A stretch of DNA of 64,000 nucleotides from Isurus oxyrinchus. Taxonomy: Eukaryota. Made by a program: the position numbers and the translations under genes. Numbering within the stretch: the stretch's first letter is position 1; each line of letters starts with the position of its first letter. The notes beneath the pieces were generated by a model. It made no database searches and was not told the DNA's origin. It saw only the letters and a program-made list of their open reading frames with translations. The stretch lies in NCBI GenBank assembly GCA_026770705.1, contig JANJGN010000052.1, positions 4,030,001 to 4,094,000 on the forward strand, written 5' to 3'. Positions 1 to 64,000 of the stretch are shown here, piece after piece.

Positions 1-560
1 TGGCCTGTTCTCGATGTGGGGGGCATTGAGCACGTACTGGACACCTGCAGGTTCAAGGGGGCAGAATGCCATCACTGCCACAAGAAAGGGGCGGGTAATA
101 AAGCAATGCAGGGTGAAATCGAGACAGCCCATCAGGCAGTGCACCAACATGATGGAAGTGAATAATATCACAGAGCCTGAAGCTGCTGATACCGATGTCT
201 ATTCCCTGTCCAATGTCACAGTGGTAAAAACTGAACCTATAACCATCACAACCCAAGTGAATGGGCAGCCACTAGTAATGGGGCAGATACGGGAGCCTCA
301 GACACAGTGGTGGAAGAGCCCACATTTAAACAGCTAAATGAAGGAACCCAGACGCTGAATTTAGAGCAAACAATGGATCAGCTGAAGACACACACTGGAG
401 AATCCATACAGGGAAAGGACCTCATCCCAGTACCTGTGTCCTACAGGCAGCAGACAGCCCAGCTTCCAGTGATCATAGCGACAGGTGAGGGCCCTAGTCT
501 TCTGGGCCGAGACTGGTTCCAGAAAACCAAGCTCAGCTGCTCTGAAATGTTTCACTGGAG
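1..560 (+). mobile_element. Degenerate Gypsy-type LTR retrotransposon gag-protease fragment
   Basis: Frameshifted translation gives twin zinc knuckles (CSRCGGIEHVLDTC, CHHCHKKG..C), the aspartic protease motif DTGAS and PSLLGRDWF. Confidence 0.8.
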
Positions 561-865
561 GAGTTGCTGAGTTGCTGGGGGAATATGAGAGTGTATCTCG
601 GAATGAGTTTGAAGAATTGAAGCATCCTCACAGGCTGCAAGTGTCCCTCAGGTCAGAGTTGGTTCCACTGGAAAATCCTGAAGAGAAAGAAAGCGAATTC
701 TGTGCCGCTCTGAGCAAACTGAAGAAACAGTTGGCAGGGAAGACCCAACCATGTCCAATGTTCCAGGAGGAAGGCAAGAGATACAAGGAAGAGACTGAAG
801 AGCTGAAGATTCAGCTGAATGAAACCAAAGAGGCAGTTACAGTATCACAACAAGTTTACAGTGCA

Positions 866-1100
866 GAAGGAGGCCATTCAGCCCCTTGAGCCTGTTACAC
901 AGGAACAGGAGGAGGCCATTCAGCCCCCTCGAGCCTGTTACACAGGAACAGGAGGAGGCCATTCAGCCCCTTGAGCCTGTTACACAGGAACAGAAGGAGG
1001 CCATTCAGCCCCCTCAAGACTGTTACACAGAAACAGGAGGAGGCCATTCTGCCACTTATGTCCGTTATACAGGAACAGGAGGAGGCCATTCAGCCCCTTG
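866..1100 (-). repeat. About 42-bp minisatellite derived from a CR1 3' terminus
   Basis: Unit ggaggccattcagccccttgagcctgttacacaggaacagga, 5-6 copies; resembles the reverse complement of the CR1 tail at about 3753-3795. Confidence 0.8.
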
Positions 1101-1484
1101 TAGGGTGTGGTGGTGTGTGTCAGCTTCACCTGCGACTTCTGAGCCGTCTGAATCACTCCCAATCCCTGGGTTCTAGACCTTGGACTTATTCGGGGCTTGT
1201 CACAAAGTGCAGCAGACAACTGGTTTTGGTGCAAGACAAAAACTGAGTTTACTGAAGTCACAAATGAACTTATAACATTAGGATGACACTGAGATTATAC
1301 AGACTTACAAAGTACACTGAGTTAAGAATGGGGAACACACGGCATAACGAGGGAGAATCACGCTACTAATGCCCTTACCCTTGTCCCACCACCAAACCCT
1401 AACTAAATTGCACTAGGAGAGGTCAAGGGTCATGCTCACCAACCCAGGGTTCCTTGACAGTTGGAAATTTTGAGAACCCTTCAA

Positions 1485-2105
1485 GAGATGGGGAGGGTTA
1501 CAGGGGCTGGAGGAGGTTACAGAGATAGGGAGGGTTGTAGGGGCTGGAGGAGGTTACAGAGATAAGGAGTGTTGTAGGGGCTGGAGGAGGTTACAGAGAT
1601 AGGGAGGGTTGTAAGTGCTGGAAGCTGTTCCAGAGATAGGGAGGGTTGTAGGGGCTGGAGGAGGTTACAGGTATAGGGAGGGTTGTAGGGGCTGGAGGAT
1701 GACACAGAGATAGGGCGAGTTGCAGGGGGTGGAGCAGGTTGTAGAGATAGGGAGGGTTGTAGGGACTGGAAGAGATTACAGAAATAGGGAGGGTTGTGGT
1801 GGTTGGAGGATGTTACAGAGATGGGCAGGATTGTCAAGGCTGGTGGAGGCTTGGGAGATTATTAGGGTTACAGTGGCTAGAGGAGGTGACATGTATAGGG
1901 GTGTTGTCGGGCTGGAGGTTGTTACAGGGATAGGGAGGATTGTATGGGCTTGTGAAGGAGGTTACAGATATAGGGAGGGTTGTGGGAGGTGGAGGAGGTT
2001 ACAGAGATGGGGAGGATTGTAGGGGCAGGTGGAGGTTACAGAGATAGGGAGGGTTGTAGGGGCTGGAGGAAAGGGACAGAGAGAGGAGGTTACAGATATA
2101 GGGAG
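1485..2105 (-). repeat. 37-bp minisatellite (L2-derived)
   Basis: Unit gttacagagatagggagggttgtaggggctggaggag in tandem, degenerate in the middle. Confidence 0.85.
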
Positions 2106-2257
2106 GGAGACAGTCAGAGAGAGAGCCTCCAGGAGATAGAGAGCGATAGAGAGATTGAGAGACAGACAGAGACTGAGAGAGGGGGAAGAGAGAAGGAGAG
2201 TGAGAGAGAGAGAGAGCGATTGTGAAAGATGGTGGAAGGGAAGAGTGGGGAGGAGGG

Positions 2258-2610
2258 GGCCTGATGGTATTTTCGCTGGACCAGTAATCCAGAGACCCAG
2301 TGTAATGCTCCTGGGACCCTGGTTAGAATCTCACCACAGCAGTTGGTGGAATTTCAATTCAATAAAAACCTGGAATTAAAAGTCCGATGATGACCAGGAA
2401 ACCATTGCTGATTCTTGTATTTGGGTCACAAATGCCCTTTAGGGAGGGAAATCTGCTGTCCTTACCTGGTCTGGCCTACATGAGACTCCAGACCCACAGC
2501 AATGTGGTTCACTTTTAAAAAGTGGCCTCTGAACAAGGGCAATTAGGGTTGGGCAATAAATGCTGGCCTAGGCAGTGATGTCCACATCACATGAAAGAAT
2601 GAAATAAAAG
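2258..2610 (+). mobile_element. SINE sharing its 3' tail with a CR1-clade LINE
   Basis: tRNA-like head and tail agggcaattagggttgggcaataaatgctggcc; related copies at about 10930-11260(-), 35500-35650 and 37040-37305. Confidence 0.7.
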
Positions 2611-3179
2611 GACAGAGAGGGACAGACAGAGTCGAGAGACACCCAGAATGAAAAAAAACACAGTAAACACTGGAAAATAAACATTCTGGTCTGATCTGGT
2701 CTTGTATACCTTCAAATGGAACACCAGTAAAACAGGGAAATAAGAGTACTGGGCCAAACTGTTAGAGAGGGTCACATTTAGAGAGAGAGAGAGAGAGAGA
2801 GAAAGAGGGAGACACTGAAAGAGATAAGGACAAGGAAAGAAAGAGTGAGAGAGAGAGAGACAGACAGAGACACACAAAGAAGTAGAAAGAAAGTGATAGA
2901 GATGAAGCAGGAGAGAATGAGGAGAAAGATAGATAGATAGAGAGAGAGGATGGTAGAGAAAGAGAACGAGAGGAAAAGAGACAAAGGCAGAATGTGATGG
3001 AACACTGAATCCTTGTCTATGCATTTTGAAATCCAGCCCAGAACTATCATTGGAAGATTCAGCGAGTGTCCAGTACAGGGGACCCAGCCCAACCTTCTCA
3101 TCCTGACCTTCCCAGTGGGGCTGAAGAGGGCAGAGAGGAAACCTTCCTCTGTTATTCTGTTGTCGAATAAACACAACAA

Positions 3180-3795
3180 TTCTGGAACTCTGCCCTTTCT
3201 ATCTCACGGATTAGAATATAAGGGGGCAGAGGTCATGCTTCAGTCTACATAAAGCCCTGGCTAGACCACACCTGGAGTCACTGTGAGACATTCTGGGCCC
3301 CACACCTTAGGAAGGATATATTGACCTCGGAGGGAGAGCAGTGTCAGTTTACCAGAATGAGACCGGGACTCCAAGGGTTAAATCACAAGGAGAGATTAAA
3401 CACAAACTCGGCTTGTATTCCCTGGAAGTTAGAATGTTAAGCAGGAGATTTGATGAAAGTTCGCATGATAATAAGGGGAACAGATCGGGGGCGATAAAGA
3501 GAAACCATTTCCCCTGGTTGGGGGGAGTCTGGGACTCAGGGTCAGAGCCTAAAAAGGAATTAAATTAGGAAGTACAAAGGGTGGGAGAAATTTGGAACTC
3601 TCTTCCCCAAACAGGAACTGATGCACGATCAAGTTGTTCATTTTAAACCTGTGAGACTGATAGATTTTTGTTATCCAAAGGTATTAAAGGAGATGGGACA
3701 AAGCCATATGGGGCTAGTTTGCAGATCAGCCATGATCTCATTGAATGGTGGAGCAGGCTCGAGGGGCCAAATGGCCTCCTCCTACCCTCATGTAA
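3180..3795 (+). mobile_element. CR1 LINE 3' fragment
   Basis: Degenerate ORF2 C-terminus (gaccacacctggag..., LGLYSLE) and tail cagccatgatctcattgaatggtggagcaggctcgagggg. Confidence 0.8.
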
Positions 3796-4681
3796 TAGAA
3801 ACTTACCTGTCAGAAGCCAGTTTATGTTGATGTGAGTCTGAGTCGATGACTGAACCCAGTTGGTAACTTGTTCCATACAAAGCAAGAACGTTCATGCCCT
3901 TCAATGTTCCTGGATAAACCATGAACAAAGCTGGTGACAGACAGTCTCCACATGGTAAACAGTTAACCCCTAAACCTCAGCGTAAATCAGTTCCCCCTCG
4001 AGGCCCCTTGTCCAAAATAAAAGCAACGCACACAATTTGTAAAATAGTAAGTGTAGCAATGAGAGGAGTAAGGGGTTAGGGGGCATGCGGTTCACCTGAT
4101 TTGCCGACATAAGAACCAGCCCCTCTGTTTTTGCTATGTTGTGTTGCGTCAATATGAACACATATCTGCACAAGGTGAAGGGCGTTGCGGAGGGACTGAT
4201 AGTTCTCGGTGCCAGACAGTCAATGTCCCAGTGACCTTACTGCTGGTCCCAGGCCAGTGGGACAGGGAACATCGACACTGCAATATCCAGAAATGGGTGT
4301 GATACCACACAGCAACCCGCCCCCGGCTGTCCCCTTCAAGTGTTTCAGGTATAAGAGCAGGAAGCTCCTCTAGTTACAAACCAAAGCATCAAAGCAGAGC
4401 CAGAAGATCAGAAGAGACAGGCAGAGATGGGAAGCTCCCAGATGAAATGGCGACTTGTCTTGTTCACTCTGACTTTGCTGCTCTCCCTGCAGCTGAGTCA
4501 CTTCTTCTCCTTGTCGAGGGTAAGCTAAGAGATGTCCCTCTGGGTGAGGTGTTTCTTGCACATGACTCTACGTCTACCACCCAGATAGACTGGTCTCTTC
4601 CGCAGTTTGATATTATTATGTTCGTGCCTTTAATATTGTCGCCCTCTATGAATTTAACATCATTTCCTTCTGTCGTTTCCC

Positions 4682-5575
4682 CTGAAATTCTCATTCTTGT
4701 TTTCAATCCCTCCTCAGCCACTCCCTATCTCTGTAACCTCCACCAGGCCTTACAACCCTCCCTATCTCTGTAACCTCCTCCAGCCCCTACACCCCTCCCT
4801 ATCTCTGTAACCTCCTCCAGCCGCTACAACCCTCCCTATATCTGTAACCTCCTCCAGCCCCTACAACAATCCCTATCTCTGTAACTTCCTCCAGCCCCTA
4901 CAACTGTCCCTATCTCCGTAACCTCCTCCAGCCCCTACAACCCTCCCTATCTCTGTAACCTCCTCCAGCCCCTATAAACCTCCCTATCTCTGTAACCTCC
5001 TCCAGCCCCTACAACCCTACCTATCTCTGTAACCTCCCCCAGGCCCCACAACCCTCATGATCACTGTAACCTCCTCTAGACCCTACAACCCTCCCTATCT
5101 CTGTAACCTGCTCCAGACCCTACAACCCTCCCTATCTCTGTAACCTCCTCCAGGCCCTACAACCCTCCCTATCTCTGTAACCTCCTCCAGGCCCCACGAC
5201 CCTCAGAATCACTGTAACCTCCTCCAGCCCCTACAATGCTCATGAACTCTATAACGTCCTCTCCACACTATAACTCTCCCTATCTCTGTAACCTACTGTG
5301 GCCCCTACAACAGTATCTACTTTGGTAACCTCCTCCAGCCTCTACAACCCTCCCTACCTCTGTAACCTCCTCCAGCCCCCACAACCCCCCCCATCTCTTT
5401 AACCTCCTACAGCCCCTACTCACCTCCCTATCTCTGTAACCTCCTACAGCCCCTACAACCTTCCCTATCTCTGTCACCTCCTACAGCCTCTAGAACCCTC
5501 CCTATCTCTGTTACCTCCTACAGCCTCTACAACCCTCCCTATCTCTGTAACCTCCTCCAGCCGGAACAACCCTAC
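4682..5575 (+). repeat. 37-bp minisatellite expanded from an L2 ORF2 3' segment
   Basis: L2-like lead-in (aaattctcattcttgttttcaatccct) followed by about 23 copies of ctccctatctctgtaacctcctccagcccctacaacc. Confidence 0.9.
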
Positions 5576-5629
5576 CTAAATCTCTGGTCTGAGTCTCACT
5601 CCAGGGAATTCAGTCCCATAACGTCGGTC

Positions 5630-6230
5630 AACACTCCGTGCTGAGGGAGTGCTGGACTGTCAGAGGGTCAGTAGTGTGGAAGTGTTGCACTATTGGAGGG
5701 ACAGTACTGAGTGAGTGCTATACTGTCGGAGGTCAGTACTGAGGAAGTGCTGCATTGTTACAGGGTCAGTACTGTGGAAGTGTTGCACTGTCGGAGGGTC
5801 AGTACTGAGGTAGCGCTGCACTGACGGAGGGACAATACTGTGGGAGTGCAGCACTATCGAAGGGTTAGTACTGAGGGAGTGCTGCAGTGTCAAAGGGTTA
5901 GTACTGAGGGAGCACAACAATGTTGAATGAGACATTAAACCGAGTCCCCCGTCTGCCCTCTCGGGCGGGTGTGAAAGATCCCACAGCCACTATTTGGAGG
6001 AAGAGCAGGGGGTGTTCTCCCCGGTGTCCTGGGACCAATATTTATCCCTCACCCAACATCACCAAAAGCAGATGATCTAGGCCATGATCACATTGCTATT
6101 TGTGGGATCTTGCTGTGCACAAATCAGCTGCCACATTTCCTACAGTGTGAGTGCACTTCAAAAACATCCTTCAGTGGCTGTGAAATGCTTTGGGATGTGG
6201 TGAAAGGCGTTAGAGAAATGCAAGTCTGTC
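5630..6230 (+). mobile_element. DeuSINE-like SINE with an internally expanded 33-bp unit
   Basis: 33-bp units, then Deu-domain-like gagacattaaaccgag...aaagatccca...ccccggtgtcctgg and an L2-like tail. Confidence 0.7.
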
Positions 6231-7914
6231 CTCCTCCCCCTCTCTCTCCTGTACCTCTCTCTCTCTCTCTCCCTCTCCCTCAATCCTCCTCTCACTTTCT
6301 CCCTGATAAATTCTTTCTTTTTGCAGGTTGACACTGCTTTAGGTTCTTCGACGATTGAGAAATCTGTGGATTCCCCGGACACGGTAGGTGGAAATTCATT
6401 CCTTATTTTAAGGTTTCTCCCTGCTCGTTTCTTCCACAGAAAGTTTTCTGATTTCAAGCTGATTTCAGTGGCAGTCTGTCTCGGTTATACTCAGGAGGCA
6501 TGTTTGAAATCGAGCCCCCCCCCCCCCCCTTTTTTTTGCAAAGCTGGGAAGAGGCAATTCCAAGGAAGTGAACATATCCCCACAGGAATTTTAAATGTAA
6601 CCCACGCCGGGAATAGTGAGAGGGAGACTGATCCAGCCTGGGAGTGGGTTAAAGAGAGGCTGGGAGTCGAGAGTCGGAGAGAGGGATGGAATGGGGGAGG
6701 GAGGGATTGGAAGAGAGAGACAGAGAGTGGGACGGGGAGGGGTGAAAGGGAAAGAACATAGGTGGGAGAGAGTGACAGAGGGAGAAATTAAAGAAGAGAT
6801 GCAGAGTGAGGGAAAGTGAAAAGAGAAGAGAGATTGTCCAAGAGAGAGAAATTAACAGGAAAGGGAGAGTTACAGAGTGAGCGAAAGGTACAAAAATAGT
6901 GTGAGAGAGAGGGAGAGATACAGAGTGGGAGAAGGAGACAGGGGAGAGAGAGGGAGAGAGACAGGAAAAGGGAGAGAGGAGAGAAAGATTGGGAGAGAGG
7001 GCAATTGAGAGGAAGAGTAGGAGAGAGAGACAGGGAGAGGAGGAGTGGATGAGAGGAAGAGAGAGAGAGATATGGAGCAGGAGAACACCTCCTCCGGTCC
7101 CGATGTTCCTCCAAAATCTCTGAAATTCCTGCATCTCCCGGGTCCCCCTGATTCCCATCGCTCCACCATTGGTGGCCGTGCCTTCAGCTGCCTGGGGCCC
7201 TGAGCTCCGGAATACCCTCCCTTAACCTCTCTGCCTCTCTCTCTCTCTCTCCTTAAAGACGCTCCTTAAAAACTGACATCTTTGACCAAGCTTTTGGTCA
7301 CCTATCCCTAATATCTCCATATGTGACTCAGTGTTAGACTTCTCTCTGATTTACGCTCCGGTAATGTGGGCTGGGACATTTTGCAATGTCAGAGGCGCTG
7401 TGTAAATGCAAGTTGTGAGTGTTATGTGGAAGGGAGACCCCAGGCGGCAGTCAGTGCCAGAGACTGGAGTCATTGTGCGCAGACCGTATCTAATCTCTCC
7501 GAATGCACAATCGGTTTGACTGTCAGCCAAAGCACTTTTGATATTTGATCCTTCTAACTGTTTATAACCAGGCCTACATCATACACCGTGAGGCTGGTTA
7601 ATCAACAGACACCTTAGAGGATTGAGTGAAAGACAAAGAGGACTTGCATTTCTCTAGCGCCTTCCAACACATCAGGACGTCCCAAAGTGTTTCGCAGACA
7701 ATCAAGTGCTTTTTTTCTTTCATGTGAGGTCACTGATGTACTGTGGGAAAAGAATCAGCCATTGGCGCACTGTAAGATCCCACAGACAGCAGCATGATAA
7801 TGACCAGTGCGCTCCCAGTACTTGCACTGCAAGTGTCAGTTCAGGGTGTCTGCTCGATTCTCTGCAACTCTCAGCTCTGAGTTAAAAGGACCACCAGGCA
7901 TAATTGAGAAATTA

Positions 7915-8530
7915 CCGAGCTGTCGGAGGGTCAGTACCGGCGGGGGGGCAGGACAGTCGGAGGGTCAGTACTGAGGGGGTGCTGCATTGTCAGACGGTCA
8001 GTCTTGGAGTGCTGCACTGTCAGAGGGTCAGTACCGGCGGGGGACTGCACAGTCGGAGGGTCAGTACTGAGGGGGTGCTGCATTGTCAGACGGTCAGTAC
8101 TGAGGGAGTGCTGCACAGTCGGAGGGTCAGTACTGAGGGGGTGCTGCACTGTTGAAGGCGCTGTCTTTCAGATGAGATGTTAAACTGAGACAACATCTGC
8201 CCTCTCAGATGGATGTAGAGGATTCCATGGCCACAATTTAGATGAAGTGCGTCAGGAGTTGGGTGTATGTGTGGAGGGGGTGGTGGGGGGTGGATGGGTG
8301 GAGTTATGTCCGCTTTCCTGGGGCAAACATTTATCCCTCAACTGACATTGGTAAAAAACTGAAAATCGGGGCCATTATCACATTTCTGTTTGTGGGATCT
8401 TGCTGTGCGTGAATTGCCTGCTGCGTTTCCTACATTACAGCGGTGAGCTCACTTCAGAAAAAGTCCTTCCTTCAGCTGTGGAACACTTTGGGCCATCCTG
8501 AGGAGGGGAAAGGCGCTATAGAAATGCGCC
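7915..8530 (+). mobile_element. DeuSINE-like SINE with a 33-bp array
   Basis: Same architecture as 5630-6230. Confidence 0.7.
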
Positions 8531-9039
8531 ATCCTCCTTCCAATGACGCGCCTGATTGAAATGATGCCTTCTTTCTTTCCGGAATGTTCTCACCTATTGT
8601 CCTCCTGCTTTTCCAGGGCTCCTTGCTGCAGCGCCAGAAGAGAATGGGCAGACAGCAGCTCTGCAGATTCTGCTGTAACTGCTGTAATTGGAGAGAACCA
8701 AATGAGACTTGTGGTCTCTGCTGTAGATATTAGACCCTGGCCTCATTCACGCAAGGTCATCCTGCACCATGCCACAGCCTCTCCCCTCCTTATCTACTGC
8801 TTAGCAATCTATTTCACACAGGCCCTGTTCATTAATTCCAACTGAAACTTTACCTGCGTTTTACAGCAGGGAAAGAAGCCATTTGGCCCATCTGCTCCAT
8901 GCTGGTGTTTCTGCTCCACACGAGTCTCCGCCCACCCCTTCTCCATCTCACCCCATCACCATATCCTTCTATTCATTTCTCCCTCGTGTGTTTATCCAGC
9001 TTCCCCTTAAATACATCGACACTATTCACCTCACGTGAC

Positions 9040-9430
9040 TGTGTTTGTGTCTGTCTTTATGAGCGTGTGTGTGTGTGTGTGTGTGTGACTGTCAATATGT
9101 GTGTGTCAATGTGAATGTGTGTGATTGTGTCAGCGTGTGTGTGTGTATGTGTGACTGTCAGTGCGTGTCAATGTGAATGTGTGTGATTGTGTCAGCGTGT
9201 GTGTGTGTGTGTGTGTGTGTGACTGTGTCAGTGTGTGTCAATGTGAATGAGTGAGTGTGTCAGTGTGTCTGTGTGGGTGTGTGTGACTGTGTCAGTGTGT
9301 GTCAATGTGAATGAGTGAGTGTGTCAGTGTGGGTGTGTGTGACTGTGTCAGTGTGTGTCAATGTGAATGAGTGAGTGTGTCAGTGTGTCTGTGTGGGTGT
9401 GGGTGTGTGAGTGTGCAAGTGAATGTGTGA
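9040..9430. repeat. Compound (GT)n microsatellite
   Basis: GT runs with recurring gtcaatgtgaatg spacers. Confidence 0.9.
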
Positions 9431-11269
9431 GGAATCTTATGACTAAGTCATTTGAATGGATGTTACTGGGGTTAATGATAGTTAAAATTCAGAGAGATGT
9501 AAAGCGGGCTCCTGATTTTGCTGCTTTATGCTCCCGGGCACAGATTCACCCCGACAATGTGTTCATGATTCACCATTATCTTGTCGGGACTTTAATTGTA
9601 AAGATTATGATTTGTGAAAAAAAATGAATAAACAACTTTTGTCTTCACAAAGTGTCTGGCTTGGTATTTCAGGCTACTTGTCTCTCCCTCACCCTCCCCC
9701 CCCCACCATGCCCCCCACACCAGGGAACAATTGTCCCCCCTTCCTCTGAAGTTCGGGGTAAAGATCAGCTTTGTTCAATGCAAGCTGTTCCGACATCGAG
9801 AACGTTGTTACAAATATCTCACAAAGGGCACACGCCATGATAGCCCACTTTCAACAGATTTTACCAGTTGACCAGGTTGAAAACCTTTTCATAAACCACA
9901 ACGTAGGTGTTCAATTCTTGCTGCTGTTTGCTTAATGTTCTCATAACTGCTATAACCTCTCTAGTTCCACTACATAACAACACCAACATAAATAAACAGA
10001 AGCAGGAGTAGGCCTTTTGGCCCCCCCAAGCCAGCTTGTCCATTCAATTTGAACCTGGCTCCTGCTGAAAGTTATTTAAGTTGAAGCGATAAAGCCATCA
10101 GGTGCAGGGATTAAAATGTAAGCAAAGGAAAAATAATACTTAGACATGAGATTTAAAATCAGTTTCTGTGAAGAATCATACTGAGGCCATTGCTCTGGAT
10201 TCCTTCTTTCCAGAGTGAAGGGTTTAAAACTAGGAGTCACATTCAGCAGCTGCGTTGTCTTCTCTAGTTGACTATTTGGAGGTTGCCTGTAGATGTGAAT
10301 CAGCAGGTCAGCAGCTTTGGGGAGTGAGTGAAGGTCCCTTTTATTTACAGGATCTGCCACAGGGTGTGCAGGAATATTCCTGCTGAATTCTCCATCCTTG
10401 CATTCATGAAGGGTTTGAAACTGGAAGTCATATTCAGCAGCTGCAATGGCCTCTGTAGCCAACTGTCTGGAGGTTGCCTGTACAGGTGGACTCAGCAGGT
10501 CAACAGCTTTGTAGGGCGGGGGGGTGCATGGGTAGTGAAGGTCCCTTTACTTTAAAGGCTCTGCCAGTGCAACACTTGATGATCCTGGGTCAAAATCATG
10601 TATCACCCTCCCCAACAGCACTGTGGATGTGCCCTATGGAGGTTCCTTGGCTTCGACAAGCAGCCTACCAGCTCTGCTCTCAATTCCTCTTCGCACTTGC
10701 TTCCTTCCTCCTCTGGTCTTTACTTTGTTATAGTGTTAGTGTCCGCTCTGCCTTTTTTGTAGCTTTCCCAATTCTTCCCACCAACTCTCTCTGGCTTGAT
10801 CCTTCTCTGTGCTCATCTCATTGGTTTGGGTTTCTATCCGTTCATTGACCTGGTGTAATCTGAAACTGGTGCAATCAGGTAGGGTTGGGGGGGTTGGCGC
10901 TGGCCGTGGGTGGTGATACACGGCTACCTTTTTATCAAAATTCTTTCACGGGATGTGGACAGCGTTTGTTACCTGTTCCTGACTGAGCCCTGGAGAAGGG
11001 GGTGCTGAGCTGCCTTTTCGAAGTGCTGCAGTTCGCCTGGTTTGACTGGTCTGTGGCGGGTTTTGATATAACTCAGTGGCTTGCTCGGCCATTTCAGGGG
11101 CCAGTTAAGAGTCAACCACATTGCTGTGGGTCAGGAGTCACACGTAGGCCAGAATGGGTAAGGACGGCAGGTTTCCTTCCCCAAAGGGCATTAGTGACCC
11201 AGATGGGTTTTTGCAACAATTGGCCTTAGTTTCATGGTCACCATTACTGAGACTAGCTTCGCATTCCAG

Positions 11270-12350
11270 ATGTCACATCCAGTCGTGGACAATCAAACAA
11301 CTCACTGGAGGAGGAGTCTCCACAAATATCCCCATCCTCAATGATGGAGGAGCCCAGCACATCGGTGCAAAAGACAAGACTGAAGCATGCGCAACAATCT
11401 TCAGCCAGAAGTGCTGAGTGGGTGATCCATCTCGGCCTCCTCCGGAGGTCCCCAGCATCAGAGATGCCAATCTTTAGCCAATTCGATTAATTCCACGTGA
11501 TATCAAGAAAGGGCTGAAGGCACTGGATATTGTAAATGCTCCAGGCCCTGAAAATATTCTGGCAATAGTACTGAAGACTTGTGCTCCAGAACTTGCTGCA
11601 CCCCTAGCCAAGCTTTTCTGGAATTTTCTAGTACAGCTGCAACACTGGCAACTACCCGGCTATGGGGTACGTCCTGTACACAAAAAGCAGGACAAATCCA
11701 ACCCAGCCAATTCCCCAGCAGTCTATTCTTGATCATTACTAAAGTGATGGAAGGGGTCATCAACAGCGCTTTCAAGCAGCACCTGCTTAGCAAGAACCTG
11801 CTCACTGACGCTCAGTTTGTGTTCCACCAGGATCATTCAGCTCCTGGCCTCATTACAGCCTTGGTTCAAACATGCACAAAGGAGCTGAACTCCAGAGGTG
11901 AGAGTGACTGTCCTTGACATCAAGGCAGCATTTGACTGAGTGTGGCAAATCAAGGAGCCCGAGCAAAACTGGAGTCAATGGGAATCGGGGGAAAACTCTG
12001 TGCTGCTTGGAGTCATACCCAGCACAAAGGACGATGGTTGTGATTATTGGGGGTCAATCATCTCAGTTCCAGGACATCACTGCAGGAGTTACTCAGGGTA
12101 GTGTCCTAGGCTCAAACATCTTCAACTGCTTCATCAATGTCCTTCCTTCCATCATAAGGTCAGAAGTGGGGATGTTTGCTGATGTTTGCACAATGTTCAG
12201 CATCATTCATGGCTCCTCAGATACTGAAGCAAGTTATGTCCAAATGCAGCAAGACCTGGACAACATCCAGGCTTGGGCTGACAGGTGATAAGTAACATTC
12301 ATGCCACACAAGTGCCAGGCAATGACCAGCTCCAACAAGAGAGAATCTCA
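11270..12350 (+). mobile_element. CR1-clade LINE reverse-transcriptase fragment
   Basis: Frameshifted RT motifs GVTQGSVLG, MFADVCT and QQDLDNIQAWAD. Confidence 0.9.
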
Positions 12351-12829
12351 CTGAAGGTGCAGAAAATTTGGATTTATTTTAAAGAGCCAGCCAGGACCAG
12401 CAGCTAGGGTGACAAAGCGTACACAGACAATCACATCCTTACGTGAAAGCTAAAAACCTGTACAAAGGGTTCAGCTGTAAATTTGCAATGAGGAAATGGG
12501 AGACACACACACAAGGACACAGGGTTACTCAATCAAGAAATGGGGAAGGTTATTTCATACCGTCCATTGGCCTTGAACCACATCCAGTCAGCCTCCGGAA
12601 ACCTTTTGTAGGGAACAAACATAGATTCTTTGCTGTCTCAAAAGGACAATAGCCAGTCTCTGCCCTGTAATTACTGTACAAGAACACAATTATCAACCCA
12701 CCGGAGGGTCATTGTGCTGTGGCCTTTGTCTAACTAATACCATTACCTTGTAACTGAGAGTAAAAAATATATAAACTGTGCTCATTTGAACCTCGGTGGA
12801 GAAGCACCTGGACTGCCCAGGAATGGCGG

Positions 12830-13770
12830 CTAAATGAGCTGCTGACACAAAGATAGGTTGGAAAGTAAATTGTGAAGAGGATGTAAAGTGGTTAGAAAGT
12901 GACATCGATAGGTTAAGTGAGTGGGCAAAGATCTGACAAATGGTGTATAATGTGGGCGCATGTGAAATTGTTCATTTTGTCACAAAGAACAAGAAGGAAG
13001 ATTATTATCTAAAAGGTGAGAGATTGCAGAGCTCTGAGATGCAGAGGGATCTGGGTGTCCTCGTGCATGAATCACAAAAGGCTGGTTTGCAGATACAGCA
13101 GGTCAATCGGAAAGCTAATGGGATGTTATAATTTACTGTGGGGGAATTGAATAGAAAAGTAGGGAGGTTACGTTCAGTTGTACAGGGCACTGGTGAGACC
13201 ACAACTGGAGTACTCTGTACAGTAAGGTCACTTTACTTAAAGAAAGATGTAAATGCATTAGAAGCAGTTCAGAGAAGGTTTACTTGACTAATACCAGGAT
13301 TGGGCGGGTTGTCTTATGAGGTCAGGTTGGACAGGTTAGGCTTGTATCCACTGGAGTTTAGAAGAGTAAGAGGCAACTTAATTAAAACCTTTAAGATCCA
13401 GGTGAGTCTTGACAGGGTGGATATGGAGAGGATGTTCCCTCTTGTGTGAGAATCTAGAACTAGGGGGTCATGGTTTAAAAATAAGGGGTCGCTCATTTAA
13501 GATAGAGATGAGGCGAAATGTTTTCTCTCAGAGGGTAGTAAGTCTTTGGAACACTCTGCCTCAAAAGGCAGTGGAAACAGGGTCTTTGAATATTTTTAAG
13601 GCAGAGCTAGATAGATTCTTGATTAACAAGGGGGTGAAAGGTCATTGGGGGTAGCCAGGAATGTGAGGTTGAGGTGACAATCAGATCAGCCATGATCTTA
13701 CTGAATGGCGGAGCAGGTTCGAGGGGCGAGTGACCTACTCCTGATCCTAACTCAGATATCCATATGTTCT
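12830..13770 (+). mobile_element. CR1 LINE 3' fragment
   Basis: QRDLGVLVHESQK and FSQRVVSLWNTLP, plus a CR1 3' tail. Confidence 0.9.
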
Positions 13771-15094
13771 CAAAGGCAATTGGGGATGGGCAACAAATAC
13801 TGGCCTAGCCAGTGACACCAACATCCCTGAAATGAATAAGAAAAAAATGTATCAATCAATTAAATTTATTGATTAATCGAATCGAAATTCCTCCAGCTGC
13901 CGTGGTGGGATTTGAACCCGTGCCTTCAAAGTATTCACCTGGGCCTCTGGATCACTGGCCTAGTGCCATTCCCATTGTGTGACTGTCTGCTATCATCATG
14001 GCTCTTTCACATCGATGTGGAAGTCCTGATAACAGAAGCATTGGACGAGGTACAGAAAGGTGACAAATCAGGAGCTCCATTGCTCAATATGAACGGATAA
14101 TAAAGATAAATGAACATAAACCTTCCAGTCACTAATTAGGGAGTCACTGTGGAGCCCATGAGTCCCTCGCAGCGCTATTGCAACCGTCTGGATCCCCAGT
14201 AGGGGACTCGGGGTGCAGCTGTGTCTTCCTCATCATTTGGAAAAGCCGGAATTGTTCGGGTGCCCCTTCAAACAGGCCGAAGATGCAGTGGTTGATGTCT
14301 CCCACAGGCCCTGGGAGACCTCCCCTGCCAATTTGTTTTGTAGCTTATTCTTCAACTGCGACATTGGATCAGCTTGAAAAAGGGTGAGGCTGAGGCAATA
14401 CCACCAGGTAAGCGTCTATCCCCTCACACTTCACCCCCCCACCCCCGTAACCGTCACAATCCCTCCCATCGTGCTGGAGGAGCATAATGTGCACATTCCC
14501 CTCCTTCCAATCAGTCTCCTCCCTTCCTCTCTAATCCTTGATCTTATTGTGTTCGGGGTTGACATCCCAGTCCTCCTCCCTAGACTGTCTGATGTTGACA
14601 TCCCAATGCCCCATGTAGACCTGACCTCTCTCCAACTAGAGGCCCATTGTACTGTGACTTACAGAGACCACCGGCCCCCCTCGATTTCCCCCCCCACCCC
14701 TACTCTCTATATTACCTGCTCCCCACTGACAGGCTGCAGATGCCTCCCCTGACTGGGATTGTGCCACCTGCGGCCTAGTATCAAGCCACCCACCCCCAGG
14801 ACCGACGTGTGTGAGGGACTGACCACGTCCTGCACACCATGCTGGGCACCACCAACCCAGGACTGCCAGGCTCTCCCCACCACACTGGACTGGGACTAGA
14901 ATAGGCGTGCCAAGCACAGCTCTCTAAATCGTGGCGCAGACCCACAGCACTTGCAATGTTTTGTGGCCCGAATCCTTGCTGAGGAACTGCCCAGGACTAA
15001 AAGCAAAAAAACTGCAGATGCTGGAAATCCAAAACAGAAACAGAAACAGAAATACCTGGAAAAACTCAGCAGGTCTGGCAGCATCGGCGGAGAA

Positions 15095-15447
15095 GTACTG
15101 AGGTAGTGCGGCACTGTCGGAGGTTCAGTACTGAGGGAGTGCTGCACTGTCGGAGGGTCTGAGCTGAGGGACTGTTGCACTGTCAGAGGGTCTGAACTGA
15201 GGGAATGCTGCACTTTCGGAGGCTCTGAACTGAGGGAGTGCTGCACTGTCGGAGGCTCTGAGATGAGGGAGTGCTGCACTGTCGGAGGGTTTGAACTGAG
15301 GGAGTGCTGCACTGTCGGAGGGTATGAACTGAGGGAGAGCTGCACTGTCGGAGGGTTTGAACTGAGGAAGTGCTGCACTGTCGGAGGGTCTGATCTGAGG
15401 GAGTGCTGCGTTGTTGGAGGGTTTGAACTGAGGGAGTGCTGTGCTGT
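15095..15447 (+). repeat. 33-bp minisatellite (variant)
   Basis: Tandem gaactgagggagtgctgcactgtcggagggttt. Confidence 0.9.
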
Positions 15448-15790
15448 CTAAAGAACATTGTACAAATTGCACAAAATTTCATCTGATGCCTGTGTCTCAT
15501 GCTAACATGAAGTTCATGCACACAACAGGAATATTTCTCGCTGTTTCTCTGCAGCAAGACAGCTTTGGTATCACACCACCCACTGGCAAGTGTGTGCAGC
15601 TACAATGTGACATGTTTACATTGGAAATTTCTATTATAAAGATGGACAGAGGAATTCATCTGATTGGAAAACGTGACAACAGGAAGTAATGTCTTTGAGC
15701 CAAGTATTTTGCAGCAAAACAAGAATTTTAATCTTTAAATATCTACAGAACAGGCTGAGCATTTTAATCACTTGAGTTAATCAATGTAAT

Positions 15791-15796
15791 TTTATT
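15791..15796 (-). promoter_or_regulatory. Candidate poly(A) signal of the activating Siglec-like gene
   Basis: AATAAA on the - strand about 385 nt past the stop codon. Confidence 0.35.
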
Positions 15797-16179
15797 CATA
15801 AGCCAAATGCTTCTTACAATCTATCGCAGCATGAAAAAGGTGCAGCATTCAGAAAGCTCATTCCAATCAGAGAACAGAGTTTAGCAACGTCACATTTCTG
15901 TTCATTCCTATTCGATGAACAATTTCAAAAGGAAATTGGACGGAAATTGGAAATAAATTTGCAGGGATACGGGGATAGAGCGGGGGATGGGACTGAGTGG
16001 ATTGCTTTACAGAGAGACAGCATAGACTCAATGGGCCAAATGTCCTCCTCCATTGCTGGAATGACTCGATGATACGGAGATGATTCTAACCAGGACACTG
16101 ACCAGTTTCATTACAACTTAACACAACATCACACGTTATTTGTCCGCACTGACTGACCAGATTGTTGCTGTACAAAGCT

Positions 16180-16319
16180 TTAAACAGTCTGTCGATTTCC
16201 TTTCACTGTTTGTCTCTCCCAGACACAGACTCCAGCGATAGTGATAACCACAGCCACAAGGAATATCACAGCTCGTATTCCCAGGATCAGGATCACGTGC
16301 AGAATCTCTCCTCCACTGT
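16180..16319 (-). CDS. Terminal TM exon with intramembrane Arg and short tail
   Basis: Acceptor tttctttctgtgtgttctctag; reads SGGEILHVILILGIRAVIFLVAVVITIAGVCVWERQTVKGNRQTV*; Arg codon at 16273-16275; no tyrosine in the tail. Confidence 0.8.
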
Positions 16320-17433
16320 CTAGAGAACACACAGAAAGAAATCATCACTGACTCTCCGCTTTCAATCTCTCACTCTGGCTGAACAATCAAGCTTCATATC
16401 ACTGCAACATTTGCTGTAATATTGACCCATTCACTGGGATTCAATGTGGAATGAATGTTTTCACTGTAAACACTCTAAGAGTGGACAATCGGAACTTTCC
16501 CCTTAGCATGGAACATTGGTGAGAATGGATCATTGTGCTGTTGGACTCTCTGTCCAATGTTTCTCTCCATCGCTGTGTACAGGATTGTGCTGTAGAAAAT
16601 TCTGGAAACGTTTAGTGCAGGGTGGAAATCCATCTCGGACGTGTGTGCGAATCGGGCAGGATCGAGATGGACTCCCCCACGGACTTACACCCCCCGCTTA
16701 ATAAACAGTTCCAATCTTTACCCAGAGAGAGGGGAGAATATGGAACTCGCTCCCACAGGGAATGGTTGAGGTGAATAGTAGCAAATTAGGAAGTGAAATT
16801 GCTTGAAAAGCTTGGAGATGCAAGGGTTAAGTGTTACCGTGCTACCACTGGTGGGAGAGTGTAACTACAGCGTGACGTTTACATAGGCAATCCCCATTAT
16901 GAACATGGACATCATGTGAAAAATGGGCACTGGAAAGCTGAGAACTTGATGTAAGCTTTTCAGCAACAGGAATTCCCTTCCTTAACCTCTCCACTTCCCT
17001 CTTATTCTCAGATACTCAAACAAAATTTCACACAAAATCACGTAAGGAGGAATTGGGACAGGTGACTGGTCAAAGAGTTAGATTTCAGGAAGGTTCTTAA
17101 AGTAGGATAGAGAGTTGGAGAGGCAGAGAGTATCTGTGAGTATCTCTGTGCATCTGAGTGTCTGTAATAGACTTTGCAATTTCCATATTCTTCCATAAAT
17201 ATGAAAGGGAACACAAATCCCAGAATCCAGGTCAACTCTCCGGTGCAGCACTGAGGGAGGTCAGGTAATCCACAGGGGAGTATGTGCTAGTGTGTTTGTT
17301 TGTGAGTGTGTCTTTGTGTGTGCTCATAGATGTGGGATTGTGTGTCTGCAGGTGTCTATTTAAGGCTGGATATTTATGTGTGTTTTTGTAGTGTTTCAAT
17401 CCGAGAGAGATGTTGAAGTTTGTCTTAACTAAC

Positions 17434-17585
17434 GTTCCACAGTGATGGTTATGAACCCCTCCACTGCTCCATGTTCATTCTCTGAGCACACTGATAGTCT
17501 CCAGTGTCCCTGGATGTAACGTGAGGAATCACCAACCACAGCTCATTGTTGGAACTTGTTCTGTTCATTGTGATATTCAGATGTC
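17434..17585 (-). pseudogene. Broken C2-set exon remnant (array-type C2)
   Basis: 3' half of the repeated C2 exon (HLNITMNRTSSNNELWLVIPHVTSRDTGDYQC); 1-nt deletion, 5' half missing, donor gttagt. Confidence 0.85.
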
Positions 17586-17908
17586 AGGACCGGACTCAAC
17601 AAGACAGATTGCAGGTTTACCAACAGAAAGTGAACAACAATTTATATTTAAAGGGAAGAGAGTGCTGGTTAATCAGCAAGTGGTCTCTGATTGGAGGAGG
17701 TGTTGCCATGGAAAATAATGTGTGTGAGATGTAAAGTTTAGACAGCTTGTCTCTTCATTCAGCAACAATCAAATAAAGATCAGTTAACTTCTATCGACTG
17801 TGAAGCACTTTGAGAGGCATGAGAATGTGGACACTGAGAACGGGCTGCACTGTCAGAGGGTCAGCGCTGAGGGAGTGCTGATGTAGAATGAAGGGTGTCT
17901 GTACTTAC

Positions 17909-18205
17909 CTTGCACAGTTAGTACGAGGGTCCGCTCCGATGAAACAGATGGATATCTCACTCTGCAGCTGAGAGTGTGTCTGTGGTGTTTGAGTGATGGG
18001 ATCAGGGTCAGAACAGAAGTATAGGTCAGAGTGACACCATGCTGAGTTACAGTGTTTGAGACTGATCCACGTACGTCAGTGGGAGTGTCCCAGGTTAAGA
18101 CAGGTGCTGCTGTTCCTTTGCACGTTGTGTTGAAGGTGCCGCTTACATCCACAGGCTTTCCTGCAATAATTTCAGCAGGGAATATCGTGGGTTTATCTGT
18201 GAAAT
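17909..18205 (-). CDS. Siglec C2-set domain 2 exon (activating paralog)
   Basis: 297 nt, AG/GT, phase 1-1; 92/99 aa identical to 38753-39049; B-strand Cys replaced by Gly. Confidence 0.85.
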
Positions 18206-18933
18206 CTAACACACCGAGAATGGATCCTTTTAGAGAAATATAACGTGAAGCATCAGTTCAAATAGAAATCACAGTCCCACAAGAAAAAGCACTTTTACAA
18301 GGATGATATCAGATCTGAGAGGTTACAATGATTAGGAGAGAATTTCCTGCTTTGAGACTTTGGTGTTTCTGTCTCTCAGCTTAATACACGTTCACTCCGA
18401 GACACCTGAACTGATAATAGTGGGTGAGGGTGGTGGAGCAGACCAGAGTTTGGAGTGCACTAACCCATCAGTCCCTCAGCGATCTGGGCCATTTTTTACT
18501 TTGCAATTTGTGGGAACTTGCTGTGTGCAAATTGGTTGTTGTGTTTCCCACATTACAATAGTAACTACAATTCAGGAATCAGCTCATTGGCTGTGAAGTG
18601 ATTTGGTCCATGCTGAGGTGGTGAAAGGTGCTACAGAAATGTGAATCTTTCTTCTGTCGCTAAGTCAGACTTCGAGACAGGATTAGAGAGATCGATAGGA
18701 GTGGATAACCTGATAACATTGATGGACACAGTCAATACATTTAATCATTGATATTAAAGTGAGTATTAGAGGTTGCTTTAGGAGTGAATTGGAAGCGATC
18801 ACCAGGTTATTGAGAATCAGACAGTGTGTTATAATAAGCTGTGTTTTGTGTTAATACGTAAACGTCACAGTTTGTGTTATTTCCCATTGAGTGTTGAATG
18901 TGAATTGTTGAGTAATTATAACACAGCACTTAC

Positions 18934-19299
18934 CAGAAACGTGAAGCTGGGTTACAGGGTAATAGTTATGGCTCGGACCATTGTCAAATTCTATTCTGAA
19001 AAAATAAGGTCCCGCATCTTCCCGTCTGATGTTGTTTATAATCAGGGAACAGACGCCATCTTTCAGGTCTCCAGACAGCCGGGTCCGATGGTGGAACCGT
19101 GGTAACTCGTGACTGTGATCCTTGGAGTGAAAGGCTATAGACGATGTTCTCCATTCCTCATTATTAAACCAGACTCCACCTCGCGGTTGGTTTTCCAGAC
19201 ACGATGGATAACTGTAATGACATGGAATCTGTACACACGAACCTTCCTGCACTGTCACCTCTCGTGGATTGTCACCTTTCCACTCTTGCGAGGGTTCAG
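18934..19299 (-). CDS. Siglec V-set exon (activating paralog)
   Basis: 366 nt, AG/GT; Siglec Cys pattern SCVQIPC...CSL; essential Arg in YFFRIE. Confidence 0.9.
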
Positions 19300-19344
19300 C
19301 TGGGGAGAGAAATCTCAATATTTAACTCTGAATGGTTTGTGGAT

Positions 19345-20150
19345 CCACTGAACCCGATATTTACAGATGAGGCTGAATTGGGGGGATGGTCAATACTGAG
19401 GAGAATGGCAACAAATTATATTGTCAGGAAGAATAGAAAAACAGGATATAATTTAAATGGAGACAGGCTGCAGAATGCAGTACAGAGGGATCTGGGTGTC
19501 CTGGTACATGAATCACAGAAAGTCAGCATTCAGGAACACCACGGAATGAGGAAGGCAAGTGGAATGTTGGCCTTTATTGCAAAGGGATGGAGTATAAAAG
19601 GAGGGAAGTCTTGCAACAGCTGCACAGGGCGTTGGTGAGATTGTAACAGGATCATTGTGTACAGGCAGTTCAGAGAAGCTTCACTGGGCTGATTCCTGGG
19701 ATTAAAGGGTTTGTCCTGTGAGGAAATGTTGAGCAGGTTGGGCCTGTATCCATTGGAGTTTAGAAGAATGAGGGGTGACCTTATTGAAACATATCCGATT
19801 CCGAGGGGGCTTGACAGGGTGGATGCTGGGAGGATGTTTCCCCCTCGTGGGAGAATCTAGAACCAGGGAGCACAGTTTCGGAATTAGGGCTCCCCCATTT
19901 AAGACTGAGATGAGGAGGAATTTCCTCTCTCAGAGGGGCGCTAGCCTGTGGAATTCTCTTCCCCAGAGAGCAGTGGAGGCTGGGCCATTGAATAGACTCA
20001 AGGCTGAGTGAGGCAGGTTTTTGATCGACAAGGGAGTCAAGGGTTTGGGGGACAAGCAGGAAAATGGAGTTAAGGCCGCAACCAGATCAGTGAGAGCAGG
20101 CTGGAGGGACCGAATGGCCTGCTCCTGTCCCTATTTCTTATGTTCCTACA
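19345..20150 (+). mobile_element. CR1 LINE 3' fragment between the two V exons
   Basis: QRDLGVLVHESQK, FLSQRGASLWNSLP and CR1 tail. Confidence 0.85.
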
Positions 20151-21030
20151 TTCTTACCTTCTTAAAATATTAAAGCTGCAGAATAAACATGCAAGTCAAT
20201 GACCCGCTCGACCCACCTTCCCTCTGGGGGTCCCATGGGGAGGACCCTTCCTGAGCCAGATCCACCAGCCAACATGGTCTAGATCTGAGCACAGGAGACA
20301 CGGGGGGTAGTGACTAACAGGCTCCTTGTGACAGGCCCCGTCTGTCCAATGGCTGGCTTTCAGCTGCCAAGGCCAGAGTTGTCCTTGCTAAAACTGGCTC
20401 AGGACAGGCCAGGACCCCTGTGCAGACCCCCTCCAGCGCTGCAGCCTCTGTACAAACCCCTCATGCGCTTGTGGAGAGACACAAACAAGGCTGCACATTA
20501 CCGAGGAGAATCCCCTCTACGGACTAAGGGGCTGACTCATCACCTTAAACTCAGCAAATGAGGAGGCTCTCACTCAGTATCGGGGCTTGGCATTGGCTCA
20601 ATAAAAATAAGAGCTGTTTCAGCACAGTGGCTGGGGTTGGGAACCTGATTGGAGGGATTCAAACATGGAGTTCCGGGAAAGATGGGAACGGATTCGGGAG
20701 ATGGAAACACGTTGCAGGACTTTGGAGGGGAAACAGAGGCTGGGGATGGGACGGGAGATTACACAGACAGTGTGAGGGGTGGAAGGTGTAGTGGGGAGGA
20801 GACACTTCACTCAGGGGGGAGGTGTCATCACCCCTCAGCTCGGTTTACGTTACAGCTATGATGTGGATTCAATCACACACAATAAGCTCATGGATCTGGG
20901 AGCAGAAATAGACAAATCATTAAAAATAGTGACGCTGGTTAACACGGCCAAAAAACAAGCAAATCAAACACTATTATTTCCCATTGAGTGTTGGATGTGA
21001 ATTGTTGAGTAATTATAACACAGCACTTAC

Positions 21031-21396
21031 CAGAAACATGAAGCTGGGTTTCAGGACGGTCGTTGTATCTATTCCTGCTGTCAAAATCTGTTCTGAATAA
21101 ATAATATCCTGCATCTTCCCATCTGATGTTGTTTATAATCAGGGAACAGTCACCATCTTTCAGGTCTCCAGAAAGCCGGGTCCGATGGTGGAACCGTGGT
21201 AACTCGCGACTGTGATCCTTGGAGTGAAAGGCTATAGACCATGTTTCCTAATTCCTTCTCATATACCAGATTCCAACAGGTGATCTCGGTACTAAATATG
21301 ATGGGTAGCTGTAATGACACGGAATCTGTACACACGAACCTTCCTGCGCTGTCACCTCTCGTGGAGTGTCACCTTTCCACACTTGTGGTAGTCCAG
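21031..21396 (-). pseudogene. Second V-set exon with one in-frame stop
   Basis: 366 nt with intact splice sites; TAG at 21248-21250 at the position of Trp in the other V exons; diverged loops. Confidence 0.88.
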
Positions 21397-21787
21397 CTAG
21401 GGGGAGAAATATCAATATTTAACTCTGAATGTTTTGTCAATCCACTAGACTCAAAATCCACCCCCTCCATCACTGGGGCACAGTGGCTGCAGTCTGGACT
21501 CACAATAAATGCCCCAATGTTTCACAACACATTGAAGAGAATCCTGGATACAGGAGTGGACAAGTTCATTCTACATTGGCTCATGGCCCTCAGGAACCTG
21601 TTTAGTGAAGCCAGTCTTCCACCCAACACAGTGTCTACAAGACACACTAATTGAAGTGAGTTCACTGCTGATTTACAAACTAGGACAATGGATTAGGAGC
21701 CTTCAGAATTCCCCCATTATCACCATCATGAATCATGAATTGGCCTAGCTGTCCTAGATCCTCAGTGTCTAAGGCAGTGGTTCCTAT

Positions 21788-22716
21788 TGTGATGAAAGTA
21801 TAATAATTTTCATAATATTTTATAGTATATTGTGAAGTAGGTTTATGGGGGTACGCATGATGGGTCTGCATGTGATTTAAGTACATTTGGAGTTAATTAG
21901 ATTGGAAGTTTAAAATGATCAAAAGGAGCTAGGTGCTTGACATGCTATTGAGTAAACATGGATGCTGCTTAGCATGGAAGGTATGAAGAGAATTTGCATT
22001 TTTATTTCAATGAAGGGGTTGTTGGATTTCAAAGGAATCTTAGTTTGTTTACAACTAGCCAGATCAGCAAGACTAAGGAATGTGCTTATTTTTCTCAAAG
22101 GCTCCTGGCAATATGGGCACCACGAAAGAGTTTGTTATGAGGAAGATACAGTTTCAAAAACATTTGGAACAATAGAATTTTCATGTTACAAAGAGAGAAA
22201 TATATATCTATCAGGGAGAATGAAAGGCTATGTGTCAGAATGCCATGTAAGATCTAACACGAGTGTGTGATATAGTCTTAATGAAACCACGAGGATTTGT
22301 GCACAAGCCTGCTATCCAACAGAACTGAAGTTGGGGAAAAGCCACTTGGAATTCCTCTGTGCAGGGTATTGCTTTTATATTGTGTTAACTTGCTGAGTTT
22401 GTTTTAAATATAAACTCTATTTTTGGACCGTTGCCTTAAAGGGAGTGTAACTGGGAGTCAGGTTATTTCGGAATTTTAAGAATTATTATTAAAATGGTAA
22501 TTGTAGTGTCATGTACATGCATGATATCATTTATTCTCAGAGCAAGTATTTTAATTTAATTTTCAAATCTCTAAAGTTCCTAGAGTAATTATTGCTTCTG
22601 AATTCAGTGCACACATCTCATAATAAATACAAATTGCAAAATCATTATGATCGTGTGACCACCTTTCTCTCATGGACTTGGTCTGCCTGGCACACATCAC
22701 CTGTCAAGTGATAACA
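21788..22716 (+). mobile_element. Solo LTR
   Basis: TG...CA ends (tgtgat/ataaca), near-match 4-bp TSD ctat/ctgt, internal AATAAA; homologous copy at 50947-51838. Confidence 0.7.
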
Positions 22717-22720
22717 CTGT

Positions 22721-24041
22721 TGTAATACGCCTTTCAGGGACAGCAGCATGACATCACTCGAGGGGAAGTGTGTCATGTGATTTTTAGGAACTGGGGATAG
22801 GTTAAGTAAGTTCTATGTGTATTTGTGTGTGTTAAGCATAAGGTCTATCTTTAAGTTCAAGTTTAGTTTGATTTCTGTATTTGTGTGTTAAGAAAGGGGG
22901 AAACTTGACTTTTAGTTTCATTTTTATAGAAGCCAGCAATCTAATGAGGTTTGGTGACTGTTGAAGGGAAGTCAAAACAAACACAAGGTGTAAGAAACTG
23001 TGCTGCTGCCTGGCAACAGTGATCCAGAGGGAAAGACCCATAGAGGCAGAGAAAAACAGAAAAGTACTTTCAGTTCTGTTGAAAGGAGTTGCCAGGAGAA
23101 GCAGCAAAGGAGCGGGACAGATAGTCAGTCCCAAAGTAAAGAAGAAGCAAAAACCATCGAGTGGAACAGGAGAAAGGGCCAAGAAGACCTTCTCGTCCAA
23201 GGAAGATCAGGAATCTGGACAAGGTCCTGTTAAGTCAAGTTAAGGTTGAGGTTCAGAGGAGGGATCCAAGCTAAAAGAGAATGGGCAAAAGGGCACAGAC
23301 CCAAAGCAAAAAAGGCTTGTGAGAAGCCAGAAGATCCTAGGAGACACCACAGGTTGGTGACTCATTACTACGGCCATGTGAAGCCATGGTGTTCCATTGA
23401 CACGGCTGAGCATTGGAGAGACAGGGCGTGGAAGGAAGGCTGAATGCATGTGGCGATCCAGGGGGCAGGAACATGGGAAGGAGAGTTTGAAATAGTGAAA
23501 GTGGACCCGTGTGGAAGGTGTCTGAGTGAAAGTGTCATGTTGGAGAAGATTCCAAAGAGAGCACTTGGTGAGTAGAGATTGGAAACCCTCATGTGAAAGA
23601 AGCAGTTTCGTTAGACCAGTTGCCTCACGGTGTAACAAGCGTCTAGAGTCAGTTGAGGAGGGACCCGGAGCATTTGTTTCAAGTGGGTTCTGTCACTTGG
23701 TTTCAGAATGTGGTGTCCCTGACCCCAGGTCGTCTACTGTTTTACATCGACTGTGTACTTAGTGTGAACATGAGAGTATAAGTTAGTTATTGTAATTGTG
23801 TTATCCTTATGAAACTGTAAATGTATAGGTCTGGGTGAAGGAGTAATGTCATATCGTTTGTCTTTCCTAGTTTAATAAATGTTTTATTCTTTTGTTAGAA
23901 GTTCATCAGATGACTCCTGTGACTCTGTTCAGTAGCCGCACTCCACATTCCTAAATAAAAAATATAAGTTAGGACCTATCAAGCTGAGTTCCACCCTGGG
24001 ATCTGACTTGCCCAGTAGTAACATCAGCTGGGATGATAACA
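22721..24041 (+). mobile_element. Second LTR-like element
   Basis: tgtaata...gataaca termini and AATAAA near the 3' end; no clear TSD. Confidence 0.45.
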
Positions 24042-25288
24042 CCATCCAGTCCAAGTTTCACTTTTGTCTGTGAGCAGAACACAGCTCACACAGTTTGGCT
24101 GCAGGTGTCTCCCAGCTTTCTATCCTTGTACATCTGTTCTCATGTCCCTATTCAAAATAACTGAACCCACAATGTATTTACCCAATTCCGTATCAGTGGC
24201 TGGTGCCTTTATATCATTATAAAAACACAACATGGTGATCAGCGGTGGCCAAACATTCTGGCAGCAAGATTCAGTACAATATGAAAATGATACCAGAAAC
24301 CTCTTATTCTCTGTCCTTCTCAAAGATCCATCCCTGCAGCAGGAGCCTTAAGAGTTATTGATGTGGGGCTTAATTTATCAGATTGCAGAATGATCTGGAA
24401 GAGAAGGAAGCCATTTGGCCCATCGAGCCTGTGCTGGACCTTTGAAAGTTCTGTCCAATAAGTCCCACTCTAACCTCTGCTCTCTCCTCCACAGCCCTGC
24501 AAAATGTCCCCTTCAAGTATTTATCCAGTTCCCCTTCTGAAAGTTCCTGTTGAATCTGCTTCCACCGCCCTTTCAGGCAGTGAGTCAATGGTCTCTCTCT
24601 GAGCTGCAAAGTGCTCAGATTCTGTGAAATTTAAACTCTGCAGCAGATCAGAGACAATCATGATAACTCAGAATATTTGACAGTTTTGCACACAGACAGC
24701 TTTGCCTCCCTTCTCTCTTTCAGTTATCTTGCTCCCTTATTGAAGTATCTAGCAAGGTGAGAATGGACAGGAAGTGTGGCACTGAACAGCCTGTCTATTC
24801 TAGGAGCTGCTGTGTTGTCTTTATAGGAAATTCTGACTAAAATCAGCAAATGACACAAAATTTCAGGGCATTGTTATCCGAGTCCTAACATCAGGATAGA
24901 CCTCATTCCTCAGTTTTTATCCCTGATTCTCTATTCAGCCGATCGCTCCCCTGTCACTGGCTGAACTACACTGACTCCCAGTCCAGCAATGACTCAAATT
25001 TCAAATTCTCATCATTGATTTCTTACCCGCAATCCACCCTCTCCCCTCCCTATCTCTGTAACCTCCTCCAGTTCTTACAACCCTCTGAGATCTCTACTCT
25101 CCTCCAATTCTGCTGTCAGACAGGGAGTCAGTGTATATCAGTGAGCACAGGGGTGATGGGTGAATGGGACTTGGTGTGTGTTTGTACACTGGCTCACTGC
25201 TGAATCGGTTCCCAATCACAGCTCAATAAAAATGATCTTTTACAAAGACTGTTAGCCATAAATCTGTCTGAGCTGACGATGGTATTAC

Positions 25289-25328
25289 CTTGGAGAAGTG
25301 ACAGGAGGAAGTAAGATTTCCCGATCAT
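25289..25328 (-). CDS. Leader (signal peptide) exon, activating paralog
   Basis: ATG MIGKSYFLLSLLQ + G|gtaata, phase 1; coding part identical to 34057-34096. Confidence 0.85.
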
Positions 25329-25778
25329 TGTCCACTCCCAGGTATTCCATCCACTTCTGACTCTCAAACTGTGAAAGAGAAAGGAGTTAATGAGACCTCA
25401 CCTCTTGTCCGACAGCTCTCGAGAGATCAGAACTGCTTTTAGACAATGTCTTCACTGACTAATTTGATTCTCTGTGGGATGATAGGTGCTCTGCAGAGAG
25501 TCACAAGACTTTAACAAAGAAAAACAATGAAGGGTTTGCATTTCTATAGCACCTTTCACCACCTCAGGATATCCCAAAGCTCATGTCCCTGCTCTTCCCT
25601 CATCCCTTGAGCTAGAAAGATGTTCTGTACAACAGACTTGAGCCTCACACCCAGATCTCAATAATCAGTAGAAATCTTTCAAAGGCATCAATCATTGGAA
25701 TCTGTCTTTATAAAGTCACAACATCAACAAAGGACGGTGTTGGTCGTGGAAGTGAATTCCAATCGTTCCGTTACTTAC

Positions 25779-25863
25779 CCAGGACCTGTCCGACTGCTCG
25801 CCTGGGGAGGAACTGCCCACACGCTCTGCTTGGGCAGAATGACCTCTTCCTGTGCTGCTCCCT
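25779..25863 (-). other. 85-nt exon-like cassette upstream of the leader (candidate 5' UTR exon)
   Basis: Donor gg|gtaagt; near-identical to 33540-33624 and 62383-62467. Confidence 0.6.
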
Positions 25864-25905
25864 CTGTGTGTTTAATTAGAAAGGGTGGATGTGTCACTGT
25901 GAGAC

Positions 25906-25919
25906 AAAATGAGGAAGTG
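25906..25919. promoter_or_regulatory. PU.1/ETS-like site
   Basis: aaaatgaggaagtg about 45 nt upstream of the 85-nt cassette; counterpart at 33486-33497 overlaps an AP-1-like tgactca (33497-33503). Confidence 0.4.
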
Positions 25920-26142
25920 GGTAACCAGTGAGAAGATTGAGGATGTTTTGTGCTCTCAGCAAAACGTTTACCATGTGATGATCTGTCAGCTCATATTTGG
26001 GCAGCTGTAGTCATGAAGCTTCTCCATTGGCTCTGTGGGGTTAGACCCCTTCCCCTCACCTCGGAGGCTGAAACTCAAGCGATAAGAGTTCCCAATACAG
26101 GTCTCTGGCCATATGGTCCATGTCGACAATCTGTGGTATCAT

Positions 26143-27010
26143 TACTGAGGGAGTGCTGCACTGTCAGAGGGTCAGTGCAGAGGGTATGCTGCAATGTTGG
26201 AGGGGTCAGTACTGAGTGAGTGCTGCACTGTCAGAGGGTCAGTAATGTGGGAGTGCTGCACCATCAGAGGGTCAGTGCTAAGGAAGTGCTGCACTGTTGC
26301 AGGGTCAGTATTGAGGGAGTGCTGCACTGTCAGAGGGTCAGTGAAAAGGGAGTGCTGCACTGCTGGAGGGTCAGTACTGAGGGAGTGCTGCACTGTCAGA
26401 GGGTCAGGGCTAAGGGAGTGCTGCACTGTTGGAGGGTCAGTACTGAGTGAGTGCTGCACTGTCAGAGGGTCAGTGCTAAGGCAGTGCTGCATTGTTGGAG
26501 GGTCAGTAGTGAGGGAGTGCTGCACTGTCAGAGGGTCAGGGCTAAGGGAGTGCTGCTCTGTTGGAGGGTCAGTACTGAGTGAGTGCTGCACTGTCAGAGG
26601 GTCAGTGCTAAAGCAGTGCTGCACTGTTGGAGGGTCAGTAGTGAGGGAGTGCTGCACTGTCAGAGGGTCAGGGCTAAGGGAGTGCTGCACTGATGGAGGG
26701 TCAGTACTGAGTGAGTGCTGCACTGTCAGAGGGTCAGTGCTAAGGAAGTGCTGCACTGTTGGAGGGTCAGTACTGAGGGAGTGCTGCACTGATGGAGGGT
26801 CAGTTCCGAGGGAGTGCTGCACTGTCAGAGGGTCAGTGCTAAGGAAGTGCTGCACTGTCAGAGGGTCAGTGCTAAGGAAGTGCTGCACTGTACAGAGGGA
26901 GTGCAAGACTGACAGAGGGTCAGTAATGAGGGAGTGTGAGACTGACAGAGGGTCACTATTGAGAATGTGCTGCACAGTCGGGGGGGTCAGTACTGAGGGA
27001 GCACTGCACT
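26143..27010 (+). repeat. 33-bp minisatellite
   Basis: About 26 copies of actgagggagtgctgcactgtcagagggtcagt. Confidence 0.92.
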
Positions 27011-27156
27011 GCCATAGGTGGTTTCTTTCAGATGACATGAGAGAGAGGGTTAAACCCACTGAGACAAGACTGACACTAACGAGGCTGCTCAATAATTTAG
27101 CCCTATCAGTGCCAGTAAATGATGTGAGGATGTCTTCTGTTTCCATTTCTCTGTAG

Positions 27157-27405
27157 GGTAAACAGAACGTGCTGATTTCTGAGCCCCGGAACACAACCAG
27201 AGACACAACTAGCGAGGGGGAGACCCCAGCTCCCCGGGGTCTCTCTGAAGGTGCATTGGGAGGCGATGCTGGACATTGGCACATCGACAATCCCGACGGC
27301 CTTCTCTACGCCAATCCCCAAGTATTGAGGATGTCCAGTGATGATGGGTCTGTCCACAGGGAAGAGGAGACGGAATACGCACAGATCAGGTTCGAGCATA
27401 ACTGA
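27157..27405 (+). pseudogene. Orphan Siglec terminal cytoplasmic exon, copy 1
   Basis: Acceptor ctctgtag; open for 82 aa; LLYANP and TEYAQI; no upstream + strand ectodomain in the window. Confidence 0.8.
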
Positions 27406-27974
27406 ATGAGAAATGGGGAGTGGGAGTGAGGAGGTGTGGGGGTGGGGGTAGTGATTGAGATTCCTGGGAACAGGAAACAACCCACTGGGGGAGAGGGGGA
27501 GAGAGGGAGGAAGGGATGGGATTGGGCTGCGGTTGGTGTGGTTTGGAATGAAATGCTTCTCCAGAGAGGACTGGATGCGGAGCCACTGGGGACCGAGATT
27601 CACTGTCTCTCTCTCTCGCTCTCTTGTTCTCTCTCTCCCTCTCTCTGTCTTTCTTTCTGTGTCTGTCTCTCATTCTCTATCTCCAGCTCCTCCTTTAAGA
27701 TGCCCGTTAATAACTGACTTTGTTGACTCAGCTGTTGGTCTCCTGTCCCTAATATCTCCTCATGTGCCTCAGAGTCAGGTGAAGATGTGACTAACAATTC
27801 CCGGATGAGCCTTGGGACATTTTGCTACATTAAAGGTGCTATATAAATGCAAGTAGTTGCAGTAAGTCTGATCTGCTTCGATTAACAATGGAACTACAAA
27901 GGCTCCTTCGACAGGGCGTGTGTGCAGGAGGATCCCAATAAATACATTGTGCTGTGAGATTTTTAATTCTTACA

Positions 27975-28430
27975 TCGAATGTGGCTGTCACTGGTGATAC
28001 CAGCATTAATGCCCATCCCTAATTGCCCTTGAGAAGGTGGTGGTGATCAGCCTTCTTGACCCGCTGCAGTCCATGTGGTGTAGGTACACCCACAGTGCTG
28101 TTAGGGAGGGAGCTCCAGGATTTTGACCCAGTGACAGTGAAGGAACGGTGATATATTTCCAAGTCAGGATGGTGAGTGACTTGGAGGGGAACTTCCAGGT
28201 GGTGGTGTTCCCATGTGTCTGCTGCCCTTGTCCTTCTAGATGGTAGAGGTCGTGGGTTTGGAAGGTGCTGTTGAAGGAGCCTTGCTGAGTTGCTGCAGTG
28301 CATCTTGTAGATGGTACACACACTGCTTCCACTGTGTGCTCGTTGTGGAGGGAGTGAATGTTTAATGTGGGGGATGGGGTGTAGATCAATCGGGCTGCTT
28401 TGTCCTGGATGGTGTCAAGCTTCTTGATTC
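27975..28430 (-). mobile_element. CR1-clade LINE 3' end
   Basis: SFTVTGSKSWSSLP...HHHLLKGN and the shared tail. Confidence 0.85.
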
Positions 28431-28560
28431 TGTGCTTTGTATAGAACTGATTTAAAGAGACAGTCCCAGTCGTTGGTCTAAGATTACAGTGGGCTCTGTG
28501 TCTGTGCTACACTGACTCTCTGCTATATGATAACCACAGTGTGATATTGTGTTATTGCAG

Positions 28561-28642
28561 GAGAAAGACAGCGATGGAGGAGAGAGTTTCAGGGACCAGT
28601 GACATTGCATTGACCCCCAGTCCACTCTCTGTGAAGCACCAG
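28561..28642 (+). pseudogene. Orphan membrane-proximal cytoplasmic exon
   Basis: 82 nt, phase 2-0, RKTAMEERVSGTSDIALTPSPLSVKHQ; paralog of 49039-49120. Confidence 0.8.
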
Positions 28643-28777
28643 GTACAGGAGCTGTTTACACTCACTCCAAAGCTTCAATCTCAGTGTGTAGACAACACAT
28701 GTCCCAGATTCCCAGCCCAGTTACCCACTGATTTGTACCTGTGGAGTCAGCAATGGTTCAGTATCATGCTGTCTCTC

Positions 28778-29536
28778 TGTTATGACACAGCAACTGGTAA
28801 AGGCTGTTGTTTAAAATCCCAGAGGGAAACTTTAAACAACTGTCATAACCTATATTTCCCAGTGGAATGTTTGAGATGCAGCTTTAAATTCAGGAATAAG
28901 ACCATCAGTTCTTGAGATGGGTGTTATATCAAACTACATGAGACATTTATTAATTTTCACAAGTTAATCATATGCACATGGCTACAAGCTAGTACTATCA
29001 TAACTTTTTAACAAATTCCCAAACTAAAGTCCTCTAAGACAACCCATAGACTTTAAGCAGATTCCAAGCGAAGCATTTTCACCTCACAAATTCCAAATGA
29101 GGTTCCTTTCACTTTGGTTCCTTTGCAGACAGGTGTAGGCTTACAGCTGCTTTGATGTTACAAGCCTCTGCTCTGCACACACAAAACTGCTCAAGTTATA
29201 CCCAGCTCTTCTCTTTGAATGTAAATTCTCATTGTATCATCAGGACCTTTGATCTCCATCTCTTCTAACTATAATTCCCGTTTCATAGTATCAATTTTAT
29301 TAGTAATATAAACATTGATTGGTTTAAGAATTCACTCCCAGGCTTTGAATCCTCCTTTTAAAAATGCAATATGCCTCTTTACCTCTTTGTTTACATCTCA
29401 AAACTACTATACATCAAAGTACCCAGACCGGCTGGCTTTAATCCAATTAAAACACACACACACACACCCACAGACTAAACCTCTGTTTAAAAAGACAATT
29501 TCCAATTACAATACATACATTAATAGATTCATAACG
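28778..29536 (-). mobile_element. LTR-like insertion
   Basis: tgttatgac...cataacg ends; absent from the paralogous intron near 49250; related to about 55870-56204. Confidence 0.5.
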
Positions 29537-29659
29537 CTCAGTCTCTGACCCTTCATCTCTCTCTCTCTCTCTCATCCTCTCTCTGATTACAAGATTCATG
29601 TTATTGAGCCTCACACCAGGCACCTGAGTGCAGAATCCAAGCCGACACTTGCCAGAGAC

Positions 29660-29945
29660 ATTACCGAGGGAGTGCGAGACTGACAGAGGGTCAGTACTGA
29701 GGGAGTGCTGCACTGTCAGAGGGTCAGTACTGAGGGAGTGCTGCACTGTCAGAGGGTCAGTACTGAGGAAGACCTGTACTGTCGGAGGGTCAGTACTGAG
29801 GGAGCGCTGCACTGCTGGAGGGTCAGTACTGAGGGAGCGCTGCACTGTCGGAGGGTCAGTACTGAGGGAGTGCTGCACTGTTGGATGGTCAGCATTGAGG
29901 AAGTGCTGCACTATCGAAGGGTCAGTACTGAGGGAGCACTGCACT
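29660..29945 (+). repeat. 33-bp minisatellite
   Basis: About 8 units. Confidence 0.9.
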
Positions 29946-30091
29946 GCCATAGGTGTTTTCTTTCATAAGACATGTGAGAGAGGGTTAAACCCACTGACCC
30001 ACGACTGACACTAACGAGGCTGCAGAATATTTTAACCCTATCAGTGCCAGTAAATGATGTGAGGATGCCTTCTGTTTCCATTTCTCTGTAG

Positions 30092-30340
30092 GGTAAACAG
30101 AACGTGCTGATTACTGAGCCCCGGAACACAACCAGAGACACAACTAGCGAGGGGGAGACCCCAGCTCCCCGGGGTGTCTCTGAATGTGCAGTGGGAGGCG
30201 ATGCTGGACATGGGAACCCTGACAATCCCGACGAGCTTCTCTACGCCAATCCCCAAGTCTTCAGGGTGCCCAGTGGTGATGGGTCTGTCCACAGGGAAGA
30301 GCAGACGGAATACGCACAGATCAGATTCAAGAGAAACTGA
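30092..30340 (+). pseudogene. Orphan Siglec terminal cytoplasmic exon, copy 2
   Basis: Open for 82 aa; DELLYANP and TEYAQIRF. Confidence 0.8.
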
Positions 30341-30539
30341 GTGTGAAAAAGGCAGAGGGGGTCAGGAGGTTTGTGGATGGTGGCAGGGATGAAGATTCTT
30401 GGGAACATGAGACAACCCACTGGGGGAGAGGGGGAGAGAGGGAGGAAGGGACTGAATGGGTCTGTGGTTGGTGTGGTTTGGAATGAAATGTTTCCCCAGT
30501 GACGACTTGATGCTGAGTCATTGGGGACAGAGATTCAGT

Positions 30540-30721
30540 NNNNNNNNNNNNNNNNNNNNNNNNNNNNNNNNNNNNNNNNNNNNNNNNNNNNNNNNNNNNN
30601 NNNNNNNNNNNNNNNNNNNNNNNNNNNNNNNNNNNNNNNNNNNNNNNNNNNNNNNNNNNNNNNNNNNNNNNNNNNNNNNNNNNNNNNNNNNNNNNNNNNN
30701 NNNNNNNNNNNNNNNNNNNNN
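30540..30721. other. Assembly gap
   Basis: N run. Confidence 1.
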
Positions 30722-31479
30722 ATTAACTGGCTTTGTGAAATCAGCTTTTTGTCACCTGTCCCTAATACCTCATTATGTGTCTCAGAGATGGATTTATATG
30801 TAGGTAACAATCCCCTGAAGAGATTTGGGACAGTTTGTTACATTAAGTGTGCCATATAAATGCAAGTTGTTGCAGGAAAGTTGATTTGCCTCGATTCAGA
30901 ATGGTAATTCGGAGGGTCCATCGACAGGGCGTGTGTGCAACAGCCTCGCAATAAATGCATTGCACGGCAACAACTAAGCATGTCCTTTGATGCTGATGCA
31001 TCCCAGTACTGCTGTGTGGACACATCACAACCGAGGGACTGCCTGACTGCGTGCAGCCAACATGGCCGAATAGTAATTAGCAGAAATGTGATGTCACTGA
31101 ACTTTGTTGACATTTCAGAAAGTGCTTTCTGAATTCTGCAACTTGTTTATTCTGTGATAGATTACAAGAAGCCTTTGCATTTTCTATAATATTACATTTA
31201 TTGTCACAAGGGATTGAAATGCCCAGACACCACCACCTGGAAGTTCGCCTCCAAGACACACATCATCCTGATTTTGAAATATATCGCCGTCCCTTCACTG
31301 CCACTAGGGTCAAAATCTTGGACTTCCTTCTCTAACTGCATTGTGGGTGTACCTACACCACATGGACTGCAGAGGGTCCGGAAGGCAGCTCACCACCACC
31401 TTCTCAAGGTAATTAAGGATGGGCCATAAATGCTGGCCTAGCCAGTGATGCCCACTTCCCATGGAAGAATGAATATATA

Positions 31480-33390
31480 AAATATAAAGTTGGAACAAAT
31501 GAATGAAGTTATAGCACAAATAGAGATTAATGGGTACGATAAGATGGACACTGCAGAGAGTTGGTTGCAAAGTGACCAAGGTTGGAAATTGAAAATTGAA
31601 GGATATTTGGAATCTTTGAAAGGATAGGAAAAATGAAAAGGAGGTGGGGTCGCTCTGTTAATAAAAGATGAGACCTGTAAAGTAGTGAGAAATGATCTTG
31701 GCTCAAATGTCAAGATGCACAGTCAGTTTGGGTGAACATAAGGAATTGCAAGGGAAAGAAATCACTGGTGGGTTGGTTTATACTCCCCCCTGAATGTAGT
31801 TACACTGCAGGGGTAGATTATAAATCAATACATGAGGAGGTTTATGAGAAAGGCACCACATTAATCATGGGAGTTTTCAATCGTCATATGGATTAGACAA
31901 ATCAGATTAGCAAATGTAGCTTTCAGCGAGGTTATACAGATTGTATTCAGGACAGTATTTTAGAACAATGCAACATGGAACCAACCAGGGTAGAGGCTGT
32001 TTTAGTCCTGGCAATGTTTAATGAGACAAGACTAATTAACATCTCATTGTAAAGGATCCTCAAGGGAAGAGTAATCATACGGTGTTGAAATTTAATATTC
32101 AATTTGGAAACTTGGGTCTGAAGCTAGTGTCATAAACTTAACTAAAGGCAATTACAAGGGTTAAAAGTAGAGTCGGCCCAAGTAGAGTGGGACAGCAGGT
32201 TAAAGTGGGGGGGGGGGGGGGGGGGGTGTGTAGATGAGGAGTAATAGGCGTCTAAAGAGATGTTTCATAAATTCCAATGAAGATATTTTCCAGTAAGAAA
32301 GAAAGAAACTATAAAAAGGATGGAGCATCGGCGGCTAACTCAGGAAGCTAAGGACAGTATCCAATTGTGAGATAAAGCCGGCAATGTTGGGATGCTTAGT
32401 GATAGGCTGGAGATTGGGAATATTTGAGAAACCAGAAAAGTGAGGGGAGAAATATAAGGAGGCAGAAATGATGATATGAGAGTAAACTAGCAAGAACCAT
32501 AAACAATGACAGTGAGATGTTGTACATTAAAATAAGAGAGAAGCTACAGTAATAATGGGACACATAGAAAATCAGACTGGGGAATTAATAATGGGAAACA
32601 AGGAAATGACAGAGACTTTCAACAAGAATTTTGTGTCTGTCTTCACAGTAAAAATCTCTAAAACCATCCCAATAGCAGGAGAAAGTCACGGTGCAACAAG
32701 GAGGGAGGAACATAAAACAATCACTATCACCAGAGAAAAAGTATTAAGAAAACTAATTCAACAATTGCAAATGAACACTTTACTGTTCTCCTCACAATTC
32801 ACCCAATTAACATCTCAAAACTACTAAACATCAAAGCACACAGAGCAGCTGGCTTTAATCCAATTAAGACACACACAGACACACACCTATACATGGACCA
32901 CCACTAGAATTCTATTTGAAAATATTATTTCCAAGCACATTTTACACACAAATATCTCTTCATGACACTGGATTTCCAAAAGGCTTTCGATAAGGTGCCA
33001 CATCAAAGGATACTGCACAGGGTGAAATTGGATGGTGTTGGGGGTGATATATTAATATGGATAGAGGACTGGCTAACTGACAGGAAACAGAGAGCCAGGA
33101 TAAATGGGTGATTTTCAGCTTGGTAAACTGTAACTAGTGGAGAGCCACAGGGATCAGTGCTGAGGCCTCAACTATTCACAATCTACATTAGTGCCTTGGA
33201 TGAAGAGACTGACTGTACTGTAGGCAGATTTTCTGACTGTGTGGTGAAGATAGGTAGGAAATATATAAGCTGGGCAGGAAAGCTAGTTCTGAGGAGGACA
33301 CAAAGAGGCTGCAGAGGGAGATAAATAGTTTCCGTGAGTGGATAAAATAATGAGTGGATGGAATATAAAGAATGAAAATGTCAGGGTGTC
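31480..33390 (+). mobile_element. Degenerate CR1 ORF2 (endonuclease-RT) fragment
   Basis: Remnants such as ttaatcatgggagttttcaa, gatttccaaaaggctttcgataaggtgccacat (DFQKAFDKVPH) and cagggatcagtgctg (QGSVL). Confidence 0.8.
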
Positions 33391-33539
33391 CAGCTGATCC
33401 TACTTGTTCTGTTCTTATATTCTTATACAGACACAGGGTTTACTGACAGTGCACAGCAAAGTGCTGTTCTCCCACTTTGTTCCAGCTTCCTCATTTTGAC
33501 TCACTGAGACACATCAGCTCTTTCTAATTAAACACACAG

Positions 33540-33624
33540 AGGGAGCAGCACAGGAAGAGGTCATTCAGCCCAAGCAGAGCGTGTGGGCAGTTCCTCCCCA
33601 GGCGAGCAGTCGGACAGGTCCTGG
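33540..33624 (+). other. 85-nt exon-like cassette upstream of the leader (candidate 5' UTR exon)
   Basis: Donor gg|gtaagt; the next acceptor tttcag (34014) opens the leader exon. Confidence 0.6.
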
Positions 33625-34056
33625 GTAAGTAACAGAATGATTGGAATTCACTTCCACGACCAACACCGTCCTTTGTTGATGTTGTGACTTTATAAAGACA
33701 GATTCCAATGATTGATGCCTTTGAAAGATTTCTACTGATTATTGAGATCTGGGTGTGAGACTCAAGTCTGTTGTACAGAACATCTTTCTAGCTCAAGGGA
33801 CATGAGCTTGGGGCATCCTGAGGTGGTGAAAGGTGCTATAGAAATGCAAGTCCTTCATTGTTTTTCTTTCTGAAAGCCTTGTAACTCTCTGCAGAACACC
33901 TATCATCCCACAGAGAATCAAATTAGTCTGTGAAGATATTGTCTAAAAGCAGTTCTGATCTCTCGAGAGCATTCGGACAAGAGGTGAAGTCTCATTAACT
34001 CCTTTCTCTTTCAGAACTTCAGAGTTAGATGCTGAGGAAATATCTGGGAGCAGACA

Positions 34057-34096
34057 ATGATCGGGAAATCTTACTTCCTCCTGTCACTTCTCCAAG
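34057..34096 (+). CDS. Leader exon
   Basis: MIGKSYFLLSLLQ + G|gtaaga, phase 1. Confidence 0.85.
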
Positions 34097-37000
34097 GTAA
34101 GATCATCATCAGCTCGGACAGATTTATGGTTAATAGTCTTTGTAAAAGAACATTCTTATTGACCTCTAATTGGGAACTGATTTAGCAGTGAGCCAGTGTA
34201 CAAACTCACACTATGTCCCATTCATCCATCACCCCTGTGCTCACTGATATACACTGACTCCCTGTCTGACAGCAGAATTGGAGGACAGCAGAGGCCTTGG
34301 AGGGTTGTAGGGGCTGGAGGAGTGTACAGGGATAGGCAGGTTTGTAGCAGCGAGAGCAGAATCTCAAAATTCAGGTGCTGTCAGACGTTGGTCAGTGAGC
34401 GATGGGGATTGATGGATTGAATAGAGAAGCAGGGATAAAAACTGGTGGGTGAAGCCTATCCTAATGAGAGTTATCCGATAGCAATAACCTGAAATTTGTA
34501 TCCTTTGCTGCCATTATTCAAAACTTCCCATGAAGACAGCACAGCAGCTCCTAGAATAGACAGGCTGTTCAGTGTCACACTTCCTGTCCATTCTCACCAT
34601 GCTAGATACTTCAATAAGGGAGCAAGATAACTGAAAGAGAGAAGGGAGGCAAAGCTGTCTGTGTGTAAAACTGTCAAATATTCTGAGTTATCATGAGTGT
34701 CTCTGATCTGCTGCAGAGTTTAAATTTCACAGAATCTGGGCACATTGCAGCTCAGAGAGAGACCATTGACTCACTGCCTGAAAGGGCGGTGGAAGCAGAT
34801 TCAACAGGAACTTTCAGAAGGGGAACTGGATAAATACTTGAAGGGAAATTTGCAGGGATGTGCGAAAGGTGCTGGAGAGGAATTGGGAAAGAGTCAGCAC
34901 ATGCACGATGGGTCAAACAAGCTCCTCCTGTGTTGTATCATTCAACAATCAGACAATTTAAGACCCTTGTCAGCAAATCTTCAGAATCCTGCTGAATCAC
35001 AGATATTTCAGAAGGACAGGGAACAAGAGGTTTCTGGTATCAGCGTTTCATGTGGGGCCCAGTTCAGTTTGAACAAAAAAAATGACAACAGCATCTTTGA
35101 AAGTCATGAACCCACCACAGCGGCACCTCCGACACATGCAGAGCTCAGGCTAGAGGCGCTTTGTTAGTGTGTTTCACAGTCTCTGCTGGAGTAGGGTCAG
35201 TGCTGAGCTTGGGGACAAGTCAGTCTACAATGCTGCATCGGAATCAACAATACAACAATATGGGGTTTGGATCAGAAATAATCCCTTAGACAATGAGAAT
35301 CCAAAGAGATTCCTCAGACAATGAGGATCCAAAGAGATTCCTTATTCCATTGGTTGTCTAACTGGGGTCCATGATTTTCCAAGGGGTCCTTGGCAGAATC
35401 AAATTATCGAGCAATAGTGTGTAAAATACCGGAGAGAACGGGAAAGGTGGGATCAATGGAAAACTGTTCACTCTGTTTACACTAATGGGAGTTAGTCTCA
35501 GTAATGGAGACCATGAAACTATCATCGATTGTCATACACACCCATCTGGTTCACTAATGGCCTTTAGGGAAGGAAATCTGCCGTCTATATCTGGTCTGGC
35601 CTACATGTGACTCCAGACTCATAGCAACGTGGTTCCTCTGAAATGTCCGAGCAAACCATCCAGTTCTCACCATGCTAGAAACTTCAATAAGGGAGTAAGA
35701 TAACTGAAAGAGAGAAGGAAGGTAAAGCTGCTCATGTGGATAGATGTCAAATATCCTGAGTGATCATGATTGTCTCTACTCTGCTACAGAGATTATGTCA
35801 CGGGACATTAGAGATGGGCAGCAAATGCTGGCCTTGGCAGCGACGCCCACATCCCATGAATGAATACATTTACAAAATCTTATTACTTGGAAGGTGCAAG
35901 TGCAGGTTGTTATGATCCTTGAGCAGACCCTCTCAGCACTGACCCTACTCCAGCAGACCCTGTGAAACACACTAACAAAGCGCCTCTCGCCTGAGCTCTG
36001 CATGTGTCGGAGGTGCCGCTGTGGTGGGTTCATGACTTTCAAAGATGGTGTTGTTTATTTGTTCAAACTGAACTGGGCCCCACACAAAACGCTGATACCA
36101 GGAACCTCTTGTTCCCTGTCCTTCTGAAATATCCGTGACTTCAGCAGGATTCTGAAGAGTTGCTGATGGAGGAACAGACACCCAATTTTTTTTGATAATT
36201 TACAGTTAGGAACCAATAATATTTTGTTTCAAGTAGACAAGGTTTGAGATTTAAGACGCTTGCAAAGAGAATAGAGCTACAAGATTCCATGGCTTTTAAA
36301 CAAACAAAAATAAACTTTACTGCACCAGCTCAGAAAGATAAAATAATTCACAATGTCCACCTTATACCCTAACATTCTGGATTAATATGAGCTCATGTGA
36401 ATTAACAGGCAAACTGTGGTCTCACAGCCAAACTACTCATTAAATTGTAAACACGACCAAGATAGAGCCCATGGATTTCACAACAACCCACCCGGACATC
36501 AGTGAACACTGTCAGTCAACCAATCTCACTGAAACTCTGTTTCTCTCATGAGGGATTCCAGTCTTCAACTTCGAAGATCTTGCCTCGGAATTCTCTCCAA
36601 AAGTCGCTTCAACTCGGATGGCCTCAGTGACGTTCCACCTCACAGGGTTTCCATCTCTTCTCCTGAGGCTCCATTGCCCTGGATTCCCGACTATATACTC
36701 AAGCACCACTAGGTTTAGATGAAAGGTTTTGATTGACTGGGTAGACAGAGAATGTTCCCTCTTGTGGGCAGGAGAATAACTAGAGGCCGAGTGATTGGTG
36801 ATTCCTTAAACATTGAAGAGGGAATGAACACCAATCAGATTGAATCAGATTAGCCAATCAGCTGTGTTGAAGAGCAGACAGGAATGTTAGGCTAATTAGT
36901 GATTCATGACGGTGATAATGGGGGGAGTTCTGAGGGCTCCTAATCCATTGTCCTGTCTTGTAAATCAGCACTGAATGGATCTCAATTGGTGCGTCTTGTA

Positions 37001-37528
37001 GACACTGTGTTGGGTGGAAGACTGGCTTCACTAAGGGGAAGTGGTAGCAGAGAGGTATTGTCACTGGGCTAGTATTCCAGAGGCCCAGGGTGATGCTCTG
37101 GGGCCCTGGGTGTGAATCTTATCACAGCAGATGAATGGGATTAAAAAGCCTGGTTCACTGATCACCTATAGGGAAGGAAATCTGCCACTCTTACCCAGTC
37201 TGGCCTACATGTCACTTCAAACCCAAAGCTATGTGGTTGACTCTTAAATACCTCTGATGGACATGGGATGGGTAATAAATCCCATGAATGAATAATTTGA
37301 AAAAAAGCTAAACAGTGTCCTGAGGACCATGAGCTAATGTAGAATGAACTTGTCCACTCCTGCGTCCAGGATTCTCTTCCATCCATTGTGAAACCTTGAG
37401 GAGTTCCTTGTGTGTCCTGTAGATGGTCCACACTGCAGCCAATGTGCCCCAGTGATGGAGGGGGTGGATATCAAGTCTAATGGATTGAAAAAACATCCAG
37501 AATTAAGTATTGATATTTCTCTCCACAG

Positions 37529-37894
37529 TTGGACTGTCACAAGAGTGGAAAGGTGACACTCCACGAGAGGTGACAGCGCAGGAAGGTTCCTGTGTACAGA
37601 TTCCATGTCATTACAGTTATCCATCACATTTGGAAAAGCAACCACGAGTTGGAATCTGGTTTAATAATGAGGAATGGAGAACATCGTCTATAGCCTTTCA
37701 CTCCAAGGATCACAGTCACGAGTTACCTCGGTTCCACCATCGGACCCGGCTGTCTGGAGACCTGAAAGATGGTGACTGTTCCCTGATTATAAACAACATC
37801 AGACGGGAAGATGCAGGACCTTATTTTTTCAGAATAGAATTTGACAGCAGAAATAAATACAGCTACTATCCTGTAACCCAGCTTCACGTTTCTG
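37529..37894 (+). CDS. Siglec V-set sialic-acid-binding exon
   Basis: QEWKGDTPREVTAQEGSCVQIPCHYSYP...GDCSL...YFFRIEFDSRNKYSY; Arg codon at 37831-37833. Confidence 0.93.
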
Positions 37895-38752
37895 GTAAGT
37901 GCTGTGTTATAATTACTCAACAATTCACATCCAACACTCAATGGGAAACAACACAAACTGTGACGTTTACATATTAACACAAAACACAGCTTATTATAAC
38001 ACACTGTCTGATTCTCAATCACCTGCTGACAGCTTCCAGTTCAGTCCTAAAGCAACCTCTAAAATCACTTTAATATCAATGATGAAAAGCATTAACTGTA
38101 TTATCAGGTTATCCACTCCCATCAATCTCTCCTGTCCTGTTTAAAAGTCTGACTTATCGATAAAAGAAAGATGTGCATTTCTGCAGCGCAATTTACCACC
38201 TCAGGAGGATCCAAATCCCTTCACAGCCAATGAAATTATTCCTGAATTGTAGTCACAGATGTTAAACACAGCAGTCAGTTTGTGCACAGCAAGATCCAAC
38301 AAACCACAAGGTGATAAATCACCCAGATCACTGAGGAAATGAGAAGCCAGTGAACTCAAACCTCTGGTCTGATGAAGAGTCATACGGACTCGAAACGTTA
38401 ACCCTGTCTTCCTCTCCACTGATACTGTCAGACCTGCTGAGTCTTTCCAGCAATTTTTGTTTTTGTTTCAGATTTCCAGCATCCGCAGTATTCTGCTTTT
38501 AACTCCAATCTCTGGTCTGAGCCTCTTCTCTCATCCAGTGTTCTCAATTCACATGTCTCGGAGTGAACGTGTATTAAGCTGAGAGACAGAAACACTACTG
38601 CCAAAGAGCAAGAAAATCTTTCCTGATCATTGTAACCTCTCAGTTCTGATATCATCCTTGTAAAAGTGCTTTCTCTTGTGGGACTGTGGTTTCTATTTGA
38701 ACTGATGCTTCACGTTATATTTCTCTAAAAGGATCCATTCTCTGTCTGTTAG

Positions 38753-39049
38753 ATTTCACAGATAAACCCATGATATTCCCTGCTGAAATTATTGCAGGAA
38801 AGCGTGTGGATGTAAGCTGCACCTTCAACACAATGTGCAATGGAACAGCAGCACCTGTCTTAACCTTGGACACTCCCACTGACGTACGTGGATCAGTCTC
38901 AAACACTGTAACTCAGCATGGTGTCACTCTGACCTATACTTCTGTTCTGACCCTGATCCCATCACTCAAACACCACGGACACACACTCAGCTGCAGAGTG
39001 AGATATCCATCTGTTTCATCGGAGCGGACCCTCGTACTAACTGTGCAAG
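38753..39049 (+). CDS. C2-set domain 2 exon
   Basis: 297 nt, phase 1-1; VSCTFNTMC...LSCRV; C-strand Trp replaced by Leu. Confidence 0.9.
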
Positions 39050-39268
39050 GTAAGAATGGACACCCTTCATTCTACATTAGCTAGAAAGCTCTACATAGTA
39101 CATTGCAAGATCCCACAACTGCATTGCGTTTAGCAACAAATCAATAGTCTTTAACTGATACAAATTCACCTCTGACACTGCAGCAGTCCCTGAATACTGA
39201 TTCTCCAACACTGCAGCACTCCCTCAGTACTGAGTCTTGTTCACAATGAAATCTTTAATTGTTCTTAG

Positions 39269-39361
39269 ATGTACCACAGAATCTCTCATTTACTTCGCTT
39301 GATATGATTAATGCTTCATCGATCAATATAATTGAGGGGTTCATAACCATCACTGTGGAAT
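39269..39361 (+). CDS. In-frame 31-codon mini-exon (internally deleted C2)
   Basis: Both splice sites kept; 189 nt deleted between two GAGGGG motifs. Confidence 0.6.
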
Positions 39362-40020
39362 GTGAGTTAATGCAAACTTCAACATCACTCACACACACGC
39401 ACACACACACACACACACACACATGCAGAAACACACACAATCTCAACTCACACAAGCACACACACACACACATGCATAGACAGACACACGTGCGCACACA
39501 CACACAAACACACATGAGTGCGTGCACACACACAGATCCTTATTTTACAGAAACATACACACACAAGCCAACACACACATACACACACAAAAACATGTGG
39601 GTTCCCTCTCCTCTCCCAGTGCTGCACTCAGTATCAGCTCCGAATCTGTGTTGATGAAAGGTAAACTCCAGATCATCAAGACACTGAACTGGATGGAGCA
39701 ACCTCCTGAAGAGTGAATTGTAGATTTACCCCTCAGTGCTCCATTGGTCAAATACAATTCATTGCCTTTGAAGCCCTTGGGGACATCCTGAGGATCTGAA
39801 AGGGAGTTTCCTGCATTCTAGATGGACACCTCCACTGGTGGGAGAATGTAACTGCAGTGTGACAGTTTACATAGGCAGTGCCCATTGTAAATGTGAAATA
39901 AGTTCTTATCCTGAGGGAATGTACCTGGAAATGCATTCAGACATCAGATACAGAGACATGATGCATGGAGTCTTGCTGTGCACTATATTTGCTCATATTA
40001 AAATCTTTCTATGTTTATAG

Positions 40021-40302
40021 ATGCACCACGGAATCTCTCAATTACTTCTCTTGATATGATTAACGCTTTATCGATCGATGTAATTGAGGGGAATTCTGCA
40101 GTGATAATCTGCTCTGTCGAGAGCTTCCCAGCTTCTAACCTGACGTGGCGACATCTTAATGTCCCAATGAACAGAACAAGTTCCAGCAATGAGCTGTGGT
40201 TGGTGATTCCTCACGTTACATCCAGGGACACTGGAGACTATCAGTGTGTGGCAGAGAATGTATATGGAGCAGTGGAGGGGTTCATAACCATCACTGTGGA
40301 AC
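40021..40302 (+). CDS. Repeated C2 exon 1
   Basis: 282 nt, phase 1-1; IICSVESFPASNLTW...DTGDYQCVAEN. Confidence 0.9.
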
Positions 40303-40328
40303 GTGAGTTACTGCAAACTTCAACATCA

Positions 40329-40365
<37 letters not shown>

Positions 40366-40972
40366 ACACACGTGCACACTACTCATAAACATACACACAC
40401 ATTCACTCATGCACAGAAATATACACAAAGACACACTCACATATGCGCAAACACATACACACATGCACACACAGACGCATGCGTGCATACTCACACAAAC
40501 ACACTCACATGTGCAGAAACACAAACACAAACACATACACACACATGAGGTCCCTCTCCTCTCTCAGTGCCGCACTGGAGTCTTGGTATCAGCTCTGATT
40601 CTGTGTTGAAGGAAGGTAAACTCCAGATCAGCAAGACCCTGAATTGGATGAGCAACCTCCTGAACAGAGAAATGTAAATTTACCCCTCAGTGCTCCATCA
40701 ATCAAATACAATTCATTCCCGTAAATCCCTTGGCAAAATCTTGAGGATGTGAAAGTTTCTTTCATTCTAGGTGGACAGCACCTCTACTGGTGGGAGAATG
40801 TAACTGTAGTTTGACTGTTTACATAGGCAGTGCCCATTATAAATTTGACAGTGGAAGTTATATGGAGGGAAGGTACCTGGAATTGCATACAGACATCAGA
40901 TACAGAGAGATGATGCATGGAGTCTTGCTGTAAATTGTGCTTGCTCACATTAAACACTTGATTTGTTTTTAG

Positions 40973-41254
40973 ATGCACCACAGGATCTCTCATTTACTTC
41001 ACTTGAAATGATTAATGCTTCATCAATCAATATAATTGAGGGGAATTCTGCAGTGATAATCTGCTCTGTCGAGAGCTTCCCAGCTTCTAACCTGACGTGG
41101 CGACATCTTAATGTCCCAATGAACAGAACAAGTTGCAACAATGAGCTGTGGTTGGTGATTCCTCATGTTACATCCAGGGACACTGGAGACTATCTGTGTG
41201 TGGCAGAGAATGAACATGGAGCAGTGGAGGGATTCATAACCATCACTGTGGAAT
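40973..41254 (+). CDS. Repeated C2 exon 2
   Basis: 282 nt; extra Cys (TSCNNEL). Confidence 0.9.
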
Positions 41255-41997
41255 GTGAGTGCACACAGACATCTACATCACACAAACACACACACACATG
41301 CAAAAACACTCATGTGTAGACACAAACATGCACGCTTACACACAAACATACGTTCAAACACATACACAGAAACACACACAAACTCAACTCACACATACAA
41401 TCATTCATGCGCACACGTAGACACACGTATACACACACACTCCCTCAAGCACAGATGTACACACGCAGACCCACATACACACGCGTGCCCACACATGCGC
41501 AGACAGACACGCGCATACACACAAATACAAACTCACTTGTGCAGAAATACACACACACACACAAGTGTGAGATCCCTCTCCTCTCTCAGTGCTGCACTGG
41601 AGTCTTGGTATCAGCTCTGATTCTGTGTTGAAGGAAGGTAAACTCCAGATCAGCAAGACCCTGAATTGGATGAGCAACTTCCTGAACGGAGAATTGTAGA
41701 TTTACTCCTCAGTGCTCCATCGATCAAATACAATTCACGGGCTTTCAATCCCTTGGGGGCATCTTGAGAGTGTTAAAGGATGTTTGTTTCATTCTAGGTG
41801 GACAGCAACTCTGTTGGTGGGAGAATGCAACTGCAGTGTGACAGTTTACATAGGAAGTGCCCATTATAAATGTGACAGTATTTTTTCCTGCGGGAAGGTA
41901 CCTGGAAATGCATTCCAACATCAGATACAGAGAGATGATGCATGGAGTCTTGCTGTGCACTGTGCTTGCTCACAGTAAAATCTTTATTTGTTTTTAG

Positions 41998-42279
41998 ATG
42001 CTCCACAGAATCTCTCAATTACTTCTCTTGATATGATTAATGCTTCGTCGATCAATATAATTGAGGGGAATTCTGCAGTGATAATCTGCTCTGTCGAGAG
42101 CTTCCCAGCTTCTAACCTGACGTGGCGACATCTTAATGTCCCAATGAACAGAACCAGTTCCAACAATGAGCTGTGGTTAGTGATTCCTCACGTTACATCC
42201 AGGGACACTGGAGACTATCAGTGTGTGGCAGAGAATGAACATGGAGCAGTGGAGGGGTTCATAACCATCACTGTGGAAT
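41998..42279 (+). CDS. Repeated C2 exon 3
   Basis: 282 nt, AG/GT. Confidence 0.9.
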
Positions 42280-43019
42280 GTGAGTTAACGCAAACTTCAA
42301 CATCACTCACACGCACACAGACACACACACACACACACACACAGACACATGTAGGCACACACATGCATAATTATACACACACAGTCATACACGTACAAAC
42401 ACATACACAGGAAAATACACACCCATCTCAAACACACACATATTCATGCCCACACATAGACACACACATGCACATACTCTCACTCATGGACAGACGTAGA
42501 CACACAGACACACGCGCATGCACACACACAGATACATGTGTGCATACACACACAAACACACTCACATGTGCAGTAACACAAACACACACATACACACGCG
42601 TGAGTTCTCAGTGCTGCACTGGAGTCTTAGTATGAGTTCCGATTCTGTGTTGAAGGAAGGTAAACTCCAGATCAACAAGACCCTGAATCGGATGAGCAAC
42701 CTCCTGAACAGAGAATTGTAGACTTACCCCTCAGTGCTCCATCGATCAAATACAATTCATTGCCTGTCAAGCCCTTGGGGACATCCTGAGGATGTGAAAG
42801 CAAACTTCTTTCATTCTAGATGGGCAACACCTCTGCTGGTGGGAGAATGCAATTGCAGTGTGACAGTTTACATAGGCAGTGTCAATTATAAATGTGCCAT
42901 AAGACCTTATCCTGAGGGAAGTTACCTGGAAATGCATTCAGACATCAGACACAGAGACATGATGCATGGCGTCTTGTGCACTATGTTGCTCACGTTAAAA
43001 TCTTTATATATATATATAG

Positions 43020-43301
43020 ATGCATCATTGAATCTCTCAATTAATTCTCTTGATATGATTAACGCTTCATCAATCAATATAATTGAGGGGAATTCTGCAG
43101 TGATAATCTGCTCTGTCGAGAGCTTCCCAGCTTCTAACCTGACGTGGCGACATCTTAATGTCCCAATAAACAGAACAGGTTCCAACAATGAGCTGTGGTT
43201 GGTGATTCCTCACGTTACATCCAGGGACACTGGAGACTATCAGTGTGTGGCAGAGAATGAACATGGAGCAGTGGAGGGGTTCATAACCATCACTGTGGAA
43301 C
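43020..43301 (+). CDS. Repeated C2 exon 4
   Basis: 282 nt; polypyrimidine tract replaced by (TA)n. Confidence 0.8.
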
Positions 43302-43347
43302 GTGAGTTAATGCCAACTCAACATCTCTCTCATACACGCACACACAC

Positions 43348-43405
<58 letters not shown>

Positions 43406-44114
43406 ATGTGTAGACACATACGTGCACATTTACACACACAGTCATACACGTGCAAAAACAGACACAGAAACACACATACACTCAACTCACACGCACACAC
43501 TCACACAGGCACACATATAGACATACACATGCACTCACGTTCACTCATGCACAGACGTATACACAAAGACACACTCACATATGCGCAAACACATACACAC
43601 ACGCACACACAGACACATGCGTGCATACACACACAAACACACTCACATGTGCAGAAACACAAACACACACATACACACGCATGAGGTCCCTCTCCTCTCT
43701 CAGGGCTGCACTGGAGTCTTGGTATCAGCTCCGATTCTGTGTTGAAGGAAGGTAAACTCCAGATCAACAAGACCCTGAATTGGATGGAGCAACCTCCTGA
43801 ACAGAGAATTGTAGACTTACCCCTCAGAGCTCCATCGATCAAATACAATTCATTGCCTATCAAGCCCTTGGCAAAATCCTGAGGATGTGCAAGGAAGTTT
43901 CTTTCATTCTAGGTGAACAGCACCTCTACTGGTGGGAGAATGTAACTGTAGTTTGACTGTTTACATAGGCAGTGCCCATTATAAATTTGACAGTGGAAGT
44001 TATATGGAGGGAAGGTATCTGGAAATGCATACAGACATCAGATACAGAGAGATGATGTATGGAGTCTTGCTGTGCATGCTGCTTGCTCACATTAAAAACT
44101 TTATTTGTTTTTAG

Positions 44115-44396
44115 ATGCTCCACAGAATCTCTCAATTAATTCTCTTGATATGATTAATGCTTCATCGATCAATATAATTGAGGGGAATTCTGCAGTGATA
44201 ATCTGCTCTGTCGAGAGCTTCCCAGCTTCTAACCTGACGTGGGGACATCTTAATGTCCCAATGAACAGAACAAGTTCCAACAATGAGCTGTGGTTGGTGA
44301 TTCCTCATGTTACATCCAGGGACACTGGAGACTATCAGTGTGTGGCAGAGAATGAACATGGAGCAGCGGAGGGATTCATAACCATCACTGTGGAAC
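44115..44396 (+). CDS. Repeated C2 exon 5
   Basis: 282 nt, AG/GT. Confidence 0.9.
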
Positions 44397-45373
44397 GTGA
44401 GTTAACACAAGCTTCAACATTACTCTCACATATACACAGTCACACTCATACACACACACACACACACACACGTGCACACAAACAAGCATTCATGTGCAAT
44501 CCCACATGTCCACAGGTGTGTACACCTGCATGCTCACACACAGAAGGAAACATACACAGAATCACACGTGTGCTTGCTCACACACACACACACAGACATG
44601 TGTGAGTTGTCTGTTCTCCCTGTGCTGCACTGGAGCGTTGCTCCAGATTCTGCTCTGAAACACTGACGACATCAGCTGAACAAGACCCTGTATTGGACGA
44701 GCAGCCCCCTGCACAGAGAATTGTAGGTTTATCACCCCATTATTCTAAAGCAATTCCTCCACTGTCAAATCTCCATAAATATCCTGATGATGTGAAAGAC
44801 ATTTTCTTTTCTTCTAGCCCGACAGTGTCTCCTCTGGTGGAAGGCTGTAATTACAGCGTGACAGTTTACATATCCACATGCAGCAAGAGCTGAACAACAC
44901 TCAGCTTGGGCTGAGACAATTAATGCATCACAAGTACCAGGCAGTGATCATGTCCAACAAGAGAGAATCTAACCATCTCCCCTTGATGTTCAGTGAGTTT
45001 ACTATCACAGAATCCCCCACAATCAACATCCTGGGGGATGTTAACCAAACAACTAACTGGACCGGCCATAAATACTGTGGCTACAGGAGCCGGTCAGAGG
45101 CTGGGAATTCTGTGGGGGTGAAAAACTCACCACCACCTCCTCAAGGGCAATTAGGGATGGGTAATAAATGCTGGTCTAGATAGATACAGCTACTTCCCAT
45201 GAATGTACAAAAAGAAAAACACCGGCAGTGACCATTATAAAAGTTGACATAGGAACTTAAAACAGGAAAGAACTCTTGAAATGCACATAGACACCAAATA
45301 GAGAGAGATGTATCATGGAGTCTTGCTGTGCACTGTGTTTGCTCACAATGAAACCACCTTTATTTGTATCTAG

Positions 45374-45655
45374 ATGCACCACGGAACCCATCAATTACTT
45401 CTCTTGATATGATTAACGCTTCATCGATCAATATAATTGAGGGGAATTCTGCAGTGATAATCTGCTCTGTCGAGAGCTTCCCAGCTTCTAACCTGACGTG
45501 GCGACATCTTAATGTCCCAATGAACAGAACAAGTTCCAACAATGAGCTGTGGTTGGTGATTCCTCACGTTACATCCAGGGACACTGGAGACTATCAGTGT
45601 GTGGCAGAGAATGAACATGGAGCAGTGGAGGGGTTCATAACCATCACTGTGGAAC
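45374..45655 (+). CDS. Repeated C2 exon 6
   Basis: 282 nt, AG/GT. Confidence 0.9.
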
Positions 45656-46414
45656 GTGAGTTACTGCAAACTTCAACTTCACTCACACACACACACACAC
45701 ACACACATACACACACACACACACGTGTAGGCACACACATGCACACTTATACACACACAGTCATACACGTGCAAACACATACAGAGGAATATATATACAC
45801 AACTCACACACACACACACATTCATGCCCACACATAGACACACACATGCACATTCACTCACTCTTGGACAGACATTGACACACAGACATGCGTGCATGCG
45901 CACACACAGATACATGTGTGCATACACACACAAGCACACTCACTTCTGCAGAAACACAAACACTCACACACTCTCACACATACACAAATATGAGTTCCCT
46001 CTCCCCTCTCAGGGTGCACTGGAGTCTCGGTATCAGCTCTGATTCTGTGTTGAACGAAGGTAAACTCCAGATCAACAAGTCCCTGAACTGGAGGAGCAAC
46101 TTTCTGAACAGAGCATGGTAGATTTACCCCTCAGTGCTCCATCAATCAAACATTGCCTGTCAAGCCCTTGGCGAAATCCTGAGAATATGAAAGCAAGCTT
46201 CTTTCATTCTAGAGTGACAACACCTCTACTGGTGGGAGAATGCAATTGCAGTGTGACAGTTTACATAGGCAGTGTCCATTAAAAATGTGGCATAAGACCT
46301 TATCTTGAGGGAAGTTACCTGAAAATGCATTCAGACATCAGATACAGAGACATGATGCATGGAGTCTTGCTGTGCACTATGTTTGCTCACGTTAAAATCT
46401 TTATATGTTTTTAG

Positions 46415-46696
46415 ATGCACCACGGAATCTCTCAATCAATTCTCTTGATATGATTAACGCTTCATCGATCAATATGATTGAGGGGAATTCTGCAGTGATA
46501 ATCTGCTCTGTCGAGAGCTTCCCAGCTTCTAACCTGACGTGGCGACATCTTAATATCCCAATGAACAGAACAAATTCCAACAATGAGCTGTGGTTGGTGA
46601 TTCCTCACGTTACATCCAGGGACACTGGAGACTATCAGTGTGTGGCAGAGAATGAACATGGAGCAGTGGAGGGGTCCATAACCATCACTGTGGAAC
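46415..46696 (+). CDS. Repeated C2 exon 7
   Basis: 282 nt, AG/GT. Confidence 0.9.
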
Positions 46697-47361
46697 GTGA
46701 GTTACTGCAAACTTCAACATCACTCACACACACACACATACACACACAGACACACACACACACACACGCACACACACACACACGCACACACATACACATA
46801 AACAGGTGCACGTAAACATGCGTTCATATTTAATCCCATGTCTGCACAGGTGTGCACGCCTGTATGCTCACACACAGAAGCATACATACAGAATCACACG
46901 TGTGCTTGCTCACACACACACACAGACATGTGTGCGTTGTCTGTTCTCCCTGTGCTGCACTGGAGTGTTGCTGCAGATTCTGCTCTGAAACACTGACGAC
47001 ATCAGCTGAACAAGACCCTGTATTGGACGAGCAGCCCCCTGCACAGAGAATTGTAGATTTATCACTCAATACCCCATTATTCTAAAGCAATTCCTCCACT
47101 GTCAAATCCCTGTGAACATCCTGATGATGTGAAAGACATTTTCTTTTCTTCTAGCCTGACAGTGTCTCCTCTGGTGGAAGGCTGTAATTACAGCGTGACA
47201 GTTTACATATCCACACGCAGCAAGAGCTGAGCAACACTCAGCTTGGGCTGAGAAATGACAATTAATGTTCATGCCACACAAGTACCAGGGAGAGCTGTTC
47301 CTTGTATTGACCCTTGGGATTGTTTATCCCAACTTGATAGGGCAAAGGGGGCCCAGGTTGT

Positions 47362-47428
47362 GACTATCAGTGTGTGGCAGAGAATGAACATGGAGCAGTG
47401 GAGGGGTTCATAAGCATCACTGTGGAAT
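47362..47428 (+). pseudogene. 3' remnant of a C2 exon
   Basis: DYQCVAENEHGAVEGFISITVE|gtgagt; 5' part missing. Confidence 0.8.
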
Positions 47429-48247
47429 GTGAGTGTGGAGATACATTTGTTTGTTTGTTGTCTCCGTGGTCTCCGTGGAGCCATTGGGATCGTGTTGTTT
47501 TTAATCCAGTTTTCTTCAATCCTCGCTCAGTCCACGTTATCCACACATCCAATTTTTCCTCTCCCTTTCTGTTTTTGCTCTCAGTTTCTCCTTCAATGGT
47601 TGTCAGGACAAGGCTGTCAGGTCTTCGTTTCCAATCTCCATACTTGATGACCTTTCTCTCTCTAACTGTCCTGAACAACCCTTTTAATTGCTGAACTTCT
47701 CATTCTTTAATTGATAAATATTATATATAAATGTTACATGGATTACTTTGAAATGCAATACCTGTATTCATAAATTGCTTAGAAATGACTAAACATTCAA
47801 CAGCCAATGAAGCATTATCGAAGTGAGCTCACTGTTGTAAAGGAGGAAACACAGGTACTGATTTGTACACAGCAAGATCCCACAAACCACCGTGTCTTAA
47901 TGACCTGATAGGCGATTATTTCAATGAGGTTGGTTGTTTAATGTGTAGAGAGACTACATACCCTTTAGGGAGGGAAGCATGTCTCGATGTGGATGTGACT
48001 CCAGTCTCAGACACCAACATGGTTAACTCACACCTGCCCTGTGAACTGGTCTCCCAGTTTGGGACAAACCAGTGGATCAGGAGGAAGACCCCCCACCACC
48101 TTCTCAAGGGGAAACTAGGGATGGACAATAAATGTCAGCATTGCCCGAGAATGAGTATTTAAACACTGAGTGAGTGTATCGCTTCTCGAGATACATCGGA
48201 GCATCATTGTAAACCTGTAGTGCAGTAATTAATGGCTGTTTTTACAG

Positions 48248-48344
48248 GTAGAGACTCCAGTAAAGGGACAGTAGGATTGTTCACGGCTGGGATCATGTTG
48301 AGTGTTTTCCTGGCTGGAATCTTCATCTTCATCTGTGTGAGAAA
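48248..48344 (+). CDS. Transmembrane exon (uncharged)
   Basis: 97 nt, phase 1-2; RDSSKGTVGLFTAGIMLSVFLAGIFIFICVRK. Confidence 0.88.
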
Positions 48345-49038
48345 GTAAGTCTGAAGATTTAACTTGATTTTAATATAAACATTTGCTTCAATGTTCTTTC
48401 CTGAAGTCGGTGATTGTTTCCCTTGTGTTAAGCGCCAGATGCCTCTCCCTAACTGGTCTCTTTATCCGTTATGATCCAGAGAGTGTTTTTCATTGCCCGT
48501 TATCCAGATGAATAATAATCAGTTGCTGTGATCTGGAAGGTGCTGCCTGAAAGGGCGCTGGAAGCAGATTCAATAGGAACTTTCAAAAGGGGAATTGGAT
48601 AAATACTTGAAGGGGGAACATTTGAAGGGCTATGGGGGGAAGAGCAGGGGTGGAGGGGGGGTAAAAGATATGGCGTGTTATTATAATGATATTATACCTT
48701 AGGCTTATTTACTGTATAAGACAGAAAACACCAATCACTCATAGGGGATTTGGTGAGAATATTAATGATTTGTTTATCAAGACTCGGCACGAGAACAGTT
48801 ATACATACGAAGAAAGCTTGAAGGCATCAGAGCTGTGAGTGTGTGTTCTGCTCAAAGCAAATGTCAAACTGAGATTGGATCACATGACACACTTCCATTA
48901 TAGTGATGTCACGCTGATACCCCTTATTGGAACTAGAGACAGTCCAGTCGTTGGTGTAAGGTTACAGTGGGCTCTGTGTCTGTGCTGCACTGACTCTCTG
49001 CTATATGATAACCACAGTGTGATATTGTGTTATTGCAG

Positions 49039-49120
49039 GAGAAAGACAGCAATGGAGGAGAGAGGTTCAGGGACCAATTACATTGCATTGACCCTCAGGT
49101 CACTCTCTGTGAAGCACCAG
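49039..49120 (+). CDS. Cytoplasmic exon 1
   Basis: 82 nt, phase 2-0; RKTAMEERGSGTNYIALTLRSLSVKHQ. Confidence 0.82.
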
Positions 49121-49332
49121 GTACAGGAACTGTTTACACTCACTCCAAAGCTTCAACCTCAGTGTGTACACAACACGTATACCAGATTCTCAGCCGGGTT
49201 ACACACAGATATCGCCCTGTGAAGTCAGCAATGGCTCAGTGGTCAGCACTGTCTCTCGCTCCCTGCCTCTGTCTCCCTCCATCACTCGCTCTTTGACCAG
49301 AAACCTGAACACAATAATGACAAGGCACCTGA

Positions 49333-50220
49333 TGTCAGTACTGAGGGAGTGCTGCACTGTCAGAGGGTCAGTAGTGAGGGAGTGCTGCACTGTCGGAGTG
49401 TCAGTACTGAGGGAGTGCTGCACTGTCGGAGGGTCAGTACTGAGGGTGTGTTGCACTGTCAGAGGATCAGTACTGAGGGAGTGCTGCACTGTTGGAGGGT
49501 CAGTACTGAGGGAGTGTTGCACTGTCAGAGTGCCAGTACTAAGGGAGTGTTGCACTGTCAGAGGGTCAGTACTAAGGGAGTGCGGCACTGTCGGAGGGTC
49601 AGTACTGAGGGAGTGTTGCACTGTCAGAGGGTCAGTACTGAGGGAGTGCTGCACTGTCGGAGGGTCAGTACTGAGGGAGTGCTGCACTGTCAGAGGGTCA
49701 GTTACTGAGGGAGTGCTGGACAGTCGGTGGGTCAGTACTGAGGGAGTGCTGCACTGTCTGATGGTCAGTACTGATGGTGTGCTGGACGTTTGGAATATCA
49801 GCACTGAGGCAGTGCTGCACTGTCAGAGGGTCAGTACTGAGGGAGTGCTGGACTGTCAGAGGGTCAGTACTGAGGGAGTGCTGCACTGTCAGAGGGTCAG
49901 TACTGAGGGAGTGCTGCACTGTCAAAGGGTCAGTACTGAGGGAGTACTGCACTGTCGGAGGGTCTGTAGTGAGGGAGTGCTGCACTGTCAGAGGGTCAGT
50001 ACTGAGGGAGTGCTGCACTGTCAGAGGATCAGTATTGAGGGAGTGCTGCACTGTCAGAGGGTCAGTATTGAGGGAGTGCCGCACTGTCAGAAGGTCAGTA
50101 CTGAGGGAGTGCTGCACTGTCAGAGGGTCAGTGCTGAGGGAGTGCTGCACTGTCAGAGGGTCAGTTGTGAGGGAGTGCTGCACTGTCAGAGGGTCAGTAG
50201 TGAGGGAGTGCTGCACTGTT
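49333..50220 (+). repeat. 33-bp minisatellite in the last intron
   Basis: About 27 units. Confidence 0.92.
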
Positions 50221-50408
50221 GCAGTGCGATAGAGATTAAATTATTAAGAGAGAGAGAAAGCGAGATAGAAAGATGACAGAGAAAGAGAGTGAAAAAAAGG
50301 CTTAAACGCTCTGAGCCACGACTGACACTAACGAGGCTGCAGAATAATTTAACCCTATCAGTGCCAGTAAATGATGTGAGGATGTCTTCTGTTTCCATTT
50401 CTCTGTAG

Positions 50409-50657
50409 GGTAAACAGAATGTGCTGATTACTGAGCCCCAGAACACAACCAGAGACACAACTAGTGAGGGGGAGACCCCAGCTCCCCGGGATCTCTCTGA
50501 AGGTCCAGTGGGAGGCGATGTTGGACATGGGAACCCCGACAATACCGACGACCTTCTCTACGCCAACATCAACTTTTCAAAGCTGCCCAGCGGTGACAGG
50601 ACTGTGCACAGGAGCGAGGACACGGAATACACACAGATCAGGTTCCAGAAAAACTGA
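50409..50657 (+). CDS. Terminal cytoplasmic exon with ITIM and ITSM-like motif
   Basis: DDLLYANINF and EDTEYTQIRF before the stop; same arrangement as CD33-related Siglec tails. Confidence 0.9.
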   Translation, partial: GKQNVLITEPQNTTRDTTSEGETPAPRDLSEGPVGGDVGHGNPDNTDDLLYANINFSKLPSGDRTVHRSEDTEYTQIRFQKN

Positions 50658-50946
50658 GTGTGAAACAGGGAGCGGGGCTGTGGGGTGTGTGCAGCCAACA
50701 TGGCCAAATAGTAATGAACAGAAATATGATGTTGCTCAACTTTTTTTATTGGTTCTGAGTGAGCTTTCTGAATGCTGCACCTTTTTCCATGCTGTAAAAG
50801 ATTGTAAGAAGCTTATGGGTTATGTATAATTTTACATCTGTTAATACAAGGTGAGGTGAGAGTGACTGACCTTAACATTAAGGCTGCATTTGACCGAGTG
50901 TGGCCTCTGGGAGCCCGAGCATAACTGGAGTCATTGTGAATCGGGG

Positions 50947-51838
50947 TGGTACGAAAGTATAATAATTTGCATAATATTTTCCTGGTTTGTTTTAAAGTAG
51001 GTTTATGGGTGTGAGTGTAGATGGGTCTGTCTGTGTAGTTTAATTACATCTGGAGTCAGGTAGACTGCAAGTTTGAGATTATCAAAAGAAGCTAGATGTA
51101 GAAATGTACTTGAAATGCTAATGAGAACACATGGAGGCTGTGTTAGCATGTAAGGTGTGAAGGGGTTGTTTAGATTTCAAAGGGATGTTGGTCTGTTTAG
51201 GACAAGCCAATAAGCAAAGCTAAGGAGTTTTTTTTTAATTTTACCCAAACTTCATTGACAATATTGGCAACATGAAAGTTTATATTATGGGAAAGATACA
51301 GTTCCAAAGAATTTACACATCAAAGAGAGAGAAACATGTATAAAGGAGAATGAAAGGCTATGTTGGGGGCCATGTAAGATCTAACAGGAGTGTGTGAAAC
51401 AGGCTTGAAGAAGCCTCCAGGCATTTGTGCATAAGTCTGTTATGTTCAGTAAATAAAGTTGGAGAAATCCATTTAGAATTCCAGTGTCAAGTGTGTGCTG
51501 TGTTAACTCGCTGGGTTTGTTTTTAATCTAAAATTGTATTTTGGACTGTTGCCTTAAACGGGCTCTGTAACTGGGAGTCAGGTTAATTAGGAATTTGAGA
51601 ATTTATTTTAGTTGTAACTAACCGTGGTATTATGTCTGTGCTTGAAATCTTTTATTTTGTTAATAAATATCCTAATCAAATTTTTAAAATGTCTAAAGGT
51701 TGTGGTCAACTCATTACTCCAGAATTCAGTGCACGCATCTTGTAATAAATACAAATTGCAAACTATTGTGATAGCATGACCAATTTTCCCTTGTGGATTT
51801 GGAGCACCAAGCACACATCATCTGCCATGTCATGTCAC
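50947..51838 (+). mobile_element. Solo LTR nested in a LINE
   Basis: Homologous to 21788-22716; interrupts the LINE sequence gaatcgggg|ggaaaactctcc. Confidence 0.7.
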
Positions 51839-51839
51839 A

Positions 51840-52915
51840 GGGAAAACTCTCCACTCGTTGGATTCATACCAAGTACAAAGGAAGGTGGTTGTGGTTGTTG
51901 GAGGTCAGTCATCTCAGTTCCAGGATATCACTGCAGGAGTTGCTCAGTGTAGTGTCCTAGGCCCAACCATCTTCAGCTGCTTCATCAATGACATTCATTC
52001 TATCAGATGGTCAGAATTATGGATGGTCACTGATGATTGCACAACGTTCAACATCATTCATGACTCATCAGATGCTGAAGCAGTCCATGTCCAAATGCAG
52101 CAAGACCTGGACAATATCCAGGCTTGGCCTGACAAGTGGCAAGTAACATTCATGCCACACAAGTGCCAGGCAATGACCATCTCCAACCAGAGAGAATATA
52201 TCCATCTCCCCTTAATGTCCAATAGCATCACCATTGCTGAATCCCCCACTATCAACACTCTGGGGGTTATCATTGACTAGAAACTGAACTGGACTAGCCA
52301 TATAAAAACTGTGACTATAAGAGCAGGCCAGAGCCTGGGAATCCTGTGGTGAGTAACTCGCCTACTGACTCCCCAAAGCCTGTCCACCAACCTCAAGGCA
52401 CAGGTCAGGAGTGTGATGGAATACTCTCCACCTGTCTAGGTGAGTGCAGCTCTAACAACACTCAAGAAGCTCGACATCGTCCAGGACAAAGCAGCCCCGC
52501 TTGATTTGCACCCCATCCACAAACATTCTCTCCCTCCACAACTGACGCACAGTGGCAGCAGTGTGTGTACCATCTACAAGATGCAACACAGGGAGTCACC
52601 AAGCCTCCTTAGACAGCACCTTCCAAACACATGACCACTACCATCTAGAAGGACAAGGGCAGCAGAAACATGGGAACACCACCACCTGGAAGTTCTCCTC
52701 CAAGTCACTCACCATCCTGACTTGGAAATATATCACCGTTCCTTCACTGTCGCTGGGTCAGAATCCTGCAACACCCTCCCAAACAGTTCTGTGGGTGTAC
52801 ATACACCACAGGGACAGCAGCAGCTCAAGAAGACAGCTCACCCCCATATTCTCAAGGACAATTAGGGATGGGCAATAAATTCTGGCCTAGCCAGTGTCAG
52901 TGAATGAATACAAAA
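51840..52915 (+). mobile_element. CR1-clade LINE RT and 3' end (5' piece at 50850-50946)
   Basis: GVAQCSVLGPTIFSCFIND, QQDLDNIQAW and 3' tail. Confidence 0.88.
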
Positions 52916-53289
52916 AAGAAGCTATTAAAATGCCCTGACATTTCTGTACAGTTTTATCAATTTAAATACGTACTCTAGTGAATAATTTCATTCTCCAAGG
53001 CACCACTTCCTGTTGTCACATGCCCTTCTGATTATTTAAATTCCTGTGTCATTGGTAATGGAACATTCCCATGTAAACATGTCACACTGTAATTACAGCC
53101 TCCTGCCAGGGGTGGTGCTCTAGTGTCCTACCTTTGCTTCTCAGAGACTGGAGGAGCTGTATACTTTGTGTTTACAATATTAGTAACACTCAGGCGTGAC
53201 CAAGGAGATTCTTATGGCCAAGTTTACGATGTTGCTAAGATACAATGGCCCCCTGGGATTTTTCCTACTGCGTTACAAGGTTGAATTGA

Positions 53290-53870
53290 AGAGATTTTTG
53301 AAGTGTCTGGCACAGTTTTATGAAGGTCCCCTCACACCCAATCTGGAGTCACTGGGTTCAGTCCAGAACACCGCACCTCAGGGAGGATATATTGTCCTTG
53401 GAGGGGGTGCTGTGCAGAGTCACCAGAACGATCCCGGGGCTGAAAGGGTTAAATCCCGAGGACAGGTTGCACAGACCAGGCTTGTGTTCCCTCAAGTCTC
53501 GAAGATTAAGGGGTGATCTAATCGAGGGGTTTAAGATGATTAAAGGATTCGATGGGGTCGATAGAGAGAAACTATTTCCCCTGGTGGTGGGGGTGAGGTG
53601 AGGGGGGGTCCAGAACAAGGGGGCAGAACATTAACATTGGAGCCAGGCCGTTCAGGGGGTGATGTCAGGAAGCACTTCTTCACACAAAGCGGGGGTGGAA
53701 ATCTGGAACTCTCTCCCCCAGAAAAAGCTGTCGAGACTGGGAGGGGTCAATTGTAAATTTCAAAACTGAGATTGGGAGATTGTTGTTGGGTCGGGGGTTA
53801 AGGGTCACGGAACCGAGGCGGGTGGATGGGGCTAAGATACAAATCGGACATGATCCAATCAAATGTTAGG
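53290..53870 (+). mobile_element. CR1 LINE 3' fragment
   Basis: RRLRGDLIEGFKMIKG and HFFTQ-like sequence. Confidence 0.8.
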
Positions 53871-54845
53871 ACGGTGAGTCTCAGGGAGGCTGGCCCAACC
53901 CCAGACGCAGCCGTCTCTGTGACCTGCTTCAACCCTGTGAGTCAGCAATGACAACATGAGTTGATGTTAGCCTGATATGTAGTGCATGGAGGGATATTAC
54001 TCTCCAGGGTGTGTGTGCATCACAGTGCTCATTCACATGTGTTCCATGTGCACCTACATCAGCTGTGTAGACATACAAGCCTCAATGCTGCATCCGGGGA
54101 ATGTGCCATGTCTCACACCTTAGCTGCAGCACGACCCTTCCCTTGGAGCTCTGTGTGCTCGAAACCTATTTTGTTATTTTTTCCTGCCGTCTCTGTGTCC
54201 CCCGACCCGGGAGTGAAAATCCGGCCTTAACTTCCACTTTCTAGTGTCTGAGACAAGAGGCAATGAGTGAGTGGGCTGACGGTCAGGATTAATGCTGTTA
54301 ATCTGTGTTTGAGGGGCTGTGAATTCTCGGGGGACTAGTTACTCTTTGAGCTGCAGCTTCCAAATTCTTATTTGATGCCGCGCATGTGGGGTTGGAAGAT
54401 TATTTTAAAACCACAGGCAGTTCACAGAAACCCACAGGAAACCCACAGAGAGACAGTCACTGGGAAACACACTCACTCCTTGTGGTTTCACCTTTTAACC
54501 ACATCCTGTCTGTGTGGCTTAAATGTTAAACACACCAGCCACACTCAGGGAGGTTTCACTCTGTGAAGCGCTTGCTCTCTCTCTCTCACAAACACATTCA
54601 CACACGTACAGACACACACAGACACACACATACACACATACATACAGACATACACAGAGACACACAGGCACGCACACACACACACTCTCACTCACACACA
54701 CACACACGCACACACACATACACAAACACACATAAACACGCTCACACACTTACAGACAGACACACACATACACACATACACACACACACACTCACTCACA
54801 CACAGGCAAACACACACACAAATATCCTGACAGCAAACTGCGATT

Positions 54846-56978
54846 AAGAGCTTCCTACAACTTAACTAACAGAACAAAGACATATTGAACTGTCTGAAAG
54901 TGACCTGTTTTTCAAAGAAATACAAGATTGCACACAGATCAAAAATGGCTGACACAAGTCATCTGATTGCTGATACTGTGAAGTTGATCACTTCTCTGGA
55001 AAGGTTCAAATGAATTGCAATGCAGACCTGTTGCATGGAAGTTCATGCCTGGTGTTTGTCAGGGTTCACTTCAAACAGGGGCGCTCTTAAAAGGAAGGCA
55101 TTAAAATGCAAAGTGCTGGACTTTGATCAGCTGTAGTTCTATCAAAACAGTAGGAACTGCTCACCAAGTGGATAATCATCAGCCATTCAAAACCCCCTGT
55201 GGAGGATACAATACCCCCATCTCCTGTTGATTTATATTTTGAAATGCATCAAATGTTTTGGAGATGCAAAGATAAAAAATGGGAATACTTGGTCTATAAC
55301 AATGAATGCAAAACATGCTGATTGAATTCCCTTCAGGAATATACAGACAGGAGTTTAACAAATGGTTCTGCCAAGCAGATATAAGAGAAAGGAGGAGGAA
55401 AAAGAAATATGGCAGTCTTCCACAAACACTGCTGGAAAAAAGCAGAAATGATTTCTCCCTCCCTCTCTTTCTGTCCCTCTCTCTCTCGCTCTCTCTGTCT
55501 GAAGCTAACAGAGAGTCTTCAACAACGTGCAAGTCTGAGCCAGATGAAATACAGGAATCTGCCGAAAACCAACTAATTTAAAACAGCTTCAAACTTCACA
55601 GCCGACGCTGCAGTACAAGCAAATGACACTTAATTTTTTATTGGACTCTATAATTATTTTACCTCTGATATCTGTGTGTATGTTTATGTGTGTGTCTGTG
55701 TGTGTGTGCCTGTGTGTCTGTTTGTGTGTGTGTGTGTGCTTGTCTGTGTGTGTGTGTGTTGTGTCTGTGTGAGCGTGTCTGTGTGTGTGCATTTGCCTGT
55801 GTGTGCGTGTGAGCCTGTCTGTGTGTGTGTCTGTGCACCTGTCTGTGTGAGTGTGTGTATGTGTGTCTAATTAAAAAATTAAAATGTGCCCCATTTTTAT
55901 TATTTTTTCTCCAGTTAGGTAACTAATAAACTGACTCTTTCTTTGACTCAACCAAACATGGTTTAATTGGTTCATTCTTAACAACCAAAGACACTTGTTT
56001 TGGAAATTGCATTTGGGGGAAAATATATTTTAAACCCTTTCTTTCAACCAACCATAATTACCTGTTAAACCTCTTAACCTCATTACTACTGAATTCAAAG
56101 CCCACATCTCAAAACATACAAGTTGGAAATTAGTTGTGACAGTTGTTTCAAGTTTCCCTCCAGGATTTGAACAGCTCAGCATTTACCATCTGTTATGTCA
56201 TAACAGAGCTTCCTTCAACTTAGCCAATGAGCCAAAAATGTATTGAACTGTTTAAAGGAGACCTGTTTTTCAAAAGTACAAGATTAGGCTCTGATCATAA
56301 ATGGCTGTCACGAGTCACCTGATTGCTGATACTGCAAACTTGATCACTTCTCTGGAAAGCTTCAAATGAATTGCACTACAGACATGTTGCATGAAAGTTC
56401 TCACTGAGGTGTGTCAGGGTCCACTTGAAACAGGGGCTCCCTTAAAAATGCAAAGCGCTGGACTTTGATCACTGTAGGTCTATCAAGGTAATGGGAACTG
56501 CTCACCATGCAGATATTCATCAATCATTCAAAACCCCTTGTGGAGGATGAAATGCCTCCATCTCCTGTAGATTTATATCTTGAAAAGCATCAAATGTTTC
56601 AGAGATGCAAAGATCAAAAAAGGGATTACTTGGTCTGCAACAATGAATGCAAGACATGCTGATCGAATTCCCTTTTGGGAATATACATACAGGAGTTTAA
56701 CAACAGGTTCTGTCAAGCAGATATAAGAGAAAGTAGGAGGAAAAAGAAAGATGGTAGTCACTCAAAAACACTGCTGGAAAAAAGCAGAAATTCTCCCTCT
56801 CTCTCTCTTTCTGAAGCTAACAGAGCATCTTCAACAAAGTGCAAATCTGAATCAAATCACCACCAGGATGACACAGGAAACCAATTAACTTTGAACAGCT
56901 GCAAACGTCAACAATGTATTTCTCAAAGACAAGCGAAGGTATTAATCATATATTCTTTTACATTTTTATTGGACTCTA
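54846..56978. repeat. Diverged tandem duplication, LTR-like (54846-56204 and 56205-56978)
   Basis: Two colinear copies starting agagcttcc(t/a)caactta; the first ends gtcataaca. Confidence 0.6.
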
Positions 56979-57410
56979 NNNNNNNNNNNNNNNNNNNNNN
57001 NNNNNNNNNNNNNNNNNNNNNNNNNNNNNNNNNNNNNNNNNNNNNNNNNNNNNNNNNNNNNNNNNNNNNNNNNNNNNNNNNNNNNNNNNNNNNNNNNNNN
57101 NNNNNNNNNNNNNNNNNNNNNNNNNNNNNNNNNNNNNNNNNNNNNNNNNNNNNNNNNNNNNNNNNNNNNNNNNNNNNNNNNNNNNNNNNNNNNNNNNNNN
57201 NNNNNNNNNNNNNNNNNNNNNNNNNNNNNNNNNNNNNNNNNNNNNNNNNNNNNNNNNNNNNNNNNNNNNNNNNNNNNNNNNNNNNNNNNNNNNNNNNNNN
57301 NNNNNNNNNNNNNNNNNNNNNNNNNNNNNNNNNNNNNNNNNNNNNNNNNNNNNNNNNNNNNNNNNNNNNNNNNNNNNNNNNNNNNNNNNNNNNNNNNNNN
57401 NNNNNNNNNC
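56979..57410. other. Assembly gap
   Basis: N run. Confidence 1.
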
Positions 57411-57589
57411 ATCTTTATTATAAATGTTATTTAAAAATAGTGATCACACAAGCCTGGTTTCTAAGGAACTGAAACTGCAAACAATTTACAGCATAGTGAA
57501 ACGTACAGGAATAATCTATTTTGAGCTGATGATATATAATTATACATGAGGCATGTTGCTAATTTCAAACATCATCTGAAATATGGCAG

Positions 57590-58480
57590 GTCTGACAGTG
57601 CAGCCTTCCCTCAGTGCCCACCCTCTGACAGTGCAGCACTCCCTCATCACTGACCGTCTGACAGTGCAGCACTCTCTCAGTGCTCACCCTCTGACAGTGC
57701 AGCACTCCCGCATCACTGACCCTCTGACAGTGCAGCATTCCCTCAGTGCTCACCCTCCGACAGTGCAGCACTCCCTCATCACTGATCCTCTGACAATGCA
57801 GCATTCCCTCAGTACTGACCCTCTGATAGTGCAGCACTCCCTCAGTGCTCACCCTCTGACAGTGCAGCACTCCCTTAGCACTGACCGTCTGACAGTGCAG
57901 CAATTCCTCAATGCTCACCCTCCAACAGTGCAGCACTCCCTCAGTACCGACCCTCTGGGAGTGCAGCACGCCCTCAGTACTGACCCTCTGGGAGTGCAGC
58001 AATCCCTCAGTGCTGACCCTCCAACAGTGCAGCACTCCCTCAGTACTGACCCTCTGACAGTGCAGCACTCCCTCAGTGCTCACCCTCTGACAGTGCAGCA
58101 CTTCCTTAGCACTGACCGTCTGACAGTGCAGCAATTCCTCAACACTCACCCTCCAACAGTGCAGCACTCCCTCAGCACTGACCCTTTGACAGTGTGGCAC
58201 TCCCTCAGCATTGACCCTCTGGGAGTGCAGCACTCCCTCAGTACTGACCCTCTGGGAGTGCAGCACTCCCTCAGTACCGACCCTCTGGGAGTGAAGCACT
58301 CCCTCAGTACTGACCCTCCGACAGTGAGCACTCCCTCAGTACTGACCCTCCAACAGTGAAGCTCTCCCTCAGTACTGACCCTCTGACAGTGCAGCACTCC
58401 CTCAGTACTGACCCTCCGACAGTGCAGCACTCCCTCAGTACTGATCTTCCAACAGTGCAGCACTCCCTCAGCACTCCCTC
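57590..58480 (-). repeat. 33-bp minisatellite (reverse orientation)
   Basis: Tandem gacagtgcagcactccctcagtactgaccctct. Confidence 0.92.
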
Positions 58481-58549
58481 ACTGGGGCGAGTCCATCCGC
58501 ATTTTGAGCTGAAACCTTGAGATGGTCTCAAAACCCCAACCTTCCATCT

Positions 58550-59069
58550 CAGAGAGAGAGAGTGCGTTTGTGTGAGAGAGAGAGACAATGTATGTGTGAG
58601 AGACTGAGTGTGTGTATGTGTGAGGGAGCAAAAGAGAGTTAGAGTGTGTGTGCATGAGAGAGGGAGGTAGCTTGTGTGTGTGAGAGAGAGAGTGTGTGTG
58701 AGAGAAAGAGAATGTCGATGTGAGAGTGAGAGTGAGTTTATCTGTGAGAGATAAAGATAATGAGAGAATGTGTGTGTGAGATAGTGTGTTTGTGAAAGAG
58801 CGTGTGTGTGATAGTATGTTTGTGTATGTGAGAGTGTGTGCGTGAGATCGTGTGTGTGTGTGTTTGAGAGAGGGTGTGTGTGTTTGAGAGAGAGGTTGAT
58901 TGTGCGTTTGAGAGAGGGAGTGAGAGAGAACATGTGTGTGAGAGCGAGAGTGTGTGTGTATGTGTGTGTGTGAAAGAGTGTTTGTGCAAGAGAGTGTGTG
59001 TTTGAGAGTATGTGTGCATGTGTGAGTGTGCATGTGTGTGTGTATGTGTGTGTGTGTGTGTGCGTGTGT

Positions 59070-59105
<36 letters not shown>

Positions 59106-59850
59106 ATTCTGACTGAGCCGAGTTCACAGTTTCACACGTTGCTAGGGATCACTTTTCCGCCTCTCTGTCAGACTGTGTGTGTGAGAGAGAGAGTGTGTGT
59201 GAGAGAAAGAGAATATCTGTGTGAGAGTGAGAGAGAGTTTATGTGAGAGAGAAAGGTAGAGAGAGAATGTGTGTGTGAGATAGTGTGTGTGCGAAAGAGA
59301 GAGTGTGTCTGTGAGAGAGTTTGAGTATGTGAGAGAGTGTGTGTTTGAGAAAGGGAGTGTGGGTGTGTTTAAGAGAGTGAACGAGTGAAAATGTGTGTAT
59401 GTGTGTGTGTGCGTGAGAGAGGGTGTGTGTGTTTGAGATAGGGAGTGTGCGAGAGCGAGGTGGTGTGCGTGTTTGAGAGAGAGGGAGATTGTGCATTTGA
59501 GAGAGGGAGTGAGAGAGAACGTTTATGTNNNNNNNNNNNNNNNNNNNNNNNNNNNNNNNNNNNNNNNNNNNNNNNNNNNNNNNNNNNNNNNNNNNNNNNN
59601 NNNNNNNNNNNNNNNNNNNNNNNNNNNNNNNNNNNNNNNNNNNNNNNNNNNNNNNNNNNNNNNNNNNNNNNNNNNNNTGTGTGCCTGTATGTGTGTGTGA
59701 GTTTATGTGTGAGCGTGTGTGTGTCTGTGTGTGTGTGTGTGTGTGTGAGTGTATGTGTGTGTGTGTCTGCGTGTGCATTCTGACTGAGCCGAGTTCACAG
59801 TTTCACACGTTGCTAGGGACCACTTTTCCGCCTCTCTGTCAGACTGTGTG
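58550..59850. repeat. GT/GA compound microsatellite with a gap at 59529-59677
   Basis: Low complexity; duplicated blocks on either side of the gap. Confidence 0.85.
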
Positions 59851-59941
59851 TATCTGACAGCAGGTCAGGCAGAAATAGTCCAGAATGCACTGTGGTTTTG
59901 TAGCATTGAAACAACGACATGAACTAAATGAGTGCTGCATC

Positions 59942-60007
59942 ACTATCAGTGTGTGGCAGAGAATGAACGTGGAGCAGTGGAGGGATTTATAACCATCTCT
60001 GTAGAAC
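59942..60007 (+). pseudogene. 3' remnant of a C2 exon
   Basis: YQCVAENERGAVEGFITISVE|gtgagt. Confidence 0.8.
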
Positions 60008-60049
60008 GTGAGTTACACAGAATTGAACATTCTCTTGTTGTTAGCTCAT

Positions 60050-61075
60050 GGGATGTGGGCATTGTTGACAAGGCCAGAAATTATTGCCCATTTGTAACTG
60101 CCCCTTGAGGAGGTGGTGGTGAGTTGCCTTCTTTAACCACTGCAGTCCATGTGGTGTAGGCACACCCACAGTGCTGTTAGGGAGGGAGTTCCAGGATTTT
60201 GACCCAGCGACAGTGAAGGAACGGCCGATATAGTTCCAAGTCCAGGGCAGACCACCACCTCAAATTCGCATCCAAATCACAAACCACACTGACTTGGAAC
60301 TGTCCTGGTGGAAGAGGTTAAGGGTTTGGAAAGTGCTGTCGAAGGAGCCTAGGTGAGTTGCTGCAGTGCATCTTGTAGATGGTGCACACTGCTGCCATTG
60401 TGTGCCAGTGGTGGAGGGTATGAATGTTTATGCTGGTGGATGGGCTGTCGATCAAACAAGCTGCTCCTGGATGGTGTCGAGCTTCTTGAGTGTTGTTGGA
60501 GCCGCACTCATCCAGCCAAGTGGAGATTATTCCATCACACTCCTGACTTCTGCCTTGTCGATAGTGGACAGGCTTTGGGGAGTCAGGAGGTGAGTTACTC
60601 ACCACAGAGTACCCAGCCTCTGACCCGCTCTTAGCCACATTATTTCCTGTTGCCAGGTGATTGCCAGGGCCAACAGCCTTTGCTGTATTCAGTATCATCA
60701 GCTGATTCCTGATGTCACGTGGAGTCAATCGAATTGTCTGAAAGCTGACATCTGTGATGCTGGGACCCTCTGGAGGAGGCCGAGATGGAGCATCCACTCA
60801 GCACTTCTGGCTGAACATGGTTGCCAATGCTTCAGCCTTGTCGTTTGCACTGATGTGCTGAGCTCCCCCATCATTAAGGATGGGGATATTTGTGGAACAT
60901 CCTCCTCCTGTTAGATCTTTAATTGTCCATCACCATTCATGACTGGATGTGGCAGGACTGCAGAGCTTAGATCTGACCCGTTGGTTGAGGGATCGCTTTG
61001 CTCTGTCTATAGCATGTTGTTTCCGCTGTTTGGCGTGTATGTAGTCCTGTGTGTCACCTCAGCAGCTTGGCACCT
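60050..61075 (-). mobile_element. CR1-clade LINE fragments
   Basis: Reverse homology to 11270-12350 and 52300-52900. Confidence 0.8.
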
Positions 61076-61268
61076 CTGTTATATGTGAATCCTCCTTATA
61101 GAAACCTGCATGTACATGGATATTATCAATAAATATTACATAGATAAATGTTATTTGTATAGACCTTTCATGCATAGACAATATCACTTCACAAGTTCAG
61201 AATTACTACATGTACATAGGGAACCATTCTCAAACTGTACCAGAGTCATTCATTGGCTGATTTTACAG

Positions 61269-61365
61269 GGCGAGATTCCAATGAATGGAAAGCAGGATTG
61301 CTTGGAGCTGGAATCTGTTTGAGTGTTGGACTGAGTGGATTCTTCATCTTCAAGTGTGTGAGAAA
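61269..61365 (+). CDS. Second TM exon (paralog of 48248)
   Basis: 97 nt, phase 1-2; RDSNEWKAGLLGAGICLSVGLSGFFIFKCVRK|gtcagt. Confidence 0.75.
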
Positions 61366-61659
61366 GTCAGTGTGAAGGTTTAATTGGTTGTTTTTGAAAA
61401 TGTTTTCTTCAACCTTCGCTCCTTATAGAAAAAACTTGCATTTCTATAGCACCTTTCACAACCCAAAACCCTTCACAGCCCCTGAAGAGCTTTGATGTTC
61501 AATCATTATTGAACACCTCATCCTACACTCCCTGTTTGACAACTCAGTCCTGTAACTGGCAGTTTTGACCCGGACCATAAAATACCCTGTGACCCCTTGA
61601 GGATGTGAAAGGTGCTATATAAATGAAAACCTTTCTTTCGTTAGTGCATGCAATCTCAT

Positions 61660-62092
61660 TCCATTTTCCATGTTTCATTCACTCTCTCTTATCTCCACTA
61701 ATGCTGGCCTTCTCATTCTCTCTCTCATTCACTCTCTCTCCAATCTCCACTAATGCCCTCCTTCTCATTCTCTCTCTCATTCACTCTCTCTCCAATCTCC
61801 ACTAATGCTCTCCTTCTCATTATGTCTCTCATTCACTTTCTCTCCAATCTCCACTAATGCTCTCCTTCTCATTCTCTCTCTCATTCACTCTCTCTCTTAT
61901 CTCCACTAATTCACTCCTTCACATTCTTTCCATCATTCACTCTCTCTCCAATCTCCACTAACGCTCTATTTCTCATTCTCTCTCTCATTCACTCTCTCTC
62001 CTATCTCCACTAATGCTCTCCTTCTCATTCTCTCTCTCATTCACTCTCTCTCCAATCTCCACTAATGCTCTCCTTCTCATTCTCTCTCTCGT
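61660..62092. repeat. 52-bp pyrimidine-rich minisatellite
   Basis: Unit ctccactaatgctctccttctcattctctctctcattcactctctctccaat, about 8 copies. Confidence 0.9.
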
Positions 62093-62382
62093 CCTCTTAC
62101 ACGTTGTTCAGTCTCTCACATTTTTAAGGAGCGCTGAGCTACATCTGCTCCTTCAGAAGATCCACCTCAACACCTGGAGTGAGCAGTGAATTGAAACTCG
62201 CTCAACGACTGCTCAGCTTTACACAGGAATCACGTCACAGAGTCAGGACACAAAGGGTTAACTGTTTTCTTTCAACACAACACTAAGGCCCTACGTTTCA
62301 ATGAAAGGGTTTTCACAATTGTTCCCCAATTCCTGATTTTGTCTCACAGAGACACATCAACCCTTTCTCATTAAATACACAG

Positions 62383-62467
62383 AGGGAGCAGCACAGGAAG
62401 AGGTCATTCAGCCCAAGCAGAGCGTGTGGGCAGTTCCTCCCCAGGCGAGCAGTCGGACAGGTCCTGG
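62383..62467 (+). CDS. Candidate cytoplasmic exon (phase 2-0) of the second tail module
   Basis: 85 nt, open: GSSTGRGHSAQAERVGSSSPGEQSDRSW|gtaagt; links TM 61269 to exon 62979 in frame. Confidence 0.6.
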
Positions 62468-62978
62468 GTAAGTAACGGAACGATTGGAACTCACTTCCAT
62501 GACCAACACCGTCCTTTGTTGATGTTGTGACTTTATAAAGACAGATTCCAATGATTGATGCCTTTGAAAGATTTCTACTGATTATTGAGATCTGGGTGTG
62601 AGGCTCAAGTCTGTTGTACAGAACATCTTTCTGGTTAAATTATACAGACAGGTTACACACAGTCTACGATTATATTCCCTCGGGCCTAGAAGATTAAGGA
62701 GTGATCTAATTGAGGGGTTCAAACTGATTAAACACTCGATAGGGTCGATAGAGAGAAGCTATTCCCTCGGGTGGGGGTGGGTGGTGGGGGTCGGGTGGAG
62801 TCCAGAACAAGGGGGCCGGAACTTCAGATTGGAGCCAGGCCGTTCAGGGGTGATGTCAGGAAGCACTTCTTCACACAAAGGGGAGTGGAAATCTGGAACT
62901 CTCTCCCCAATAATCAAACCCAACACCGAATACACATCATGTTGATTGTCACTCTGTCCATTTCCATCTCTATTACAG

Positions 62979-63083
62979 AAGAGAGGCGAGGGGAAAGCAG
63001 GAATCAAATCGAACCACCGTGTTGATGAATATCGAGGTCCTGTTTATGAAAACTGTGAGCGTGGTTGGGCTTTGAGGAATCAG
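62979..63083 (+). CDS. Cytoplasmic exon with YEN motif
   Basis: 105 nt, phase 0-0; KRGEGKAGIKSNHRVDEYRGPVYENCERGWALRNQ|gtgagt. Confidence 0.7.
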
Positions 63084-63216
63084 GTGAGTCACACACCACA
63101 GGATCACCAGCCTCTCAGCTGCTCCAGTAGCCTGGTTATTGATATGGCTGCTCCAGTCCTGTATCTGCAATGTTTTATACAGTCACTCCCAAACCCAACC
63201 AAACTCACACCCAACA

Positions 63217-63737
63217 CCGTTCAGAATCAATAATCAAACCCCGTTCAGTATCAATAATCAAACCCCGTTCAGAATCAATAATCAAACCCCATTCAGTATC
63301 AATAATCAAACCCCGTTCAATATCAATAAGCAAACCCCGTTCAGTATCAATAATCAAACCCCGATCAGTATCAATAAACAAACCCCATTCTGTATCAATA
63401 ATCAAACCCCGTTCAGAATCAATAATCAAACCCCGTTCAGTATCAATAATCAAACCCCGTTCAGAATCAATAATCAAATCCCGTTCAGAATCAATAATCA
63501 AACCCCGTTCAGAATCAATAATCAAACCCCGTTCAGTATCAATAATCAAACCCCGTTCAGTATCAATAATCAAACCCCGTTCAGAATCAATAATCAAACC
63601 CCGTTCAGTATCAATAATCAAACCCCGTTCAGAATCAATAATCAAATCCCGTTCAGAATCAATAATCAAACCCCGTTCAGAATCAATAATCAAACCCCGT
63701 TCAGTATCAATAATCAAACCCTGTTCAGTATCAATAA
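63217..63737. repeat. 24-bp minisatellite
   Basis: ccgttcag(a/t)atcaataatcaaacc, about 21 copies, no spacers. Confidence 0.95.
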
Positions 63738-63836
63738 TTAATGTATCCATTGTGGGTGGAATTTTCGATTTGGATCAATAATTCTAAACACTGATCACTC
63801 TGATTGTCACTCTGATCATTTCTGTTTCTATTACAG

Positions 63837-63953
63837 AAGAAAGATGAGAAGGATCTGGAAATGAAATCTAACCGCGGAGTCAATCCTGATACAGATGATG
63901 ATCTTTACGCAAACTGTGAATTTGCCAAGGATTCTGTTTATGGGAATTTATAA
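63837..63953 (+). CDS. Terminal cytoplasmic exon with LYAN and SVYGNL motifs
   Basis: Acceptor tttctattacag; KKDEKDLEMKSNRGVNPDTDDDLYANCEFAKDSVYGNL*. Confidence 0.72.
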   Translation, partial: KKDEKDLEMKSNRGVNPDTDDDLYANCEFAKDSVYGNL

Positions 63954-64000
63954 ACTGAGCAAGAATGAGACACACACAGTGTAGGGAGAATACAGAACGG

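Follow-up and report, generated by a model that had tools for sequence, protein, structure and literature searches.

A divergent shark locus with two Siglec-type receptor genes of inhibitory and arginine-transmembrane design

Do two divergently oriented Siglec-like genes of Isurus oxyrinchus form an inhibitory/activating receptor pair? The window (the whole stretch of DNA analysed, 64,000 nucleotides) holds gene A on the minus strand, from 25328 to 16180, and gene B on the plus strand, from 34057 to 50657. The two linked genes probably belong to a large family of elasmobranch Siglec-type (CD33-like) Ig receptors, B with an inhibitory build and A with the build of an adaptor-dependent activating receptor. 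A first-pass annotation, made from the sequence alone, had presented them as a pair; they are one locus in a large multigene family rather than a singular pair. Its sequence statements all held, but its two-gene picture omitted an upstream V exon of gene A that carries a TAG, the seven Ig exons of gene B and three orphan inhibitory-tail exons in the spacer. Splice sites are canonical and in phase 1-1 for all exons of genes A and B. The features are as follows.

25289-25328, minus strand: gene A leader, coding part (MIGKSYFLLSLLQ + G), with a GTAATA donor below 25289
21031-21396, minus strand: gene A V1 exon, V-set, 366 nt, with a YLFR arginine and intact splice sites
18934-19299, minus strand: gene A V2 exon, Siglec-type V-set, 366 nt, with a YFFR arginine and C21/C26/C83
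17909-18205, minus strand: gene A C2-set exon; in the assembly, the B-strand Cys position (18140) reads Gly and 18154 reads Pro
17399-17583, minus strand: relic of a gene A Ig-repeat exon, its 3' half alone left, with a frameshift at about 17485; bypassed by the C2-to-TM splice
16180-16319, minus strand: gene A last exon, with an AG acceptor in phase 1, reading DSGGEILHVILILGIRAVIFLVAVVITIAGVCVW ERQTVKGNRQTV and a stop codon at 16182-16180
27157-27402, plus strand: orphan cytoplasmic exon cyt2a, in the A-B spacer, with LLYANP (ITIM lost) and with TEYAQI kept
28541-28666, plus strand: orphan copy of a cyt1 exon (RKTAMEERVSGTSDIALTPSPLSVKHQ) in the same spacer
30092-30337, plus strand: orphan cytoplasmic exon cyt2b, with LLYANP and TEYAQI; 90% identity to the tail of great white model P0018
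30540-30721, no strand: assembly gap, intergenic between A and B, touching no exon
34057-34096, plus strand: gene B leader, coding part, 40/40 nt as in gene A
37529-37894, plus strand: gene B V-set exon, 366 nt, with YFFR and KYSY
38753-39049, plus strand: gene B C2-set exon, both cysteines present, C-strand Trp changed to Leu
39269-39360, plus strand: gene B Ig exon with an internal deletion, 92 nt
40021-46696, plus strand: seven intact 282-nt gene B Ig exons (I-set/Ig_3), starting at 40021, 40973, 41998, 43020, 44115, 45374 and 46415
48248-48344, plus strand: gene B uncharged TM exon (VGLFTAGIMLSVFLAGIFIFICV; (C)RDSSKGTVGLFTAGIMLSVFLAGIFIFICVRK), no charge in the span
About 49039-49120, plus strand: gene B cyt1 exon (RKTAMEERGSGTNYIALTLRSLSVKHQ), end approximate
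50409-50657, plus strand: gene B last exon, with ITIM LLYANI, ITSM-like TEYTQI and the stop codon

The head-to-head orientation of A and B spans the assembly gap plus a satellite array.

The proposal that these genes are Siglec-like was borne out by sequence and fold. In a PDB sequence search with the V domain, the best 17 matches were all Siglec V domains, including Siglec-5 (5.6e-16), CD33, sialoadhesin, Siglec-8 and MAG, and Pfam assigned V-set and Ig_CD22. An AlphaFold model of the V domain (pLDDT 87.8) gave Siglec V domains for all of its best 45 fold matches (TM-score 0.80-0.88). The YFFR arginine aligns with the sialic-acid arginine of the PDB Siglecs and the three-cysteine pattern is kept; R101, C21, C26 and C83 are conserved at 90% or more at least across the 41 family members compared. 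Both V domains are predicted to bind sialic acid, and a defence against sialylated pathogens is a putative role put forward in the first-pass annotation. The suggested origin in a cartilaginous fish also agrees with the closest proteins, which come from Carcharodon, Cetorhinus, Scyliorhinus, Mustelus and rays and are RefSeq models labelled CD33-like or Siglec-12/13/14. In a V-set tree the elasmobranch proteins form their own clade, excluded from a fully supported tetrapod clade, with deeper nodes lacking resolution.

Both genes lie within an inverted segmental duplication (17.4-25.9 kb versus 33.5-39.1 kb; 86-93% identity including introns), so their likeness, which overall reaches only about 90%, is not due to chance. 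The coding parts of the leaders are identical at 40 of 40 nt, each followed by a GTAA donor. The V2 exon of gene A and the V exon of gene B agree at 106 of 121 full codons and differ in the one split codon (106/122; 90.9% nucleotide identity). The 15 differing residues (87% protein identity, dN/dS 0.35) cluster in two places that are likely to contact ligand, the C-C' region and the residues following the key arginine. The C2 exons share 89 of 96 residues over DKP..TVQ, or 92 of 99 with the DFT residues included, at 97.2% nucleotide identity. The shared leader, V-set and C2 figures of the first-pass annotation were thereby reproduced. Furthermore, synonymous divergence in the C2 exon is 0.013 compared with about 12% in the flanking introns, and the V exon of gene B is a mosaic, V1-like in its upstream intron and 5' end and V2-like in its centre and downstream intron. 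Gene conversion between A and B is thus patchy, with no general homogenisation. Given the V changes at likely contact segments and the very unequal ectodomains (nine Ig domains in B, two in A), the ligands of the two receptors may differ.

The opposite tails reported earlier were likewise recovered: an uncharged TM with ITIM and ITSM-like motifs in B, and in A an Arg-containing TM with a tyrosine-free tail of about 12 residues. Gene B looks intact, as every predicted exon is open and in phase, and its seven Ig exons have AG/GT sites in phase 1-1, mutual likeness of 95-97% and pN/pS of 0.47. The deleted Ig exon at 39269-39360 is necessarily skipped, because 92 nt is no multiple of three. Gene B would be an inhibitory receptor: its Siglec V and C2 domains are followed by a long stalk built from seven nearly identical Ig domains, and an uncharged span leads to the ITIM plus ITSM-like tail, which is expected to recruit SH2 phosphatases. 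The bipartite motif of this tail, LxYAxIxF...TEYxxI, has the layout found in Tupaia CD33, monkey Siglec-12, bat Siglec-8 and relatives from turtle and frog.

Gene A would be a short receptor of two Ig domains, with V and C2 exons that derive from the duplicated unit shared with B and a C2 exon spliced straight to a cassette encoding a conserved buried-arginine span and short tail. Its TM (ILILGIRAVIF...) has one Arg within the hydrophobic span, and the tail ERQTVKGNRQTV is 12 residues long and contains no tyrosine. Such a protein would presumably reach the surface and signal only through a separate acidic-TM adaptor chain bearing an ITAM or YxxM. A and B would then signal in opposite directions, possibly on a common ligand, and the family would have evolved by shuffling of exons and cassettes.

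The C2-to-Arg-TM splice is present in transcripts of close relatives. The joints 18934|18205 and 17909|16319, with GT..AG on the minus strand, occur in contigs of all four RNA-like runs (three studies, two coded organisms), the joint 16319|17909 in runs X1, X2, X5 and X6; exons are covered 8-11 times as deeply as introns. The RNA contigs diverge 2-3% from the window (intron contigs are 97-98% identical to the gene A locus, and spliced contigs 99% identical to the gene A TM/3'UTR), and paralogue contigs align at 17432-17585 with one extra A and continue into an uncharged TM exon. Thus, the splice evidence belongs to the gene A locus or a close paralogue. At C2, the contigs of all four runs read Cys at 18140 and Arg at 18154, where the assembly reads Gly and Pro, so the expressed sequences are not the exact gene A allele. 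Three junctions had been put forward for checking in RNA: 18934>18205 and 17909>16319 were found in these diverged contigs, while the leader-to-V junction 25289>19299 had no contig coverage. The absence of any spliced transcript into the 16319-16180 exon had been named as evidence against the pair; spliced contigs, from the locus or a close paralogue, do reach this exon. Loose ends of RNA contigs at 21395 carry leader-like sequence with two nucleotide differences from the gene A leader and probably derive from paralogues.

The last exon of gene A, with its Arg-TM cassette, has 93% identity to the Carcharodon carcharias models P0187, P0173 and P0169, RefSeq (Gnomon) predictions named CD33-like or Siglec-12 with V2-C2-ArgTM architecture like gene A. 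The cassette also occurs in models of the same architecture from Scyliorhinus canicula ('Siglec-14 isoform X2', P0190), S. torazame (XP_072326180, P0006) and Chiloscyllium punctatum (XP_072409577, P0021). ILGIRA/GIF is invariant, and the 12-residue tail, E(R/G)QTVKG(S/N)RQTV, is conserved across shark orders. The TM cassettes of these models are 80-93% identical to that of gene A, of which the models are probably orthologues or close paralogues. The cassette is conserved across three galeomorph shark orders, so the suggested very ancient origin holds for the cassette; the A/B pairing itself may or may not be as old. The models were predicted automatically, take their names from human genes and in several cases start at the wrong place; a literature search found no paper on them, their pairing or their function. 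The paired design is real, conserved in sharks and already present in automatic annotations.

The family may have activating-type members while gene A itself is a decaying recent inverted duplicate, on its way to becoming a pseudogene and with no working partnership with B. This reading is rather unlikely. An in-frame TAG (21250-21248; TGG in other V exons) lies in the well-spliceable V1 exon and ends the reading frame early when V1 is included, but a transcript that leaves V1 out would encode an intact receptor of 278 residues. The great white orthologue models P0173 and P0169 begin at an internal Met within V1, whereas P0187 is V2-C2-ArgTM with an identical TM core. The Ig exon at 17399-17583 is half-deleted and frameshifted, yet the V2, C2 and TM exons all keep an open frame and intact splice sites, and the dN/dS of 0.35 between V2 and the V exon of B, like the 99% match of spliced contigs to the TM/3'UTR, speaks against decay. 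The C2 exons differ by seven nonsynonymous changes and one synonymous change, which, with the lost C-strand Trp of B, is compatible with relaxed constraint; the B-strand Cys-to-Gly and the Arg-to-Pro changes, also suggestive of decay, are confined to the assembly.

Alternatively, the Arg-TM short-tail form could be non-activating, either a silent decoy in competition for ligand with its inhibitory relatives or a protein whose arginine serves another membrane partner, which we consider improbable. To our knowledge, a buried basic TM residue with a short tail goes with adaptor dependence in every vertebrate receptor family studied (Siglec-14/15/16, KIR, PILR-beta, teleost LITRs), and the invariant ILGIRA/GIF core matches the constraint expected from adaptor pairing, although conservation of the tail across orders may point to a separate role for the tail. 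These adaptor-dependent charged-TM receptors have been reviewed (PMC13358205). A decoy would also suit a 2014 survey in which FcR-gamma was not found in sharks (PMC4016189).

Equally improbable is that A and B are real genes placed in the wrong order or orientation by an incorrect join, either in the 33-bp satellite (26139-27018) or across the gap. The scaffold contigs differ for A and B, on either side of the gap; however, the gap flanks (29844-30537 left, 30724-30962 right) are both collinear, in the same orientation, with an internal paralogous copy (26908-27602 and 27711-27949) that has a purine-rich repeat of about 108 nt where the gap would sit, so the join is apparently correct in order and orientation. 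Seven or more sites in the window carry this satellite, but the array in question sits within one gap-free contig. Upstream of the inhibitory-tail exons (27157-30337) there are no TM or ectodomain exons on their strand, whereas in the great white model P0161 exons of this kind are attached to a V-C2-TM gene; cyt2a matches residues 363-440 of P0161, and its LLYANP indicates that the ITIM is lost. A mis-assembled haplotype, raised earlier as a source of the inverted copy, is unlikely given the roughly 10% divergence of A and B and their different exon content.

With adaptor-dependent A and inhibitory B as the preferred reading, the locus can be set beside known paired systems. Siglec-14 couples to DAP12. 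Human SIGLEC5 and SIGLEC14, like A and B, are linked and similar in V and first C2, pair an ITIM plus ITIM-like (TEY..I) tail with a TM arginine and short tail, and show signs of sequence exchange between partners. However, they are in tandem with near-identical first two domains, whereas the shark genes are divergent (V 87%, C2 93%) and their inhibitory member carries seven additional Ig domains. The shark V domains fall outside the tetrapod CD33-related clade, and the shark pair thus appears to be of independent origin. Primate SIGLEC11 and SIGLEC16 are likewise inverted, with the same tail logic, conversion limited to 5' exons and homology ending before the TM exon, but Siglec-16 uses a TM lysine, conversion holds identity above 99%, and the pair is recent and primate-only. 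The parallel with Siglec-5/14 and SIGLEC11/16 maintained by conversion stands for the tail types; the A/B match is far weaker, the Ig domain numbers are unequal and conversion is patchy. Tetrapod CD33-related Siglecs (CD33, Siglec-7/8/9/12) share with the shark proteins the V-set fold, arginine, cysteine pattern, C2-set second domain and a bipartite LxYAxLxF...TEYSEI tail near the C-terminus, while the elasmobranch proteins form a separate V-set clade and many shark members have 2-5 tandem V domains. Teleost LITRs and NITRs and PILR-alpha/beta are also multigene, with ITIM tails and charged-TM short-tail forms that use ITAM adaptors, but they belong to other ectodomain families, the fish ones having no Siglec-type V domain.

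The observation in the first-pass annotation of two divergent genes with shared Siglec-like domains and opposite tails is confirmed, and its interpretation is in part supported. Gene A, of putative activating type, lies on the minus strand (25328-16180) and has an arginine-containing transmembrane (TM) segment with a 12-residue tail lacking tyrosine. Gene B, of putative inhibitory type, lies on the plus strand (34057-50657) and has an uncharged TM segment with an ITIM/ITSM-like tail. Siglecs are characterised by an N-terminal Siglec-type V-set domain, in which an F-strand arginine binds the carboxylate of sialic acid, and by a cysteine pattern comprising a B-strand CxxxPC, an E-strand cysteine, no F-strand cysteine and an extra cysteine in domain 2 for the interdomain bond. 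Homology searches were run exon by exon. The top 17 matches of the V exons in the PDB were all Siglecs (E-values 5.6e-16 to 6.5e-12), the best being Siglec-5, CD33, sialoadhesin, Siglec-8, MAG, Siglec-10 and Siglec-7. Pfam assigned V-set and Ig_CD22 to the V exons, C2-set_2 to the second exon and Ig_3/I-set to the repeats. An AlphaFold model of the second V exon of gene A (A-V2; pLDDT 87.8) returned Siglec V domains as all of its best 45 Foldseek matches (TM-score 0.80-0.88), so that the V domain is Siglec-type both by sequence and by fold, as had been proposed. The motif YFFRIE of A-V2 and of the gene B V domain aligns with YFFRVE of Siglec-5 and YFFRME of CD33, and reads YLFR in the first V exon of gene A (A-V1); the arginine, R101, is conserved at 90% or more across 41 family members. 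Both genes carry the Siglec pattern of three cysteines in the V domain. The C2 domain of gene B contains SCTFNTMC...LSC, and the gene A assembly reads SGTFNTTC, with the B-strand cysteine lost (RNA contigs have Cys at 18140). Gene B has a leucine (TTG, codon ~38866) at the C-strand tryptophan (LTW) that is conserved in gene A, great white shark and other family members; together with the cysteine change in gene A, this leaves one unusual C2 core substitution in each gene.

The genes lie in an inverted segmental duplication whose arms (~17.4-25.9 kb and 33.5-39.1 kb) are 86-93% identical, introns included. Each coding exon is of phase 1-1 and bounded by AG/GT sites, which is usual in Ig-superfamily genes.

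Exons and associated features of genes A and B
25328-25289, minus: gene A leader exon
21396-21031, minus: gene A V1 exon
19299-18934, minus: gene A V2 exon
18205-17909, minus: gene A C2 exon
17583-17399, minus: gene A Ig exon, half deleted and frameshifted
16319-16180, minus: gene A last exon (Arg-TM cassette)
34057-34096, plus: gene B leader exon
37529-37894, plus: gene B single V exon
38753-39049, plus: gene B C2 exon
between C2 and Ig exons, plus: gene B defective exon, 92 nt
between 40021 and 46696, plus: seven intact gene B Ig exons, 282 nt each
48248-48344, plus: gene B TM exon
~49039-49120, plus: gene B first cytoplasmic-tail exon (cyt1)
49335-50220, between cyt1 and the last exon: gene B 33-bp minisatellite array
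50409-50657, plus: gene B last exon

The leaders are identical at 40/40 nt. V2 of gene A and V of gene B share 106 of 121 residues plus one differing split codon (106/122), and the C2 domains 89 of 96 residues, or 92 of 99 when the DFT residues are counted. The C-terminus of gene A is DSGGEILHVILILGIRAVIFLVAVVITIAGVCVW-ERQTVKGNRQTV, followed by the stop codon; the span of gene B, VGLFTAGIMLSVFLAGIFIFICV, is uncharged and leads into a tail with LLYANI (ITIM) and TEYTQI (ITSM-like). The figures first reported for leaders, V, C2 and tails were all reproduced on re-analysis of the sequence. Both leader exons (25289-25350, minus; 34038-34096, plus) also have an upstream ATG in a different frame (MEYLGVDNDREILLPPVTSP). 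The great white RefSeq models P0018 and P0166 begin with the peptide read from this upstream ATG, and are thus probably mis-started. The seven Ig exons of gene B, in repeat units of 952-1259 bp, are each followed by a (CA)n or TG-rich microsatellite (40303-47300, plus), and an eighth, 5'-truncated copy lies at 47362-47434. Great white P0176 has only two such Ig domains, which indicates that stalk length may differ by species, or that the repeats are collapsed in other assemblies.

Paired receptors are defined by close linkage, near-identical ligand-binding domains, and an ITIM-bearing partner set against one with a charged TM segment and a short tail without motifs. Further criteria are the use of an ITAM/YxxM adaptor by the activating partner, with opposite signal, and gene conversion between the partners. 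The start codons of genes A and B are 8.7 kb apart and divergent, and the tails are of opposite type, with an ITIM in gene B and a charged TM residue with a short motif-free tail in gene A. The proposed analogy to Siglec-5/14 holds for linkage and tails but less well for the ligand-binding domains, since V and C2 identity is far below that of the human pair; the V differences are concentrated at residues 33-42 and 105-111, adjoining the arginine. The gene B tail comprises LLYANINF, 19 residues and then TEYTQIRFQKN. This bipartite layout also occurs in Tupaia CD33, Rhinopithecus Siglec-12 and Artibeus Siglec-8 representatives, and CD33-related Siglecs likewise combine an ITIM close to the membrane with an ITIM-like/ITSM motif further out, near the C-terminus.

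Gene conversion between the partners, known from the primate pairs with which the first-pass annotation compared the genes, found local but not general support. Exon identity between A and B is about equal to intron identity overall, as expected for an old duplicate. Two local signals were seen. The C2 exons differ at only 8 of 288 nt (1 synonymous, 7 nonsynonymous; dS 0.013) between flanks that are ~88% identical. The V exon of gene B is a mosaic inside and lies between an upstream intron resembling that of V1 and a downstream intron resembling that of V2, which is consistent with a V1/V2 fusion with patches of exchange. The dN/dS between V2 of gene A and V of gene B is 0.35, and pN/pS among the seven Ig exons of gene B is 0.47.

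Splicing of gene A was studied by aligning contigs from four RNA-like runs (two organisms, three studies; RNA type presumed) to 15900-21600. The joints 16319|17909 and 18205|18934 were present in 4/4 runs, both with CT..AC ends (GT..AG on the minus strand), and are exactly the predicted junctions 17909>16319 and 18934>18205, at this locus or a close relative. Exon depth was 8-11-fold above intron depth. Identity to the window was ~99% for contigs covering the TM exon and 3'UTR and 95-98% for intron contigs; the 2-3% by which the contigs differ from the window indicates that they derive from individuals or species other than its source, or from very close paralogues. Paralogue contigs demonstrably align at 17432-17585; there they have one additional base and proceed to either an uncharged TM exon or a further Ig exon. 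Given this divergence and these paralogues, the data show that splicing of C2 to the Arg-TM cassette occurs at the gene A locus or a very close relative. The contigs over C2 are not gene B transcripts, as they have 4-5 differences from gene A against 6-8 if B. In one run (X2), a contig (19288-21031) joins a V1-type exon end to a V2-type exon that is B-like over its initial 11 nt (TTGGACTGTCA). Tandem two-V transcripts therefore exist in the RNA source, and this one probably derives from a paralogue resembling basking shark P0004.

In the V1 exon of gene A, whose splice sites are good, a single TGG codon is changed to TAG (21250-21248), and inclusion of this exon would truncate the protein. The assembled C2 exon has glycine at the canonical B-strand cysteine and proline three codons upstream (Cys and Arg in all four RNA runs), and those great white models that include V1 begin at an internal methionine. 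Thus, in the individual that was sequenced, gene A may be a decaying copy, even if family members of this design function.

The head-to-head orientation of the two genes is likely. An assembly gap at 30540-30721 is intergenic and crossed by no reading frame. To its left, 29844-30537 aligns directly with 26908-27602, and to its right, 30724-30962 aligns directly with 27711-27949; the two matches belong to an internal paralogous copy, in which ~108 nt of purine-rich simple sequence separates them. The scaffold join is thus probably correct in order and orientation. The genes nevertheless lie on different contigs, and a satellite occurs at at least seven sites in the window, which leaves the orientation short of proof. 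A mis-assembled haplotype as the origin of the inverted copy, an explanation that the first-pass annotation had named as fatal to its reading, is rejected as unlikely, as the arms are 86-93% rather than >98% identical and differ in exon content. The spacer between the leaders holds stranded tail exons, and the satellite, a 33-bp minisatellite, forms seven arrays.

Orphan tail exons of the spacer and minisatellite arrays of the window
27157-27402, plus: orphan cyt2 (second cytoplasmic-tail) exon, LLYANP (ITIM lost), TEYAQI kept
~28541-28666, plus: orphan cyt1 exon
30092-30337, plus: orphan cyt2 exon, LLYANP (ITIM lost), TEYAQI kept
5635-5912, 7920-8152, 15094-15448, 26139-27018, 29640-29953, 49335-50220, 57591-58475 (inverted): 33-bp minisatellite arrays

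The orphan exons look like remnants of an inhibitory gene that lost its 5' part to inversion or replacement. A third gene, on the plus strand, that would own them is rejected for the window, where no V, C2 or TM exons lie upstream on that strand. Great white P0161 carries a similar double tail cassette in one protein, behind a V-C2-TM gene. The satellite precedes each orphan cyt2 exon. The seven arrays are 80-88% alike, three of them lie immediately 5' of a cyt2 (ITIM/ITSM) exon, and the satellite flanks gene A on both sides; this placement makes it a candidate rearrangement substrate and a mis-assembly risk.

The closest relatives, found by scanning 1.8 billion representatives with HMMER and then looking up their clusters, are elasmobranch RefSeq models named CD33-like, Siglec-8/10/12/13/14 or MAG-like, from species including Carcharodon, Cetorhinus, Scyliorhinus, Mustelus, Chiloscyllium and several rays. 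Such genes are already present in automatic annotation. These relatives place the window in a shark, probably a lamniform; its exons are 88-98% identical to models from the great white and the basking shark. In a quick maximum-likelihood tree of 151 V domains, the elasmobranch proteins form a separate clade, and the tetrapod CD33/Siglec-8/Siglec-12 clade is fully supported without any elasmobranch sequence. Although the tail layout of gene B matches CD33-related Siglecs, the shark V domains thus fall outside the tetrapod CD33 clade; no grouping with CD33-related Siglecs was found in this tree, whose deeper forks do not resolve affinity to these, MAG or CD22. The Arg-TM cassette occurs in at least nine annotated shark proteins among the matches listed, spanning Lamniformes, Carcharhiniformes and Orectolobiformes; the ray models among those matches showed no such cassette.

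Annotated shark proteins with the Arg-TM cassette
Great white shark: P0187, P0173, P0169 (93% identical; V2-C2-TM or V1-V2-C2-TM)
Scyliorhinus torazame: P0006, P0064, P0158
S. canicula: P0190, P0206
Chiloscyllium punctatum: P0021

In these proteins the core ILGIRA/GIF does not vary, while most of the tail E(R/G)QTVKG(S/N)RQTV is retained. Arg-TM forms of 270-350 residues were recovered by whole-protein homology search with P0018; in the ESM Atlas, the 45-residue TM exon had matches below threshold only. Pfam has no family for the tail of either gene, and no flanking non-family genes were identified within the window.

Paired inhibitory and activating Siglecs are classic cases of an arms race between host and pathogen and, to our knowledge, have been described in mammals only. 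Literature searches found no dedicated paper on Siglecs of sharks or other cartilaginous fish, or on paired Siglecs outside mammals. Only Siglec-1, CD22, MAG and Siglec-15 are reported in fish, CD33-related Siglecs being absent (PMC7226832), and FcR-gamma was not found in shark genomes in 2014 (PMC4016189). The paired-receptor concept has been reviewed (PMC13358205). The locus and its matching RefSeq models reveal a large elasmobranch Siglec-type family with CD33-like ITIM/ITSM tails and a conserved arginine-TM form, spliced as predicted. The mechanics of the family are visible at the locus as inverted duplication, V-exon fusion, tandem stalk-exon expansion, stranded tail cassettes and a breakpoint minisatellite. 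It is possible, rather than probable, that these genes represent an old shark paired Siglec system, independent of mammals and predating the split of the galeomorph orders, in which one cassette of arginine TM and 12-residue tail turns Siglec-type heads into activators coupled to some adaptor chain, where FcR-gamma is reported missing. If true, this would overturn the published absence of CD33-type inhibitory Siglecs and activating counterparts in fish, and cartilaginous fish could then be used to test how ITAM-adaptor signalling originated. If function follows form, recognition of sialic acid as 'self', balanced by an activating twin, would have evolved at least twice in jawed vertebrates.

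A third tail type, as in P0012 and P0007, lies downstream of gene B, and relics of its middle exon lie ~450 nt upstream of both leaders.

Exons and relics of the third tail type
61265-61366, 62375-62467, 63834-63950, plus: TM exon and YxN-type cytoplasmic exons
25779-25859, minus: relic of the middle exon
33544-33639, plus: relic of the middle exon

Further assembly gaps downstream of gene B (56979-57409 and 59529-59677) adjoin the inverted satellite array and an Ig-exon fragment (59944-60021). The segments 25614-25934 and 62312-62632 are 96% identical, closer than the A and B arms are to one another.

What the first reader, a model, noticed from the sequence alone, without database searches (positions are those of the whole stretch)
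16180..16319. Hidden activating TM exon with an N-terminally placed Arg
Seen: ILHVILILGIRAVIFLVAVVITIAGVCVW follows a strong acceptor, is phase-compatible with the C2 exons and shows no similarity to the two other TM exons; the ORF track reads this region only in another frame. Known: an Arg in the outer part of the TM couples LILRA, GPVI and FcalphaRI to FcR-gamma, and Siglec-14 uses a TM Arg with DAP12. Inference: a TM module grafted onto a Siglec ectodomain, since the intron upstream still carries C2-array intron remnants (about 17220-17430).
Basis: partly seen in the sequence, partly recalled or inferred. Interest (0 to 1): 0.8.

Follow-up and report, generated by a model that had tools for sequence, protein, structure and literature searches.

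The report
Shark activating-type Siglec membrane exon
This is the real, spliced last exon of a shark Siglec-like immune receptor gene; it gives the receptor a membrane anchor with a conserved arginine and almost no tail, the usual build of an activating receptor, and the same exon type is already annotated in other sharks.

Summary
The exon is real. On the minus strand, 16319-16180 is open in phase 1. It encodes DSGGE, a 26-29-residue hydrophobic helix with one Arg (codon 16275-16273), a 12-residue tyrosine-free tail and a stop. Contigs of four runs from two samples join 16319 to the C2 exon donor at 17909 with GT..AG ends. They skip a frameshifted relic of a C2-array exon.

A search of 1.84 billion proteins with the 45 exon residues gave 10 hits, 9 of them true. 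With follow-ups, 15 shark proteins from 7 species carry the cassette. All 15 keep the Arg. Fourteen have it at the C-terminus with no tyrosine after it.

Their ectodomains are of at least three kinds: Siglec/CD33-like, CD22/CEACAM-like multi-Ig, and CD2/SLAM-like. The neighbouring head-to-head gene has a near-identical ectodomain and an ITIM/ITSM tail, so the two form a paired-receptor locus.

Adaptor coupling is inferred. FcR-gamma/zeta type is favoured by the Arg's position. This copy may be damaged: an upstream V exon holds a stop, and a canonical C2 cysteine reads Gly where all RNA contigs read Cys.

The scan found this exon type before on other DNA of this genome. Automatic annotation shows it in other sharks.

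The parts
16180..16319 (-). Coding part of the terminal exon. It encodes (D)SGGE, a TM helix with Arg, the tail ERQTVKGNRQTV and the stop TAA at 16182-16180.
   Evidence: Acceptor use at 16319. Homologues. Hydropathy.
16273..16275 (-). Arg codon (CGA) of the TM helix. It is the 8th of 26 hydrophobic residues counted from Val, or the 11th of 29 counted from Ile.
   Evidence: The Arg is kept in 15 of 15 homologues.
15775..16179 (-). 3' UTR of the same exon, with AATAAA at 15796-15791. The stretch 15912-15768 is homologous to the DNA just after the neighbour gene's ITIM exon.
   Evidence: Contigs run unbroken over 16005-16296 and 15883-16085. The exact 3' end is not determined.
16320..17908 (-). 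Intron removed in the RNA-like contigs (GT at 17908-17907, AG at 16321-16320).
   Evidence: joint 16319->17909, skips 1589 bases, ends CT..AC on the + strand.
17432..17585 (-). Relic of the 3' half of a C2-array exon. It has a net 1-base loss near 17485, no recognisable 5' half or acceptor, and lies inside the intron, so it is skipped.
   Evidence: Skipping is shown by the joint.
17909..18205 (-). C2-set exon (phase 1-1). It reads Gly where the canonical B-strand Cys is expected (codon holding 18140).
   Evidence: Pfam C2-set_2 at 3.3e-7. Joints at both ends.
18934..19299 (-). V-set exon of Siglec type, with YFFR aligned to Siglec-5. The donor at 18934 is used. The acceptor at 19299 is predicted.
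   Evidence: Pfam V-set 1.3e-11 and Ig_CD22 1.8e-10. PDB best match Siglec-5 at 2.2e-14. Joint 18205->18934.
21031..21396 (-). Upstream V exon copy with intact ag/gt sites and an in-frame TAG at 21250-21248. Probably a pseudo-exon.
   Evidence: No reads were laid here.
25289..25328 (-). Predicted leader exon (MIGKSYFLLSLLQ plus G, donor gtaa).
   Evidence: tblastn gives 13 of 13 identical to the start of P0012. Sequence. No reads were laid here.
34057..50657 (+). Partner gene B, head to head. Leader 34057-34096, V 37529-37894, C2 38753-39049, a C2 array, then a last coding ORF at 50421-50657 with LLYANI and TEYTQI (ITIM- and ITSM-like).

Best explanation
Window 16319-16180 (minus strand) is the coding part of the last exon of a Siglec-like receptor gene of a shark. 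The gene reads leader, V-set domain, C2-set domain, then this exon. The exon supplies five stalk residues, one membrane helix with a single arginine about a third of the way in from the outside, a 12-residue tail without tyrosine, and the stop. The exon is one copy of a conserved cassette that sharks use as the C-terminal module of several Ig-receptor families. Shown here: the exon, its splicing, the open frame across three exons, the invariance of the Arg, the sharing across ectodomain types, and the adjacent ITIM/ITSM gene with a near-identical ectodomain. Inferred: the arginine docks onto the paired membrane aspartates of a dimeric signalling adaptor. That docking would let the receptor reach the surface and send an activating signal that opposes the inhibitory neighbour, as in a paired receptor. 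The position of the Arg in the top half of the helix favours an FcR-gamma/zeta-type adaptor over DAP12. Whether this very copy still makes a working protein is open.
For: Splicing: the joint 16319->17909 (GT..AG) is seen in 4 of 4 runs, one contig each, with shorter sides of 31, 28, 23 and 58 letters. The joint 18205->18934 is seen in 4 of 4 runs (7 contigs, sides 18-29). Depth on the exon is 425-547 in X1 against 0-8 in the intron at 16761-17405. The frame is open from the V exon to the stop across both joints.

Family: Pfam gives V-set, Ig_CD22 and C2-set_2. The best solved relatives are Siglec-5, CD33, sialoadhesin and Siglec-8/7/10.

Cassette: there are 10 hits at E<=1e-3 among 1.84e9 proteins. 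Eight hold it at the C-terminus and one holds it inside a probably mis-joined model. One hit is a spurious repeat protein. P0011-P0016 were added. The Arg is present in 15 of 15, and 14 of 14 C-terminal copies have no Tyr after it. Cassette identity is 62-82% where ectodomains are unrelated.

Partner gene: the V exons have pS 0.178 and pN 0.067. The C2 exons differ at 8 of 297 bases.

Mechanism by analogy: passages of PMC13107469 say DAP12 partners have a central Lys, while receptors with an Arg in the top half of the TMD use zeta/gamma. Passages of PMC13358205 and PMC6288428 describe the paired-receptor build.
Against: No adaptor binding, surface expression or signalling was or could be tested.

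The runs are only guessed to be RNA, and all are contigs. Three of the four are one sample. Only 2 of the 4 joint contigs reach the 31-letter criterion.

The contigs differ from the window at 5 sites in the C2 exon. All five are nonsynonymous and include Gly to Cys at the canonical cysteine. No contig in any run shows the window's Gly. The contigs also differ at 2 sites in the tail and stop. They may therefore come from an allele or a close paralogue, and earlier notes of this scan report further copies in this genome.

An upstream V exon with intact splice sites holds a stop. Leader-to-V splicing was not seen because the stretch laid ended at 19450.

A 2014 survey found no FcR-gamma in sharks (PMC4016189, passages). 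Only an unchecked note of this scan says the gene exists in this genome.

An Arg this near the outer edge could snorkel to the head groups without a partner.
Confidence: 0.72

Rival explanations
1. The exon type is functional, but this copy belongs to a decaying gene. The spliced contigs would then come from an intact allele or a near-identical paralogue elsewhere in the genome.
For: The upstream V exon has an in-frame TAG and intact splice sites. Gly replaces the canonical Cys of the C2 domain, and 4 more private nonsynonymous changes are present. In all 4 runs every contig reads the family-consensus residues. A relic half-exon lies in the intron.
Against: The three RNA-supported exons are open and have canonical splice sites. 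Intron contigs at low depth match this locus at 99-100% (17012-17159 with 0 of 148 other letters, 17149-17268 with 0 of 120), so the locus or a near-twin is transcribed. The leader can join the second V exon in frame if the first is skipped. Ig domains without the canonical disulphide can still fold (recalled).
Confidence: 0.3
2. The cassette couples to a DAP12- or DAP10-like adaptor, as mammalian activating Siglecs do, and not to FcR-gamma/zeta.
For: Mammalian Siglec-14, -15 and -16 signal through DAP12 (passages of PMC6288428 and PMC13358205). If the helix is counted from Ile, the Arg is the 11th of 29 residues, which is not far from central.
Against: The review passages say all known DAP12 partners have a centrally placed Lys, whereas an Arg in the top half goes with zeta/gamma. 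Here the residue is Arg in 15 of 15 copies and lies 18 residues from the inner boundary.
Confidence: 0.2
3. The module is only a membrane anchor. The short receptor would then be a non-signalling decoy, or an adhesion form, that competes with the inhibitory neighbour for ligand. The Arg would sit at the interface without a partner.
For: The tail has no motif. The Arg is close to the outer boundary if the bilayer core is counted as 20 residues from the inner Trp.
Against: A plain anchor would not keep 62-82% identity, with an invariant Arg, across shark orders and across unrelated ectodomains. In proteins with a comparable V domain the cassette is conserved as well as or better than that domain.
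Confidence: 0.08

Closest known systems
Primate Siglec-5/Siglec-14 and Siglec-11/Siglec-16 paired receptors
   Same: A Siglec V-set plus C2 ectodomain nearly identical to that of an adjacent ITIM-bearing gene. The activating-type partner has a basic TM residue and a short tail. The ectodomain exons look homogenised: the C2 exons differ at 8 of 297 bases against 33 of 365 for the V exons.
   Different: It arose independently in sharks. The TM cassette shows no similarity to anything else in the window and is shared with non-Siglec receptors. The genes are head to head. The adaptor is unknown and is perhaps FcR-gamma/zeta rather than DAP12. Here the C2 exon, not the V exon, is the more alike.
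FcR-gamma/zeta-coupled receptors with an Arg in the upper TM
   Same: A single Arg in the top half of a type I TM helix and a short tail without motifs (review passages).
   Different: No sequence relationship was shown and the ectodomains differ. Association was not tested.
RefSeq models in other sharks: S. canicula 'sialic acid-binding Ig-like lectin 13' and '14 isoform X2' (P0012, P0013), S. torazame 'CD33-like' (P0001)
   Same: The same architecture: leader, V, C2, cassette. The junction ..VQ|DSGGE.. is the same. The leader is 13 of 13 identical. Identity is 84-86% for C2 and 81-82% for the cassette.
   Different: V identity is only 63-75%, so these are paralogues or orthologues in other species. 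The names are automatic and no function was tested.
Teleost and amphibian paired Ig receptors with charged TM residues (NITR, LITR, Xenopus FcR-like and CEACAM families)
   Same: The same logic: activating and inhibitory forms share ectodomains. For the Xenopus families only the listing abstracts were seen (PMC5112662, PMC2413239). NITR and LITR are recalled.
   Different: These are different gene families. No sequence comparison was made here.

Membership tests
Siglec family (CD33-related-like) | N-terminal V-set domain most similar to Siglec V domains | tested here: met
   Pfam V-set 1.3e-11 and Ig_CD22 1.8e-10. The 17 best PDB matches are all Siglecs, led by Siglec-5 at 2.2e-14.
Siglec family (CD33-related-like) | Conserved Arg of the F strand (YFFR) that contacts sialic acid. 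The role of the residue is recalled. | tested here: met
   YFFRIE aligns with YFFRVE of Siglec-5.
Siglec family (CD33-related-like) | Sialic-acid binding | not testable with these tools
   Needs glycan binding assays.
Activating member of a paired receptor | Basic residue inside the TM helix | tested here: met
   Arg at codon 16275-16273, inside a stretch with 19-residue hydropathy up to 2.95. It is kept in 15 of 15 homologues.
Activating member of a paired receptor | Short cytoplasmic tail without ITIM or ITAM | tested here: met
   The tail is ERQTVKGNRQTV followed by a stop. There is no Tyr after the Arg in 14 of 14 C-terminal homologues.
Activating member of a paired receptor | Inhibitory counterpart with a highly similar ectodomain | tested here: met
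   For gene B the V exons differ at 33 of 365 bases and the C2 exons at 8 of 297. Its last coding ORF holds LLYANI and TEYTQI.
Activating member of a paired receptor | Association with an ITAM adaptor and an activating signal | not testable with these tools
   Needs co-expression and signalling assays.
FcR-gamma/zeta-coupled class | Arg, not Lys, in the top half of the TM | tested here: met
   The Arg is the 8th of 26 or the 11th of 29 hydrophobic residues. The criterion comes from passages of PMC13107469.
FcR-gamma/zeta-coupled class | The adaptor gene is present and expressed in the same species | not tested
PMC4016189 (2014) found none in sharks. No query sequence could be used here.
DAP12-coupled class | Centrally placed Lys in the TM | tested here: not met
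   The residue is Arg and lies in the outer third.
Shark TM-Arg terminal cassette (this scan's working name) | ..L(H/D)V.LIL(G/V)IRA.IF...V..T.AG.CV.. at the C-terminus, after a phase-1 junction | tested here: met
   The window copy is 62-82% identical to 14 proteins. The junction VQ|D SGGE is as in P0001 and P0012.

The most novel reading that the evidence does not exclude
One conserved terminal exon cassette (TM helix with an invariant Arg, tyrosine-free tail) has been moved among at least three Ig-receptor families of galeomorph sharks: Siglec/CD33-like, CD22/CEACAM-like and CD2/SLAM-like. It would serve as a universal plug into a single FcR-gamma-type adaptor. If so, paired activating and inhibitory receptors, and the gamma-chain system that a 2014 survey dated to bony fish, were already in place in cartilaginous fish.
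Probability: 0.45. Interest if true: 0.55.

Novelty: new member of a known kind. Interest (0 to 1): 0.3.

Why it matters
It shows that this shark genome holds an activating-type Siglec-like gene beside an inhibitory twin. This is the same paired-receptor design known from primate Siglec-5/14, reached independently. The membrane module is a reusable cassette found on unrelated ectodomains in seven shark species. That gives comparative immunologists a simple handle, one short exon, for listing candidate activating receptors in cartilaginous fish. It also gives them a way to test which adaptor chain those receptors use. As a single finding it is modest. The exon type is already in automatic annotation of other sharks. 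The scan met it before on other DNA of this genome. This copy may be damaged. Four searches of the held library found no paper that describes activating Siglecs in sharks.

Tried and rejected
Paralogue in the window: blastn and tblastn of the exon against the window found none. Local alignments to the two other TM regions and to the ITIM exons gave nothing above shuffles, apart from the 3' UTR piece at 15912-15768.

ITIM relic: I considered that the exon might sit on a relic of an ITIM exon, because 'ALYSNN' lies downstream in another frame. The DNA alignment does not support this.

Pfam on the exon alone gave only chance-level matches, E 0.17 and 0.21.

Reading 19288 as the V exon acceptor was rejected. 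The loose letters there match gene B's V exon start at 37528, so those contigs are paralogue transcripts. The likely acceptor is at 19299.

Word-index searches find few candidates, so the species range is a lower bound: 5 candidates (3 passed), 14 (5 passed) and 3 (2 passed). No ray, skate or chimaera protein appeared. With a 40-45-residue query this says little.

The literature searches for adaptors in sharks gave only the 2014 negative survey. Searches found no paper on shark activating Siglecs.

DNA of the homologous exons in other sharks could not be fetched. So exon phase, flanking-intron similarity and synonymous/nonsynonymous rates of the cassette were not tested.

Supplementary files were not asked for.

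Full report
OBSERVATION. On the minus strand the window reads ...tgatttctttctgtgtgttctctag|AC AGT GGA GGA GAG ATT CTG CAC... from 16319 downward. The open frame gives (D)SGGEILHVILILGIRAVIFLVAVVITIAGVCVWERQTVKGNRQTV and then TAA at 16182-16180. At 70 aa or more the ORF list shows only another frame here. The exon has no relative elsewhere in the 64 kb and no similarity to the other TM regions. Mean hydropathy over 19 residues reaches 2.95. The single Arg (CGA, 16275-16273) is the 8th of 26 hydrophobic residues counted from Val, or the 11th of 29 counted from Ile. It lies 18 residues above the inner Trp-Glu boundary.

SPLICING. One run search gave 22 runs, all kept as contigs and mostly 'RNA?' by guess. 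I laid X1-X3 (one sample, organism A) and X5 (organism B) on 15600-19450.

- A joint 16319->17909 that skips 1589 bases, with CT..AC ends (GT..AG on the minus strand), is present in 4 of 4 runs. Each has one contig, and the shorter sides are 31, 28, 23 and 58 letters. Two of the four meet the table's 31-letter rule, one in each sample.
- A second joint, 18205->18934, is also in 4 of 4 runs (7 contigs, sides 18-29).
- Depth is exon-shaped. In X1 it is 425-547 on the TM exon, 660-822 on the C2 exon, and 0-8 over 16761-17405. This, together with the canonical joints, argues that the runs are RNA.
- Contigs run unbroken through the stop into the 3' UTR (16005-16296 and 15883-16085), and no joint leaves the exon downstream. 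It is therefore the terminal exon. An AATAAA lies at 15796.
- With these joints the frame is open from the V exon to the stop. This was a frame check only, and the joined sequence was not searched.

THE GENE. The V exon (19299-18934) matches Pfam V-set and Ig_CD22, and the next exon (18205-17909) matches C2-set_2. The best solved relatives of the V exon are Siglec-5, CD33, sialoadhesin and Siglec-8/7/10, and YFFR aligns with that of Siglec-5. A leader, MIGKSYFLLSLLQ with a phase-1 donor, lies at 25328-25289. It is identical in 13 of 13 residues to the start of an S. canicula model.

Between the leader and this V exon lies another V exon copy (21396-21031). It has intact splice sites but an in-frame TAG at 21250-21248.

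Inside the intron before the TM exon, 17585-17432 is the 3' half of a C2-array exon. It is 88-93% identical to the array units of the neighbour and has a net 1-base loss near 17485. Its 5' half and acceptor are unrecognisable. The RNA joint skips it.

Homology to the neighbour gene runs over 19360-17877 and 17585-17290. It resumes at 15912-15768, which matches the DNA just after the neighbour's ITIM exon (50707-50854, score 148 against at most 30 for shuffles). The TM exon therefore sits in about 1.4 kb of unique DNA between two blocks of shared ancestry.

THE PARTNER. Gene B lies head to head on the plus strand. It has the same leader (34057-34096), a V exon (37529-37894), a C2 exon (38753-39049) and a long C2 array. 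Its last coding ORF (50421-50657) holds LLYANI and TEYTQI, which fit the ITIM and ITSM patterns as I recall them. The V exons differ at 33 of 365 bases (pS 0.178, pN 0.067). The C2 exons differ at only 8 of 297 bases, and 7 of these are nonsynonymous. This is the layout of a paired receptor.

THE CASSETTE ELSEWHERE. A phmmer search with the 45 exon residues against 1.84 billion representatives gave 10 proteins at E<=1e-3. Eight carry the module at their very C-terminus. One (P0010) has it inside what looks like a mis-joined model. One (P0008) is a low-complexity repeat protein and is spurious. A cluster look-up added P0011. Three word-index searches with the cassette regions of P0001, P0003 and P0007 added P0012-P0016.

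The 15 true proteins come from Scyliorhinus torazame, S. canicula, Chiloscyllium punctatum, C. plagiosum, Hemiscyllium ocellatum, Rhincodon typus and Mustelus asterias. All 15 keep the Arg. Fourteen read ILGIRA and one reads ILVIRA. None of the 14 C-terminal copies has a tyrosine after it.

Their ectodomains are of several kinds:
- Siglec-like V-C2, with the same junction ..VQ|DSGGE.. as the window (P0001, P0012, P0013).
- V-V or V-C2 followed by array C2 domains (P0002, P0003).
- A single Siglec-type V domain (P0005).
- CD22/CEACAM/FCRL-like multi-Ig chains (P0004, P0006, P0014).
- CD2/SLAM/CEACAM-like two-domain proteins (P0007, P0009, P0016).

The window's cassette is 62-82% identical to all of them, although most ectodomains share nothing detectable with this gene. 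Within C. punctatum the cassette is 90-98% identical across Siglec-13-like, CD22-like, CEACAM5-like and sialoadhesin-like models. I cannot tell gene conversion from lineage-specific expansion. The source names are automatic.

Long activating forms with array C2 domains exist (P0002, P0003). The relic half-exon in the window's intron is therefore better read as a lost stalk domain of such a form than as a trace of a recent graft at this locus.

HOW IT MOST LIKELY WORKS. The build is shown: a basic residue in the helix, a short motif-free tail, and an inhibitory twin next door. The function is inferred by analogy with the paired-receptor model described in PMC13358205 and PMC6288428 (passages). 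In that model the Arg pairs with the two membrane aspartates of a dimeric adaptor, which allows surface expression and ITAM signalling. Passages of PMC13107469 state that known DAP12 partners have a central Lys. They also state that receptors with an Arg in the top half of the TMD (NKp30, NKp46, CD89) use zeta/gamma. On that criterion the shark cassette fits FcR-gamma/zeta better.

Against this, PMC4016189 (passages) found no FcR-gamma in shark data in 2014.

STATE OF THIS COPY. The contigs laid on the C2 exon differ from the window at 17981, 18070, 18117, 18140 and 18154. All five changes are nonsynonymous and move toward the residues of the other shark proteins. They include Gly to Cys at the canonical cysteine. 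In all four runs every contig covering 18140 reads Cys. In the tail the contigs read TGA instead of TAA, so the stop is kept, and Ser instead of Asn. No difference is listed inside 16197-16319 among the 40 rows shown, but 48 rows were not shown.

Low-depth intron contigs match the window at 99-100%: 0 of 148, 0 of 120 and 1 of 138 other letters. This locus or a near-twin is therefore transcribed. With the stop in the upstream V exon, a damaged copy remains a serious rival (0.3).

COMPARISON AND VERDICT. This is a new member of a known kind. It is an activating-type partner in a paired Siglec-like locus, carrying a cassette that automatic annotation already shows in other sharks. Earlier notes of this scan (s1-300793, s1-871670, s1-868598, s1-871938) describe the same cassette on other DNA of the same genome. 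Four searches of the held library found no paper on it. Interest is 0.3.

LIMITS. The reads call covered only 15600-19450.

Noticed in passing
window 27169-27405, 28451-28600, 30104-30340 (+): Two further ITIM/ITSM-type cytoplasmic ORFs (..LLYANPQV..TEYAQIRF..) and a TM-region look-alike of gene B lie on the plus strand between the two divergent leader exons (25.3 and 34.1 kb). They look like orphan 3' parts of a third gene or relics of a duplication.
   Followed up: no
window 38867 (gene B C2 exon): Gene B reads Leu (VLTLDT) where gene A and the other shark proteins read the conserved Ig Trp (VLTWDT). Seven of the 8 A/B differences in this exon are nonsynonymous.
   Followed up: partly
window 18934/19288 (table 5c): Contigs in X1 and X3 join a V exon donor to 11 letters that equal the start of gene B's V exon, followed by V exon sequence. 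This suggests transcripts of a paralogue with two V domains in tandem, as in S. torazame P0002.
   Followed up: partly
window 15600-15915: Contigs in X1, X2 and X5 cover this stretch and then diverge at 15915 into sequence absent from the window. The stretch is homologous to DNA after the ITIM exons (50707-50854 and 31067-31226). It is a shared 3' UTR piece or a repeat.
   Followed up: partly
window 15094-15448, 26140-27010, 29660-29950, 49335-50225, 57590-58475: Arrays of a 33-base satellite, open in several frames (..STDPPTVQHSL..), occur in both orientations around the receptor genes.
   Followed up: no
window 17406-17534: Depth is very high here (3117 in X1, 94601 in X2). It comes from transcripts of array-type C2 exons of paralogues laid on the relic. 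In X1, X3 and X5 all of these contigs carry an extra A behind 17486, which the window lacks.
   Followed up: partly
window 48880-49080 (+): The region taken as gene B's TM exon translates to VVGVRLQWALCLCCTDSLLYDNHSVILCYC followed by RRK. It holds several polar and charged residues, so it is an odd membrane helix. Its exon limits were not resolved.
   Followed up: no

Follow-up and report, generated by a model that had tools for sequence, protein, structure and literature searches.

A transmembrane and YxN-tail exon cluster in Isurus oxyrinchus as the probable 3' remnant of a Siglec-like gene

The locus and its exons

The locus analysed here is a 64,000-nucleotide stretch (the window) of the 4.98-Gb Isurus oxyrinchus assembly GCA_026770705.1 (contig JANJGN010000052.1, positions 4,030,001 to 4,094,000 of the forward strand). 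It contains an ITIM-type Siglec-like gene and, further downstream on the same strand, four exons for a transmembrane (TM) segment and a tail with YxN motifs. The main features are:

33540..50657, plus strand: ITIM-type Siglec-like gene, with its 5' exon at 33540-33624 and its leader at ~34015-34096
37529-37894, plus strand: V exon of the ITIM gene, with PDB and Pfam matches
38753-39049, plus strand: C1 exon of the ITIM gene
39269-39361, plus strand: short C2 exon of the ITIM gene
Ends from 40302 to 46696, plus strand: seven C2 exons of the ITIM gene
46415-46696, plus strand: last C2 variant of the ITIM gene
47363-47428, plus strand: C2 stub of the ITIM gene
48248-48344, plus strand: TM exon of the ITIM gene, canonical
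49039-49120 and 50409-50657, plus strand: tail exons of the ITIM gene, with LLYANI and TEYTQI
51450..51750, plus strand: three AATAAA hexamers, candidate polyadenylation signals, 3' of the last exon of the ITIM gene
59678..59941, plus strand: intergenic spacer, which in undeleted pairs runs on towards the 5' exon and leader of the next gene
59942..60007, plus strand: C2 stub, the final 66 nt of the remnant gene's own last C2 exon with its GT donor; the 5' edge is the breakpoint
61269..61365, plus strand: TM exon of the YxN-tail subfamily, 97 nt, phase 1 to 2
62383..62467, plus strand: tail exon 2, 85 nt, phase 2 to 0
62979..63083, plus strand: tail exon 3 with VYENC, 105 nt, phase 0 to 0
63837..63953, plus strand: terminal exon with LYANC and SVYGNL, 117 nt including the stop
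33540-33624 (plus), 25781-25865 (minus) and 62383-62467 (plus): the copies of the 85-nt exon in the window

The best PDB matches of the V exon at 37529 are Siglec-5 (E 5.6e-16), CD33, sialoadhesin and MAG; in Pfam, V-set and Ig_CD22 score above the cut-off, and its YFFR motif aligns to the YFFR of Siglec-5. The F-strand arginine of this motif serves sialic acid binding in the Siglec V-set. It is kept in the V exon adjoining C1 in the intact YxN-tail genes inspected, and the V exons of intact YxN-tail genes are 89-94% identical to the one at 37529. Based on the V-set domain and the F-strand arginine of the predicted proteins, we place the gene cluster in the Siglec family. The four downstream exons have no leader and no V-set exon of their own, and the remnant that they form is a fragment of a Siglec-family member, not a whole member.

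The window contains additional sequences of this family. On the plus strand, 27157-27405, 28562-28642 and 30092-30340 are orphan copies of ITIM-tail exons with no TM or ectodomain exon in line with them. On the minus strand, a head-to-head Siglec-like gene (17434-25865) has a 5' exon, a leader, two V exons, C1 and a partial C2; its first V exon has a stop, and no TM was found for it within the window. The 93-nt C2 exon at 39269-39361 has an in-frame internal deletion that is common to several sister ITIM genes. For the ITIM gene's own C2 stub at 47363-47428, the match starts at the same codon as for the stub at 59942, and the sequence upstream is different; a common site of breakage or a common origin may lie behind this. 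The interval from 46696 to 61269 contains long tandem repeats; the tandem repeats of ~600 nt at 54830-55450 and 56100-56780, which are 82% alike, mark the spacer after ITIM genes in many copies, and a search of these two for an Ig match gave none.

As the preliminary description of this DNA had proposed, the exons that start at 61269, 62383, 62979 and 63837 have CAG acceptors and GT donors and join in frame (phases 1-2-0-0). The joined exons encode a TM followed by a tail that bears VYENC, LYANC and SVYGNL. The presence of an identical TM exon in 75 of the 103 genomic copies examined, together with the conservation of the tail in other sharks, confirms that the four exons are real and excludes chance. 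The 20-residue TM core was searched for a charged residue (Lys, Arg, Asp or Glu) and has none; lysines flank the core only. In DNA, the TM exon is 75% identical to the TM exon of the upstream ITIM gene. Its donor is GTCAGT, while the family donor is GTAAGT; GTCAGT occurs in six of the 14 truncated copies described below, including the one in the window, and in 0 of 89 other copies. The acceptor regions of exons 3 and 4 are 86% alike over 43 nt, seven residues separate the two four-residue tyrosine motifs in the terminal exon, and an AATAAA is located ~0.8-1.1 kb 3' of this exon, outside the window. A Pfam search of the TM and tail exons gave no match, and the short tail is probably disordered. 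LYANC could be taken for a decayed copy of LLYANI of the ITIM gene, which we regard as a resemblance only.

Exon 2 is identical in sequence to the 5' exon of the upstream ITIM gene, and the two share ~300 nt of context at 96%. An exon of 85 nt is used in two ways: as a coding exon of the YxN tail and as the exon preceding the leader in both gene types. It sits ahead of the leader in most genes of the cluster, and in white shark RefSeq models it is the first exon, joined to the leader. Tail copies differ from 5' copies by 0.024, and tail copies differ among themselves to the same extent (0.024). The idea that exon 2 is a recently captured promoter or UTR exon was rejected, as its peptide is present in the tails of both galeomorph and squalomorph sharks.

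Genome-wide copies and the deletion junction

DNA searches yielded 144 candidates for the last exon and 112 for the TM region; 40 of each were scored, all at 98-100%. By pattern, we found 111 copies of the YxN-type TM and 226 copies of the ITIM-type TM, giving a genome total of ~340 Siglec-type TM exons; these counts refer to assembly loci and not to the genes of a haploid genome, as some contigs may be alternative haplotypes. We fetched and examined 103 of the 111 YxN-type copies. The last C2 is full length in 87 of them, present as a stub only in 14, and not in range in two. Among the 87 full-length C2 exons, which mostly lie 1.2-1.3 kb upstream of the TM, 64 are open and canonical and 23 are broken; an intact last C2 is combined with an open canonical tail in 40 of the examined copies. 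When 9.9 kb of upstream sequence was inspected for the first 20 copies, a full C2 was found in 12, and V and C1 were also in range in eight of these 12. The earlier view of an orphan TM/tail module is therefore not borne out: most copies lie behind ectodomain exons of their own. All three YxN motifs are present in 66 of 66 complete, in-frame, non-truncated copies, compared with seven of nine truncated ones. In this genome, an ITIM-type gene often precedes a YxN-tail gene, and each of the 14 truncated copies has an ITIM terminal exon 8-28 kb upstream in the same orientation; this order reflects the parental order, not independent recurrence.

A very large Siglec-like array is held by contigs C52, C71, C121, C150, C189, C323, C385, C546, C646 and others, and extends over the full length of several contigs (0.2-4.2 Mb). 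In 15 of the 103 copies (e.g., C52:1198666 and C71:2166106), a leader exon comes immediately after the TM and exon 2, and the basking shark model XP_078390090 has a similar arrangement. Such copies probably arose by recombination between the tail exon 2 and the 5' copy of the next gene, with deletion of exons 3 and 4. In nine examined copies (e.g., L056, L057 and L110), the exon 3 acceptor is GG instead of AG; this would force an in-frame skip of exon 3, as in a white shark isoform, leaving two of the three YxN motifs.

At 59941/59942 in the window, the intergenic spacer runs into what remains of a C2 exon, its final 66 nt, with one base of microhomology. We searched the interval between 50657 and 61269 for leader, V, C1 and C2 exons and found no intact one, in agreement with the preliminary description, in which the 66-nt stub was overlooked. 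The stub lies 1261 nt 5' of the TM, the last C2 being 1212-1267 nt away in most copies, and 59942-61398 is 95% identical to the C2-intron-TM sequence of an intact parental gene. The spacer that ends at 59941 is found undeleted 153 times in the genome. On the window's contig, for which 32 TMs are listed, the distance from spacer to TM is 9.7-14.7 kb in 11 parental pairs (two more, at 27 and 35 kb, were left out of the count) versus 1.36 kb in the window, and the three undeleted pairs inspected have a 5' exon, leader, V and C1 between spacer and TM. Comparison with the undeleted pairs shows a deletion of ~8-13 kb that would have taken the 5' exon, the leader, V, C1 and most of the last C2, and traces the remnant to a tandem pair whose second gene lost its 5' half. 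Because 14 of the 103 examined TM copies share the junction in slightly diverged forms, we infer that the deletion was a single event, later copied together with the neighbouring gene in segmental duplications.

Two N stretches (431 and 149 nt) are present in the interval, and the breakpoint is 3' of both. Five N-free sister copies on four other contigs have the same junction without any Ig exon between spacer and TM, and on the strength of these copies we reject an ectodomain of the gene's own inside the N stretches. Because they hold no Ig exon there, closure of the gaps would not bring an ectodomain back.

Both decay and low variation are seen in the truncated copies. Exons 3 and 4 are lost in five of the 14 truncated versus 10 of the 87 full copies (Fisher p 0.03; the copies are not independent), and in these five truncated copies the leader comes after exon 2. 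LYANC is changed to LHANC (Tyr to His) in two of nine complete truncated copies versus 0 of 66 complete others. An open canonical tail is retained in nine of the 14, including the copy in the window. Segregating columns in truncated copies number 6/404 in exons versus 114/2254 in introns (Fisher p 0.0006), and diversity in the nine open truncated copies is 0.0045 in exons versus 0.018 in introns; here, columns and copies are not independent, the nine copies represent few sub-lineages, and indel alignment inflates the intron counts. For intact copies, segregating columns are 0.149 in exons versus 0.194 in introns, and diversity is 0.0225 versus 0.035. Truncated copies have one private amino-acid change where ~5 would be expected (Poisson p 0.04); when the comparison pool includes every other fetched copy, private changes number 3/404 in exons versus 22/1302 in non-repeat introns (p 0.24). 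The low exon variation is the pattern that selection would give and, as such, is a real but weak hint. It was probably caused by gene conversion with the many intact copies; gene conversion is evident because most intron variants are shared with other copies and because of the many identical TM exons.

Expression and tail motifs of the YxN family

Transcript data come from assembled contigs of four probable RNA runs from three samples, the organisms of which are not established as the species of the window. A C2-to-TM joint of an intact copy was found in all four runs, with the limit that C2 ends and TMs are near-identical across copies. In one of the runs, TM-to-exon 3 and exon 3-to-exon 4 joints map to an intact copy. 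A contig of run X1 (L185:1743-3100; window 61365) has the TM joined directly to exon 3; skipping exon 2 in this manner changes the reading frame and leaves a short tail that has no tyrosine. TM-exon 2 and exon 2-exon 3 joints were not among the matches listed, and the inclusion of exon 2 follows from the RefSeq models and the reading frame. Among the matches listed, contigs that cross 59942 in two to three of the probable RNA runs run on into an intact C2, and spacer contigs from one probable RNA and one probable DNA run continue into undeleted sequence. Neither a stub-junction contig on 59781-61670 nor a transcript specific to a truncated copy was among the matches listed; contigs drop rare forms, and the missing stub transcripts prove nothing about the expression of truncated copies. 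The YxN family as such is spliced and probably expressed.

In a protein search, the nearest proteins to the window exons are from lamniform sharks. The white shark models XP_041037222-225 ('MAG-like') combine a full ectodomain with this TM and tail, with XP_041037223 being an isoform that skips exon 3. These four models, the basking shark models XP_078390089 and XP_078390091 ('Siglec-13') and the zebra shark model XP_048379657 share the TM, the tail exons and the motifs of the window copy, whose TM is 97% identical to that of the white shark and 94% identical to that of the basking shark. Full ectodomains with this TM and tail are present in RefSeq models of white, basking, whale, zebra, bamboo, smooth-hound, cat, sevengill and saw sharks, and RefSeq models of rays and skates have a similar tail end. 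The elasmobranch models, which are automatic, have their own leader, V and C2 exons, whereas the window copy has only the 66-nt C2 stub. As judged from these models, the YxN-tail class is old and carried by stand-alone genes in sharks and rays.

White shark ITIM isoforms (XP_041037215-221) and YxN isoforms (222-225) form separate isoform series, three basking shark isoforms all carry the YxN-type TM, and the two TM/tail types never occur together within an examined RefSeq isoform set. A different V domain is found in the white and zebra shark YxN-tail models and in one basking shark ITIM-tail model; the one in the white shark model is without the YFFR arginine. The presence of this V domain on both tail types suggests that heads and tails have been shuffled across the family.

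A search with one white shark model gave 126 proteins, of which 120 were listed, and the compared set comprises 136 proteins, 30 of which end in YxN. Fourteen orthologous tails, picked by eye because they share this TM and tail, were aligned. In all 14, both of the last two tyrosines are in YxN, with a motif spacing of seven residues; this spacing is also found in 28 of the 30 YxN-ending proteins, and it is six in the other two. The residue at +3 of the first of these tyrosines is Cys in 13 of the 14 aligned tails. The ITIM consensus is [I/V/L/S]-x-Y-x-x-[L/V] (PMC7226832). SVYGNL, previously read as an ITIM, fits it in this genome, but the fit is weakly conserved: with I also allowed at +3, the tail end conforms in six of the 14 orthologous tails and in 15 of the 30 YxN-ending proteins. 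Compared with the ITAM consensus D/E-x-x-Y-x-x-L/I-x6-8-Y-x-x-L/I (PMC5112662), the YxN tail has the right spacing and preceding acidic residues, but Cys at the first +3 breaks the consensus, and the tail would be ITAM-like at most. The SH2 domain of Grb2 binds pY-x-N (PMC5302901, PMC2709368). The suggestion in the preliminary description that the tail engages Grb2-family proteins gains from the conservation of Asn at +2, and with Asn at +2 of a conserved tyrosine the tail is a predicted Grb2-docking (pYxN) sequence.

Origin of the remnant and significance of the intact subfamily

We consider it probable that the four exons stem from a separate Siglec-like gene as its 3' half, after a single deletion of the 5' half, and that they persist as a likely inactive leftover. 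According to this model, an ITIM-type gene and a YxN-tail gene formed a tandem pair, from which a single deletion of the size given above would have removed the 5' exon, leader, V, C1 and most of the last C2 of the second gene. The truncated remnant and its neighbour would then have been copied by segmental duplications, and conversion with intact copies would have held the remnant exons near the family sequence. With its 5' exon and leader gone, the remnant probably does not yield a receptor and is likely to be inactive. Among the two options offered before, the decapitated paralogue is shown by the junction, the C2 stub and the undeleted parental pairs, while two-tail splicing is without direct support.

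Such splicing would mean that the deletion made a working alternative 3' end, with read-through from the ITIM gene and a C2 donor spliced to 61269, giving two tails. We regard this as unlikely. The observation that the phase-1 acceptor fits every upstream C2 donor is correct, all of these donors being phase 1; however, because every Ig exon here is phase 1, the match is not evidence of splicing use. The position of all 14 truncated copies behind a same-strand ITIM exon makes read-through splicing geometrically possible, but this pairing is one event copied and not 14 independent ones. Similarly, the nine open tails with their low exon variation (a weak point) and the alternative splicing of tail exons in the family (the RefSeq skip of exon 3 and the TM-exon 3 contig) agree with a functional 3' end, yet the motif exons are lost in five of the 14 truncated copies, a tyrosine is lost in two, and the donor is weaker in six. 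Moreover, the three AATAAA signals and the canonical TM exon of the ITIM gene need bypassing, for two truncated copies, the 14-20 kb of upstream sequence retrieved contains no ectodomain on the same strand, the examined RefSeq isoform sets keep the tail types apart, and intact genes with near-identical ectodomains already give the same combination. It is likewise doubtful that the pair was fused to one unit and amplified as a cassette at least 14 times, with selection on the tail exons in nine copies. If true, the read-through isoform would be a one-gene paired receptor born by a single deletion.

Transcription of the remnant alone, from exon 2 or a cryptic promoter in the spacer, to give a short adaptor without an ectodomain is very improbable. 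The identity of exon 2 and its context to the 5' exon at 33540, together with the white shark models that begin with this sequence spliced to the leader, speaks for such a start, but the window exon 2 reads GTG at the position of the white shark model's ATG, no leader is present ahead of the TM, and a spacer-to-TM joint is absent among the matches listed; furthermore, the same would hold for intact copies, and the deletion would be unneeded. That the gene is whole, with ectodomain exons hidden under N stretches or lost in assembly, has a negligible probability in our judgement. Near-identical arrays are prone to misassembly, the interval has the two N stretches, and the listed contigs of two other runs show undeleted spacer only. 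On the other hand, the breakpoint is inside a C2 exon and 3' of both N stretches, the five N-free sisters share this junction and are devoid of Ig exons, three of them having nearly the same spacing (3583-3693 versus 3838 nt), and the junction occurs in diverged variants, unlike the product of a single misjoin. Our preferred explanation remains the 3' half of a gene truncated by one deletion.

A truncated duplicate within a birth-and-death array is ordinary in itself, and known Siglec loci provide parallels. The primate Siglec-5/14 and Siglec-11/16 pairs are neighbours with near-identical ectodomains, different signalling ends and gene conversion (PMC5701461; for paired Siglecs and gene conversion, also PMC13358205). 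Like the shark array, the primate pairs with SIGLEC16P combine neighbouring paired genes with non-functional copies that persist (PMC5701461); SIGLEC16P is a frameshift allele, whereas the window copy has its 5' half deleted. Activating primate Siglecs use a charged TM residue and DAP12 (PMC2832619, PMC7226832). Such a residue is found in the DAP12-coupled Siglec-14, -15 and -16, whereas the shark TM core is uncharged and the tail has its own tyrosines. Marsupial and Xenopus CEACAMs have ITIM-paired, ITAM-spaced tails with YxN (PMC2832619, PMC5112662). The YxN genes resemble these and CEACAM3-like proteins in having ITIM relatives, several small tail exons, and ITAM spacing with YxN; in contrast, the CEACAM N domain and the Siglec V-set are different ectodomain families, the first shark motif has Cys and not Leu/Ile at +3, and both shark motifs are themselves YxN. 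In CD22 (Siglec-2), a non-ITIM pY-x-N site binds Grb2 and serves inhibition (PMC5302901); CD22 has ITIMs and YxN in one tail, whereas ITIM/ITSM-like and triple-YxN tails are on separate genes in the shark.

The intact subfamily is more interesting than the remnant. From established pathways, we suggest that sialoglycan binding may lead to phosphorylation of the tail tyrosines by a Src-family kinase, that Grb2-family SH2 domains may bind the pYxN sites, and that Syk or another tandem-SH2 kinase could dock on the final tyrosine pair with its ITAM spacing. The intact YxN genes would most likely act alongside the ITIM genes as activating or adaptor-coupled partners without a need for DAP12; because the YxN site of CD22 serves inhibition, the sign of the YxN signal is not fixed. 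The available text of PMC7226832 lists four regular Siglecs in fish, states that inhibitory CD33-related Siglecs are absent and makes no mention of cartilaginous fish, and that of PMC8455134 has a single mention of Siglecs. The ~340 Siglec-type TM exons in this genome contrast with these four regular fish Siglecs (PMC7226832) and with 15 human Siglecs. We found no paper on the YxN tail class or the array in the literature searched, in which few subscription journals are included; the class is present in RefSeq, yet undescribed in that literature. Altogether, sharks and rays have a stand-alone Siglec-like subfamily with the tail end Y-x-N-C-x7-Y-x-N-(V/I/L), and its Y-x-N-C-x7-Y-x-N tail is a candidate third signalling mode beside the ITIM and adaptor coupling through a charged TM.
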